Part shown: piece by piece, positions 1 through 64,000 of the stretch
How the letters are laid out: every line of letters starts with the position of its first letter
Numbering within the stretch: position 1 is the stretch's first letter
Assembly: GCA_003971905.1 (NCBI GenBank)
Contig: RSEE01000009.1
Span: 930,001-994,000 of the forward strand
Length of the DNA: 64,000 nucleotides
From: Moniliella sp. 'wahieum'
Lineage: Eukaryota
Direction of reading: 5' to 3'
Translations under genes and position numbers: made by a program
The notes under the pieces: generated by a model
The model's database searches: none
Told to the model about the DNA's origin: nothing
The model's input: only the letters and a program-made list of their open reading frames with translations

Positions 1-1899
1 CAAAGCAAAGATTACTACCGCACCAACTCAGCGCTGATGAACGAGCTCATTCGGGTTGGACATGCATTGACTCGCGTTCAACCCTTCGAGTATGGTGTGG
101 CTGCTGGGGTGCTCCAGCCGAGTCATGTGGAGGACGTGGCAAAGGACCTCATGGACAGTGCCCGCTCTGGGTTTCGACAAGGCGTACGCTCCCAGCCTTC
201 GCAACCAATGGACGAAACTGAAGAGCAGAAGGCACTCGTCAGCGTGCAATGGAACGGGCTAAAGCCAAGCAGCGGGACCGGGAACGCGGTGCGACTCGTC
301 TGCGCAAGCCCATTCCGCGTCAGTTGCTCATACCTGGTGCCTACAGTGACGATGCAGCCAGCGATGATGATTTGCATGGCCTGTCAGTGGAATCATGGCG
401 CGCCGAACGACAGCGCAAGCTCGCCCATCTCGACATACCCGAAGATGGATCGTCGCCCTCTTCCTCGGGTGGGAAGGACGACGGGCCAAGAAAGCTCTCT
501 CCAAGGGAGTTGAGGCGGTCACACCTCGTTGGCGCAATCCAGCACTTACTCGGGCCTATGTGGCCGCGGACTTCCAGGCGCTGCGTACGCCTGGGTCCAG
601 TACACGGCGGCGCAAAAGCGCCCCGGGTGGAGCCGATCCTGACCAAGCCGATGCCACGTTAGCCGGGCCCAGGCGATGGCGAAGAGATCGTCCATTGGAC
701 ATAGACATTCCCCATTCGCTTCGCGGTCGGCGCTTACCGGCGGCTCTGTTTGACTCTGGCTGGTTAGCCCAACATCGGGAAGAGCTTTACAATGCGCCCT
801 ATTACATCTCAGTAGACGATGACCCCGTACCTGGGTGGTCAGAAGGGGCCTACGGCGTATCCGAATCCGACGGCTCCTGTGCTGACTCTCCAGCCAAGGG
901 GCCCCCCTGGCTCGGCGGTCAAGGGAAAGGGCGCAGTGCGTCCACTTCATTCTCCACCGCTAGCTCCGCTAGGTCAGTCGAGCCTTCACCTTCGCTTTCT
1001 CCCGGCAAGCAAGAGTTTCTGCACAACCGCCCTAACCGTGGGTCCATCTCTGGCTTCCACAAAGCTCGTCCCCGCATCGTCATTGATGAAAAGAATACCG
1101 AATGGGCGGTTGAGGATGACGATGAAGACGAGGGAGATGAGGTGGACGACTGGTGCCTACGCTGGAGCGACGACGGTCGTCTAAACGCCAACGTACCTCC
1201 GTTTCTCAGTCCCGTCCCTGCCTATCGCATGGAGTTCCCCCGCCTATGGCCCCATTGCCGCCCCCACCGTTGAAGAAGGCGCAGCACAGCGCATCGGCTG
1301 TGCTTCAATCTACGACCCAGTCCCCTCCTTTGGCCTCCGCCCCAGAGCAGACACCGGTCTTCTGGACGGTGCGTGTCTTTACCCGCACAGGAGGGCGATG
1401 CTGGCTCCACGACGAGTGTTTCGGCAGATATCAAGGTGGAAAAGCCTGGCACGCCGTCAGGCGGATGGCTGGATTGGGGGACTGGTCCCGCGAATTCCAC
1501 TTACCCCTTGGGGATTTACTGCCGATGGAGCTTTCTTCAGGATTGGGATTAGGTACTCCGATGGAAATCGTGCCCCAAACCCCAGGAACGGTGGCCCGAT
1601 TGATGTCCAATCTGGGGTCCGGCCTTCTCACACCCCAGTCTGGGTGCGTCAGCAGTCCCGGATGATGCAAGAGTGAGCACTGGCGCCAGCACCAAACCGA
1701 AACAACTTTGGCTGTGCGGGTACGACGTCAGTGAGCCCACCCAGTCCCTACTACCTCGGAAAGGCGATCGAAGAGCCCGGGCAACACCGAAGCGCAGTAT
1801 CACCATCAACTTCAGGCGCACCACCAGCAAATTGTTCACCGTCTCTCCCAAGCGAGCCCATCGCTTACTTCGCCCAGTACCGAGTAATGGGTTGTACTA
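1..1899 (+). CDS. 3' part of an uncharacterised protein (5'-truncated, frameshifted, end uncertain)
   Basis: Protein-like segments link across frames: MNELIRVGHALTRVQPFEYG, MERAKAKQRDRERG, LPAALFDSGWLAQHREELYNAPYY, then an acidic and S/P-rich tail. No family recognised. Confidence 0.45.
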
Positions 1900-2289
1900 G
1901 TACTTTGGTACCTTGCGACCTCATCCCTCTCTGTAACTTTCACGATATTTCCCCTTTGCGCGCGCGCGGCCTCTATCCCCCACCGCCTCTCATGATACCG
2001 CACTACCTGTGTTCCCCCCCACCGACCTGCGTCGGCGGCCTGCACCTTGTCCCTATCCCCCCCTGTTGCGCTATACGTGACGCGTTTCACCCTCCCGTTG
2101 TGCGTCGGGACTGGCGTGTTATGCCAGTAGCCGGTCTTGGGCGTATTGTAAAAGCTCTAAGACCACAGTCTTAGCCCCCTATTGGGTGCGTTTTTGGCAT
2201 AAGTGGCACTTGGACTACATAGTCAAAATGTATGCGTCGAGTACTATACATGCACGCTCATCGGCATGTCAGATCCCTCAGAAAGCGCT

Positions 2290-2530
2290 TTGCTGAGAGA
2301 TGAAGGATGAAGCTTGAAGGCCCATCGACGCGCTCACCAGAAAAGCAGGTGATCCAAACGCGTGACCCGCGTGACGCGTGACTGGTGACCGGCCGGTGAC
2401 CGGCGGTGACCACAGCAATGATTAATCGATTAATGAGCCAACGAGCGTGATCGAACGTTGGCGTTGATGCATGATGCATGATGCATGATGGTTGGATCCG
2501 CTGGCAGGCTGACCAGTGACCGGTGACTCC
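2290..2530. repeat. Heptamer-palindrome cluster upstream of HRQ1
   Basis: CGTGACG-CGTGACT-GGTGACC at 2370-2390, AATGATT, GTTGATG-(CATGATG)x3 at 2463-2490, AGTGACC-GGTGACT. Confidence 0.85.
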
Positions 2531-2644
2531 GATTAAACCACCTCCTCGCTTTTTGTGTCCACCTCCCCATCTCTGAACCCGCGTGCTCACTGACCAGCCT
2601 TGCCCTTCCCCTCCTCCCCCTCCTCCCCCTCCTCCCCCCTCTCG

Positions 2645-5600
2645 ATGAGCGACCAACACCGCCCATCTGCAAGGCGAAGCCCATTCGTAGGGCGACCATC
2701 TACGGTCAGACCCCACCTTCCCACTGTCCGCTACCCGCGGCACCCTTCGCGGCTACCACCACGCCTGTACCATCGGCATCCCCAGGGCCAAGCCAGCTCC
2801 GGCCTCCAGCCACTTCAGTCGATCGAGTGCACCAAGACCGAGCCGTCGTCCGCCCTCCATACCTACTCCTCGCCCCTCTGCCTCTTATTCTTCGTCCCGC
2901 ACCCTCTTTGACGCTGTGGTTGTGGCATCTCCTCCCTCTGGCTCCAAACGGACCAGGTCGCCCTCTCCTTCTGCACCCCATGAGAGCGACGATGAACCAA
3001 CTCTCTCAGGTGTACGCCAAGTTCTTCTATCCCCAAGCAGGAGAAAAGCTGTGCCTCATGGGTCTGCCCCTAACAAGCGCCTGTCCGTCTTCACCGTCTC
3101 CCAAGCCCTCACCAAATCCAGCACTGCCTTTACTCGGCCTGCACCAGTATCCGAGACACGAAAACACGAGATTCATCAGCCTGGGGACCTTCGAGCGTGA
3201 TGAAATCCATGGTGAACTTTGGAAAGTACCGTGGCAACATCCCTGATTTTGATGCTCCAGTAACTCCGCCGGGCGTTCGGAAGAGGGCAACATTGAGATG
3301 GAGCAGAGCGCAAACAAGGTGCCCGTCTGACGTCTCCGACCTCCCTCTTCCTCGCCCTCCTCCTATCCATCCTGGGTCTCGTGCACCAGCCTTGAAACCT
3401 ATTCCTGCATCTGTGGTGCCGGGATCGACATGGCCACCCCATTTCGTCCGGCTCGAACAGACCTTCCGGGCGGTAGCCATTGTTTCCTCCTTTGTGGGTG
3501 CTCACAAACACATTGTGTTATCTTTCCAACTCCTTCGCTCTTCGACTGAGAAATTGATCAAGCGGTACGTTGGACCATCCTGCTGGGGTTTGTGGCATTG
3601 TGTGGTTAACAACTCTCACCAGCCCCCTTGAGGTTGTTGATCTGGCTCAGATCAAATCGCTGTGCCCGGACATGGTTGACTTTGCTTATGCCAAGACCGG
3701 AGACGTGTCATCGCACCTGTTCGATAGCGCAGAAAGGGGGAGAAGTGCCGATTCAAAAGAACTCGATGATGCCTATGCTGTGGCCGCTTTGCGGGAACAG
3801 GGTGAAGAGGATACGGGCGATGGCGGGCAAGGATCTACTGCTGCTGCTGAGGACGACTATATTCTGATTTTTTCCTTCAAGGACGGAGAACAGTCGGCGC
3901 CCAAAGCTACTTCCACTGGCAGGTTTGAAAATTATCGCAAGCAAGCTGCCTTTCGAGCTGCTCAGGGCGACGGCAAATTCTTGCAGGGTACACCCCGGAC
4001 CTATCGGCAGCCGAAACGCAGCAGCTCATAGTGAAACGGAACACCAAGTTCTCGCAAGCCATTCGGGAACTGCTGGCCGCTTGCGCTGAGGAGGGTAAGG
4101 AGAACCCTGTTCAGCTGTTACTCGATGCAGCTGCTGATCACGTTCCCGTCCATCCCAACCTTGGTAAAGGAGGAGAGGACGGGGGGGTATTGTCCGGTCG
4201 GGACCGCAAGGCATGGCTGGACCATATCCTCCTACATCCAGAGCAGCGCCCCAGTTTGGGAGAGATCATCACTGAGCTCACCAATGCGGAAGACTACCAG
4301 GACCAAATTGTCCCGGTGGACTCAAGACAGTCCCAGCTCGAGACCCCAAATATGGGAGTCCCCAAAAGGCATTGTCGGAGGATGTGCAGGACCTCTTGTC
4401 TGACTCGGGTATCGAACATCTCTACACCCACCAGGCACATGCCTTGGACGCTTTCGCAGATGGAAAGAATGTTGTGGTGGCTACCCCCACCTCGTCGGGA
4501 AAGTCACTCATCTACCAGCTGCCGTTGCTCGATAGCTTGATTCATGGTGCCACTGCCTTCTTTATTTTCCCCACCAAAGCATTGGCGCAGGACCAGTTGC
4601 GCTCCCTCTCTACTCTTTTACGACGTCATCCTGGTCGAGGGGGAGCTACCAGTGGTGGCTACCTACGATGGAGGACACCCCAACCCAAGAACGCAAATTC
4701 CTCCGCAAAAATGCTCAAGTCATTTTTACCAACGTCGACATGCTCCACCAAGCTATTTTACCTGGCGAAGAGCTTTGGAGACGGTTCCTCACCAACTTGA
4801 GGTTAATTGTGCTGGACGAGCTACATGTGTACGATGGTCTCTTTGGTGCGCATGCTGCTCTCGTGTTTCGCCGACTGCGCCGCATCTGCTCTGCTTTGGG
4901 TAATGAGAATATCCAGTTCATCAGTTCGTCTGCTACTATCTCGGACCCGCGCTCACATGTCGAACTTGCTGGCCTTGGACCCCGATACCGTGACCCCCAT
5001 CCTTGGAGACCTCGACGGCTCACCCCAGGCGGAAAAACACTGGGTCTTGTGGAACCCCCCTCTCCTCGACGAGACGGATCCATCCCAGGGTCGAGCATCG
5101 TCTTATACCGAAGTGACTCGCATCTTTATTCATCTCCTCGAACGAGGCGCTCGCACCATGATCTTTACTCGGGTGCGGCGGCAGGCCGAGATTCTCCTCC
5201 GCCAGATACGGGAGACGTTGCTACTCTCCAATCGGGCCGACCTGGTGGATCGGGTGGCGGCGTACAGGGTGGGTATAGCCCAGAAGACCGCCGCAGGATC
5301 GAGCAATCCATGTTCACCGGCGACCTTCTTGGGATTATTTCTACCACGGCACTTGAACTGGGGATCGACATTGGTCACCTGGATGCAGTCATCATGCACG
5401 GCTTCCCTTACACCGTGTCGTCCCTGCGTCAAATGGCGGGCCGTGCCGGACGAAGGCAGCAGGGACAGTGCTGCCTTCTTGGTGGCTGAGGCTTTCCCTG
5501 TGGACCAACATTATATGCGCAATCCCCATCTTCTCTTTGACGCCCCCGCCACGCCCATGCGTATCCAGTACGACAATGACTTTCTACTCGAGTGTCATCT

Positions 5601-6854
5601 CCAATGCGCAGCATATGAGATGCCTGTCGATCCTACCACAGATGAGGAGTTCTTCGGTCCCCAGATCCATCGCTTAGCAGAGACGCGACTGGTCAAGGGT
5701 ACTGGTGAACGATCTGCTTTCTACTTTCCTGCCGAGGGTTGGCTGGACAACCCGTCGGGTCAAGTTGCGCTCCGGGGTGGAGGGGAGCCCAAATACACCT
5801 ATGTGGATGTGGGTTCGACGCGGGTACTGGAGGAGGTGGAGATGAGTCGTTCCATCTTTGAGGCGTTTGAAGGAGCGATCTTCATGCACCAGGGCCAATC
5901 GTTCTTATGTGTGCATGTAGACCATGACAAGCGCATTGTGCAAATGAGCAAGTCGGACGCTCGTTACCACACTCGTTCACGCGATCATACCGACATTGAC
6001 GCCGTTCAGACTCAACGCGTACGCTCTCTCACTAAAGATCGAGCCTACTATGGCGTTGTTAGGGTCGAATCAAGGGTATGGGGCTACTACAAAGTGGACA
6101 GGCAAGCCCATATCCTAGACGCTGTCGAGGTCGACACGCCCCCTTATGTTCGCCAGCCGCGGGATGTGGATTGATGTCCCAACTTGGCTTTTGGATGCTT
6201 TGGTCAAACAGGGCATCAACGTTGCAGCAGCTATCCACTCTGCCGAGCACGCGCTGCTCAGTCTTACTCCCCTCTTTAGCCTGGCTTCTGCTGGGGATGT
6301 TCTGACGGACTGCAAATTGCCCGAGCGGGAGCTTAGTACGTCGGGGCCAACAGCGCGCCGAAGACCGGCCCGATTGCTTTGGTACGACGCCCAGATGGTC
6401 TCCAAGGACTCTCGCACCCAGCGAGGAGCGGGACTGTGCTACAAAGCGTTTGAGCATCTCGAAACGCTGGTTAGCATCGCGATGACGGTGATTGAGCAAT
6501 GTTCCTGTGCGGAAGGGTGTATGGCATGTATTCACAGTGATACATGTGCTCATGGTAACTTGGTTTTCAGCAAGGTGGGTGCCTTGGCTATACTTCGTGC
6601 CATCCGTGGCATCAAGCCGTTCGATGAGCGCTTGGAACACCAAGGCGAACAAGGTCGAGCCACCTCTTTGCTCGGAGGCCTCTCTGTCCCAGACTGTACG
6701 GCCCGCCAGCCCCGTGCCGGCTTCCCACACCTTGCCTGTCGAGACGTTTCAGGAGACGCTTCCTCCCGATTTGTCTCTTCCCTCTCAGCGCCCTCGCTCC
6801 CCTGTTGCTACCCCGGGAGCATCTTTGGTGTATGAAGAAGTAGAGGATGAATAA
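2645..6854 (+). CDS. HRQ1: RecQ4-like DEAD/DEAH helicase Hrq1 with C-terminal Zn-binding DUF1998/MrfA domain
   Basis: LYTHQA, ATPTSSGKS (motif I), FPTKALAQDQ, VLDELHVY (motif II), ALELGIDIG, QMAGRAGRR (motif VI), HLQCAAYE, CSCAEGCMAC. N-terminal WPPHFVRLEQTFRA. GTACGT intron near 3565-3622. Several frameshifts. Confidence 0.93.
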
Positions 6855-6947
6855 TATGGCATCCTTCCCTTTTCCTTCCTTTTGGGAGCTACTTGCCATC
6901 AACACCATCTCCTTCTGAGGTTGAACATGGCAAATGATCCAACAATC

Positions 6948-7791
6948 TCAAGATGAGGGCGGACCCCATCCCAGAATACGTTCGCCCCTTTTGACAGCTC
7001 GTGTCCAGATGCGCAGCCACGAGTAGTTCCACGCGGGTCGAAGGTTGGTGACAAGATCGTAAATCAGGGCACGATTGTATGCCCGATGCCGCTCTGTGTT
7101 GGCGCCAAGCCACGCTTGATAGAAATCGCTCAGAGGCACAGGTGGTGGACGAGTATCCGGGGAAGAGCTGGTAGAAGGAAGGAGAGCAGGCGATGCGGAT
7201 GCAGCAAGTTCAGGGGAAACGGAAACGTCGTCGCCTGCACCCGCCTCGAGAGCCAGGGTAGACTGCTGGACAAGTTGAGCTGGTGGCGCAGGTGGGTTGA
7301 CCTGGAAATCGTGCAAGTCACGCTCAAAGCGAGCGTTGTTGTCTCGCCAAAAACGTTGGTGGAAGGCATCAGAATGAACCCGGCGTAATACTGATTGCAT
7401 CTCGGCCACCTCGAGACGCTGGACCAACTCGCGGTAGTACCATGAATGGGGTACTTGGCGGAGGCGCAACACCCCTGCCAGGCCACTCCAGAATGGATGT
7501 TGGGAGCGGTCTGGTCAGGGGCGAGAATGGAGAACTCCGCTAGGCTGTAGGGGTGCGATTTGCGCTTGTCGGTGTCTCCTTCAGATGCGGACGAGGGAGC
7601 CTGAACTTCAAACGCCGAGCCATATCGCACAGGACGCAAGTTGCTGACAGGATCGGGGGGACCAACGATGTCGGCACCGGGCGCGGCAGCTAGATGACGG
7701 CGACTGCGACGTGGAGGATGGTAAACCGTGCACGAAGAGTGATGGAACGTGCTCCCTCCACTGGTCTCGGTAACGGCAGCGGAGGACGCAT
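6948..7791 (-). CDS. COA8: COA8/APOPT1 family mitochondrial protein
   Basis: DIVGPPDPVSNLRPVRY, FHQRFWRDNNARF, LSDFYQAWL..HRAYN. Arg-rich N-terminus. Start uncertain. Confidence 0.8.
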
Positions 7792-8033
7792 GACCGAACG
7801 GTGATGGTGGTGTTGGTAATCCACAGTGGCTATGGCAGCGGGTGCCGAGCAACAGACCTGGGTCAATTCCGCAGCGGCGCCTTCCAAGTTCCGCTCTGCC
7901 GCTGCCCGTCCCAAAGCCAGGTTAAATGGAACTGGGGCATTTACGGCCTTGAAGCTTGGCATCTATAAGACGCCGTCACAAGGGACTGTCTCGGCTCAGT
8001 GACAAGGAGGAAAGGGTATCGTATAACTGCACA

Positions 8034-8475
8034 TCACTCAAGGATGACACGGACGATGAGAGAACAACCAGTACATGGGGCCAAATCATTCCCATCCGCC
8101 AACCGGGTCGCCGTAGTGGTGTATGCCCACCGCAGCGGCATGGGTGCGTAAAGATGGTCTCAGCATCATCCACATCCTCGTTGGCGTCAAAAGCATCAAG
8201 GTCGAGCGATTCCCTTGCTTTTTGGGCATTTTGAGCATTTGCAACTAGTGTCCGTGTTGTGGCCAGCATGGAATCGTATTCGTTCCGGGCTACGGGGTCG
8301 CACAGAATCTCATAGGCCTCGTTAATGCGGCGAATGTGATCCTCAGAGGCAACGCTCTTGTCGGGGTGATGAATCTTGGCCAAGGCCAGGTAGGATGCAC
8401 GGATCTCCTTGTGAGAGGCTCCTGGGGCACACCAAGAACGTCATAGTGCGTTGGCCCCGTCGTGGCGGGCGCCAT
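8034..8475 (-). CDS. DPH4: Diphthamide biosynthesis protein 4 (J-domain plus CSL zinc finger)
   Basis: THYDVLGV, HHPDK, INEAYEIL, PCRCGG, and after a frameshift APCTGCSLIVRV-stop. Confidence 0.9.
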
Positions 8476-8589
8476 CTCCAAGCAGACGAACTGGGAGAAA
8501 CTTGGCTCTAAGCAGGGTGTCGTGGTGCGGGGCAAATACGTACCTCTCGCTCGCATCCCACCTGGGAGTCAAATTGGATGCAAATATGG

Positions 8590-8663
8590 AACCCTAGCTG
8601 TCCGCAATATTTATCACACTGCGGCAACCTCACTCAGGGGCACTGTAGTTGTAACTAACCCTA
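8590..8663. promoter_or_regulatory. Two AACCCTA telobox/Tbf1-like motifs in the DPH4-RPL3 divergent promoter
   Basis: AACCCTA at 8590-8596 and 8657-8663 within a ~280 bp head-to-head interval. Confidence 0.4.
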
Positions 8664-8753
8664 TTGTTTTTTTATGCCCCCTTTCTGGCCCTCGGCCCTT
8701 TCAACAACTGCCCAGCGGCCCCTTTGTTACGCTTCCGTCGACCACCAAGCACA

Positions 8754-9928
8754 ATGTCCCACTGCAAGTACGAGCACCCCCGTCACGGTAGCACGGCCTT
8801 CCTGCCCCGGAAGCGTGCTGCGCACCCGCGCGGCCGCGTGCGTGCCTTCCCCAAGGACGACCCTAAGAAGCCCGTCCACCTCACTGCTTCCTTGGCTACA
8901 AGGCTGGCATGACCCACATTGTGCGTGAGCTCGAGCGCCCTGGGTCGAAGATGCACAAGAAGGAGATTGTCGAGTCCGCTACCGTTGTTGAGGCTCCTCC
9001 TCTTGTTGTTGTTGGTGCCGTCGGCTACATTGAGACGCCCAAGGGTCTCCGCGCCCTGACCACTGTCTGGGCTGAGCACCTGTCCGAGGAGGTCAAGCGT
9101 CGCTTCTACAAGAACTGGTACCGCTCCAAGCGCAAGGCGTTCACTACCTACGCCAAGAAGTACTCTGAGGATGGCGGTGCTTCTATCAGCAAGGAGCTTG
9201 AGCGTATCCGCAAGTACTGCACGGTCGTCCGTGTGCTTGCCCACACTCAGCTCTCCAAGACTGGTCTGAAGCAGAAGAAGGCGCACCTGATGGAGATCCA
9301 GGTCAACGGTGGCTCGATCTCGGACAAGGTTGACTTCGCCAAGGAGCACTTTGAGAAGACGGTCGACCTCAAGTCGGTCTTCGCCGAGAACGAGATTGTT
9401 GACGTCATCTCGATCACCAAGGGTCACGGTAACGAGGGTGTCGTTGCTCGTTGGGGTGTCAAGAAGCTTCCTCGCAAGACCCACCGTGGTCTCCGCAAGG
9501 TTGCCTGCATTGGTGCGTGGCACCCGGCTAACGTGCGCTTCACTGTCGCCCGTGCTGGTCAGGACGGCTACCACCACCGTACTGAGCTCAACAAGAAGAT
9601 CTACCGGATCGCCACTGGCTCGGAGGAGGGCTCGGGCTCGACTGAGTTCGATGCCACCAAGAAGGCCATCACCCCCATGGGTGGCTTCCCTCACTACGGT
9701 ATTGTCAACTCGGACTTTGTCCTGCTCAAGGGCTCCATCCCCGGTACCAAGAAACGTGTGGTGACCCTGCGTAAGTCGATGGCTCACCACACCTCGCGCG
9801 CTGCGCTCGAGAATGTGGCTCTCAAGTGGATCGACACCTCGTCGAAGCACGGCCACGGTCAGTTCCAGACCCGCGAGGAGGCCGACGCTTTCCTCGGCCC
9901 CCGCAAGCTCAAGGCTGTCTTCGAGTAA
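8754..9928 (+). CDS. RPL3: 60S ribosomal protein L3 (uL3), intronless
   Basis: [67 protein letters not shown]. Strong codon bias. One apparent 1-nt deletion near 8890. Confidence 0.98.
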
Positions 9929-10474
9929 ACGGTCTCTCTTATGTGGCTTTACAAACCTTTCACAAAATATGGTGGATGCTGTCACCTCGTATGCCTCCAT
10001 GTTTGCATGGCGAATCTCATTGTCGTTGCCACCATAGCCCTTCATGCGTCGCTAGTCTCTTTTCAGGCTTACAGCTTGTCCACTACAGACCCGGATGAAT
10101 GTGAGATCTACTGATTCAAACCAGTGGTCTTTGGGAGCAGACTCGAAGATCATAAGAGGGGAACGATGTTTCAACCGCTCTCGGCGCAAGGGCGCGATCC
10201 TTAAAAAAGACGGCATGCTAACAGTCCGACCCGCGGCCTCCTCGAGTAACTAGTAATCCCTAGAGGTACGAATTGGCAGTGTCCCGCCTTACTCTTCCTA
10301 CCAAGCGAGGGCCTGAGTTATACACGGCTCCCAATCGATTAATATAATGGTGGTAGGTGCCCGTACGTGAAGTTAATTTGACTGAGTTAAGCTAGTTATC
10401 GGAGAAGAGCGCCCCAAACCAACTGTCCTCCGTTCAAGCTTCAAGATCAAACAACCCTGGTAGTGGTGGATGGG

Positions 10475-10528
10475 GGAACGGTGGCGACGGTGGCGACGAT
10501 GGGACGGTGGACGATGAAACGGTGACCC
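10475..10528. repeat. Degenerate 9-mer (ACGGTGGCG) array, copy 1
   Basis: ggaacggtggcgacggtggcgacgatgggacggtggacgatgaaacggtgaccc. Confidence 0.7.
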
Positions 10529-10784
10529 TCTAGTCGCTTAATAAATCGAAGCGAAAAACGCTCGGCTCGGCATACAGAAATGCGTCACACTCAGAAGCCT
10601 CCAACAGCACAGGTTTGTATCACGCTTCATGCGTCACGCGTCACGGGCCTAACTAGCGGTGTGAACCAGAGGCCAAGGAGATGGCATTGCAGAGAAGGGG
10701 GACTAAAAACCTGTGGGCTGTGAGAAACTCCGAAGTCGGAAGCATGTGGAAGGCCCGATGAAACGCGCCGGACGGCCACGTGCC

Positions 10785-12635
10785 ACTGAAGCTTGAAGCT
10801 TGTAGCTTGAAGCTTGAAGCTCTTGAGGGTTTGAAGCTATTAGCTTGAAGCTTGAAGATTGAAGGTATAGCTCTTGAAGCTTGAAGGCCGATGGGCTCGG
10901 GACTGTTGCTCTGGACCATTGGTGTTATAGTCAACAGCTTGAAGGCAGAGAGGTACAGAATTAAGGGTGCAGACCAAGAGGTTACACGTTACATGTTACA
11001 GAAGGTACCAGTAGACCAGGTACGACCAGAGCTATTTATTGGGCCACAACGATTGAGGGCAGAAGAACAATGCAACGGCGACAGGGTTGTGGGTTGAACT
11101 CAATATTCAACGTCGTTCTTCAACGTCCAACGTTGAGCTGATAACGTCGAGAGAGACGTTGAGACGTTGAGGCCGGAAATCCTCAGAGCAATATTAGGCC
11201 TTAGGGTTCCAGTCCGGCACGGACCTCAAGTGAATCACAGTGACGCTCGCGTCGCTAATATATTCTCCGTCGTGGTTCGCTCGCTCGCTCCCTCCTCTAG
11301 TCCCACGTCACCTGTCTCATTCAAGCTCCAAGAGTGCTCTGGCTCACCACTGGGCCTTCTCCTGTAAGACCGGAGGAACCCAAGGGATTGGGTGAAGAAC
11401 CTCTGGAAATGTAGAGCATGCAATCGCGATGGTGGTGGTTCCGGTCTAAGCCTTGTGCCACACCTAGAGACAGGGGTCAGACAAGCCTGAGTGTACACGT
11501 GGAGGCTTCGGAGGACAAATCAGGGGTGAAGGGTGATGAGGCGCCTTGGCCTAAGTACGGGACCACGGGTCCCAACATCTCCCGCTTCTCTGAAGCTTCA
11601 GAAGGTTGAAGCTTGAAGCTTGAAGCTAGCGAAGGAAAAAAACAGCTTTTTGAGCAACTACGGGGGATGACTATATTCAGGGGCCTCAGGCCCCTCAGCG
11701 CCTCAGCGCCTCAGCCCTCAGACTTCAGCGCTAAAGCTTCAAGGACCTCAGCGCTTCAGCCTGTCCGAGCTCCCAGCTGTCTTCAAAAGCTTCAAGCTCT
11801 TCAAACCTGCCTAACGCGTTGTGTGTGACGCACTGAGACGGACTGTTGGGGATCGCGACGGCGGCCTGAGGCTTCCCTGAGGCCTGAGGAGGGTTTGACG
11901 ATCTGAGAGCCACTCTATATCATTTGCAAAGCTTGTAAGGCATGTTACCGGTTACGTGTTATGCATGTTACAGGTTATACTCCTGCAATCATAATAGCAT
12001 TTCTAACGCTAAGACAAGAAGAAAACGCTGCGCCTAAACAACAGTAATAAGCTCGCTCAGCCTCAGCACTCACCTCTGGCGTGTGTTGTACGCGGGTTAC
12101 TCGGTTACTAGTATAAGATTGCGGCCGCTCTAGTAGAGAGTACTGCACTCTGGCACAAAGTTGCTGAGTAGCTAGTAACTAGTAACTAGTGCCTGAGGAG
12201 CTGAGGCAGACTGAGGCGGAACGCTGAGAGGCTGAGTGCCTATCCATCCGTCTAGTGAGTGTTGGTACTGAGTAGCTCGGCTTGAAGTGTGCAGTAAAGC
12301 TAGTAACTAGTAACTAGTAACTAATAGCTGTTTGCTACAGGCATAGTCAAGTAGTAGTGACCCAGCGACTGCTATAGTAGCTGCTATGGCTGGCACTAGC
12401 TATACCTGCGCATGAAGCTCTTGAAGCGTGATAGTGCTGCATGATGCCTGATGCTTCACACGAAGAAGGCTGCAAAGCTTGAAACTTGAAGCTTGCTGGA
12501 GCTGGATGACCGGTGAGATCTGAGAGGTGGGAGGATGACCGATCGATGGGCGTCGAAGGGCGTGCGAATCACGCGTCACGCTGCCAATCACGCAGGTATC
12601 ACATGGCGCATGTGACATGTGACGTGCTGTCACAA
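10785..12635. repeat. Large composite field of heptamer-palindrome arrays
   Basis: About a dozen CTTGAAG-like units at 10785-10886, (N)GTTACA x3 at 10980-11000, CCTCAGN run at 11684-11760, TGTTACC-GGTTACG at 11943, (AGTAACT)x3 at 12302-12322, TGTGACA at 12611. Confidence 0.88.
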
Positions 12636-12969
12636 TCCTCGGGACCGGTAAAAGCAGGCCGCGCCGACCAGCCAGGCCATGCGTCGCAGGCCAGCCCAGG
12701 GCCACGTCTGGGGCTGTGCCGTGCGTGCTGGCGCGGCAGCAGCGCGCGGCAGCCCGCCTGGCCGAGGCCCACGCCGGCCACAGCCGCCGCCAACCGCCAT
12801 CGCGCGCCCAGCATCCCGCCCAGCATCCTGCGACCAGCCACCAGCAGCAGACCGCTGCAGCCCCCCGCCCCGCCGCACCACTCGCTCCCCCTGCCGCCGC
12901 CCATCGCGCCCGCGCCATCGCCCCCGTCTCTCCGTGCTGCCACCCTGCACGCCTGGCCGCATCGCCCTG

Positions 12970-15782
12970 ATGCACGCCTTAGCCGAGCCCGACGCCGAGC
13001 CCGACGCCATGGCCGCCAGTGCCGCCGCAGCCTCGCGCAGCGCCAGTCTCTGGCAGCGCCGCCACGCCGCCCGCGCCCCGCCGCTCCAGCTCGCCTCCGC
13101 GTCGGCGTCAGCTGCTGCGGCGGCGCGCGACGGCGCCCATGCCCGCCCCTGCCATGTCGGGTGTCGTCTGCGTCGGCCAAGTCGGCTGCGTCTTCTGCCG
13201 CTGCCGCTGCGGCCCGTGCCGCTCGCCCCCCGCCCACCCCCTCCGCCCTCCCCTCGCCGCCCCTTCCCCCGCGCACGCACCCCTCCCCCGCAGGCAGCCA
13301 CGGGCAGCGCGCTGCCCTGGGCGCCTTTGCACCCGGCTCCGCTGTCTGGGGCCCACCCGCCTGGGACAGTCTCCCCGCCGCCTCCGCCGCCGCCTCGCCA
13401 ACCCCGCGCTGCCCGCGCCCTCGCCTGCCCCCACCCTGCCCACCCCGAGCGCAAGCCACTGCCCTCCCCGACCTGCCCACCGCCCGCATGGCCCTCAGCC
13501 ACCCCACCTCCACCTCCTCCCCCCCCATCCACAGCTCCTCCTCCCCTACGTCTCCCCGCCCCTGGCCCCGTCCCCCTCCCGCCGCCGCGGTCCCAGTCGA
13601 CACTGCGCGCCCCCCTCACTGCCGCACCCGGCCCTCCTGGCCACGACGAACCCGCTGTCTCCTTTCGTCGTCTTCTGCTGCTGTTACCGCGCCCCTCCGT
13701 TCTGCCCCCATCGTCGCCAGCCGCCAGCATCATGCCTCCTCCCATGCGTCGTTACCTCCCGCCACGATGGTCCAACCCCAGCAACCGCAGTCCCCACCAC
13801 CTTGCTCGGGCCGCCCCCCACAGCTTGTTCGCTCTGCCCACACCGCCCATTTGGCCACCCAAGTCGCGCTCAGTGCCCTGTCGATCGACGATGATGATGA
13901 TGACCCAGAGGCCCACCCTCTGCTGATCCTGATCTCTCCGCCGCATCCAGCATATGGGGCCCACGCCAGCCGTTATGCCCCGGCATCCACCAGCTCCGAA
14001 GGGCGGGGGGGCATGGGGTACAGTTCTCGCTCCCACTTGTATGACGAGTACGACACCTGAAGAGCCGTCTCATCACGGCCTCGGGGTTGGAGAGGGGGAA
14101 TACGACTATGGCTACCGTTCTCATCCCAGTGACCCAGCGCCTCGGGCCCGAACGGAGAAGAGCGGGCACGACGCAAGGGCCGAGCGCGCATGAGCCAGGA
14201 AAAACGGGCGTCGCTTGGCTCGCCGAAGGGAGCGCGAACGGGAGGCGGCCCAAGCCGCTGGGGGGGTACTCTGTCTCTTGGCCTGCCCAGTACCAGCACT
14301 GGTGGCGGTTCCAGCGTCACGAGCTCGTCCAATGCGTCGTATGCCTCAGCGCACAGTCGCCTCAGTCGACCTTCAAGTTTGGGTCTGCTTACAACGGGCA
14401 CGAGCAGCGCCAATGGTCTTCCTCCATCCTCACTCTACATCTCCATGGACTGCTGCCCCTAGAGCGGCGGAGTAGAATCGGGGTTGAGGTCAGACTTGTA
14501 TTATGGAACTCCTTCGTCTCTAGGTCCCAATATGCTGGGCTTGGATACGTCGGTTGGCTCGCAGGCCATCTCTGCTCTGCGGCCCACACGCTAGTCACGA
14601 GGCGGGGCGATCAGGTTACTTATCTCTTGGAGGGAACCTGGCCTGCGCCCCACTCGCACTTCCAGCCCATCTCAACCTACCCCGGTCCCAGAGCTCGTTG
14701 CCCACACCCCAGCAGCACCTTCTTCAGCTCCCCTCTCATGCCCCTGGGAGTGGAAAGCCCGGATGGTCCGGAGCAAACGGGCACGCGCCTCATTCTCCAC
14801 GCCTACCCCAGCCGCTCCCTCCTGCATCAACTGCGCCTACTTCGACTGCACCTCCTCCCCGCTCGGCGCCAGCGCACATGTCGACATTCCCCTTCCCTCC
14901 CTCTGAGGCGCCTCCACTCCCGCTCCCACCGCATTCATCATACTCGTCTATGAGCACCGCCCATACGCCCCCTCAACGAACCTTGCCGATGCCTGGCCCG
15001 ACTAGCACACCCGCCCCGGTACAGGGCCAGCCAGAAATCGTGACCCATGGGCCGCGTCTCGACCCCCCTCCTGGATCGCTTCTCCCTCGGTGGTTCTAAT
15101 AGCTTGGACGCCGGACAATCTGCCGCCTCAGCGTCTGCCGCTGGCAGTCAAAGTCAACTGGGTACCCAGGCTTCTCTCCATCGGTTCCCTTCGACGCCCC
15201 ACTCTTCTTGTCCACCCATACCGCCCTCAGGTCTAGGGGAAGGGGATTGGAGGCAGCATGCCGTTTCCAAACACCCTTCCATTTCTCGGCCTCCCTCCCT
15301 CTCTTCGCTTGGTTTGCCTCACAAACAAAATTCGCGCAGCATCTCTTCTCCAGCCACGGCAGAGCAGCAGCAGTAGCCACTTCGGTGGCGGTTGGCCCCC
15401 CTGCCCGTGGCCCCGAAAGCGGGCGAGGCCCTTTTCGTCCTGATCCTGCTTCGGCGAGTTCTTACTACTACCCTCCCTACCGTACTACTACTTCAGGTGC
15501 AGGTGCCGCGGCCAGCCATCTCCGCTTCCTTCGCCCCACAACCCTTCCCTTGCTCTCCCGCCTCGGCCCGGACTGGTGGGACCGCCGCTATCAACATCCT
15601 CGTCGCACTCCTCTCGCCACTCGTACTCGGCGAGCCGGGCGCGCGGCCGATCTGGCACTCTGAACGGACCTGAGAACCATCAGGAAGCGTTAGAGCAAGC
15701 GTTGGCCGCTGCCTATGCCGCCGGTCTCGCTGCTGCACGAGGTCAACAAATACCAGCGGACCAAGGCGCTCCGTGGCGCTAA
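12970..15782 (+). CDS. Pro/Ser/Ala-rich low-complexity protein of unknown function
   Basis: Very GC-rich overlapping ORFs. Likely start MHALAEPDAEPDAM, internal HLATQVALSALSIDDDDDD, end ALEQALAAAYAAGLAAARGQQIPADQGAPWR-stop followed by a pyrimidine-rich UTR. Confidence 0.55.
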
Positions 15783-16171
15783 CTTTTCTCCTCTCCTCTC
15801 CTTCCTTTCCTCTCCTTTCCCTCGCCTATTCGCGTTTCTGTTCGTTTCGTCCGGTTTTCCCCTCGCATGCGTTCCCGTCGGCCTGCTCCCACGACCGGTC
15901 CCTGGTGGCTCGGTACGCGCTTTGCTTCCCCTTCCCCTTTCCCTGCTCTTGGCCTCGGGCCGACTAGGACCGACGAGGCGGACCTGTACCCGTGTATCCC
16001 TCCCACCTTTTTCCCCTCGACCCAACCATCTCCCGCATACTCCAGTGGGACTTACCTGTGTCTTCATTTTTGTCCCTGCGCTCCTCTGTGCCCGCGTGGC
16101 TTATAGTACTAAAGTAATGCCTCCATGCGCAGCGTAGTAACTAGTGAATAGTGACCTTGACTTGTTCAGGG

Positions 16172-16214
16172 CGGCTTTGGCTTTGGCTTTGGCTTTGGCT
16201 TTGGCTTTGGCTTG
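16172..16214. repeat. (GGCTTT)n hexanucleotide microsatellite
   Basis: About 7 tandem units visible. Confidence 0.9.
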
Positions 16215-17166
16215 GATGCTGACGCCACTGGTGCCCTGCTTGGATGGGCTAGGGCCACCGTGAGATGGGCAACTGGGGCGGCAGAGGGGGGGGGCACAAC
16301 GCTCGGCGGTGGTAGAGTATCCGCCTCGGCTCGTTGAATTTTGCTCGTACTATAACCGCAGGCAAGGAGAGGACGACGAGATCCGTATGGGTTCGTAGCA
16401 GTAGTGACCCAGCGGGCGACCGGAGAGTAGAAAAGAGGGGAAGAGCCTGAGATGAATAAGCTAGTTGAACGAGGAGATGGGTTACGCATACCGTTCTTGC
16501 CGCTATAGGAGGAGAGGATGCGGCGGAGATGCCAAAAAATGCAGTTAGGAGAGAGGAGAGGAGTCGGGAGGGGAAGAAGAACGGGGAAAAGATTCCATGG
16601 CTCTAAGGTTATAACCTTGCGCATGTTTGATTCTTTTATTAGTGGGTCGACAGGAAACGAGTGAATGAACTGATGGACGAAACCCCGATCCTGAGAGGCC
16701 TGATGTGAGTGACGGTGGAGGGGCCCAATACTCTGGCAGAGCCGGTGCTTGATAAAACATGAAAACTACCCATTGCCAAAACGGTGGGGAGCTGTGGAGA
16801 TAGGGGCAGGGAGCCCTTCCAATGCAGATACGCCCTTCATGAAGAGGAGGGCTCGTAGGCAATTTCAAGCCCCATCCAAAACGGCGGGTATTAGGCGGTA
16901 CAAAATAACCGGGTAGATCGGCAGTGAAAGAGGCGTGCCGAATCGAGTGAAAGAGGGAACAAACGTTCTGCCGAGCCAAAAAAAGGGAGCGACCTAGGTG
17001 CTGGGGGGAGGCGGAGAGGCTCGACACTGACACTAGCACAAACCCGCAGGCGGCAGCCAAGACGCTGGGTGGGGCACACCAGTCGCCACTGGCTGTGGGG
17101 CGCGGAGGTGCAGCAGGTGCTAACCCCCCGAGCAGCCGGCTGGTCCCGGCACGGCGGCAACAAGGG

Positions 17167-17528
17167 GCTTAGCGCTTAGCACCTGCTACAGTGCCACAGT
17201 GGCCGCCCTTGCGTCAATAACGTCATCCATCATGCATCATGCATCACTGTCATCAATAGCGTGCGTAATATGTGCCTGTCAGACACGTGTCTCGCTACCC
17301 CGCATCGGACGCACAGCCAATCTCTGGATTGGCTCGCAGCCCCAACTCCAGACTGCTCCCGTCCGCTGGCACCAGCCTGCCCCAGCCCAATCCAAGTTCA
17401 GTCGCCAACCTCCAGACCAGGCACGAGGCACGTGTGGCGCGTGAGCCGCAGCTTGGGCACGCGTGTACTGAGCGTACTGAGCATGCGGAACATACTGAGC
17501 ACTGAGGACTTAGTACTTGGTACTTGTA
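17167..17528. repeat. Heptamer-palindrome cluster upstream of carnitine acetyltransferase
   Basis: (GCTTAGC)x2 at 17167-17180, CGTCATC-(CATCATG)x2-CATCACT at 17221-17248, ACTGAGC-ACTGAGG-ACTTAGT at 17494-17514. Confidence 0.85.
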
Positions 17529-17799
17529 CAGGCTGCGCCCCGCAGGCACCCGAGCAGCGCGTTCCAATCTCCGCTCTGGGCAGCCGCCTGTTGGGACCCC
17601 ACTGTGCTCCCTGTGGTCATCAATCATCACCATGGGCCAGCGTACCGACTGCGCTCGCATGCTCCCGGCTACACCCGCCCCTGGCAGCCGGGTAGCAGAG
17701 GCTGGGGCGGATATATAGCCCTGCTCCATCCTCCCCCCGTCCCTCCTTCCCCTCCAGCCTCCTTCACCCCCCCCCCCCCCCCCCCCCCTCCGCACCCAT

Positions 17800-20631
17800 A
17801 TGCCGGCTGCCGACGAATCCGTCCCCAATGCGGTGGCGCTCGCCACGCGTCAGGGTGTCTTTACCGCCACACGTTTGCTCGCCAGGCCGAGCTTCCACCC
17901 TGCCTGTCCCGCGCCTCGCCGACACGTGCGAGCGCTATCTCGCCGCTTTGGCGCCCCTCCAAACCGTCGAGCAGCACCAGCACACCCGCGCGGCCGTTGA
18001 TCAGTTCCTCCGCATGATGGGCCGAGCTGCAGGACCGGCTGCACCAGTACGCCGCCACCCGCACCTCGTACATTGCTGAATTCTGAACGATGCTACCTCC
18101 AGCTGCCGACTCGGTCGTATTGAACCTCAACCCCTTTTTCATTCTCGAGTACGTTCTCCCCTGCGTGCCTGTGTGCTTGGTGGGTGTTGACCGTGCTTGC
18201 TCCGCCGTTCCAGAGACGACCCTACCCCTTCGCGCGGGAGCCAGCTGTGCGGGCTGCTAACCTCCTGGCTGCGCTTGCGTTCATTCACGATTTGCGTAGG
18301 CGAGCTACCCGTCGACGAGGTTCGGGGCACACCCCTTGACGAGCCAGTATGCCTGGCTCTTTGGCGCAGCCCGTATTCCTACCGGCACGAGTCAAGGGTG
18401 CAAGATGTCGGTCGCACTGGATGCGAAGCACGTGGTTGTCTCCGTCGAGGGTATGCCTATTGGTTTGATGCGCTCGATGCCACAACGCCGTCCACTGTGG
18501 ACCGAAGCAACCTTGGTCGCACCTTGCAAGCCATCTGCGATGATGCCGACGCTCGTCCGCCCGCGGCAGCGGCTGGCGTGGCCGTTGGCATCTTGACTGC
18601 CAACAAGCGTGGACGGTGGCACGCGCAACGCGAAAAGCTTGTTTCGGATCCCCACAACCAGGCCTGCCTTGCAACGATTGATGAGGCCCTGTTGTCCTGT
18701 GCCTTGACGATGAGAGTTCATCTAACGTACAAGAGGGCCAACAGGAGGATGCAGCCAAGCTGGCGGAGGCCATGTTAGCTGGTACCTATGCCATTTCTAC
18801 CCCCGACCAGACAGAGCAAGACGAGTTAAACCGGCACGCCCGGTGTGCAAGTGGCTCGTGCACCAATCGGTGTGGGACAAGCTGCAGATTGTGGTGATGC
18901 AAGTGGAAGCGCAGGGATCAATTTGAAACACAGCGCTCGATGGCCATACTGTGCTTCGGTTTGTGGCGGATGTGTATACAGAGTTGATCATGCGCTTTGC
19001 ACGGAGCATTCATGCTCGCACCAAGGCCTTTTAACGCGCCCCTTTGCCTCATGCCCGGGGCGAGCCGACAAGGCGGCCATCGGGAAGACGGCCTCGGCCG
19101 TACCTGGCGCGGCGGGCTCAACGTACTGTACGGCGCTCGTGCGCTCGAATGGCGGTGGAACCAAGCGCTCGCATCGGCTGTGGCCCATGCGGAAGCCCGT
19201 CTGAGCGACTTGGTGTGCGCGAATGAGTGTGCTGTACTCGAATTTGACGGATACGGCAAAGCGTTTATCACTGCCCATGGATTCAGTCCTGATGCATGGG
19301 TTCAGATGGCAATGCAAGCCGCTTACTTTTCCCTGTATGGACGTAACGTCATGACGTACGAGCCGGCCATGACCAAGCACTTCCGTCAAGGCCGCACCGA
19401 AGCCATCCGCACCGTCTCGCCCGAAAGTGTCGACTTTTGCCACGCCTATGTACGGTATGAGCCCGATGTACCCTCCTCATCTGCCAAGAAAAGCGCCGCC
19501 TTCAAGTCCCAAGGGACCCAGAAGAGCAACACAGTGCTTGCCCCGCAGGACAGAAAACATCCGCGTCGGCACGGCTGGACAATGGCGCAGGGGGGGAGGC
19601 GAGCTCGGCGAACGAAGTGGTACTGGCCCTTCGGAAGGCTTGCGCCCCACCCCACTCGCTCTTCACGCCTGGCGGCCCAGGGATTGGGGTGTGACCGGCA
19701 CCTCTATGCACTTTACGAGCTATGGCGGCGTGGGCTGGGCATCAAGTCGTCAGCGACCCAAAACAAGCCAGGTGAGGCAGGGAGCCCCGATGAGCGGGGT
19801 CCTGAGTCAGACCCGGGCCAGACGAGCGAAGAGATAAAGGCGCCTTCGCCACTCGGTGCGGAATCGACCGGGTCATCACACATGCTCCGCCCACCGTCCC
19901 GGCTCTTTTTGCCGATCCGGGGTGGAAGATGATCAACACGGCCATTCTCAGTACATCCAACTGTGGCAATCCAGCCCTGCGCTTGTTTGGTTTGCCCCGA
20001 CCAGTAACCATGGGTTTGGCTTGGGCTACATTATCAAAGATCGGGGGTTGGCGCTCTGCGCATCTTCGCACCATCGCCAAACCCAACGCTTCCTGGCCCA
20101 TGTGCATACCGCCTTGGCTCGTATGCATGCTGCGGGTCGCAGTATATGCAGCGGCCAACACGCGGCGGGTACGGACGTACATTGATGCCTCGGGGCACGA
20201 ATGTGACGTGCGCACCGGCTTGCCCATTCGTTCCGACCTACCCTCAGCTTCGTACCGCCGAAGCAGTAGTTTTTCCACCAACATTCCTAGCTCGCCAGGG
20301 CCACCTGCAACGCGCCCCCTCATTGCCACTGGGATGGCAGCGCCCCTTCTTTCTCCACGCTCGGCTCTCTCGGGCTTGGCGGACGTGTTTGATGAGGGAG
20401 GCGAGGAGGAAGAGACGGGGCTAGTGGGCTTGACGGGCTATGGGTTCTTTGACGCTGGCGGGGGACCGCCTACGTCCGCCGCCTCAGTTGGCCGCGTCGA
20501 GGTACGTCGCCACCCATCGGTGGAGAGGCGACGCTGGAGCCAAGCAGGGGATCGGGGACGAAGAACCACGGTCGCCCACGTACCTCGGCGTGGGACGGCG
20601 CTTGGTTTTTGACGATACTTCTTCTCTCTGA
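17800..20631 (+). CDS. YAT1: Carnitine O-acetyltransferase, Yat1/FacC type
   Basis: LPVPRLADTCERYL, DSVVLNLNPFFILE|intron|DDPTPSR, SPDAWVQMAMQAAY, TYEPAMTKHFRQGRTEAIR, GLGCDRHLYAL, LSTSNCGNPALRLFG, GYGFFDAG. Frameshifts present. Confidence 0.92.
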
Positions 20632-20869
20632 GGCCTGAGGCGACTTGGACTTGGCCGCCTCTTCTCAGATCTCACATCATTCACATCACATCGATCTGCC
20701 GGCACGCGACGCCCTCTCCTCTTTTCTTCTTGCATATATCTCCTGTGCTACTGCCGCCCTCTTGACGTATATATATACAGTCTCTCTTTTGGCTGCTCTG
20801 CTCTGCTCTTTATTGCCTTTTGCCTTTTTATTGTCAATGGACACATGTACGACCCAACGATGCGTTGGG

Positions 20870-22132
20870 AATCAAGCTTCAAGTGTGGCGGCTGCTCGTG
20901 TTGGACGAAGATTCGGCTGCCCTTGAGCTTGATGAACGATTTGATGAATCGGAACGTGCATTAAGTATCTGTATTCTGTAACCATATATTCATTGACAAA
21001 GCTTAAGCTACTGCGGGACAAAGAAGCGCTGCGCCTAATAAACCAACCCGTTCATCCGGCGTGTGTTGCTTGTTACATATAGTGCCAACCCCGTTTAAGG
21101 AACCAGGGGAATAAGTTTAGGACCCATATCTCCATTGAGACTCAGTACTCAGTAGTCAATTCCTTCCAGTTCCCAAGCATCTTGCCCGCTCTCTTGGTGG
21201 CATAGTATCCTCGCGTGGTCAAAACCAAGGGGGAAAACGGTTCTTGGATGTGTCTCTGAGTTAAAAAGAGATCCCCTTTTTACTTCACGTACCATCGTCA
21301 AATTTGACGGCAGCATGCTACCTGCTGGCACATTCAGTGCACCCGCAGCAGCGTATGGGTGATAAAATTCCTTCAGCATGGAACGATGGACCGATAGCGA
21401 CGGTGGCGACGGTAGCGACGGCGGAACGGTGGCCAAGATGGTGACGGTGGAACGGTGGTTATGGTGGTTACGGTGTGGCAACGGTGGCCCAAGCACAACA
21501 GGTTGGGGCGATGCCCAGCAGATCGCGACGGGCTGTACTAGGCCCAGTTGCTCCCGAGCTATTATAACGACAACGGAATTCTGGACTGTGTTCTCGACGC
21601 GCTCAATTGGTGGAACCATCTTGCGGTATCACATTTTTGCCCTGTCCGCTGGGGTTTTAACGTTTAACCGTAGTTACTAACAGGCACTAGTTACTGGTTA
21701 TATTATTGGGACGTCAGTCTTGCCTGTCATGTGACCGTCTGACCACGTATCGGGTATGTCAGCCGCTCAACTGCTGAGACGTCGGCTCTCAACTGCGGGC
21801 CACCCCGCGTGAAAAAGCATGTTGGAGCAACAGAGCAGTACTATATAACCTGTTTTGTGGCGCTGTGGGGGAGGTTGGGACGAGCCGCGACAGGCCCCGG
21901 GCCCCAGGAGCCACCCCCGCACCCCCGCACCCCCATGCTGAGCGCTCAGCTCAGCCTGGCCGACTGAGCGGCTGAGCGCGTTGGGCGCAGCACGCCGTCT
22001 CAGTACTCAGACCATACTCAGACTCCGTCGAGTGGGCAGTGAGTGATTCGTGACTACTCAAGTACTCCAGTACTTACTGGGTACACTGAGCGGGGGCGGG
22101 CGGTGTCAGATGCCAGATGTCACATGTCAAGA
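20870..22132. repeat. Intergenic block with heptamer palindromes and 9-mer array copy 2
   Basis: (ACTCAGT)x2 at 21140-21153, GCGACGGTG-type array at 21380-21490, GTTTAAC, AGTTACT, GCTGAGC-GCTCAGC, TGTCACA. Confidence 0.75.
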
Positions 22133-22295
22133 CAGGCTTGTGGTGCCGCCGGTGCCATAAGCTGATGGCTGCTACAAGAAGGGTTTTAATTGTTTTCGGC
22201 TCAGATGCGCGCACCAGGGCTATAGTACCCCTTAGAAGAGTAACCCGTCCCAACCATCGCCACCGCCGCCTCCGTCTTCACCCTCCCCACCAAGC

Positions 22296-23652
22296 ATGGC
22301 CTCCTCTACGTCTCATACTCGCCGCAGATCGGCCAGCAGCTTGCTCCCCGGCGCCCTCCATCCCACTCTTCGGGCCCACCCCAAGGCCTATACTACCTCC
22401 AACTCTGGCCGCTCGCACCCGATCATCGCCCGTCGAACGCAGCGCATCGCCCGCGCGCATCTTGACCATCCCCAGTCCCGACTCTCCCCCGTCTTGAGCA
22501 CCTCGCCTTTCGCCTCCACCGTCCCTCCTCTACCATCCGCCAGGCGTCCACCCCCCATAATGCGCCCCTCATCCGCTCGGCTACTGCTACAAACACTTAC
22601 TGCCACCGGCCCCTGCGGCTTCGGTCAACGCTTCCGACCTGGACCGGTTTGTGTTGCTGCAGGGGTGGGTGCTGAAGAAGAAGCGTAAGATGATGCAAGG
22701 TGTGCCTGCCTGTCCTGTATGAGCGATGGTGGGTGGCATACTAACCCTCGCGAGTGCCAACCAAAGGGTACGCTATGCGCTACTTTACGCTTGATAAGTC
22801 TGGCACCTTAAGCTACGCAATGGGACCCGGCCTCCCCGTCCGGACGAAATTGAGGTGGTGCATGCAAGGGTCCTATCTAGCCTGCGCGACCAAAGCATCC
22901 ACGTGGACAGTGGTGAAACCGTCTTCCGTTCGTCCTCCTCTCCTCCCCTATACGTGTCATTTCCTGCTTGCGCTGACTTGCTGACTTGTTCTTGGTGTCA
23001 CGATATCAGATCTGCGGATGCTCACCGACGCTGACTTCTCCCTCTGGCGCAACACATTACGTGACACGATTGCAGGCGAAGCAGCTACTCCGTTCCCCCT
23101 TCCTCAACAACACGTCTACACCACCCAACCCGGGTCTGACAACTTTGTACAGGTGGACATGCGACCCATCTTGGAGCTTCCCAGCGTATGCACGACACGC
23201 TTACCGAGGTCCAAAAGCACGTTGCACGCATTGTGGCCAAAACACCAGGAGCATCGGAAGTGGCCGGGGAGATGGTTTCTGGTGCGTCTACCCGGGGAGG
23301 CGCTTCCTCAGCCTCGCTGTCGACCCCGGCCATCCAGGCGGCCAAGGTGGAAAGACTGGTCACCCAGATGGCCGGCGAAAGCAGTGGTATGATTGCCTTT
23401 CTTGAAGGCAATCTGCCTCTGGGGATGGGCGGGGAGGCAGATGCGGCCCCTGACGGGGATGTCACGCCAACTCGCCGCCAGCCCCACCCTGCCTTGCAAC
23501 GCAAGGAGAGTTTTCAAAGTGCAACCGGCTCGTTTGCCGACCTGGACTCCTTTGCAGCTTTCCTCCCCCTCCTCGAACGCGGCGGGATTACACATCCGCT
23601 CAGCCTCGCCGTTGCCGTTGGGAGCGAAAGTGACAGTACTGCCAGCTCGTGA
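22296..23652 (+). CDS. PH-domain protein (Osh3/ORP3-type PH domain), two introns
   Basis: LLQGWVLKKKRKMMQG|intron|YAMRYFTLDKSGTLSY..IHVDSGETVF|intron|LRMLTDADFSLWRNTL. Introns near 22700-22766 and 22928-23009. Confidence 0.75.
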
Positions 23653-24274
23653 CTCTTTCTCATTTTGCTCGCTTCTCCTTTTGATCACCCTTTGTTGAAG
23701 TTTGACCAGGGTGTACTAATGGTTTACTCGCGCTCCTCCTGCAAACCCTGGCGGTTGGTCTCCACCCATTTTCCGTGTCGTGTCCCTATCATTCGACCCG
23801 ATTTCTCTTGTCCAACCTGTGCACCTCTCTTCTCTATCTGGCTGGCCCCGCATACGCATCGACAACATATCCCACTCCTTCAGCGCTCTGTCTTCAAAAA
23901 TCTCTTCGTGACGCCTACTGTGGGAGGAGGAAATTAGGTTTGGTGGTGCGTTAAGCAAGTAGCGCTTAGCAGTATACTTATGCCGGCCGGCAGAGGGCGC
24001 AGTGGGGCTGAGCGCACGAAGTTAAACGTTAAACGCCCATGGAGAATGCGAACGTGCACTTGTTGGGGATTAAAATTGCAGATGGACGTGGACACGCGCT
24101 CAGTGGCTGTGACATGTGACATCCCATATCTCAGACGCCCTAATCGTATCGGGAATGGATCCCCGCTCCAACGCACCCACACCCCCTCATCCTCAGACCC
24201 CCTCCCCACCGCCACCTCCACCAACTCCATCCACCACCACCCACGCACCCAGCCGTCCCAAAACCACACCGGCA

Positions 24275-25716
24275 ATGGCTGATGTCGAGTCCTGGCCCCA
24301 AACAAGGAGCAAGTCGGTGGACCACCACCCGCTCGAGTCCGCTGTCGACAGCGACAGCCTCCCGGCCGGCAATGCCGCCAAATTGACCTCCACCGAGGCC
24401 ATCTCTTCTGCTCTGCCCCAAATCACCCTCTCCTATGGCACAGAGACCGGTGGCATATCAACACCGATCGTTCCTGGCGCCTCGGCGCCTCCCAGTATTT
24501 ACACGGTGGGGCTGGCGTCTCGCGCCAAGGCACAGAGACGAGTGAGTCGGATCCCTTGCTGCTGCGCTCCCGCAGGTAGGCGAGAATGAGTTGCGGCAGC
24601 GCGCGCAAAATGTGCGCGGTGCTCGTGGGCGCAAAGCGGGAAATGCGTGGAGCAGTTTTACCAGCGCCAAACACGCACATTGATGACTTGCTTAAGCCAT
24701 GTCGGCCTATGTGGCCGATGATGCAGAACAGATGTCGGCCACAGCACCAGGGTCAAGATTGGAATCTACGGTTCCATTGCCGCTAATTTTATTCTTGCTA
24801 CTCTTCAACTTTACGGCGCTGCTTCGTCCGCGTCTCTGTCTCTCATTGCTACATGTGTTGACAGTGTGTTCGACCCTGTACCCTTGTCGCTATCGGATGG
24901 CTCTGTGGTTGAGTCGGTTTGGGGGATGGCTGCACGGTGCTGACGTTCTTTTCTCTCCATCGATGCGAGTAGTTTGCCAACCTAATTCTTAACTATCTGC
25001 ACCGTAAATCGGAAAAGGTTGACTTGCGGAAATGGCCATGTGGGGGGGGTCGGTTTGAGACGATTGCCAACATTGCCTATGCCTTTTTGATGGGCAGTGT
25101 GTCTGCAATCGTGATCGTCGAGTCGATTCGTGATCTCGCATCGCACCACGCGAGCGATAAGGAAACGCTTCATGTGGCCTCCCTCGTTGTTGTGGGCGTT
25201 GCATTCTGTGTCAAGGCGGCCTTGGCAGTATACTGCTATTCGTTGCGCAAGTTTAGCTCGCAGCTCGAGATGCTGTACGAGGACCATCGCAACGATCTGT
25301 TTATCAATGGGTTGGGTATTATCACTTCGGCTTTGGATCACAGGTCTGGTTCCTAGATCCGCTGGGGGCGATGCCATTTCGCTGTTTATCTTGGGCGCCT
25401 GGTTCTTAACCTCTGTTCGCGAATTTCGCCTGCTGGCTGGCGTCACAGCCCCCCCCGATGCTGAGCTTGCTGGCGTACAAAGTGATGCTCTATCACGAGA
25501 AGATTGAGTTGGTCGACACGGTAAGGCGTACTGGTGGGGCCCACGCCTGATTGTGGAGTTGACATTGTCATGCGTCCTGAAACGCCGCTGTGGATGGCCC
25601 ACGATGTGTCGCAAGACCTCCAAGACCGCATCGAAGAATTGCCAATGGTCGAGCGGGCCCATGTGCATGTGGACCACGAGTCGAACCACACACCCGAACA
25701 CCGCAAGGCTGTATAG
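24275..25716 (+). CDS. Cation diffusion facilitator, MTP8/MTP11-like (Mn-type)
   Basis: HIDDLLKPMSAYV, RFETIANIAYAFLM, LYEDHRNDLFING, DIVMRPETPLWMAHDVSQDLQDRIEELPMVERAHVHVDHE. Confidence 0.9.
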
Positions 25717-26324
25717 TTGCCTGCTTTCCCTCCCCGTCATCAAACCCACTAGTCCCAGTGCCAACCAAATTTTTCAGGCTTCCCCCTATCATTTGCTACC
25801 AATCTCGCCACCTGTACTCACCATTCAATGTTGATAATCCAACTCAGCATCAAGTTGTCGTGTGATATAATAGTAAGGCATAGCAAACATGGCGTTGTTG
25901 GGGCACAGGAAAGCTAATTGCATTGGCAGCACTGGAAGTGAGAGCGGTCAAGTGGCGCGGGTGTGTGGATACGACTTTTCGCCACATCTGGCTTGAGCGC
26001 GTGAGCAAGCTCTGGGATTGATGCGATGGCAGGATTCGGCCAAAGGATTTCGGTGGATTGGAGTACGAACTAGCCACTTGATGAGGGCTGATGACTCGAT
26101 ACCCACAACCGTCTATATACAATTGGGCAGGGCCGGGGACCCGCTTCTACGAAGTACAGAGTGTGCGCAGGCACTAAGCAACGCGGGCGAGTAGAAACGA
26201 TATAGGACGGCTTCATTTAAACGAAAATAGGTCACACCTACTTGCGACGGGGCTGTTGGTGTTTCGCATTTCCTTCTCATATGCAGATATGGCATAGCAG
26301 GAAGAGGTTGACGAAAACAGAAGG

Positions 26325-29300
26325 CTAGGTCGTCACTTGGGCACGGAAGCGAGCCAACTTGCTTGCAGTGGGCTGGGGCGCTTGGGATTGAGATTGGGAC
26401 TGGCTTTCGTCCACGTCGGGGCTTGAGTCTCTTCCAGCCCCGACGCGGCCAAGCGCTCTTCCTGCGTGCGTGCCGTCTCGAGGGTGAAGCGAAGGCTCTC
26501 TTCTTGGGTTTCGCCCAAGTCCCCTCTTCCTGAGTTTCTTCATCAACCAGTGCAGGCGTAGGCTCCGTGGTTGGACCCGTTGCAAATGGGAGCTTGCCCT
26601 GCCGCTGTTTCTTGGAGGCCGCCTTGCCCATACCAGAACCCGGATCAGTACCATGCACCGTGCGCAGCTCGGTCAAAGCGGTCTGTAGGCCTTCCGCATC
26701 ATCCACACGGTTGAAAAGCTGGCACTCTTATGTAGACTGGGTCGCGAGTCATGCCGCCGTTCTTGCGGGCAAAAGGGTTGCCACCTTTGGCTCGAGCAAA
26801 GGGATTGCGGCTCGCTGAGGCACAAGTAGAGTCATATCATAGACAAGAAATGAATCAGACGACATACCTTTCTCAGGAGGAGCGGTGGGGGAGGATCATC
26901 GTTCGCTTTGCGCTTCCGACCTTCGTCACGTCCTCCTGCATCGCCTCCTCGGCATTCGCCTCATCGTTCTGCATTTGCTGGCGAAGCAGATTCACCTCCT
27001 CTTCGATGGTCATAGCAGACTGTTGGGATGGTTGAGACGGAGGAGCGAACTAGATGGAGGTGCGAGAGAAGTGCTGCGCGACGAAGGGAGAGGGGTCATG
27101 CTCTCTTCTCGTCGGCTCGGCAGCGGCGTGAGCTTAGACCGACGCGACAAGGCATCCGAGTTTGAAGTCTTGCGTCAACGCCTTCTTTGCCCGAGCCACC
27201 GCCGATTGTTGACTATCGTCAGGCGCGGGCCTCGTTGGATAGTAGGAGCAATGACAATCGTCCCCCAGGTACAATGTTGGTTCGGGCCTCGGCTCGAGCC
27301 GCGACAATGGGCTTGAGATCACGGATTTGTTCCGCCAAGTTGGCCATGCCAAAGTAAGCTGCGATTTGGGCAGCAGCGACGACAGAGCGGGGCATGTTGA
27401 GCTCGCGCGCGGCATCAAGCGCCTTGTTTTGGTGGTCGCTGGCCTTACACACTGCTTGGAGTGTCTGGAGCAACGCACGATCTGCCTCGCTTTCCAAAGT
27501 CTCTGGGTTGGCGTCCTGGCTCTTGGGCGCTTGGGCCGGCTGAGCACGGGCTTGGGTCGAAGTAAGCATCAGACGAAGAAAGGTCTCCTCATGTTTCGCC
27601 TCCTCGGCACCACGGACGTAAGCACAGGTACGCAGCGGCACTCATGGATCAAAGTGTGGGTGCCGACGGGTCTGGTTGGTTACTCGTGAACCCTTCAAGG
27701 CGAGCGTCACCGCCGCTCGCCAGGTGACCGAGATAGGCCAGTAATGGACATCTGTGCGCTCCCCATCCTCCATGGTACGCACATCCAGCACTGGGACCCA
27801 ATGCCCGGACTGGGGTGAAGAAGGACGCTCAACACTCCGCGCGAATCCCAGATGGCAGGGGCGTCCAAGTCGTGAAGCCGATCCAAGTCAAACTTGCTCC
27901 TTGGGCCAGAGGGATCACACCGTGCCCCTCGGGCGAAGGATTGAAGATCAAAGAGCTGATACGTCAACTCTTGGTATCCACCCAGGGCCACCGGCGGCCC
28001 CGTCACAACCATGCCAGTGTACGACCCGCCCGCCACTGCAACAACTCGGCCCCAACAGACCAAATGGCACGTTGCAGCCCTGCACGGGAGAAAATGCGAA
28101 GAAAAGCCGTCGCTGGTTGAGGCAAGGATCACCGTGGCAGCGGCTGCGGCCGTGTCCAGTTCGTCCTCTACATCCGCGTTAGGCTTGCGTTTGGCCCACC
28201 CAGTGCAAGACAGGTGGCTCGCACACCGCTCGGGAGTGACACGCGCCATTCGGAGCTAGTGGACCAGCCCAGCTCAAAGGGCTTGAAGAACATACGCCTT
28301 CTTGCTCGGGCGACGTGGGTTTGGAGGCAAACACCGCACCTTGTTCACTCAGTGCACCACAGCAAAGCCCCCTGTCTCGGTGAGGCGCCAGTTGCGGCGA
28401 GCTGACGTGTTAAAGCTCTCAAAGTTGATCGTTTGCCCAGCCCTTTCAACCTTCAATATTGGTTTGCTCGACGGCCACAAGAGGCCCACAGTGTTGAAAG
28501 CAAGATAGCGACGGCCATTGCGGGAAGGAGTTGAAGTGGGTTGAAATGTTTTTTGCCCCCGGCGCAAAAGACGAGTCAGGTGAGACGGCAAGACCGAGAC
28601 CTCTGACTCGTTGTCCGACTCGCTCAAGACCCCAGGGCTTGGGTGACGACGTGCGCGAGGTTCATGGCCCCGGGGAGAGGCAAGATCAGGGTAACCCATA
28701 CGAATGGATCCATCGGGGCATTGGATGGGACGCCGTTTGGGTCAGCATGACGAGCTGTTTGTGCAGAGCGAGCACGACTGGTGGTGGGGTCTTCGTTCTC
28801 GGCCTCGTCGAGCGAAACCCGGGAAAGGAGGAGAGCGGGCGCTGTGTTCGCAATGGAAGGTACCCTGGCTTCCATATTCGCGGGCAAACATCTTCCAACG
28901 GTAGAGCTGGCCACCCAAGTCGGCCCACGCCAGAGCACCGATCAACAGCCCAAGAAATAGAGACAATGTCCGATTCAGACGTCTTGCGTGCGATCGGTGC
29001 CAAAGTAGTCATATCCCATAGGGTGAGCTGTCCATTACCTGCCGTGGCTGAGGCAAGGTAGCGCCCATTGAACGAAAAAGCCAGCGCAGAAATGGGCCCT
29101 GATGGAGGTGCAACGCCGTTTTGGGGTTGACCGTTGAAAACACGATGGCGCTCCCATAGACCAGTGCCAGTATTGCGACCATATACCACGAGCTCATTAG
29201 TCTTGCTAGGAAGGACGAAAAAGCGGCCGCTTGGATGCCATAGGGCGTAGATGGCATGGGGCTGTAGCCAACAGCAGTCACTGGGAGAACATCTTTGATG

Positions 29301-29947
29301 ACCTGTACGGCCGCCGGGCCACCAGGTCCGGCGGCAGCAAGCGCATCGGACGACAGGTCCCAGATACGCGCCGTTCCATCGCACGAAGCAGTGATCAAGG
29401 TTGGGGAAATGGGACACCAGGACGCCGTGCGAACCGCTCGCTCATGTCCCGTGAGGAGAATGGAGTCGAGGGGGTCGGCAAGACTGATGACGCGAACGAC
29501 CAGATCATCGCTGACAACAGCAACACGGCGAACTGAATCCGGGTTGTCAGGAGCCAGACGCTGTTCCGGGGCGAGTTCGAGTGCAGTGGCGCGGACGGGA
29601 GGGGCGTGCGAGTGAGCAGTTTCTGCATGACCCATGTGTCAGGTGCGGCCAGGGCGGTGGCGTCGGTGGGCTCGGGGAGCGCGTAAACGCGCACACAACC
29701 GTCCTCGGCCTGTAATGAGGGTGGAAATACCAGCGTCGATCCAGGAGATCTGAGCAGTGGCATCCTCGAGGGCAATGTTGACCGAGCCCTGGTCGGACCG
29801 GGTGCTGAGGACGCGAACAATGTAGTCATCTCCGCCAGTGAAGAGCACGTCGAGCCCGGAGCCTCGCGGGGCATGGCGAACAAGGGTGAGCCCGGGCCCA
29901 TGGACTACCTGCTGGCTGACGCCTTGCTGGCGCGGTTGCAACGCCAT
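26325..29947 (-). CDS. CTF4: Ctf4/Mcl1/And-1 replisome hub protein (WD40 plus SepB domain)
   Basis: LFTGGDDYIVRV, LTGHERAVRTASW, ITASCDGTARIWD, FSFNGRYLAS, and the SepB motif FQPTSTPSRNGRRYLAFNTVG. Intron near 26817-26866. Confidence 0.88.
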
Positions 29948-30759
29948 GGGGGAGGGAGAGGGAGGGAGGAGGGGGCGGGAGCGGGGAGGTGGTGGTGGTG
30001 GTGGTGGTGAACCCAGACTTGGTCGACGTGTCTGCTGGCGTGGCGCACAGCCGTGTCGTGTCGCGTCGCGCTAACCCTAGCATCTGTTGAAGGCGCGACG
30101 CGTACTGCATGGAAATTGCATTTTTGCAACTCAACGTACTGAACCCATTTGCATGACGGTTGGGGTTGCCACCGTCCACACCCACACCAAACCCAGTGAG
30201 CACCCCGAGCACCACGCCCAACGCCCAGCAGAGAGCTAGGGAACATACCCACCAACGCCCCCCAACCTACCAGACGCCGCCATGCATCCGGGCTGTCGTC
30301 CATAGTTCCTGGCTAGTCCCTACGCGCAAACCAGCTTGCGCTCCCGAAACATTATCACAGCGGCACATGGAATAAGTTCATCATCAGCATTTGGTAGAAG
30401 TAGCACGTGTGGCGTAATCGTGGAATGGAGTGAATGGGTGGCAAATGGGTATCGTAATGCAATTAGTGATGATCGATGCGGGGATGAAGAAGGCTGCCAT
30501 GGAGAGGGGGGGAGAGAAAAAAGAGTAGTGTGAGGTGTCCCTGTTCGTAATACCGTCGGGCCTGATAATCGTGGGTCGAAGATGTTCACCCGAGGGAGGG
30601 CAAAGGCTGGGATTACAGGTGCATCTCGTGTTTCACGCAGCATGAGAGTGCAATAATACGAGACCCTTCAGGGAACCACACCATAGGCTTCTCCTTGTGA
30701 CTTAGGCAAGACGAAAGACCGGTGCCGACATCTGGCATTAATAAGCTGATGACCGAAGT

Positions 30760-31519
30760 CCTTGCACTGGTCGTCTCACTGTCCGCATATCCTCTTCGGA
30801 AGAAACAGACGGCGACGCTGGCACAGGCACGGTCATGCTCTCATCCGAGGGCATAGGGGTGAAGACAAGCGCGTGTCTCCTTGAACGGACGGCTTGCGAA
30901 TAGTGGGTACTGGTCCTTGTACGAGGCCGGGCGCACCCGCCTCTCCGTTAGCACAAGAAGGTGAGACAGGCGCTTGGGCCGGAGCGGATGCAGCCGATGC
31001 CGAGGATGCAGACCGGGAACGTCCCCAGGCATTGCTCTGAGTGACGAGGTGATCGGGAGATGTGTGTCGGGTGGAAGCGCGACTGGTGAAGCCACTGCGT
31101 AGGCCAGTATGTGCGCGAGGGCGGCTGGTGCTGTAAGGCTCGGCACGCGAGCGGGCTTGGCGTGTCCCAAGTGGACGAACAGGAGATGATGGAGGATGTC
31201 GTTGTCCACGGGACCTGGAACGCGAGCGGGCTGTGGCAGGGGTATTCCTGCCACTTGCACAGCTCAAATTGGAGTATGGAGGTTCCGAGAGGAACGCGGA
31301 AGATTGAAAGGAAGGAGAACCAGGGGGGGGATAGCGAAGGGGAAGTCGATGCAGGACCGAAATGTCCTTCAGCTCGATACTGGGACCCAATGCAACGGAG
31401 CCGAGTGTAGTAAAAAGGGAGTCGCGTAGGTCGCGGATGGCGTGACCACGGTCACCAGCGTAAACGGTCTGGAGCGAGCCAATGAGACTGTCGACATCGG
31501 CATCGTACATGGTAGTCAT
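30760..31519 (-). CDS. Hypothetical S/R-rich protein
   Basis: 228-aa ORF starting MTTMYDADVDSLIGSLQ..IRDLRDSL with a disordered tail. 3' end uncertain. Confidence 0.5.
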
Positions 31520-32139
31520 GATGGGAAGGATGAGAGCAGTGAGAAGAGAGTGGGTAAGATGGTGATGGGGGTAGTGGAGGTGGCGATGACGAAGAAGCCT
31601 GGGAGCGGCAACTTAAGAAATATCCGCTTGATGAAATCTGCGTCGGCTTCGGGAACAGGGAGGCGGTGGACAAAATGGAGAGAGTTCGGCGGATGCCGCG
31701 GGGGCAGTGCTTTCCAGCTGGTTGCCGGCTATTCCCCGGCGGCGCTCAGCTGGCGCAGGCGGGCGCTCTGGAGAGTGGGGTGGTGCCTGCGCCCTCCTCC
31801 GTCATCGCGTCATCGATCATCGACATCTGCCTTTGTGCTGAGACTCAGCTCTCCGCCTGCGTCAGGTCCCCAACCCCCGAGGCACCCAAGAGCGGTGCTG
31901 TGCCGTCACCCGCACTGCAGCAGAGCAGCGTATCACACATACCACGCGTCAGCTAACGGCTCAGCCTGCCGGCCATCCAGCATGAATCACCGGTCAACGT
32001 CAACGGCCTTTGATCGCATCGATCACACGAGCCACATATCCCAGTCGGCCCCAGTCGGCCCCGGTCGACTCCAGTGGCTCAGGCACGGGAAGGCTTCGCA
32101 GTGGCTTCGCCCGCTTCGGCGACCACAGCCACGCGAGCA

Positions 32140-32507
32140 TCTTCAAAGCTTCAAGCTTCTCAGAGCCCCAATATCAAGAGCTTCATGTTCTGTCTGTCGC
32201 AGTACCGGCCCACCGTGCTCCATGCTGACACTTGCGTTCCTGAAAAAGTTGGGTTACATGTCACATGCGTCACACCAGAAGCTGTTTGCGCTTGGGCCGT
32301 CAGCGGTCAGCGCGTCAGCTTCGAGCTCCTCAAGCTTCAAGTTGAAGCTTTAAGCTTCGAGCTTCGAGCAGCACAAAATGCCGGCCCACAATGTGATGGT
32401 GTTCTCATCGACATACCGGCCTTCTGCGTCACCAACTCCCCAACCAGCATGGGTGAGATGGGACATGCATGTGACATACTGACATGTGACATCACATGTG
32501 ACATGTG
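32140..32507. repeat. Heptamer-palindrome cluster
   Basis: CTTCAAG and CTTTAAG units at 32148-32355, GGTTACA-TGTCACA, TGTGACA x3 within 32470-32503. Confidence 0.85.
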
Positions 32508-34304
32508 GCGCATCAATGTGCCGGGGGTGGCAAAAAACCTATACGGTTGAGGATTAAACAACAGATGTATGGATTGAACCTGAAGAATATACATTCAATA
32601 CTGGATTGTAAGAGGGAGAGAGGGTGTGGTGCCACAACACTGGAACAGTGGCACCAACAGCCCTAGTCTCCATGGTTCCCTTCGGTGTTTTCCTTCCAAC
32701 AAAATATTCTTCCTTAACAGAAAATAATGGAGATGAGGAAAAGGATAAGGATCACATATTTATTCATCGAGGAAAAAAAAAGGAAGCGAGGTACTATATA
32801 CCTCGGAGAAGATAGCATGCGAGCTGAGTCGCACTACGTAGAAAGAAAGGGGAGCATATACAAAGGGGGAACATTTTCTAGAAAACAAATCAGAGTCCAC
32901 AGAAATCTTCTGTGACTGATATATATGTTTGACCAGGGGGGTCTGGTCCGACATTCCTCGAAGGTATAGCAATATTCTCTGTCATACACTGCCTGGTTCA
33001 CTCAAAAGGGGGATAAAAGAGGAGCACCAATGCGCAAAGCCTCCTTGAGTTCTGTAGCAATCGACCGAGCAGCTGTCCGAGCAGCGATCATGATCGTCTA
33101 TACTACATAGGATTCGATTCCGGTCCTTCGGGATACAACGACGCATCTGAAACATAAAGACCGTGTGGGTCATACGCTCATGGGTTTGGGGATCGCACAC
33201 TGTTTCACTTGGATCCACCCCATCCGTACGTGTCCATCTGGAGAGCTTGAAACAACTTGGACGTTGACGGAAGAAAGAAGAAAGGTCTCAGCGGCTACAA
33301 AGACTTTAGCAAGCGACAACGAGCTCATGTGACTCCAGGTCCCCATGAGGATGAGCGGATTGGGCCTGGCCAAGCGGTTGCTTTGAACTGTCCTGTGAGT
33401 GCATGTGAATGGGAATCATCAATGATATATATACCCTCAATCGCCCAGCGTTCACGAACAAAGGAAGGTAGAGAGGCGAGCCGGTTGATCGTGATCCCCC
33501 TGTGTGGAAAGCAGAGTCTCAATAACCCAGCTATTATATATATTAGTGTTGCAAGCTCACATGCAAAGAAGGAAACCGAAAGACGCACACCTAATTAACT
33601 ATTGCTTTCAGACACGAGGAGCATACTCCTGATATTGATAGTGACCAAAAGGAACAACCAGAGCGGATAGGGCAAACACCATATAGTTTTGCCAGTGCGT
33701 TTCCCTCCCATTTCGTTTGTACGTTCGATAGGAGAGTGCTGAACGCTGGGAAGTAACTAGTAACAGAAAACACGAAAAGGACTGGGATGCGTAGCTGCCA
33801 TGATGAGGAAGAGCCGGTCAAGCAAAATACTCTTCAATCACTTCAATGTCACGGTCAGAGTACAACGGCTGCCTTAGTGTGTCTCGATGTGCAGCCTATA
33901 TTGCTACTTCCTATATGCCGATCTGAGATACAAACTAACGTATGATGGCCGCAAAACACTTTGGTGAAACATTATACAAGGGCTTTTCATGTGTACTCTG
34001 AAAGAATACTTATCTATGGCACCAGAAACTGTACTTGTGTGGACCAAATTGGCCCACAGTTCCAAACCACAGTTTTTAAAGAACGATGCACCTTGAACAG
34101 TCTGATGTAGCCTATATAAGACGCTAGCAGGCTGGGAGGTGCAGCATGAATGGAGCTCAAAAAATGCATGAGACAAGGGGGGTGGGGGGCTTTATAATAC
34201 AGCGTTCAGCATCGCACCGATCCAACCCGAATAGCCCCAACGAGAGAAAAAAGGAGGGTGGGGGGCAAAAGAGCCACACCAATTAAGAAAAAAAGAAAAA
34301 AGGC

Positions 34305-35237
34305 TTAGAAGCTAAAGCAGCCAGCAATCTGGCCACCGTCCATAACAAGTTCGGAACCCGTCATGAACGTGCACTCATGGTTGTAGGAACAAGGTGGCAT
34401 TGGCCACATCTAGTGCGGGTGCCCATAGGCCTTGAGGGATTTCCTGAACGATTTTGGCCGAATCCATCTGGGCCACAATGTCGGTTATGCAGTAACCTGG
34501 GTGGACGCTACAAAAAGAAGAACAGGGGGAGTTAGTTTGTTCTTTTGTACTGCGAAGACGGATCAAGCGCAGAAAAATCCGGGCCGTTGAAGAGCACACA
34601 TACCTATTGACACGGATGTTGTGCTGCGCACCAGCCAAGGCAGCCGCCTTGGTAAAGTTACGAATGGCGCCCTTGGTGGAACAGTAATTGGCCAATGCGC
34701 TGTTCCCCACAATGCCAAGAATGGAGCTCATCTGAATGATGCTTCCTCCCGCCAAAGGTTTCGTAGGGGAAGTCAGTTTCATCAATCCAAAGGCGCCCCG
34801 GGTACCGAGAAAGACCGAGTCCAGGTTGACCGCATGAATGCGTTTCCACTGGTCAAAGGACGAGTGCTCGTCAAACGTGTGAGGTGGAAAAGCCATGCCC
34901 GCATTGTTGACAAGCACGTCCAACCGTCCATAGCGCGTTTCGACATGGGAAAACAACTCAGCCCATTCTTGTTCCGATTCGGCATTTAGGGTACGGAATT
35001 CGCCGCTGCCGCTCCCGCAAGCGGTAATGTCCTGAATAACTTTCTGTCCGGCCTTGCGGTCCCGCCCAACGCAGATCACCGTGGCGCCTTCCTCGGCCAT
35101 ACGGATGGCGATGGCCGCCCGAGCCCACGGGTAGCGCCCGTGACAATGGCCACTTGACCCGCAAGCTTGCCTGCGTTTGCAGGAGAGGTTGAGGTGGCGA
35201 CGGGCATATTGGCGGCGGTGGTAGCGATGGGTGCCAT
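34305..35237 (-). CDS. Classical short-chain dehydrogenase/reductase
   Basis: KLAGQVAIVTGATRG, GRLDVLVNNAG, GSIIQMSS, YCSTK, IRVN|intron ~34509-34604|SVHPG, FMTGSELVMDGG. Confidence 0.92.
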
Positions 35238-36194
35238 ATTGAATAAAGGAGGATGAGAGATGGTTTTGTGAGCGAGGGCAGTGAGAGGATGGGTGGAAAG
35301 GGGTTGTCGTGTGTTGAATAATTGTTGTGGTGTGGAGAAAAAGGATGAACACGACGAAATGCCCGCCTATTTATGTGTTCTCCTCAATGCGACTGACGGT
35401 CGACACCTGCTGCGCGATATACCAAAACACGTATAGTGCAGGCATGCCAATCTATCCTGCCGGAGGATATGGTCTCATGATGAAGAGAGCGACGTTCCGA
35501 GATGGAGAGCATCAAGGAGCTCGGGATGGTGTAACTTTTGCACCATATACCGACCACTCATCCCAGACTTGATTGGAGACAAAGTGGAGAGGATAGAGAG
35601 TTCCGTGTTGGTAAAAGAGTATAGAGGCGCAGCTGTGGCGTCTTCTCCGCGGGGTCACTGCCCCCTAGCTTGTTTTCTGCTCCACACTTTCCCCACACCG
35701 CCCACAAACACCACAGGTGGTCCACCAGGGCCGAAGTATCCATGCCGCGGGACAAACACGGTACAGAAGGAGTCTCGCAGACCCCAGGGTCAAAACGAGC
35801 CCTATCATTCTTTGTAGCGTCTCGTCCTGTGGCCTGATCAGAGGAAATGAGGGGGGCGAGATATGCAACCCTCCTTGACTCAGTGCTGGCAGAGACGCGC
35901 ACAGTACTCCTTGATGCAGAAGCACGATGGGCGATATGGAGCCTGAGTATAATCGATCTGAATGTGAGAGGAAGCGCTGCAAAAGGTGAGTCGTCTGGCA
36001 ATACGCACGAGCAGCTCCTGGTTATGTTATAGAGAGATCAAATGTTTTTGCCGCACTCTCCTCTCTCCACTGTGAAAGCCTCAGCTACCCGTTACCCACA
36101 GGCAAATCAAATCTCCTCGGGGCAAAAATGGTCTTAGTAATGCCGGCGACGGCCTTGTTGCAAAGTTCAGCGCTTTCTAAGAGAGTATACTGGC

Positions 36195-36650
36195 ACTGAG
36201 TACTGTCACATATATGCGTGCTGTGGTACCCGATACCGTCACATAACTAGTTGTGCACACACTCTGTATTAGGAACTAGGTACTGTAGTGCAACAGATAT
36301 CGTAGCCCCCGTGTATCCTCGGCTCGGGTAGTGGTTCCTAGCACGGGTTGCAATTCGGATCTCAGATCTCAGTCCTCAACAGCCTCAGTCCCCAGGCCTC
36401 AGGCCTCAGGGCCTCAGATCCGCGCGTTACGTTGGGGCACACCAGGTCACACTGAGGCAGACGAGGAGGCGGGCGGCAAAAGTGAAACACATCTCGCTGT
36501 GTTGGAACGCGGAACAAGTAAGACACGCATGGGTCGTCTGAAACAGTGCAAGGGCTCGCGCGGGGCGACACTGAGTACTGAGGCGACAATGGGGGCAAAC
36601 GAGTGCGGGCGCGGCAAACGACCAATGATTAATGAGCGCAATGATTAATG
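36195..36650. repeat. Heptamer-palindrome cluster
   Basis: TCTCAGA-TCTCAGT-CCTCAAC..CCTCAGT-CCCCAGG-(CCTCAGG)x2 at 36360-36410, ACTGAGT-ACTGAGG, AATGATT at 36624 and 36640. Confidence 0.85.
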
Positions 36651-39292
36651 CGCGCACAGCGTGAGAGTCCGTTGGGTTGTGGAAGACGAACGGAAGTGAG
36701 GGAGGGATGGTTGTTCTATTCCAAGAAGAAGTCTCTCACCTCCGGAAGGATACAGAGGGGAGAGTCGGACAGGAAGGAGTGATTACGAATGCTGGCATGC
36801 CGGCGTCTTTTTGCAATCACGCCAACAGGGGTGTCCTGGGGTGGGGGGCGGTGGGTGGCAAGCGTCAACGCATGTCATGGATGTCCGACGTCTCCCGCAG
36901 CCCAGCCCAACTGATTATGTATGCATCTCACTCCATCTTTACTTTTGATGCTACTCGATACACTCATCGACACCGATCAACGACCATCATGCATCATCAT
37001 GCATCATCCATCATTCTCTCCGCATGTCAGACATCCCCGACAGGGCGGCATGTGTGTCTGAATAGTCGCTCGCGTCAAATGCCCATTCCAAATTCGAAGC
37101 CGTATGGTTGTGTGTGATAATATCCTTAGGCGCCCGGATGCCCTGGATGCTCGCTATTGTGAATGTTATGTACACACATTCTACCCTTTAGGCCTTATGC
37201 ACGATTATCGCTCCATTCTGCACGGTCCTTTTGTAGTACCCGCCTGGCCTCCAGTCCCGCATGTCGACCCATTCTTACCAGCCTCTCGTCTTCTTGGTGG
37301 CATATGCGCGACATCAAATGCACAAACCCAGCACATGGATCAGAGGAACAGGTGTGGCAAAATGGCGGAAGGGGAGATATCAACACACAGAGCCGAGACG
37401 GATCTCCAATATTACCTTTGTACCCCCCCCCCCCCTTACACCTCCACCTCCCAGCCGCTGATCCACGCGGGCCACTCTCGTTGTCCCACTGAACCTGTGG
37501 CATGGTGCATCACCTCCTTTGTTGTCAGCCGCGTACTAAAAGTCAGTTATAGGTAACACAACAGAAGCCACCAGCAGACGAAAAGTGATCAACAGTTCCC
37601 ACTAGCCCACTGATCTCTTCGTCTCCCCTCTGATTCGGGCACATTTCTTCCCTCTCACCGCGTCAGGACTCTCGCTCGCCGTCATATACTGCCCAACAAA
37701 AGTTGGATGGACTCTGGTGCAATATGGAGAGAAACAGAGTGTGCGCATCCTCGGTTATACATGCCTTGCTTTTTTCTACCCCCCTTCCCTCGCCCGCCTG
37801 TGCGTGCACGGGGTCAGCACGGATCTTTCCTCCTCTAATTATCATGTCCGACTAGAAAATACAACGACGATGAGCCCAAACTAGTGTGTTTGTCCCTGCT
37901 TTGTTAGCGAGAGTCGGACTGTGAGCAGGCCCAAGTCCATCATGGGCGAGACCTGCATGATGGGCGAGACTTATCATGTAGATCGGTCCTTACCATGGAG
38001 GAAAAGAAAAAAGGATATAGCAGTCAAGTGGGAGAAGCTGTTCTGTCGAGCGGGAAAACATGCCATGTAAAAGAAATGCGGTAGGGCTATCGACTCCTAT
38101 CGACAGAGGAAGTCGACCTCTACCGTCACACTCACCGCTGCTGCCAGACGCTCATCCGTATTCGTCCTATACAGACAAAATCCTAGACCTTGTTGACCCA
38201 ACAATTCCTTCCCCAAGTTTTTCTGAGAGCTGACACGAGTAGAGTGTTGTGGCCTTACTCAGCCAAAAACCCACTGAGACACAGTGAGAGCGGGAGCAGT
38301 CGATGCTGATCTTAATTTGTGCGAGACAAACGAGTATGGGCAGTGAAGTGTACAGATACAAGGACAGGTATGGGTGCAACAGCGCGCGCGGAATGTCCCT
38401 GTACAGCTAGTCCTAACCAAATAATGCACTTATAGTGTGGTCGGAACCGATGGCCCGGAAGCGCTAATCCGGGGCATTATGGCACTTCAGGCATGGCCAT
38501 GCACATCGCCAACAAAGGCCATTCTTTCGGTTACAAAAAACCGCGATCAAATGGGGCCGAGGAGGGTCGGGCGGGTAAGGGGTAGAAGAAGGTATGCGGA
38601 AATTAAGAGGGTGCAAGGTGTGGTTGCTACTGGGTATGTCGTGTGCCAAAAGTCATGTCTTGCTACGCGCCCTTACATGATGTCTCTGTGTCTCTATCGC
38701 CAGCGCCAGCACCAGCACCAGCATCAGCACGCACCAGCACCATCAAGCGAGCGCAGTGAGGAGGCTGTATCACCCCCCCCACCCCACAGAGTGTCTCGGT
38801 GCGAAAAAAAAGATGAGATTCTGCACGTTCTCTAATGGGTACGATATGGTGGGGGAAGTACTCGCCCCCGGTACCCGATGTTCTCAACCAGCTCAGAGCT
38901 GGGCGTTGTCGCGGTGGAGCGCGCGAGCGCACTCGCGCGGGTCACGGGCGGGGCTGTCGCGAATGAGAGCGAGTCACTATGGTGAGAACAGTGTGGCAAT
39001 TTATTGAATCAGCTGATGTTGACACTCTTAACATAGCCTCTCAAAGGGGGCTCAACGGCAGAGCGAGCTCAACGTGAGTGCCCCCGTGCCTCAACATTGC
39101 CATTGATCGAATTGAATCGTCCATGTGTTGTTGCGGTCGTCGGTCCACCCAGCATCCAGCACCCAGCCGCCAGCTTCTACCCAATCAGTCTAGGGGGGGT
39201 TGTCACAGCCGCTGACCTGCCTCAGTGTAAGGCGGCCGTGCCTGTGCCCTGAGGGTGATGCAGATTATTATGGAAACCTACCGCAAGTTTCA

Positions 39293-39552
39293 CTTGAAGC
39301 TTGAAGGCTTCAGCTTGAAGGCTGATGCGCTGATGAGTACTGAGTTACTGAGTCGATGAGGCCTGCGGGGCTGAGGCCACACACGGTCATATTCACACCC
39401 TCAGGCCTCAGACAGGTCAGGGTCACCGACCCGGTCAGCCCCCCGGTGAGGACCTGAGGCCCGTATGAGGCTGCTGTGTTCGCCAAGGAGTCGGCCAGAG
39501 TCGGGATGGCCTGACCTATCCTCTACTGCTTAATCGACCTCAGGCCTCAGGG
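39293..39552. repeat. Heptamer-palindrome cluster upstream of endosulfine gene
   Basis: (CTTGAAG)x2, ACTGAGT x2, CCTCAGG-CCTCAGA, GGTCACC, (CCTCAGG)x2. Confidence 0.85.
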
Positions 39553-40370
39553 CCCCATTGCATATTGGTCGAGATCAGAGGATAATGGGGAATGGAGCTG
39601 CTTGCTGAGTTCGCCTGTGGTCCGTTATACGTGTCAGTACAAAGTAAGTATCCATAGTTTTTGACAGGCTGACGATGCCAACCAATAATGAGTAGACAGC
39701 GCCGAAGGGGGTGCACCAGATGCGCCATCCCATCCTTTGCTAGAGGGGGGCGCGATGGTAAGATTCATCATGGAGACCAGAGCACACTACAGTAGTTCCA
39801 TGTTGGCTGCCCCCAGGTCTCAGGTTTCCGGCGTCAGAACTATACAGCAACAGGTGTATGGCAGTGTGGTGGCAGCGTGGTGGCTGTGTGGCTGTTGGGC
39901 GGGGCAGGCTGGGCTGAGTGTGGGAGACAGGCGTGGTGGGAGGCGGCCGATGGGGTGATAGTCTGAGCGGTCTTACATCTGTGAGAGCTGCGGTATGCGG
40001 CGGTCAGACCGTCAGATTCTGACATATGGGGGCGGGGTGGGATCTGGTGGGACACTGGTGTCTGGGGACACAGCGGAAAGGCGTGCTGTTGGGCCCTGTT
40101 GAGCCTCCCCGCACTGATCCGCCACAACTCACACTCGACAGACACGCGCTATGCCTGCGCTGGCGAACCCTCTGTGGCTCGTGCGCCCCTTTTGCTCTGC
40201 CGCCGCGCTCGAACGCCACAACAAGCGACAGTATAAATACCGCCAGCTCGGCCCTTGTGGACTTTCTGCGCTCCCTCTCCGCATCAGGCTCCGGCACATC
40301 CATCTCTCTTCACTGCCTTGTCCACTGCTGCCCTCATATTTCCTCGCTCGCTCCACTCACCTCCAGACGA

Positions 40371-41303
40371 ATGGCTGTACGTTCCCTTCCAAAACTGAGA
40401 GCCACGCCCCATCAACATTGACCCTCGTTCCTCTTCTTCCCATGCAAAAAGAAGCTAACCTCTACTGTTTGGACAGACGACCCCTTCCCCTTCTCCCATG
40501 TCAGCCGCTGATGCCACCTTGGCCGCCCGGTTTGGCGGTCGGGTACCCACCAAGAAACCGTGGCTCCAAGCACGGCTTAAGGAGCGCAAATACTTTGATT
40601 CTGGTGACTATGCTCTAAGTCAAGCGGGAAAGGCGGACCGGCGCGAAGTGGGACGGGAGATAGCCACCCCTCAAGCATTGGGCGCAGGCACGGTGGATAC
40701 GAAACCAGAGCGGGAACCGGAACCGGAAGTGTTGGTGAGCAGAGAGCAGGTCCACGACCAAGGGCTAGAGGAGGAGATGATGATGAAGGAAGAGCCAGAG
40801 ACCGAGTGTGCCTTTGTTTCTTCGCCTGGCATCTCCCTTGCTCTTCGGGGGACGTCGGACCGTTACCGTTCTGCCACGTTGCCCACTTCTTGCTCTCCTT
40901 GCACGTGCGCTGTTGGTTCCTCGCCACCGCTCCTCCGTACCGCGTCGCTTGCCTCGCCCTTACTTGTTCCTAGGTCTCCTTCTACCCCTCATCAAAACCT
41001 TCCATGTTCCCCGACCGAGGTCTGCAGCGGGTCTCGACCATCCCCATTCACCACGCCGGCTCGCCCCATGGTCTTTCTTCGGTTACCGGCTCGGTGGTCA
41101 TGCCCCCTTCACCCTCTGCCGCGCACAGCACAATGGGAGGACAAGGCAGGTGTCCACCGCACCTCCGTCCTCGCTCTGGGTCCCAGTTGAGTCGAGAATC
41201 GTTTAGTGCCTCCGATGCGGCTCGCGCCGCTTCTAAGGCAAACGATGTGGCCAATGAGCAGATAGGTCCTCGGGTCCCAGAAGAGCGAGGTGGTCTTACC
41301 CTA
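40371..41303 (+). CDS. IGO1: Endosulfine / ARPP-19 family protein (Igo1-like)
   Basis: ARLKERKYFDSGDYALSQAGK signature. Coding exon 1 is ATG GCT, and intron 40377-40476 (GTACGT..GCTAAC..CAG) joins it in frame. End uncertain. Confidence 0.85.
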
Positions 41304-42564
41304 GCCCTGGCCTTGCTCATCATCTGCTCTGTCACCATGCATCTTCATTACTTGGACTTTTGTTGTCTTGATCTCGTCCCATCTTTTTGCTTGTCTCATT
41401 TCATCTCAACTCTCAATCTCATCTCGTCTCGTCTCGTCTCATCTGATCTCATGTGAACTTCCTCGTCTCTTCGTCTTGTCTTGGTCAGTTGTTCAGTTGT
41501 TGATTTCTTGCTATACCATTCCTACGGAGGTGTCCTCACTGCAGGAGATCACGACGACCACGTGCAAATTTGCGTGGGATGAGGTCATACGAGTACAGGT
41601 TGCGCTCTCCGCTCTTCGCCTCTAGTCTCGCCTATGTGAAAGGAAAGGATGTTGCAAAGACTTCTGCATCCAGGCCCCATGGAGGGAGAGATGGAAGATG
41701 GAGTACGGTCCGGGTCTGAGAACTGACGTGGATTTTATGTCACAGATACAAACAGGGAGAAAATGGAAGGGCTGTGCTATACCAGTGGCAGCCCAGGGGC
41801 GAGAAACTCAAAGGAAGTATGAGAACTACGCGGAATGCGGTCTTCTTCTTCTCCCTCTCCCCACCTATCTCAATACACTTTTTCATCTGCTGCCTGAAGT
41901 CTAAGGTCAATCTCCACGTTGTGTGCGCCAAGAACCCAGGTAAGATGCATCCCTCCTCCGCCATCGCGATTTTATCGGGACGAGGTATATAGGCCTGCAT
42001 CCCAGAACCACCGAAAGATATAATGGGGCTAGAGGGACAGAAATGTCAATGCTGATTGAAAATTGGAGTCAAGCGGTTGTAAACGTAAAGCGTACGTAAA
42101 GGAGAACAAAAGGTGAGATTGTACGTTGGGACGGTCGTACGGTCGTAACGCGTAAGGAGGGGTCATCGTGTTGGGCGCGGGAAGCGGGGGGAGGAACGAA
42201 GGAGGGGAGAGGATCACAGGATAAGCCAGGTCGTTCAAGTCGTTATAGGGAGGAGCGGGGGGGATGAGGAAAAGGAAAGACGTGGCACGCTGTGCTCACG
42301 CCGAGGTTGAAAGATAAAAGGGGGAAAGGCGTAATGGGAAAGGGGCAATACGTGAGAGGTAAGGGGAAAGGGGAAAGGGAAGGGGTGAGGGAAGGAACAA
42401 GCGGCAACAGAGACCAATGACGCACCCACAAGCAACCCCAACAGAAAAAAAAATAAACAAAAAAGACAACCGAAAAAGATGAAAAGCCAAGCCAACAGAA
42501 GCCATGAGGAGACCACAACGGACGGAGGCGGAGGGGGGAGGAGAAGGGGGTAAGATGGTCATCA

Positions 42565-44675
42565 TCATGCACCCTCTCTGTTCGGCGCGGGACGCGGGCG
42601 AGCGTTTGGAGCGGGAGGGCAAGCCCAGTCGTTTCTTCCTCGTCGCAGGCAAGCGCAGCTGAACCGTCTGTGGCGCGGCGAGCGGGTCGAGCTGGCCAGG
42701 GGAAGGTGGGGTGCGCTTCCGGTAGAAGGGCCGCGCTTCCCTTCCGGTGCGGACGAGGCCAGGGTAATGGGTGAGGGAGAGGCGATGGGAGGCGTGGCCG
42801 TCGAATCAGGGAACGAAGGTTGCACGGTATGATGTTTACGAGAGCGATGCAAGCGCGACGTGACAGTACTCGGCAACGTCGGAATGGGCTTCAAGGATGG
42901 CGCATGGAGCCGGTGGGACCAATTGCGATCGGCTGAGCTGATGCAGGAATCCGAATCGTCCCAGGGCACATCAGGCAAAAAGTCCACTCGTTTCTCCACA
43001 ATCATCGGTGCGATCTCTTCTTGGGGATTGGGATTGCAAGCGCTCCGAGCGCGGATGCGGTCCGCCCGAACCGGGTCAACACTGGGCGACGCTGCCAACG
43101 CTAGACGGACCGCTGACAAACTGGCGAGAGGCGAAGGTGTCCGCGTACCAGCCTCTCTCTTGGTTTCCCCTCGGCATCCGTTTCCTCGTCCGATGTACTG
43201 GATGGCACAGTCGACGGCGCACTCCGTCCGCCCCTGGCCGCGGTCGGTAGGCCACTCAGACCCGTTCCCAACCCAAGACTGGCGCACGGCACTCAAACTC
43301 GCCTGGACAGCTGCATACCGTTCCTCCTCCTCCCGATCCGCATCGAGGGTCAGATGCGCCATTGGGGTGGCGGTCACTGTGGCCCGATGGGCGCGGTGTA
43401 GACGATGGGTGTGTTGGAGTGGGTGCATTGGCGATCCGGGCGCGGCGGGCCTTTTCGGCAGATCCATCCCTAACGTCATGGTGGCACTGCGTCCCCGCCG
43501 AGGTGTGTTAAGGGGTCGTTGGAGCGCAGTAGGATCCTGGGATGTCTGTTCCGATGGCGAGACGGGAAAGGGGTTGGGGTCTGGAGTGGAGGCCGGGACT
43601 GTCACGGGGCGGGAGGAAGGAGCGCCGGTGGGCGCAGTAATTCCTGGGCCTCCCTTCATTGGCATTGCACGTAACGTCTCTGCGGTACTTTGGCGCGAGA
43701 TGGTTGGAGCCGAAACGGCGAGTTTGGGCAAGGGTAAGTGGAACAGCGGGTCCGTGTGAATGGACTGATGTGTTTGTCCTGCTTTTCGTTGTGTTTTTCG
43801 TGTTTTTCGTGCTTAACGTGCTTGTCAGACGAAGTGAGGGAAACACTGGGGGAGATGGTTTGATGAATCTCTTGCTCGGATGGGTGTTGGTGCTCCGAAG
43901 CAGTGTGCTGACGGTGGGACTGCCGGGCTCGGCGGGTGCTCAAGTCAGACAGTTTCTTGAGTGGGCGACCGATCGCAGGCAATGCCGCCCGCGCTCCGCC
44001 AGTGGTGCGGCTAGTGAATTGTTTATTGGCAATTCTTGGCCCGGGTGGCATCTGGTAACGTGCAAGGTAATCCTGTGCCGAGGGGAACTCCAGCGCTGCA
44101 TTCAACACTGGTCTTCCCACCCTTCCTGACGGGGAGCTGGGGTGGAAGGCACAGGTAAGGGCAAGGGCCATGAAGCGACGGCAGATTCGGGCCCGACCTC
44201 GGCGCGGGTTCTGCTGTTCAAGGACGCAGCGTGTGATCCCCGTCGACCTGAGACAGGCGCGACCGGTAGCGGTCCCGGGGCACGCGGACAGCCATCCTCC
44301 TCCAAAATCTTGTCCAGCACAGCGAGGGCGGCGGTGCGCGGGGTAAGCGTCGTCGGTGAGGATGATGCCGCACAGTGCATCGTCCGGGACGGCCGGACGA
44401 GAGAGCAACGAAGTTGGGCGTTTTGGATTCGGCGTGGTCGTTGAAGCGCGTCTCTCGGCAAGTTGCTATGTGGAGAGGATGCGGTCAGAGAAGGAGAGGC
44501 AGGGACCAGAGGTGGGGGAAGACGGGCAGGGACGGACCTTGGCTTCGAGCTGCATGTGCTCCTGGATGGTGTGGCGCTGGATCCAGCTGAACGACTCGAG
44601 GTCCCAGATCGCCAGCAGCGGCACGCGCCGTTGCGACGCGTCCTGGGTGAAGACGATGGCGCCGTAGAGATGCAT
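42565..44675 (-). CDS. Ykt6-like longin-domain protein with long disordered C-terminus and no visible SNARE or CAAX
   Basis: MHLYGAIVF..WDLESFSWIQRHTIQEHMQLEAK|intron 44466-44537|QLAER..LCGIILTDDAYP..AALAVLDKILEE..LEFPSAQDYLARYQMP. 3' end uncertain. Confidence 0.65.
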
Positions 44676-44685
44676 TGGCGACGGC

Positions 44686-44752
44686 GGGGACAGCGTCGGG
44701 GACAGCGTTGGGGACAGCGTTGGGGACAGCGTTGGGGACAGCGTGGGGACAG
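44686..44752. repeat. 12-bp tandem repeat (GGGGACAGCGTT) x~5.5
   Basis: Directly visible just upstream of the ATG at 44675. Confidence 0.9.
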
Positions 44753-45077
44753 CAACGGGGTGGTAAGAGTGAAGTGGAGGCAGCAAGGTATAGTGACCAA
44801 TACCTAGTGCCTGGCAAAGCGCACCCGCTGCCCTCCAGCAGGTCTGATTAACCAGAGGTCCCACACCACAAACAAACCTCTGCCAATACTTGGAATACAC
44901 CCCCTCCGGTGCCGACAGGGACGAATACGGTGGGCAACCACACTGGCGCTGTGCTGGATGACGGACAGCGCCCGCCACCACCCCGCCCAGGGGACAGTGC
45001 CCCCGTGCTTTAGCTCCTGCACCCGCACAGCGCCAGTCCCCTCCGCTCCCTCAAGCGATCGACGGGCCAACAGCGGC

Positions 45078-45212
45078 GGGTGACCGGCTGTGGTGACCGG
45101 CTAGCGCTTAGCCCTAGCGCTTATCGCATCGACGACCCAGGGATTATAATTCGATTCAGTCCAGGCGTTAGCATGTCAGATGATGCAGGATGACGTTACG
45201 TATAACGTTACA
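45078..45212. repeat. Heptamer-palindrome cluster
   Basis: GGTGACC x2, GCTTAGC, GCTTATC, CGTTACG. Confidence 0.7.
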
Positions 45213-45693
45213 TGCAGACACCACCGGTTCGGTTCAGGTCGCTGTTGTCCAGCCGCTGTAGGGGGGACAACTAGGGTGGGCCCCGGTTGGGCAATCGGTT
45301 GTTTGGGGCAGGGGGGGGGGGCGTTCTTTTTCTTTCTCATGGCACAGTCTCAAAAACAATGATACTGGATCAAGGCATCATGATCGATCCAGCAGGTGTG
45401 GGGGGTGCCAGGGGTAGAGGTAGCTTCCAGAGCGGTGGGGTAAAGGATCGGAGAAAAGGAACGACATACATGTAACAATGATTAATGCCGTCGGTGACAT
45501 CTGAGAACGAGAGAAAAAGGTGTACGTGTGCTAACGCCGGAACTAAGATGTTGTAATGTCACCCCCAAGTCCCCTGGGGCGGGCCGCCATGAGGTATGAG
45601 GCCTCCTGAGGCTTACCGACGTCCATTTCTGGACGACTCGAATGCAAAGCGAGGTTGGGACAGAATTGATTTCCTGGTGACCCATCGGCACCA

Positions 45694-48823
<3,130 letters not shown>

Positions 48824-49109
48824 TGCGCACGCGGGAAGGCAGCGGGCGGCAGAGGGTGGTGGTGGTGATGGTGGTGGTAGTGGTGGCGGTGGCGGCGGCG
48901 CGGGTGGGGGTAACGCAAGTAGCGGAGGAGAAAGGCGAAAGACGAATGGGCGAGGAGGGGCGGTGTTAGGCGTGGGCTGGCTTAGCTTATTATTAGCTTA
49001 CTTACTTAGTATGCGCCAGCTGTGGCCTGGTGTGGTTCTCTGGGTCGACCGCAGCTGGGCAGCCAGGCACGGGCGAGTGGGTTGGTGCCAACCAGCGCAC
49101 GCCGTCTGG

Positions 49110-50700
49110 GTTGACGTTGAACGTTGACGGATGAACAGCTGGACGACGCAGCTGAGCGGCTGAGCGCAGCTGGCCCCCCATGTGCCGCCCCAGCCAGCCC
49201 GCCCAGGCCAGCACTGTCCTCCATGCATGTCCTCTCGCCCCACCCGCGCTCCCGCCCGCACCAGCCGGCTGTCCGCCGCGCCCCCGCCCGGCGCCAGTGT
49301 GCCGCCGCGGCAGTAGCCCGAATTGCCGGCCGAGAAGCCCACTGCAGGCAACCCTGGCCGCACCCCCAGTGCGCCCACGGTGCACTAGGCCACATGGCGC
49401 GTGGCACACCATCCGCTGCGCCACTGGGCGCACTACTCATAGTACTCAGACTGCGTCCTGACTGAGCGCTTAACTAAGCACCACGCATGGAGCCACTGAG
49501 CACTGAGCAACGAGCTGCTCCTACATCAGCGCACCACCCGCACACACTCGCCTGGTGCGCCTGCACATGCTGCACGTGCACGGGGACGAACTTGCTCAAG
49601 CTTCAAGCTGGTTGCGTCACCGCGTCACCCAGCAGACAACGTCATCGCGTCATCGAGTCTTCTCATCCATCTCGATCACTCGGCCTGGTAGTCTCTGGCC
49701 GCAACACTGGCACGCGCCTTGTTACAGCGTCCTCTTTCTTAGCGGCTCGTGTGCATTGGGCATACCGTCCCCGCCAGCCAACCTCGCCCCCACTACCGCC
49801 GTCTCCTCTCCATGTGCTAAAACGCGGGGCACCGATGCATCTGAGGACGACCGAGCCAGATCGAGCCCCACGGCCCTGTCACCATGCGTGTACGAGGGGG
49901 TACCGCTGGTACCGCTAACCGGCTAAGCCTTAGCTCGCGGAAACAGCGGGGACCGCCTACTCTGGAGTGGAGGAGCGCCTAGCTTGCTCTGTTGTCCTAC
50001 TGGAGAGCTCGCACTACGCAGATCATCGTATCGATTATCGATTATCGATCGATTAATCAATCACACGCGCAATGCCAAGCGCCGAATAGTGCGCCTGTAG
50101 ACTAGGAGCGCTGAGGAACGGAGGTAGTCAGATCGAAGTCAAATCGCAGACCAGCATACGAAGAGAACCAAGCATTGCGCATCATGCATCAAGCTCAACA
50201 GATGAGCGAGCGTTACAAATAAACACGCCAGTTTCGACCCACGTCACGCGCCACAGGTCACCCTTGTCCTCCATGTTTGCGAGCTTCCGTTGAGCGCTGA
50301 GCAAAAACCAAAAGTCAAACACAGAGCTTGGGTTCGCAGATTCCCGATTTAGGCCATCAAGTGCATCAAGAACCGACGAGACGTCCCAGCGGTACTGTGG
50401 ACCGAGTTGAACTCGTTGTTGGCGTGTGCATGTGACGCGCGTGGCGCGTGACGTCACGATGCACGACCCTGGTTGTGGAGTTATAGACGCGTGCGCATCC
50501 ACTAGTCACTCTCTCGTCACACTGTAGTGAAGAATATCGCATGGATACTATAGCCATCAGATCTCAGAATCGTCCCCTTGGCGATTCGGGCAGAGACGAT
50601 ATGGATGCACGAATGATAGGCGCCGGGTGTGACCTTCTCGCTCACCTCTCTAAAGCCACTGCATCCTCAACGATCATCGATCATCGATATCGATCATCAA
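49110..50700. repeat. Scattered heptamer-palindrome arrays upstream of SRPK
   Basis: GTTGAAC, GCTGAGC, (ACTGAGC)x2, GCTCAAG-CTTCAAG, (GATTATC)x2 at 50033-50046, (GATCATC)x2 at 50672-50685. Confidence 0.8.
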
Positions 50701-51702
50701 AGCATAAACTTCATATCGAAATGATCTCGCATCCCCACCCACACATCTCCCAAGTCGTCTGCCCACTACTGCAAAGTAAAGAGAGATCAAAGAGTAAACA
50801 TGGCTAATCGAAATTTCTTGCGCACAATCTTGCACAGCCTTGCCCACCTTGAATTTTGTACGTAGTCCTCACATATCTATCCGGAACCTTGTTACCAGCA
50901 TTTTCGATTAGCCATGAAGAGAGAAAGAGAAAAGAGAGATCGAAGACGCCTATCATCTCGGCCTCCTATTCCCCAGCTTCGATGAAGCGAGCGAGGGGAC
51001 GACGAGGATGCATAGTAGGAGCATTGAGCGTTGTATCATGTCATTGAATTGTTTTGGAGCGTGTGTAGACGGTCAAAGCGCTCCCCCTCTCCCCCTCTAA
51101 GCTTTCCTTTCGGCCACCACCTTTTTGCCTCGACTCGAAAGAAATGGGGGAGTGCTCGCACCGCCGACCATTAATGGATCAAAACTGCATGAAAACTTCG
51201 TGCGCCTCTTTGTCATCTCCTGCCTCTCACGAATTTGACAAACAGCAAAAAGTCAGAGTGCACATAATGTCACTGGCGCTATCTGACCTTGGTCTCTACG
51301 ATCCCGAGCGCAGGTTTATTGAGTCGGTGTACACCGTGTTCTGTACCCACAAAACAAAACTGCATCATGCCAATCGCATCATTCGTCATCAACATCATCA
51401 ATCGTTATCACAATCGTCGTCAACATCATTGTGGCGCTCTGACGGAGCCCGAGTTCTTGCTTATTCTCTCGCACTTTAAGGCGCCCCTCTCTCCTTTTTT
51501 GATTAGGATTTCCCGTGTTGCAAGGACGGTGCCAACCGACTACTCCTTCCCTCAGTTCTCTCCAGGACCGCAGTAGGCGTTCATCGTTGTACAGTTAGTT
51601 CATTGGAAACGTAGTCGACAAGAGAATGTGGAATGGAATGGAGAATGGAATGGAATGAGAAAGAGTAGGAGAGAGCTGACCAGGTGATCACCTGATTGAC
51701 GA

Positions 51703-53362
51703 TCACGGAAGTGGTTCCGTCGAGGAAGACAAGCGGTTGAGAGACAAGTAGGCATCCGTTCCATACCCTTCCATCGAGATCAACTTGAGGTCCCCGCCAA
51801 AGTACCGAGCGTAAAGACGGGCAAGGGGCAAGCCGTACCCGTACCCTTGCCATGGGGGCCTTTTCGATGCCTTCGCCCGGGTCCAACTCATCGGGATGGG
51901 CGGTGGTGTAGGTGTACGTCCAGATAAGCGGCATCTCACTTCGTGAGATGCCGCCTGCCTCATCGCTAATCTTGATCGTCAGGTCCTCTCTCCGGCAACA
52001 ACGATGACCTTGATCGGGGGGAAACTGTCCTCGTTCTCCACCCCGTACCGTTCAACCACAGCACGAAGGGAGTTCTTGAGCAGTTCAAACAAAACATGCT
52101 GTGGCGAGTCCTGATGTTAGCTCCGAGTCATCACGCGGTGGTAGTCAGGTCTTTTTTTAGTGGAGATTAGAGTATACGTACGTTGAGATGAGAAGGAATA
52201 TACATGAATGTGAGGTCCTTGGGGCAAATCAGTTGGACGGGGGGACCTTTGAAGAGACCAAAATGTTCTTCGCACACAAATCGCGCATTCTCAATCGCTT
52301 CATGTGCAATTGCACCAACGTGGGTGTTGGTACAGATGATCCCCACAAAATTTTCCGAATAGGGTGCCTCGGTTCCACTGGTAGCTGCATCAGCCAGTGC
52401 ATTGCGTCCCACGAGCGACTTGTTGCCAGCGGTAATGGAGTCGTGCAGACTTTCGCTGTTGCGAGCAAGGGCAATGTGCTGCCCAAGAAGGATACGGATT
52501 CCAATGCGAGAAAGGTAGAAGCGATCGAGGAAGCGATGAATGTCCGTCTGCAACGCCAGATTTTGCGTCGCCCGCTTGTACTCCAATACACCTTGTGCCA
52601 TTGTGGTCACAACCGGGTCATGCCTTCGCTTGATCTTCTCAAGGCAATTGGTGAATTGTTCGTTGTACTCGTGCACCTCTGCTGGCCATTCGATTTCCTC
52701 CATGGCGGTCAGTGCGTTGGGGTCCGACGAGATGGGACGGAGGGCGGGCCGGTTGGGATCGTCGCCATGCAGATGGGCGGATTCGTCGCCATATAAAAAG
52801 GCGGGGTTAGGGTTCGGCTCATTTGCCAACAACGACATGGCGTGGGCTGCGTTGGCATTGAGGACGTTCTGGAGCTTTGCCGGCAGCTTGGGCGGAGGAG
52901 GAAACTGGATCAGTTCCTGGGGAAGTAGATGGCATCGAAGGAGGAAGGGTAGTTAGAGAAGGGCAGGAACCGCTAGAGAAGGAGACACACCTGAAACGAC
53001 TGGGCATACCACTTTTTCACTCGCAGGATCGAAGGCATCTCACTTGCGTTCCGAGGTAGATTGTGCAGCTCACTCACTCGTGCGGCCAGGCGGATGGGGA
53101 GTTCAGAACGAAGGAACTGACTGCCTTGCAGTAGCGAGCCGGGGCTAAGGTTGCGACCATAGTTGACCATGTATCTCAGCGACACACCCGTCTGACGGAA
53201 GGAGGAGTAGTGTTGGATCTGCTTCCAGAGCTCAGGGCCCAGCTTGAAGCTAGCGGGGAGGGAGAGGGCGCCGGGTGTCAGCTCAACTGCAGTGCGCTGC
53301 ACCACACTTAGTGTGAAACTGGGCCATCGCTAACCGGATGGGTATTGCACGTACTCGGCCAT
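51703..53362 (-). CDS. Mitochondrial pyruvate dehydrogenase kinase (PDK/BCKDK family)
   Basis: [83 protein letters not shown]. Two introns. Confidence 0.94.
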
Positions 53363-53525
53363 CGTGTGTGGTGGGGGCAGTGAGCGGTTCGCGTGGAGTA
53401 TGAAGAGGAGAAGAAGGGGGAGAGGGGAGGGAGGGGGGGGGGGGGGAGACGGCGAGGGCGAAGGTGAAGGTGGTGGTGAGTATAGGCAGTCGCGCACTGC
53501 AAATGCTCTGCTTGCCCCCAAAGCC

Positions 53526-53562
53526 AGCGCCTCCCAGCATAGCGCCTCCCAGCATAGCGCCT
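53526..53562. repeat. 15-bp tandem repeat in PDK upstream region
   Basis: (AGCGCCTCCCAGCAT)x2.5. Confidence 0.8.
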
Positions 53563-53673
53563 TCCCCGCACTTTCCGGCACAACCCGGGCAGGTGCATGC
53601 CGGTGCCTGGATTAGATAAGAGGGAGTAGCCCGCAGCTGGAATAGCAGCCATACCGAATCGAAAAGTAGTAGG

Positions 53674-53694
53674 CGTGACGCGTGACGCGTGAGA
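53674..53694. repeat. Heptamer-palindrome array (CGTGACG)x2-CGTGAGA
   Basis: Directly visible upstream of PDK. Confidence 0.85.
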
Positions 53695-53799
53695 GGGCGG
53701 GAGACGCCAGGAAAGTGTTTAAACATTCATTTATCTCACCGGTTCTGATCGATGATTGGGATGATCGGACGGCGTTTTGCTGCCTGTAACAAAAAAATG

Positions 53800-53891
53800 T
53801 TCCCCAACCGGGAGTCGAACCCGGGTCTTCACGGACCAGCTCAGCGGAGGAGCTTGAAAGCGTGACATCATAGCCGTTGGACCATTGAGGA
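53800..53891 (-). tRNA. tRNA-Glu (TTC) with 20-nt intron at 53835-53854
   Basis: Acceptor TCCTCAA/TTGGGGA, anticodon arm TCACG-CTTTCA^C-CGTGA, T-arm CCGGGTTCGACTCCCGG, T7 Pol III terminator at 53791-53797. Confidence 0.95.
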
Positions 53892-54368
53892 GCTGTGAAT
53901 ACGCTCGTCATAACAGGAGTGTGTGACAAAGAACAAATGATCATTCCTTACCGGTTACCTACCCTTCAAACGATATTTATCCTACCGAGACGGGTCTGTT
54001 AAACAATTGCAGCAACAGCAACGACAAAAAGCAAAGTATAAATGAATAGGTCGGTACAATAGCCAGCCAGAGTGAGCTGGCAAGGTGGCAGGGGGGGGGG
54101 AACAAGGAGAGGAAACCAGAAGAGTGGACGGTGGAAGAGGCATATAGGAGAATGGCTGCGAGGGGGGAAGGGGAAGGTAACGCTTAACGAGAAATGAGTT
54201 CAACCAACTAACGGCATTAGCAAACGCATGACAAAGACTGGCCCACAAAAGCAGGTCCGCTTAGCTGACGAGACTGGCGGGAGCAAAGTGCAATGAGACA
54301 ACGAGCAACGAGGGCAACGACAACCAAAGTAGGGCGAGAATGGACTCTCTCCTGAGAACTGAATCGAA

Positions 54369-57300
54369 TCAAGCCGACTCGACATCCAGCCCACGTTCTG
54401 CCACCTCGGGATCCAGACCAACTCGCTCTCCCGCCCGAGGAAACAGGCGGGTAACGCGAACTCGGCTCTCGTCCCTGAGTCTGGGTCTGGGTCTGAGTCT
54501 GGGTCTCGGCCTCAGCCGCACGCCGGCCTAGGAACCGACACAGATCGCCCAGCACATCCGTCGCACTTTCTTGAGCATCCAGCAACCCCAACCGGTCATT
54601 TGACCACAGCTCCGGACCGTCGTCCCCACTTCCAAGGATGGGTACAGAGGCACGCAACCGCGGGGGCACGACGCGGGTGAGGGTACGACGCAAGGCCAAA
54701 GCGCGGTCGAGCAAGGTAGTAGCTGCCGCGGCTTGACAAGGCCCGCCTTGGAAGATGGTGCGGTTGAGACCCATGTGGCGTAAAAAGGAGAGCCATTGCA
54801 AGCCGGCATGAGCCAAGAGAAGATCGCGCGGTCGTCGGCTAGACTTGCGCTCGCGTTGGAGGCAGTGGGTTCGAGGGCGGAAAGAGGTTCATCCAGTGCG
54901 CCAGGACCGAGGACGAGATCGACACATGCCGCCGCGGCCGCGCGTGCACCCAGCATGGGCGAACCCGATTGCAGAGCAGTAAGGAGAGGCAGGGCCACTT
55001 TCACCGCTCCGTCCGCGTCGGCCTGGAGGAAAGACCAGGCGGCGAGGGTGATTTGGGTGAGGTAGTACGCCGGGGTGGCCTCAACAGTTTTGCTCTGCAG
55101 ACGGTCCAACAGCGCTTGTAGTGCAATCGCCTCGCGTCTCCACCGTGCCTGCAGCCGAGGAGGTGAGTAAGTCAATCTTGAGGAGACCACGACGAAGACG
55201 ACCGAAAAATTCGCGCAAGAACGCATTGACATCTACGCCTCCACCGGGAGCGTTGGCCTGCTCGGTCGGCAGTTGCGATTGGCCCCTCGGAAGCGACCCT
55301 GACGCTGACGCAATTGGGTTGGAAGTGAATTCCCTCTCGCGCCGCACACGGGCGCCGAGGGTAGTGGGGCTGGCTAAGGTGATGAGGTAGGGAAGGAGAG
55401 TGGACCAAATGGCGTAGAGGGCAGCCATGTCGGTCGTGTTGGCAATCAAAAGAAGGGGTGATCCTAAAAAAGGAGGGACTCTTTGTCTCCCTTGACCAAC
55501 GCTGCTGCCGCCGACGTTTCCGCCTCGGACGGAAGCAGGAATAATGCGTCTTCCAACGGAAGGTTCAGCACGTCCGGCAGCCAGCCCGTCTGGTGCAGCT
55601 GGGCTCGGGCATGAGTCCACTGGGACAGTGCGTATTTCCGGGTTACAAGCCCTACCGCATGCGTAGGCGAGCCAAACGGCCAAGAGCAAGAGCCAAGAGG
55701 CCGTGTACACGCGCTGCGGTCGCGTCATTCGAGACAGTATACCGTCTTCTGGCTCCTCGTCCTCCCTCTTGTCCGCCCAGTCAGGCTGTTGCTCCTCCGT
55801 CTCATCCAATGCCCGAGCAATCAAATCGACCTGGAGGATAGTGTGAACCTTACGGAGCAGGGAACGCTCCACAAAGGCGCCCCAGCCGTCTCGAAGCCCA
55901 CAAACGAGTCCACGCATCGGCCTCAGCTCGTGCTGCGATGGAGGCAAGGACGCGAGGCGGCTGAAGGCCCACAGACGCAGAATGTTCCGTTCTGAACGAA
56001 CGCATTTTCTCCAACGCCAGCCATATGGTCCCCAATTATCCGAGATAGCGCACCTGGGCCCGATTGAGGCGCACCAACAAACGCCCGCGAGCCTGGGCTG
56101 CCGCAACGGGAATCAAGGTAGGCCGGGCCAAGGCCGCATCCAGCGTGAGGCGGCGATTGCGAAGGGTAGTGCGCTTCCCATTCGCATAAGAGGTCTTGAC
56201 ATGGAGGAAGATTGTTTGAGGAGTGTATAGTAAAGTGGATAAGAGTAAATAGAGCGCACACAACGAACGACAGAAAGCGGACCACCTCGATTAGCAAGGT
56301 CCAAGTTGAGACATGGTCATAGTGATGCACCCCCACAGGATTGAAAGGGGTAGCACGCTTCCAGAGTTGCTGCGAAGCCCCTAAAGCGCGTCCACCGGGG
56401 TGGGAGGCCGAACCCGGATGATGTAGTTCCGAGTTGGTGCCCATCATGGTGAAGCCAAGAAGATGGCCATAACGTACGACCCGGTCGATTGCGCCACACC
56501 AAGAACCTTCAGCGGAGGCAGAGCCAGAGGGCATATCATCCAACTCGTCATCGGAATCCAGCAAGAAGTCGTCCATGGGATCGTCCGGCTTGTCCTCCTC
56601 TTTGATCGGCCGGAGAGCTGCCAACCGATCCTCTTCAGCATCCCTTTCCCGCCGCGTCTGCTCCATCTCTTGTAGCCACACAAGCAACACATCGTCTCCC
56701 CGCGGAACGAGCGGATCAGCTCCTTCAGTCCCTCCACCTCGGACGAGAGCTGAATCTCACGCTTCTTGAGGTGATGAATGTACTCAGTCGCTTTGCCCAA
56801 GATCGTTGCCTTGTTGAGTTTGGTTGCCGCACTGACACCATCCACGAGGTCCTCGGGCATTCCCTTTTTGCGGTGGCTTTCGCGGGACCAGAGACGTGGA
56901 GCCACCATTGTTCTTAGGTGTCAAGTCACGCAGCGCTGGGACGGCATTACGGAGGGTAGCGATGCGGTCGTTGATGTTATCACGGTAGCGGCGCTCGATC
57001 GCATTGTGTGGTACCTTGTTCGCGCTGCCTCGTCTGGGTCGGAACCCTTGCGCCGACCGCGACGCCGCGTCTTTTGGGCTGCTTCTTCCGCCTCCTGTTG
57101 AACTTGAACCAGGGTCGGGTGGTTGGCCTGGTGGATGAGACGAGCTTGCTGGCGGAAGTGCAGCTGCATCATGATCGAGTTGATGCTGTCAAAGGCTGAA
57201 ACGCATGGAAACAATAGAAGTTAGTACAGTATCCTCTCAAGCCAGGATACCAGCACAAGGACAAGGAAGGAAACTTGGGCACGCACCTCCTGGCGGCAGG

Positions 57301-58795
57301 ATGCCCCACTTGGTCTTGTCGGCTAGGTCTTCGATTTTGACCATGTTCTTGGCATGGATGGTAAGCTTATGCGCCAAGGATGTATCCGATTTGATGCGTT
57401 TGCTCGGGTCCGTGTCTTGAAGCCTTTGGTTGGAGAGACGATGCTTCAAAGCCAAGTCCTTAGGGGTGCCATCCAACGTCGCGGCTCGGCCACGGCCGCG
57501 GCGGATCGGACCAAGACTGCCTTGATTGGTCGGCAGGGGGCCCGGACCCACCGTGGCATCCGATGATGATGGGTTGCGATAAGGAGCTGAGGTCGATCCG
57601 AATGCACCTGACGACGGAGGCGAATGGAGGAGGATTGCCCTGTTTGTTTGTCGAGCTCTGCCAGTTGGGGAAATCAGGAGCAAATGTGGCCGACAGGGGC
57701 GCCATGACCGACGGCTGGTCGGGATAGAGTTCTGCCAAAACGTGTTGGGCGCTGCCGACCCGTCTTGGGCGTTTGATAAGGACAGCGAGAGTGGGCGTTG
57801 AGGGGGGGCAAGCGGGGTAGGCATGGACGCTGTACCCGATGAGAACTGTTGAGAGTCGCTTAAGGCAGCAACTGGGTCACATTGAGGTTGGATGGGAACA
57901 CTCCAGCTGCGTTGCCTTGTGCGTTCACCCCCGGGTTGAAAGCAGGAACAAACAGAAGGGCCCGGGGGGTGAATGAGGGGTTCTGCGACGGAGTCGAATC
58001 GCCAGAAGAGGTGTCGATCGCTGATTGGGACCAAGGTGTACCTGAACCCTGTTGGGGCAATACCGACGCATACCCAGACTGGGATCCAAATTGCTGTTCG
58101 TACTGCTGTTGCTGTTGTTGTGGTTGCTGTTGCTGCTGCTGCTGCGGCTGCTGTGGGATGGCAGCGGCTGTTGCTGCTGCACAGACGAAAAGAAAACGGA
58201 TCCATCATGGGATTCGGCTGCCCGCTCTGCTCACCAGATGGGTTGTAGGTATTGAGCAGTGAAGTCACGTCAAATCCAAGTTGTGGATACTGGCCTTCCG
58301 GCACTGCCTGGCCACCAAGGCAAAGCTGGCCAGGCCAGAGTCTGGCTGGGTGCGAAAATCGGTTTGCATGGTTTGCTGGGAGATGGAGGGGCGACCAGAA
58401 GTATCCGAGGAAGACAGGCCCGGAGAGAGTGACATGCCATACGACGGCTCAGAGGCAGAGTAGGAGGAGAAGGCCGGGGTGCCCGACTCGGATGGGCCGT
58501 CGGGCTGACGTGGCGGGGTGGCGTTGACTCCCGAAGGCGTTTGGAGATGGGTGGGAGAGATGACGCCGGGGTTGATGGGGGTGCGTCCGGTGGGAGGACA
58601 GTCGGGCGGCGAGGGCTGAGCTGGGAGAGGGAAAAGCATGGTCTGGAACGCAGCATTGTCGACGCCCGTCGCCGGGGTTGGTAGCGGCTCGACGCCATCT
58701 GCGGGGGGACTGGGAGAGCCGCCGTTGAGGGCGACGCTGTGGAGGTACATGGCCAGCGATGCATCGTACGGCTGCTGCTGGACAGGCGCGGCCAT
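54369..58795 (-). CDS. SRE1: SREBP-type membrane-bound bHLH-Zip transcription factor (Sre1/SrbA-like)
   Basis: HNAIERRYRDNINDRIATLRNAVPAL at ~56930-57010 carries the SREBP-diagnostic Tyr. Also KLNKATILGKATEYIHHLK, downstream hydrophobic segments (LLIEVVRFLSFVVCALFTLI), a Q-rich N-terminus and an intron near 57199-57283. Confidence 0.88.
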
Positions 58796-58936
58796 GCTGG
58801 GCGAGGAGCGTGGCGGCGGCGGTGGTGGCGGGGCGAAACGAGGGCGACGGGCTGGGCCGGACAGGCTAAAGGCGGGAGCGCAAGGGTTGAAGATGCCTGC
58901 GGACCCTGCTAGGGCCGTGGGACAAACTTATGGCGT

Positions 58937-60390
58937 CTGAATCTGAGCGGCTGAGCGCTGAGCCTCAGCGCTCAGTGTATCCTGCACGGGGCAGGCTGAG
59001 TAACCGAGTGCGCTGCTGCCCGGGCGCTCGGACAACAGTGTGAGCATTGCACGTACTGTGCTAGCGCCAGACGGGCAACGTACGTAACGCGTAACCGGGT
59101 AACCCTGTTTAACCACCCTTGGCGTTGCACACAGCCCACGCGCTTACCGCACGGGGAGTGCCATGCGTCACACACCCAGCCGCTGTCTGTGTAGTGCGGC
59201 GTCCTGGCTGCGTCCGCCTGCTGCCGCCCAGTGCCCAGCGCCACGGGCGGCTGCCACCCTCGCATGCACCGGTTTGCGTGCTGCCGCGCCACAGCAGCAG
59301 CGCACGCAAACAGAAGAGGCCTGGTGCAGCATGTAGACAGCCAAGCACCCACCCGCACGCACCGCGCCGCCCTCCCACCCAGCCACCCTCCCCGCTCACC
59401 AGCCGCCCTGCGCCTCCGTCCAATCGAAGCCTGCAGCATCCGGCCAGTCTGGGCCAGTGCACCCTGCCCACCGCGCCCATCCCGATCCGGGCCCTGTTGA
59501 CACCCTGCCGGCACAGCAGCAGTGTCCAGCCCCAGTAAGCCCCAGTAGGCTGGGGCTGGTACCGGGGAAGAATAACCGGCAACCGGTGACCGGTGACCGA
59601 GGGGTGGTATATGTCCTGGCATCTAGATACCGCAAGTAACGTGGCCCTGGAGGCATCTTGGATTCAATATTCAATCTCCAGAGCCTTGAGCGCTTCAGCG
59701 CACTCAGCCGGAAGAACCTGCGTGTCGTCCTCTGGCCCGCGTACCCCCTCCCGAGTCTTCGCTACTGAAATTACTGAAACCAGCCGCCACGATCGCCAGT
59801 CGCAGACATCGATCAGGATTGCATATTGCTTTGCTGCATATTGCATTGACCGCATGCAAATGCCTTACGTAGCGCGTGGCGCCTTACGCGTTACGCCCTG
59901 CGGTTGGTAATCGACGCTGCCCTTGACCTCTCGTTTCAACTGAAGCTCCACCGTCGTAGCATGCGACAAGAACCCATTGGCAGAGTGGGAACCGGGAACC
60001 AGCAGTCGATAATCGGTCGTCTAACGTTTATTGATTATCGAGCTAGCTAGTAACTAGTAACTAGTAGCACAGTACTTCCGTGTCACAAGCCACATATCAC
60101 TATCACACACTACGTCTTCCGAGGTATTGGCTCGTCACGCGTCACGCATCACGCGTCACTCGCGCCATAGCTCACGCGCTCTGGGAGGATCACCGAATCA
60201 CTGTCACTAGTGTCACTAGCACTAGTCACTAGGTCAGGTGTCACTGGTTCCACGAGTTGTGAGAACGTACCCAAAGGCTTTGCGGCGTTAACGTTTAACG
60301 TTTAACATTTAACGTTTGCCCTTCGGTGGTTACTTATTGCAAGACCGGGTACCGGATACCGGGGTTACCGGTTACCCGCGGTTACCTACT
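58937..60390. repeat. Heptamer-palindrome field upstream of SREBP
   Basis: (GCTGAGC)x2, CGTAACG-CGTAACC, (GGTGACC)x2 at 59585, (ATTCAAT)x2 at 59662, (AGTAACT)x2 at 60049, CGTCACG-type x4 at 60133-60160, GTTTAAC-type x4 at 60286-60313, GGTTACC x3. Confidence 0.88.
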
Positions 60391-60879
60391 GGTTGTCGCT
60401 CCCATGGCCACGTCACTTGTCGTTTCAAATTTTACGATTCAAGGTGAATTCCAACGGCTCAAATTTGAAAGGCCTGTAAAGCTTGTAAAGCGCCAACGCT
60501 TCCAAATCGAAAGGCCCACGTGCTATGGAGTGCGGGGGTCCCTACGGGCTGATTCAGCTGTGGAGCAACCATCAGCTTCAAGCTTCAGAGAGGCGCGAAC
60601 AAGGAAGGTAAAGTAGTGGGCCCCAAAAGGTTTTAAGCACTTCTTCAAGGAAGGAGACAGGAGACAGAGAGGAGACAGAAGACAGAGAGGGGAGATAATT
60701 GCGAATAGGAGGAGTACCAGCAGAACCATTCCTGTCTATAACCACACAACAATCATTAAGCGCGAGAGCGTCGAAATACGGTCCATACATGTGCTTAGGA
60801 TCACGAGGCGATCGCCACTTTCCACCGCCCACGCCTCCTAAACCGTCAGCAAGGCCGGCAGCGTCAGACTCTGTCGCAC

Positions 60880-61830
60880 GACCGGTTGTTCAAGGTGTAC
60901 TATCGATCTGGGTCGAAGAATGACGGGGATACTACTGTTGCTGATGACGTATTCCGTCACTCTGACCTCTCTTCCACGGCTCTAGCTCTTCCGTGGCTGT
61001 GCTTCAGACTTTGTATGGGAGCTTTCGGCCCGTGCTCGAGCTCATACCCAGTTAGTCCGATCCACCGTTGGGCGCGCGCTTGGAGTCCGACGGGATTAAC
61101 ACCGCATTCGCGAGACTTGGTGCCCCCTGTAGACCCACGTTGGGCCGCCGCGGCCTCCTCTCTCCCCAGCTCTTAAGGTTCGCGGTGGCTGTGGGGGCTT
61201 GTGAGCGGATCTATGTCCCTCATAATGCCCCTCTCCGGGCAGCCATCCTTTTGCAGGCCCGCGACTCAGCGCCGTAAGGACGTAAAGCATCAGGCGTAAC
61301 AAGACGACTAGGTGTACGGTCGCACTACTGACTGCCCCCATTTCAAGGTCTGTCAACTCACTTTTGACGATGGAGTACATTACGATGCGAATTCCTGATC
61401 GGTGTGGGAAACAGGTTGAGCAAGATGATGCACTTTTCATCCGTTTGCTCACGCGAAGGACACGGTGCTGTGACTAGCTCACCAGTCTGTCCACAACGTC
61501 TTCCGCTACCATATGGCCTGCCGCGCGACTTGTGTGATCTCAGACCGTGGTCTCACCTTCACGAGCCACTTTTGGCGAGCCCTCCGGTTCAGGTGACTTG
61601 GGCATCAACCCCAGGATCGTAAGTACAGCGTATCATACATCACCCCCAGTTGAACAGACGACAGACAGAGAGTGACCAGGATATTTTCGTTGCTACGGGA
61701 TGAGCAGCAGTGTATAACTGGGTTGATCTTCTCCCCACGGCCGAGTGCTTACAACTCATCCCCCAACTCCAGTAGCACAGGCGCATTGCCCCCGTTTCTT
61801 TGTGTACGGTTACCCTCCCCGATAGCGGGG
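60880..61830 (+). mobile_element. Decayed Ty3/Gypsy pol remnant (RNase H end plus integrase)
   Basis: Collinear fragments YYRSGSKN..VADD, RIYVPHNAPLRAAILLQARDS, YDA..NRLSKMMHF, YGLPRD/ISDRGLTFTSHFWRAL, STAYH, AYNSSPNSSSTG..PF. Many stops and shifts. Confidence 0.85.
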
Positions 61831-63111
61831 GAAGGGGTCAAACTCTTGATGCGTTTCAAATAGTAGTTGTATCCAGCTGAGGCGGGGGGACCCTTCAGGT
61901 TAGAGAAGGGAAAGGCAAGGGTTAGTGAACACATTCGGGAGACCCTTTCCGAGTCGGGAACGAGAGGAAATCAAACTGGCCACAGTGCGCTCCGTCCCGA
62001 TAGTAGACCAAACATGAGGAAGAACATATGATAGTCCCACGGACAAGGGAGGAAGGCCTATCGTCCCCAAAAGGATAAGGGTCGATGGTCGCTTTGTCTA
62101 TCCGCCATGGTAGAACCGTTCCACCATCGTGACTAGGTTGGGGCTGGAACCGAGCTCTGTTAAGATTGGACAAAGCGAAGGGACTTCGATCGGATCAGAT
62201 TGGCGGAAGCCCGTAACGTGATGGGATGTTTAGGTCTCACTTCTAATACGACTGCATCGGGGAGATGGCATCGCTATTAGATCGGCTGACCCATCTAGAA
62301 ACCGAGGCGTACTCGGGACGTGTAGTTGAGCCAGAGCCCCATTGAGCATTTTTGGGAGCAGAACTTTTGTCGAGGTTAGGAAGGTAAGGAAGTCGGCTTT
62401 CTACCCAAACTCTTCGCCGGCCCCTCTTTTTCCGTCGACGGTGACATGAGACACCAGGCTCCTCTCACACAAAGGTGTGTCCTCACGCCTAGAGAAACGG
62501 ATTCCCTTTATATCAAGTGGGCGAGGCGCGGTAGTGTATATACTTCCCTGTCGTCTGAAAACAGGCATGGGTGCATGGGTCTGGACATTATCATCATTAG
62601 TAGATCCGTGTGCCACCACGCGCACAACGAGTGTGGATATATATGAAAGCATCCCCCCCTTTATCCGTGGCGCTATATCTCGGCCCCTCGTTCCACCAAA
62701 CTGTCCGCGGCCATCGCCTTGGCTGTGTCTGGGGCTACACCTTCAGTGCAGACCTTGGGGGCAAAAGCGAAGTAGCGACCTTGGGTCCTCCTGCCAAATA
62801 GGACACCAAGCACCATTACCGGGTGCCCCCTTTTGGTCGATGGTCGATGCTCAGGCATGTTGAACGCTTCATGTGGCCCGTAGGGACTAGGTAGGGACTA
62901 GGGAATGGGCACTGGTTAAAATCTAAAAGTTGATGATTCAATGTTTAACGTTGGGTGAGGCTCTAGGCGCCACACACCAACCCCATGCCCGGCCGACGGA
63001 GGCCGCATCTTAGAGGCACCCCGGCACTGTGGATGGCCGGCGCGGGGTGGCTCGATGACGTCGGGTCTGGGCTCGGGGCCGGCACACAGGCGGGGCGCGA
63101 TGCATGCTGCT

Positions 63112-63300
63112 AGATGATCGATGATCCATCGATGCGCCTCGGCCGTCAGCGCCGGAACACTGGTGCTGTGCTGCGGCTGATGGCGCTTGGATCTCAGCGA
63201 GCTCCGATCCAGATCCAGATGCCTGGTCGATGATCGATGATCGATCATCGACGTCGAGGCGCAGAGGGCGCCACAGACCACAAGGCGGTACCGGTTACTG
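63112..63300. repeat. Heptamer-palindrome cluster
   Basis: (GATGATC)x2-GATCATC at 63229-63249, GATGATC x2 at 63113, GGTTACT. Confidence 0.8.
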
Positions 63301-63473
63301 GGTTGCCTGCCGCACGGGGGCAGTGGGGCAGCCATCCGCACTGCGTCGGTCCCGAGTCGCCGGCCTGGTCCAGCCGCAAAAGCGCTGCTGGGGCATTTTT
63401 GGTCCCCACCACCACTGCTGCCCCCCTGGCCTCGCCCCTCTCCCCTTTCCCCTCCTCTGCCTCCCTGCCCGCC

Positions 63474-64000
63474 ATGGAGCACAACGCCATGCCGCTGCGC
63501 TTTGGAACGCATGTTGCGCTGTCTGGCGAGCTGGCCACATTGCCCGCCCAGCGTCAGCCCCGCCTGTCGTGTGCGCGACACCTGCTCTGCCCCGCTGCTC
63601 CCCCGTCCGCGCTCGGCCGTGCTCAGTGGCAGCCACATGCGCACTGCACCCGACTTGGGCTACTTTGTCAACCCCCGCTCCTCCCGCCGCCGCCGTGCTG
63701 GTCAGGCACAGGCGGCACGGCGTCCCCGCAGCTATGCTGGCGCAGGTGTCAACCACCCGTACCTCCTCCCCCCTCCCATGCCGCTGCATGGTCTGCGTTC
63801 CAGCCCAAGCTGTGCCAAGTCCTTCTCCACTGCCCCCGCTCACTACATCTCTCCTACTACCACGCCCGCCTTGGCACCGGCTCGTCCGAGCCAAGTGCCG
63901 AGCCCCGCTGGCTCGTCGACGTCGACGTCGGGCCTTCCGCTGCTCATGTCCTCGCGCGCCTTGTCTCCACCGGAGGACACGTTGCCCACACCCGCTATGG
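63474..64000 (+). CDS. Possible 5' end of a low-complexity protein (3'-truncated)
   Basis: ATG in GCCATGG context after a pyrimidine tract, followed by GC-rich P/S/A-coding sequence. No domain recognised. Confidence 0.3.
   Translation, partial: MEHNAMPLRFGTHVALSGELATLPAQRQPRLSCARHLLCPAAPPSALGRAQWQPHAHCTRLGLLCQPPLLPPPPCWSGTGGTASPQLCWRRCQPPVPPPPSHAAAWSAFQPKLCQVLLHCPRSLHLSYYHARLGTGSSEPSAEPRWLVDVDVGPSAAHVLARLVSTGGHVAHTRY

Follow-up and report, generated by a model that had tools for sequence, protein, structure and literature searches.

The spacers of a 64,000-nt stretch of Moniliella sp. 'wahieum' DNA (GCA_003971905.1, contig RSEE01000009.1, 930,001–994,000, forward strand; hereafter the window, numbered from its first base) hold many short tandem repeats of differing sequence, raising the question of whether these obey one rule, a 7-bp odd palindrome of the form xyTNAy'x' repeated head to tail, and by what process they arise. 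The host is, judged by its sequence, a Ustilaginomycotina-like (smut-like) basidiomycete, with the RPL3 reading frame having its nearest relatives in Tilletiaria anomala and other Ustilaginomycotina. An earlier guess of an Ustilago-related lineage was therefore close, and similar arrays are found in an Agaricomycete-like contig.

Results

Exact period-7 tandem dimers, taken as runs of at least 14 nt, number 63 in the window, with 3.1, 4.0, and 5.3 expected from Markov models of orders 1, 3, and 5 respectively. The repeated unit is a perfect 7-bp odd palindrome in 40 of these (0.42, 0.20, and 0.60 expected under the same models), T-N-A being the core in every case; the remaining 23 dimers have non-palindromic units that follow no such rule. 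The intergenic tandem pattern put forward in the original prediction is confirmed, and lies far above chance. The arrays are as follows (window coordinates, no strand assigned, copy number after the unit).

2368–2382, CGTGACG ×2.1, exact period-7 run, palindromic TNA unit
2382–2411, CCGGTGACCGG ×2.6, 11-bp odd palindrome around TNA, the sole period-11 case, DNA fold −9.4 kcal/mol, z −3.2
2465–2490, CATGATG ×3.7, longest exact array
10631–10645, CGTCACG ×2.1
10787–10886, CTTGAAG, interrupted array of ~11–14 units with four exact runs (10787–10802, 10804–10821, 10842–10857, 10873–10886)
11606–11627, CTTGAAG ×3.1
11876–11889, CCTGAGG ×2
12172–12190, AGTAACT ×2.7
12300–12323, AGTAACT ×3.4
12609–12623, TGTGACA ×2.1
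17167–17180, GCTTAGC ×2
17228–17246, CATCATG ×2.7
20628–20641, CCTGAGG ×2
21140–21154, ACTCAGT ×2.1
24021–24035, GTTAAAC ×2.1
24108–24122, TGTGACA ×2.1
31810–31823, GATCATC ×2, within a degenerate run
32146–32159, CTTCAAG ×2
32317–32372, degenerate AAGCTT+N array (N = C, G, T, C across units), holding CTTCGAG ×2.4 (inner pair T..G)
32468–32507, TGTGACA array, exact part 32494–32507
36358–36372, TCTCAGA ×2.1
36393–36410, CCTCAGG ×2.6
39293–39306, CTTGAAG ×2
39538–39551, CCTCAGG ×2
49114–49127, GTTGAAC ×2
49596–49609, CTTCAAG ×2
50029–50049, GATTATC ×3
50671–50688, GATCATC ×2.6
53673–53692, CGTGACG ×2.9
58950–58963, GCTGAGC ×2
59582–59599, GGTGACC ×2.6
59662–59675, ATTCAAT ×2
60047–60066, AGTAACT ×2.9
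60133–60147, CGTCACG ×2.1
60288–60306, GTTTAAC ×2.7
60363–60376, GGTTACC ×2
60574–60587, CTTCAAG ×2
63113–63126, GATGATC ×2
63227–63249, GATGATC ×2.7, then in-phase GATCATC (N flipped to its complement)

Exact arrays are short, reaching at most 3.7 copies, with copy number mostly 2; of the 40 exact palindromic runs, 29 span 14–16 nt. Thirteen of the 14 unit types listed in the original prediction are present as exact dimers of at least 14 nt; the fourteenth, AATGATT at 36624, is imperfect only (AATGATT-AATGAGC), and TATNATA and TTTNAAA occur solely as single copies, 7 of each.

Comparison with periods 5, 6, 8, and 9 reveals no palindromic excess comparable to that at period 7, with 12 palindromic dimers at period 5 (12–16 expected), 4 at period 6 (~0.5 expected), none at period 8, and one at period 9. 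Similarly, identical yTNAy' 5-mers recur 59 times at spacing 7, compared with 1, 3, 13, and 9 times at spacings 5, 6, 8, and 9, and no spacing-7 peak appears in the window-wide count for 5-mers with other cores. TNA-core arrays of longer period number zero at period 9 and one at period 11. TNA palindromes in single copy likewise show an excess (315 observed, 174–188 expected; 149 lie outside long open frames), which fits decaying arrays, while single palindromes with other cores match expectation.

A TNA-centred rotation exists for 43 arrays; both flank pairs are complementary in 40 of these, one pair in two, and neither in one. A TNA core without complementary flanks shows no excess over background (3 arrays), and no fully palindromic array with an ANT, GNC, or CNG core is found in the window. 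The rule is all-or-none, period, core, and complementary flanks being jointly needed, and ordinary slippage, as had been argued from the sequence beforehand, fails to account for it. Thirteen of the 16 possible xy combinations are present, and the usage of x, y, and N is alike in arrays and single sites (S:W ratio at N of 21:8 in arrays, 187:68 in single sites), suggesting that pairing rather than base identity is required, and hence nucleic-acid self-pairing rather than read-out by a protein.

The copies are direct, and of the 33 adjacent pairs in phase, 31 carry the same N in both units. Among the 59 pairs at spacing 7, 49 have a self-complementary dinucleotide at the junction. Sixteen runs are exactly 14 nt long, and in 9 of these it is precisely the palindrome that has been duplicated. 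A unit with a mutant T..G inner pair is itself duplicated at 32353–32369, which indicates that units can propagate within arrays even when the double-stranded palindrome is imperfect. The arrays are concentrated between genes and absent from conserved exons such as those of RPL3; they are found in every kind of spacer, where they decay freely via point mutation, and the orientation of N is mixed inside a single spacer.

No transposase family was matched in a Pfam scan of 100 reading frames of the window, and no dispersed repeats were found in the 64 kb, with the arrays sitting in unique contexts. No insert bounded by terminal inverted repeats (TIRs) lies between identical palindromic 7-mers, the only one of 436 pairs to pass being array against array. 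Complement-type junctions, the footprints of hAT-type or hairpin processing, are not enriched (8 observed, ~9.7 expected), which tells against the earlier proposal of TNA target duplication with hairpin-derived palindromic filler. That proposal is further contradicted by the 13 xy types, in which flank base x is not set by y, and by the excess of exact runs of at least 14 nt (40) over 13-nt palindromic-type runs (9/16), an order that a '6+1 P-nucleotide' origin would reverse.

Beyond the window, fungus-like metagenome contigs, including the Agaricomycete-like one, carry the TNA pattern in a weaker form. No strong preference for T-N-A is seen in viral contigs, where CTTNAAG, CTANTAG, and a non-palindromic control form three-unit arrays in numbers of similar order (33, 20, and 18 loci, respectively).

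Discussion

We lean, with somewhat less than even confidence, towards the arrays being scars of a lineage-specific mutational hotspot that duplicates TNA-centred 7-bp palindromes, and as such neither genes nor binding sites, with a looped-out 7-nt mini-hairpin as the preferred mechanism. Any non-coding xyTNAy'x' in this basidiomycete would be prone to exact head-to-tail duplication of those 7 bases only, with new copies serving as substrates again. As a lagging strand is made or a gap is filled, the 7 bases just synthesised would leave the template and form a hairpin of minimal size, in which two Watson-Crick pairs (x-x' and y-y') are topped by a compact T-A closing pair of non-Watson-Crick type and the single loop base N. 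The displaced or downstream strand would then re-anneal and be ligated, and the loop would evade repair until the next replication fixes a +7 duplication. Units inside arrays would be gained or lost through ordinary out-of-register pairing; the first step, from a single copy to two without flanking homology, is a model only. A hairpin of three pairs has no stability to spare, so that every pair would be needed, which would explain both the all-or-none rule and the indifference to the identity of x and y. Furthermore, the unique DNA around the arrays, with neither dispersed repeats or TIRs nor a transposase family among the 100 reading frames scanned, favours an endogenous process.

Several observations weigh against the mini-hairpin. 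Standard DNA folding of six period-7 arrays yields only 5-bp stems with TNA triloops, of −2.8 to −5.0 kcal/mol, with folds no better than those of shuffled sequence (z of +0.2 to −1.3). Longer TNA palindromes should fold better, yet they are almost never arrayed, so that 7 looks like a ruler. The best-known 7-nt type, xyGNAy'x', shows no enrichment, the window having one such array (GGGAACC) against 40 for TNA, and we found no demonstration in the literature of a one-base DNA loop closed by T-A. Additionally, the lack of a strong TNA preference in viral contigs implies that the rule is not enforced by DNA physics alone and calls for a lineage-specific factor as well.

In the main rival reading, a transposase, a domesticated transposase, or some other nuclease acting with dyad symmetry would make a 7-nt staggered cut around the central N, with fill-in and rejoining giving two copies; in a variant, an element with 7-bp target duplications would insert and be cleanly excised. 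Either way, each copy would become a new target. We regard this as unlikely, though a serious competitor. The strength of the pattern in fungi and not in viral contigs suggests a factor particular to the lineage, in favour of this reading. The exact coincidence of duplicated segment and palindrome in 9 of the 16 14-nt runs fits such a cut, the fixed length of 7 looks like a ruler set by an enzyme, T and A beside the dyad are invariant in the manner of base-specific contacts, and the low copy numbers are expected if one unit is added per event. Dimeric transposases usually prefer symmetric targets, and the target preference of Tn10 is symmetric. To our knowledge, however, perfect complementarity of arbitrary bases is no known kind of target preference, and a protein could not easily demand complementarity at ±2 and ±3 yet accept any base there, as the xy types and base usage would require. 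TNA-centred 7-mers that are not palindromic are not duplicated above background, and the absence of a transposase family from the 100 reading frames scanned, and of TIR inserts and dispersed repeats from the 64 kb, is hard to square with ~40 footprints. Basidiomycota do carry DNA transposons with 7-bp target duplications, such as hAT7 of Pucciniales and Kyakuja, the latter in Laccaria and other Agaricomycotina (PMC12730594). These duplications resemble the window arrays in being direct, exactly 7 bp, and in the same phylum; the window differs in having no element, TIR, transposase, or footprint-type junction changes.

A selected function, in which the arrays act in cis as sites for a structure-recognising DNA-binding protein, as transcript hairpins, or as three-frame stop cassettes, appears improbable. 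Arrays do lie mostly between genes, where single-copy units are enriched, one old array retains its AAGCTT arms while N varies, and every TNA reads TAA or TGA on one strand, with period 7 placing stops in three frames. However, thirteen different sequences cannot serve one sequence-specific factor, and a copy number of mostly 2, free decay in all kinds of spacer, and mixed N orientation also speak against selection. Lastly, an assembly or sequencing artefact is highly improbable: the two sequencing runs found span the RPL3 exon only, but no known platform error yields exact 7-bp duplications limited to TNA-centred palindromes, conserved exons such as RPL3 lack arrays, and arrays of these kinds are also present in metagenome contigs that were assembled independently (L067, L016, L034, and L041).

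The closest known systems each share some features with the window arrays. Microsatellites and slippage duplications likewise form exact head-to-tail copies in non-coding DNA that mutate, spread mutated units inside an array, and decay; unlike these, the window arrays stay at 2–3.7 copies of a 7-bp unit, which has to be a perfect odd palindrome centred on T-N-A. DNA mini-hairpins of 7 nt exist (GCGNAGC, GCGNNAGC), with two Watson-Crick pairs, a non-Watson-Crick closing pair, and one loop base, sharing with the window units the format xy-?N?-y'x', whereas their closing pair is a sheared G-A rather than T...A; in the portions of the review available to us, no role in tandem duplication is described and the term 'slippage' does not occur (PMC13037366). 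An A(syn)-T Hoogsteen pair of 5'-T...A-3' polarity closes 2–3-nt DNA loops in the motif CTT(T/C)AG, and in IS608-type hairpins this pair is flanked by complementary C...G, with the polarity of yTNAy'. These loops have 2–3 nt rather than the one proposed here, and the hairpins are bacterial transposon ends bound by TnpA, with no tandem duplication in the sections seen (bioRxiv 10.1101/2024.12.22.630000). Heptamer arrays of Xanthomonas and Nostoc share period 7, intergenic position, and hairpin potential; as far as the consulted excerpt goes, these bacterial arrays consist of a non-palindromic heptamer array followed by its inverted array, forming long hairpins, whereas each unit of the 2–3-unit fungal arrays is itself palindromic (PMC4692102).

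Our literature search found no description of a duplication rule for TNA palindromes, and the strict 7-bp rule is apparently undescribed so far. Its strictness points to a very specific way of DNA duplication.

Results

Period-7 palindromic arrays in the window

The original prediction held that many short repeats of the window obey a single rule, a 7-bp odd palindrome xyTNAy'x' (x and x', and y and y', being complementary, with N the centre of a T-N-A core) repeated head-to-tail, and the coordinates of its examples are correct. Tandem Repeats Finder returns 161 rows for the window, with period 7 frequent amongst them. Counted as maximal exact runs of period p and length ≥2p, there are 85, 67, 63, 17, and 6 runs at periods 5, 6, 7, 8, and 9 respectively, with the 63 period-7 runs (arrays, each ≥14 nt) standing against predictions of 3.1, 4.0, and 5.3 from 40 simulations under each Markov order (1, 3, and 5). 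A perfect odd-palindrome rotation is present in 40 of these 63 arrays, compared with 0.42, 0.20, and 0.60 predicted, and is found in 10% of random 7-mers of the window. T and A flank the centre in all 40, and x-x' and y-y' are complementary in every one of these units, which would allow two Watson-Crick pairs around a 3-nt turn, with palindromic units numbering 12, 4, 0, and 1 at the neighbouring periods 5, 6, 8, and 9. These excesses confirm the observed sequence rule as real and strict; the interpretation first attached to it is partly supported.

Thirteen of the 16 xy combinations are present as exact dimers, such that 13 of the 14 unit types originally listed stand in that form and AATGATT occurs as an imperfect dimer only, with TATNATA and TTTNAAA found as single copies only. 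At other periods, the four palindromic units of period 6 are dimers, the three period-9 dimers found at ≤1 mismatch all lack a TNA core, and a single period-11 array has the unit CCGGTGACCGG, an 11-bp palindrome with a TNA core. Certain period-8 units consist of a 7-mer and one additional junction base, for example GGCCTCAG and GCTGAGCG.

Several other repeats were observed at these and further periods. Period-9 arrays of ACGGTGGCG-like units lie at 10478–10510 and 21397–21488, are 82–88% alike, and are not palindromic. A GTCAC/ACTAGT stutter at 60197–60240 comprises TGTCACTAG x2, then CACTAG, TCACTAG, and others, and includes AGTGTCACT, the sole exact period-9 dimer with a palindromic unit, the core of which is G-T-C rather than T-N-A. 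The top-scoring tandem repeat of the window, GGGGACAGCGTT x5.8 (96% matches, 44686–44753), overlaps long minus-strand open frames without a Pfam match. Hexamer arrays are present as GGGTTT x9.3 at 46497–46552 and GGCTTT x6.8 at 16173–16213, the former resembling telomere-like repeats, yet internal to the window.

Joint requirement for core and palindromy

The unit may equally be described as an odd palindrome of 5 bp, yTNAy', joined to a self-complementary dinucleotide, or as a palindrome of 6 bp, A....T, with a single spacer base. Identical yTNAy' 5-mers recur 59 times at spacing 7, compared with 1, 3, 13, and 9 times at spacings 5, 6, 8, and 9. At spacing 7 the intervening dinucleotide is self-complementary in 49 of these 59 pairs, where a quarter would be expected by chance. 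No peak at spacing 7 is seen in the window for 5-mers with the alternative cores ANT, GNC, or CNG. Counted as single words, palindromic 7-mers with a TNA centre reach 315 where 174–188 are expected, and A....T hexamer palindromes 299 against 178.5, with 7-mer palindromes around ANT, GNC, and CNG cores at expectation.

The rule behaves as an AND gate, in that T-N-A alone gives nothing, palindromy alone gives nothing, and only their combination is effective. This follows from three observations. Of the 63 arrays, 43 have a rotation placing T and A around the centre, and complementarity extends to both flank pairs in 40 of them, to a single pair in 2, and to no pair in 1 (~12%, 39%, and 49% respectively for window 7-mers with such a rotation). 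ANT, GNC, and CNG cores are found at the centre of no fully palindromic array. The 23 non-palindromic arrays, many of which are purine-rich low-complexity units, are not enriched for units with two of the three pairs. The usage of x, y, and N is alike in arrays and single-copy sites (G/C to A/T at N of 21:8 and 187:68 respectively), and there is therefore no further base preference.

Mode of duplication

The base N of adjacent in-phase units with the same arms is the same in 31 pairs, complementary in 2, and otherwise different in none; the copies are direct, not inverted. In exactly 14-nt runs the duplicated segment is precisely the palindrome in 9 of 16, with the remainder mostly visible fragments of longer, mutated arrays. 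Neighbouring arrays often have a common 5-mer core and a different outer pair, as seen where TCTCAGA adjoins CCTCAGG and between CGTGACG and GGTGACC, and cores recur also with longer, irregular spacers.

Palindromic runs are 14–16 nt long in 29 of 40 cases, and the longest exact array has 3.7 copies. The window also holds the following feature:

10787–10886, degenerate array of roughly 11–14 units

Gene context and search for mobile elements

The window is intron-rich eukaryotic DNA, with Pfam pieces of an HRQ1-type helicase, COA8, a DnaJ protein, ribosomal protein L3, a carnitine acyltransferase, a WD40 protein, a short-chain dehydrogenase, endosulfine, a branched-chain ketoacid dehydrogenase kinase, and an HLH protein. 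Tilletiaria anomala (81%) and other Ustilaginomycotina are the nearest matches to the L3 reading frame. The arrays are intergenic, lying in spacers of every orientation. Within 2200–22000, two read sets of one study reach only ~6.8–9.9 kb, for the most part the RPL3 exon, and a short piece at 21.1 kb, with none of the arrays covered.

None of the 100 reading frames scanned against Pfam matched a transposase family, and no dispersed repeat family carrying the arrays was found in the 64-kb window. A search for TIR-bounded inserts between identical palindromic 7-mers passed 1 of 436 pairs (background rate 6 of 59,007), that one being array against array. Kyakuja-like CA..TG termini adjoin identical 7-mers 20 times against 4.4 expected, an excess discounted because 19 of the 20 derive from CATSATG units, which themselves start with CA and end with TG.

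Other features of the window include a tRNA at 53800–53891 (minus strand), scoring 45.4 bits over the full Rfam model and not called by ARAGORN, which may be a tRNA gene with an intron given that miss; the CGTGACG array at 53673–53692 lies ~110 bp from it. The region 12510–16137 (plus strand) is very GC-rich (67% within 12001–14000); long open frames overlap on both of its strands, its low-complexity repeats are of the proline/alanine type, and Pfam matches nothing there. A C22 homopolymer at 17767–17788 and a 31-nt G-rich run at 53416–53446 form mutual inverted repeats 35.6 kb apart.

Occurrence outside the window

When metagenome contigs were scanned for CTTNAAG in three-unit arrays, at least 121 loci matched. 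Among the matches listed, 67 loci of ≥2 kb were divided by open-reading-frame cover, with the 54 shorter loci dropped from the count. The 29 eukaryote-like loci listed (157 kb) hold 6 TNA-core and 1 other palindromic array beyond the seed, and the 38 prokaryote-like loci listed (420 kb) hold 3 and 3. In the eukaryote-like loci listed, non-seed TNA 5-mers recur 12 and 9 times at spacings 7 and 8, and 1–3 times elsewhere, with 5-mers of other cores flat across spacings. One 4-kb contig (L067) carries ATTCAAT x3.3, CCTGAGG x2, and CTTCAAG x3, and is probably from an Agaricomycete, since the best named relative of its bleomycin-hydrolase fragment is Thelephora terrestris (64%). Three further loci (L016, L034, and L041) contain additional pairs of unit types, with L041 encoding eukaryotic proteins, among them a choline kinase that is eukaryotic in the ESM Atlas with hints of Basidiomycota. 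Array density in the metagenome loci is far below that of the window, and these loci serve as supporting evidence rather than as a survey, each having been chosen because it holds one array. In a strain pair (L040 and L074, 99.1% identical), none of 5 indels is of 7 bp and none lies at the array.

Among viral contigs, three-unit arrays of CTTNAAG occur at 33 loci, CTANTAG at 20, and the non-palindromic CTTNAGA at 18. Palindromic units are moderately favoured here, because the non-palindromic pattern counts two strand forms; a strong TNA rule is absent from these contigs, and the strict rule is therefore lineage-specific.

Heptamer and octamer arrays of other kinds were also encountered. A Bacteroidota-like contig of 4112 nt (L046), encoding a DUF5686/CarboxypepD_reg protein, has varied heptamer arrays in its spacers (AAGCTAC, CTTCAAG, AGAGATA x5, and TTGAAAG x4.7), each then followed by 'acagcc', and is a bacterial heptamer-repeat system with no relation to the fungal rule. 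In the eukaryote-like contig L006, an octamer array of GTTCCCCC stands at three places (334–353, 7875–7893, and 13390–13413), each then followed by 'ctcccctcc', which suggests a dispersed repeat.

Discussion

The complementarity of otherwise arbitrary bases indicates nucleic-acid self-pairing. In the smallest hairpin open to the unit, two Watson-Crick pairs and a T...A pair would enclose a single loop base, and we infer that during lagging-strand or gap-filling synthesis a looped-out 7-nt unit may take on this mini-hairpin form and be stabilised by it, allowing the +7 intermediate to be ligated and to escape repair. A hairpin of three pairs would explain why dependence on those pairs is all-or-none, why the identity of x, y, and N is immaterial, and why the copies are direct. 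GCGNAGC is described as an established 7-nt mini-hairpin of this format, with a sheared G-A closing pair, in PMC13037366, and in CTT(T/C)AG an A(syn)-T Hoogsteen pair of the same 5'-T...A-3' polarity closes 2–3-nt DNA loops, according to bioRxiv 10.1101/2024.12.22.630000. The window units resemble mini-hairpin DNA of the form xyGNAy'x' in their 7-nt length and in their capacity for two Watson-Crick pairs around a 3-nt turn (40 of 40 units), and differ in having T and A where the latter has a sheared G-A closing pair. Nearest-neighbour folding of six period-7 arrays gave −2.8 to −5.0 kcal/mol (z of +0.2 to −1.3), such loops being unmodelled in these energies. The mini-hairpin model does not explain why GNA units are unenriched (1 array in the window, GGGAACC), why 9-bp TNA palindromes are without period-9 arrays, or why the rule is not universal, as the viral contigs indicate.

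The main rival explanation is that both strands are cut symmetrically with a 7-nt stagger and filled in, or that an element making 7-bp target duplications inserts and excises cleanly. This explanation accounts for both the 7-bp ruler and the T/A specificity. The arrays share with such duplications fixed-length direct 7-bp copies (same N in 31 of 33 pairs), and the hAT7 and Kyakuja transposons of Basidiomycota, with their 7-bp duplications, lend the idea plausibility (PMC12730594). However, a staggered cut does not readily explain the perfect complementarity of arbitrary bases, and where hAT7- or Kyakuja-type duplication would be expected to go with element copies, TIRs, or a transposase in the genome, no element at all was found within the 64-kb window. 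Furthermore, the complemented junction bases of hAT footprints are at chance in the window, with 8 complement-complement junctions against ~9.7 expected. The PMC12730594 supplement gives consensus sequences without Kyakuja or hAT7 target duplications, which appear only in Figure 1 of that paper, and two preprints describe 8-bp or 4–8-bp duplications for Cryptococcus KDZ elements (bioRxiv 10.1101/2024.08.15.608186 and 10.1101/2025.05.19.654958).

A bolder reading, which we consider improbable, is that basidiomycetes possess a dedicated activity recognising self-complementary 7-bp TNA-centred sites by their foldability or symmetry rather than base identity, and duplicating them exactly, thereby continuously making new intergenic DNA. 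Such an activity would reside in a domesticated transposase or nuclease, or else reflect something peculiar to the replication and repair machinery.

Fold-back or hairpin-elongation synthesis requires alternation of N with its complement, seen in 2 of 33 pairs, and is therefore excluded as the main process. The originally proposed combination of TNA target duplication with hairpin-derived palindromic filler fares no better, as run lengths argue against an origin by 6-bp duplication with a hairpin-derived base added (P-nucleotide 6+1), with 40 palindromic runs of ≥14 nt compared with 9 of the palindromic type among 16 13-nt runs with two TNA cores, and the independence of x from y rules out a '3+4 filler'. 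A 3-bp TNA target duplication of the PIF/Harbinger type is rejected by the repeat period of 7 rather than 3, with TNATNA only ~2-fold over expectation and mostly in trinucleotide contexts.

Amongst known repeat classes, classical microsatellites are likewise exact head-to-tail repeats of short units, as are the 63 period-7 dimers or longer runs. However, their units are unconstrained beyond composition, where here 40 of 63 are TNA-centred palindromes against 0.2–0.6 expected; their excess is alike across neighbouring periods, where palindromic units here fall to 12, 4, 0, and 1 (periods 5, 6, 8, and 9); and their length-dependent instability yields a tail of long arrays, where exact arrays here end at 3.7 copies. 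STRR-like bacterial heptamer hairpins are built from a non-palindromic array followed by an inverted array, in contrast to the self-complementary units described here, for which only 2 copies in reverse complement are seen at spacing 7.

Literature searches on tandem repeats of heptanucleotide or palindromic type in fungi, Basidiomycota, and Ustilaginomycotina, with most subscription journals outside their coverage, returned no description, searches for the array sequences as strings returned no match, and broader ones gave only background papers on mini-hairpins, 7-bp target duplications, and KDZ transposons; the TNA-palindrome rule is apparently undescribed. Microsatellites are usually defined by units of 1–6 bp, and because heptamers exceed this, routine repeat surveys would miss the arrays.

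The strictness of the rule suggests that a single, specific molecular event lies behind it, with a readable signature: a length of precisely 7 bp, complementarity at three pairs, and T and A beside the centre. Were the dedicated activity real, it would constitute a structure-guided sequence generator without a described counterpart. If the rule extends genome-wide and across Basidiomycota, it would represent a new mutational signature shaping fungal intergenic DNA, would supply abundant markers expected to vary between strains, and would offer a natural experiment on 7-nt T-A-closed mini-hairpins, or on an unknown symmetric nuclease, in living cells.

Follow-up and report, generated by a model that had tools for sequence, protein, structure and literature searches.

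The canonical footprint of Tc1/mariner elements, for example the TAC(A/T)GTA of Sleeping Beauty, is a palindromic heptamer in which only the middle base is free; the flanks are fixed, and each repair sets the middle base anew. PIF/Harbinger elements produce a 3-nt target duplication of the form T-N-A or T-W-A. A 2003 paper on Tc1 transposition in Ustilago maydis reportedly mentioned footprint-like sequences in that genome. The closest known anatomy to that described below is found in the excision footprints of transposons with flank hairpins (hAT elements such as Ac/Ds, Transib and Mutator-like elements) and in V(D)J coding joints, as these are presented in the cited parts of two reports (PMC5499845, PMC5873905). 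For Ac/Ds in Candida, the cited part of one of them describes, in 128 revertants, two joints that predominate and 26 that are rarer, and P nucleotides (PMC5873905). In our literature searches, no description of the pattern analysed here, or of the stacking of such scars, was found.

The TNA scars compared with known footprints

The window (the whole stretch of 64 kb that was analysed) contains the form TNA-4-nt palindrome-TNA, with the same N in both triplets, 82 times, against 2.6 in 30 dinucleotide shuffles, and among these palindromic links a period of 7 was strongly favoured over 6, 8 and 9. The 75 arrays, with 14 different palindromic tetramers and all four letters at the centre of the triplet, are sited in non-coding spacers. 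Like the flank-hairpin footprints and V(D)J joints, as far as the cited parts describe these, the scars have a short direct target duplication at the joint (in 72 of the 82 links the direct repeat reaches 5 nt or more on one or both sides, and the mode of the period-7 match over the tracts is 5 nt) and a P-type inverted complement (here the 4-nt palindrome). One predominant joint is likewise accompanied by many rarer ones: the nearest same-centre site lies at 7 bp in 120 cases, the spacings of 6 bp (37), 8 bp (44) and 9 bp (36) are raised, and 15 cases lie at 4 or 5 bp. Unlike the footprints in the cited parts, the duplicated word is anchored at TNA and is about 5 nt long, the P nucleotides stand on one side only, and the scars are stacked into arrays and same-centre blocks; the stacking implies repeated return to the same few bases. 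A further difference, which holds for this window, is that neither an element nor a transposase was seen. Among the 265 open reading frames of at least 100 aa in the window there was no transposase Pfam family. No inverted-repeat element with a TNA duplication came up in the 51 inverted-repeat pairs whose arms reach 12 nt or more; a single pair is flanked by a direct repeat of 3 nt or longer, and this repeat is CCA. Beyond the arrays, the window held no long paralogous repeats that could polarise single insertions.

With the Tc1/mariner footprint the scars share the palindromic heptamer, but here the flanks vary and the centre is inherited: the second centre of a link repeats the first in 82 cases, against 8 with the complementary letter and 7 with another. 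Thus, the copy is direct. The block structure given below argues against a repair-lottery origin of the centre. The T-N-A anchor is as in PIF/Harbinger, but the direct repeat of at least 5 nt (the same 72 of 82 links) and the 4-nt palindrome are not, and no PIF/Harbinger-type element was seen in the window. Short tandem non-coding arrays, some of them degenerate, also recall the micro- and minisatellites formed by slippage, from which the present arrays differ in that one rule holds for 14 unit types, half of the tracts are shorter than two units and period 7 is favoured.

Since the period-7 match was shorter than 7 in 37 of the 75 tracts (mode 5), these tracts are not whole-unit duplications; among the minimal tracts 17 had a 5-nt match, and 13 of these were one-sided 5+2. 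Complementary ends were kept in non-7 spacers (45/117 vs 31/149, p = 0.002). For the idea that flips of the centre are inverted copies, two sets of counts were compared. When the second centre was complementary, the form TNA-P4-TN'A (P4, palindromic tetramer) was found 8 times against 2.2 expected, and the non-complementary class showed a similar rise (7 vs 3.1). For neighbours within 30 bp with the same flanks and different centres, the centres were complementary in 10 cases and of another kind in 4; the complementary share in far pairs was 54%. We also considered an arrangement in which the tetramer is the target duplication and the TNA comes from the element ends. It is disfavoured by the isolated forms, TNA-P4-TNA being found 52 times and P4-TNA-P4 10 times, and by the inheritance of the centre.

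Blocks of TNA sites with a shared centre

The initial annotation had described local domains of heptamers that share one central triplet, among them a change from TGA to TCA and back to TGA at 39293-39472. The heptamers there were confirmed (CTTGAAG x3, GCTGATG, ACTGAGT x2, GCTGAGG, CCTCAGG, GGTCACC and GGTCAGC). In the counts that follow every TNA site was taken in, and the p values are binomial tails against the non-coding centre frequencies. The first block (39293..39378) has TGA at 10, TCA at 1 and TTA at 1 of its 12 TNA sites (p = 7e-4). Its units are CTTGAAG x3, GCTGATG x2, ACTGAGT x2, GATGAGG and GCTGAGG, and it includes two exact 5+2 scars, TGAAG-CT-TGAAG at 39295 and TGAGT-AC-TGAGT at 39334. 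The second block (39385..39440) has TCA at all 7 TNA sites (p = 7e-4), with the units TCAGGCC-TCAGA, GGTCAGG, GGTCACC and GGTCAGC and a 5+2-type scar, TCAGG-CC-TCAGa, at 39401. Its CCTCAGG is the reverse complement of the CCTGAGG units that flank the block on both sides, and there are inverted matches to the flanking TGAGG units. At 39441..39472 TGA resumes (3/3 sites, p = 0.04) as three TGAGG words with fillers of 3 nt and 6 nt. A second exact copy of CCTCAGGCCTCAG lies at 39538..39550, 139 bp beyond the first copy.

The other domains that had been named were likewise found. The stretch 2290..2530, in the spacer upstream of the HRQ1-type helicase gene, had been called almost all TGA and has TGA at 21 of 26 TNA sites (p = 2e-6), with TGAC-x (2350-2421) and TGAT-x (2434-2490) sub-blocks. 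The stretch 60133-60250, described as TCA, has TCA at 12 of 12 sites (p = 4e-6); the longest run in the window, 15 consecutive TCA sites of which 14 are TCAC, covers 161 bp at 60083..60243. In the TTA stretch 60286..60390, which consists of (TTAACGT)n and then GGTTACC units, 9 of 13 sites are TTA and the other 4 are overlapping TAA (p = 2e-5). Two further examples are 11677..11727, where seven consecutive TCAG words are spaced by 7-9 bp with the inner C..G constant and the outer bases varying, and 12194..12285, where seven of eight consecutive TGA sites are TGAG and the spacing of 8-23 bp is out of the 7-bp register. The density of TNA sites per 100 bp is 9-14 in the named blocks and 5.1 in the non-coding DNA overall. 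Note that an 11-bp unit, CCGG-TGA-CCGG, of the same design with 4-nt in place of 2-nt arms, is repeated 2.6 times at 2384-2411; the window has two period-11 palindromic links, both in this unit.

Over the whole window, the centre was common to 482 of the 1181 pairs of adjacent non-coding TNA sites that lie within 40 bp of each other; 3000 label shuffles gave 340 ± 15. Runs of at least five consecutive same-centre sites in non-coding DNA numbered 33 (5.3 ± 2.3 after label shuffling); none of 1000 shuffles reached 33 runs, and the longest run was 15 against a shuffle maximum of 11. The median span of the runs was 59 bp (range, 24-161 bp). The coding map was made from a self-trained codon score with the best segment taken per open reading frame, which replaced a 40-codon sliding scan that was too weak; it is approximate, and the gene models are rough. 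In predicted coding DNA, runs of at least five were mildly raised (10 vs 4.4 ± 2.0, p = 0.011), probably owing to codon repeats such as TGATGATGA and to the rough coding mask.

A shuffle test of neighbours with different flanks had been proposed with the annotation, and the centres of such neighbours proved not to be independent. With the centres shuffled per array, pairs of different-flank strict palindromic heptamers within 100 bp had the same centre in 99 of 239 cases against 71.0 ± 10.7 (p = 0.010), a result that comes from one 64-kb window with p about 0.01; at the level of arrays the count was 63 of 165 against 48.9 ± 6.0 (p = 0.015). For different-flank pairs at 101-300 bp there was no same-centre excess (141/505 vs 149.7, p = 0.72). 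Base composition alone would account for about 190 of the 315 strict heptamers (an arithmetic estimate), and this dilutes the test. The different-flank effect is real, yet modest and short-ranged (within 100 bp). Adjacent arrays of perfect palindromic links had the same centre in 7 of 13 cases within 60 bp and in 9 of 20 within 100 bp, both small numbers. Sets of units selected by links, and arrays with any spacer, gave very strong same-centre values but were excluded, since their units are picked for having a same-centre neighbour and the test becomes circular.

Probable descent of the blocks and alternative explanations

Adjacent sites with the same centre also have a flank dinucleotide in common, roughly twice as frequently as do neighbours whose centres differ. 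The right flank dinucleotide was common in 115 of 428 same-centre pairs and in 61 of 581 different-centre pairs, and the left side behaved likewise. With the comparison limited to spacings of 9-40 bp outside the multiples of 7, the right dinucleotide was shared in 34/201 same-centre vs 33/382 different-centre pairs, and the left one in 39/201 vs 38/382. Conversely, the centre was the same in 185 of 317 adjacent pairs with a common flank dinucleotide and in 176 of 530 without a common flank base. The constant part within the blocks usually exceeds the triplet (TCAC in 14/15, TCAG in 7/7 and TGAG in 7/8 sites). Related sites were then collapsed by dropping any site with a flank dinucleotide in common with one that precedes it by up to 60 bp, the centre being ignored; this centre-blind procedure was used because a centre-dependent collapse is biased towards the null. 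After it, one run of at least five was left (1.0 expected) and adjacency fell to 167/544 against 154 ± 10 (p = 0.12); a small surplus was left within 80 bp (233/733 vs 207 ± 12, p = 0.018). Most of the block signal thus comes from neighbours with a common flank dinucleotide, that is, from copies of a word of at least 5 nt, and since the run excess vanishes on centre-blind collapse, the blocks are families of related copies.

The annotation had offered, as one origin of each block, growth from a local seed with palindrome-preserving co-variation. Copy families agree with this, and the idea of a local seed is in essence correct, but a seed that simply multiplies within the 7-bp lattice is too simple an account: different-flank same-centre pairs stood at multiples of 7 in 14 of 99 cases, no more than by chance. 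Because the blocks are out of the 7-bp register, variable joints are needed. Of the two flank bases, the inner one was common to 26 of 99 near same-centre heptamers against 186 of 1105 far pairs, and the outer one, which adjoins the joint, was shared no more in near than in far pairs (25/99 vs 301/1105). Variable joints would yield this sharing of the inner base only, together with the raised spacings of 6, 8 and 9 bp.

We consider it reasonably probable that every block goes back to one TNA-centred scar, whose copies make up a small family, descended most likely on the same strand. The elementary event is a short insertion that turns TNAab into TNAab b'a' TNAab, in which TNA and about two adjoining bases are copied directly and about two reverse-complement bases are placed at the joint. 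The middle letter is inherited because TNA is copied directly, and a point change or an imprecise joint next to a copy is turned by the next event into a new, perfectly palindromic flank because the palindrome is written from the two bases beside the core. By this route one core with different palindromic flanks arises without selection on co-variation. The activity would hit its own earlier scars again far more often than naive TNA sites, and fewer than half of the joints would have the exact 5+2 form; re-hitting and imprecise joints together may produce blocks of about 25-160 bp out of the 7-bp register. A flip from TGA to TCA would mark a boundary between lineages, or a single change of the centre or inversion of a palindromic unit. 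The anatomy of the scar most resembles the end-joining of hairpin-capped flanks after cut-and-paste excision.

Forward simulations were performed with parameters set by hand and not fitted (40% exact joints, 300 events, 15% divergence and 15 replicates each). Uniform targeting gave 15.7 ± 3.9 runs of at least five and a different-flank same-centre share of 0.31 ± 0.06; the observed 33 runs were reached in 0 of 15 replicates and the observed share of 0.42 in 1 of 15. Hot zones without scar preference gave 19.6 runs and a share of 0.33, with 0/15 and 1/15 replicates at the observed values. Scar preference was defined as a preference for TNA sites with a same-centre neighbour within 12 bp. When it was 10-fold, 28.9 runs and a share of 0.40 were obtained; when it was 50-fold, 35.5 ± 3.5 runs and a share of 0.44 ± 0.05, with the observed values reached in 11/15 and 10/15 replicates. 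The link counts and spacings also match under the scar-preferring simulation. A pure exact-7 model with mutation can reach the number of runs, but gives about 210-250 palindromic links against 72 observed, and a register of 0.38-0.50 against 0.13. In none of the simulated models was the raw adjacency of 0.406 reached (best, 0.352), and the longest run of 15 appeared in 0/15 replicates; the simulated background held more TNA sites than the real DNA. We read these results as showing that the process must come back to earlier scars again and again, and that such return suffices in kind; they give no measured rate.

More tentatively, we propose as a possibility, short of an expectation, that the writer is a TNA-recognising cut-and-repair activity, new to description, in a Ustilaginomycotina lineage, which leaves a 5-forward/2-backward scar and prefers its own scars at least 10-fold. 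If so, promoter-side spacers would fill with self-propagating, strand-coherent micro-domains, and the genome would carry an inbuilt source of new short palindromic motifs for its regulatory DNA, for which no resident transposon is needed. The novelty lies in the blocks and in the account given of them. Through the blocks, a repeat grammar that had been static becomes informative about a process, and the scar system gains three properties: the centre is inherited directly, the palindrome is regenerated mechanically, and the activity would target its own scars, with variable joints. The middle base is copied and not reset at repair, and the palindromic co-variation comes from the mechanism and not from selection. 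These properties narrow the search for the enzyme. They favour an element or nuclease that re-targets strongly at close range and makes joints of the hairpin type, and they yield predictions that can be counted when strains are compared. Should the activity still be alive, it would be a fast local source of new palindromic promoter motifs.

A different history, in which replication slippage long ago made long heptamer microsatellites that have since decayed into the blocks through point changes and small indels, and the different flanks are only mutated copies, is in our estimation unlikely. Degenerate repeats of the expected kind do exist: 10787-10884 is a degenerate (TGAAGCT)n of about 10.7 copies, an environmental contig (L062, see below) holds at 11433-11500 a TGA-N-GCT array in which only the first spacer base varies, and the non-7 spacers are often one extra base off a palindrome, as in GGGCC and GCGCC. 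However, decay breaks palindromes, and yet it is among perfectly palindromic units with different flanks that the same centre is in excess (99/239 vs 71). Slippage would add whole units of any sequence; here 37 of the 75 tracts are shorter than two whole units, with period-7 matches below 7, and 52 of the 82 links are isolated two-TNA scars. The units obey the TNA and palindrome rule, a single rule for all 14 palindromic tetramers.

Selection on function, with the blocks kept in promoters or leaders as homotypic oriented protein-binding sites or as sense-strand stop triplets, appears to us improbable. It would account for the placing of the arrays in spacers that hold a promoter, for the lack of any palindromic array in three convergent spacers, and for the strand of the palindromic arrays upstream of the nearest predicted gene, which read TGA in 25 cases vs TCA in 9, and TAA in 9 vs TTA in 4, on the strand of that gene. 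These upstream arrays are clustered, six spacers leaning one way and two the other, and the upstream TGA excess is a hint only. Against a functional origin, the use of four centre letters and 14 tetramers implies no single site, and the sense strand of same-direction spacers has TGA and TCA in nearly equal numbers once copies are collapsed (307 vs 295; 525 vs 466 raw). Spacers of the same configuration may also have opposite polarity, 1271-2532 being all TGA and 20843-22298 having TCA 4 times and TTA once. The gene models on which such strand counts depend are rough.

The last comparisons also bear on the second origin offered in the annotation, a processive, strand-polarised mechanism, coupled to transcription or replication, that writes one centre letter along a stretch. 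We regard this as very improbable, although long runs do exist (15 TCA sites over 161 bp; TGA at 21 of 26 sites over 240 bp) and TGA sites lie in slightly G-skewed surroundings (0.054 vs -0.004), a small link of TGA with local skew. Polarity set by transcription or replication would extend over kilobases, but the median block is 59 bp long, and within one spacer of 2.8 kb (9926-12767) the centre changes 12 times among 16 arrays. Block polarity, which was to be related to the direction of transcription, showed no such relation after copy collapse (the 307 TGA vs 295 TCA given above, on the rough gene models). Moreover, if unrelated TNA sites were being written, the run excess would not be expected to vanish when sites with a common flank dinucleotide are collapsed, as it does. 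Chance with local base composition, which by itself would supply about 190 of the 315 strict heptamers, is refuted by the shuffles and can be set aside almost entirely (links, 82 vs 2.6; adjacency, 482 vs 340 ± 15; runs, 33 vs 5.3 ± 2.3, with 0/1000 shuffles reaching 33).

Genomic setting and occurrence elsewhere

The window is eukaryotic nuclear DNA with split genes. By Pfam, it holds genes for an HRQ1-type helicase (4276-6832), ribosomal protein L3 (8867-9925), a carnitine acyltransferase and a cation-efflux protein on the plus strand, and for COA8, a DnaJ protein, Ctf4/Mcl1, a short-chain dehydrogenase, a branched-chain ketoacid dehydrogenase kinase and a bHLH protein on the minus strand. 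The best named relatives of the L3 exon are from Tilletiaria anomala (81%), Violaceomyces, Moesziomyces, Tilletia and Malassezia, and the organism is therefore a member of the Ustilaginomycotina or a close relative. The nearest supported gene to the 39293-39472 blocks is an endosulfine family gene on the plus strand (40145..41450 by the codon-score map; PF04667, E = 4e-15, Pfam match at 40459-41187), with the blocks about 0.7 kb upstream of its start. The region 39293-39472 itself had no Pfam match and, in a rough codon scan, little coding signal. The three convergent (3'-to-3') spacers, 25342-27221, 6815-7138 and 41451-42031, contain no perfect palindromic array (small numbers), and all 75 palindromic arrays lie in spacers with a promoter side.

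A scan of the window with Rfam gave one tRNA, and nothing at the blocks. The tRNA (53800-53891, minus strand; 45.4 bits, full model, 92 nt) was not called by ARAGORN in bacterial mode and probably bears an intron; the 274-bp spacer around it also contains TGA and TTA arrays. A C22 run at 17767-17788 and a G-rich run of about 31 nt at 53416-53446 form an inverted pair with 35.6 kb between them, and are probably independent homopolymer tracts in spacers.

Metagenomes were scanned for (TGAAGCT)3, and 121 loci were obtained, most of them without the grammar; 29 hold any other palindromic link. The pooled different-flank test within 100 bp showed no excess for these 29 loci (146/610 vs 155) or for the other 92 (166/521 vs 155), and an excess at 101-300 bp in the pooled loci reflects the pooling of unlike compositions. 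Two environmental contigs of 52-54% GC, L062 (856-880, 1687-1711 and 11433-11500) and L034 (1996-2015), have the same kinds of arrays as the window, namely TGAGATC x3, TAACCGG x3 and TCAGGCC x3, and also a TGA block whose first spacer base varies. The scar grammar thus exists outside this assembly.

Tandem arrays outside the TNA rule are also present in the window: a perfect (GGCTTT) x6.8 at 16173-16213, a degenerate (GGGTTT) x9.3 at 46497-46552, and a 12-nt unit, GGGGACAGCGTT, repeated 5.8 times at 44686-44753.
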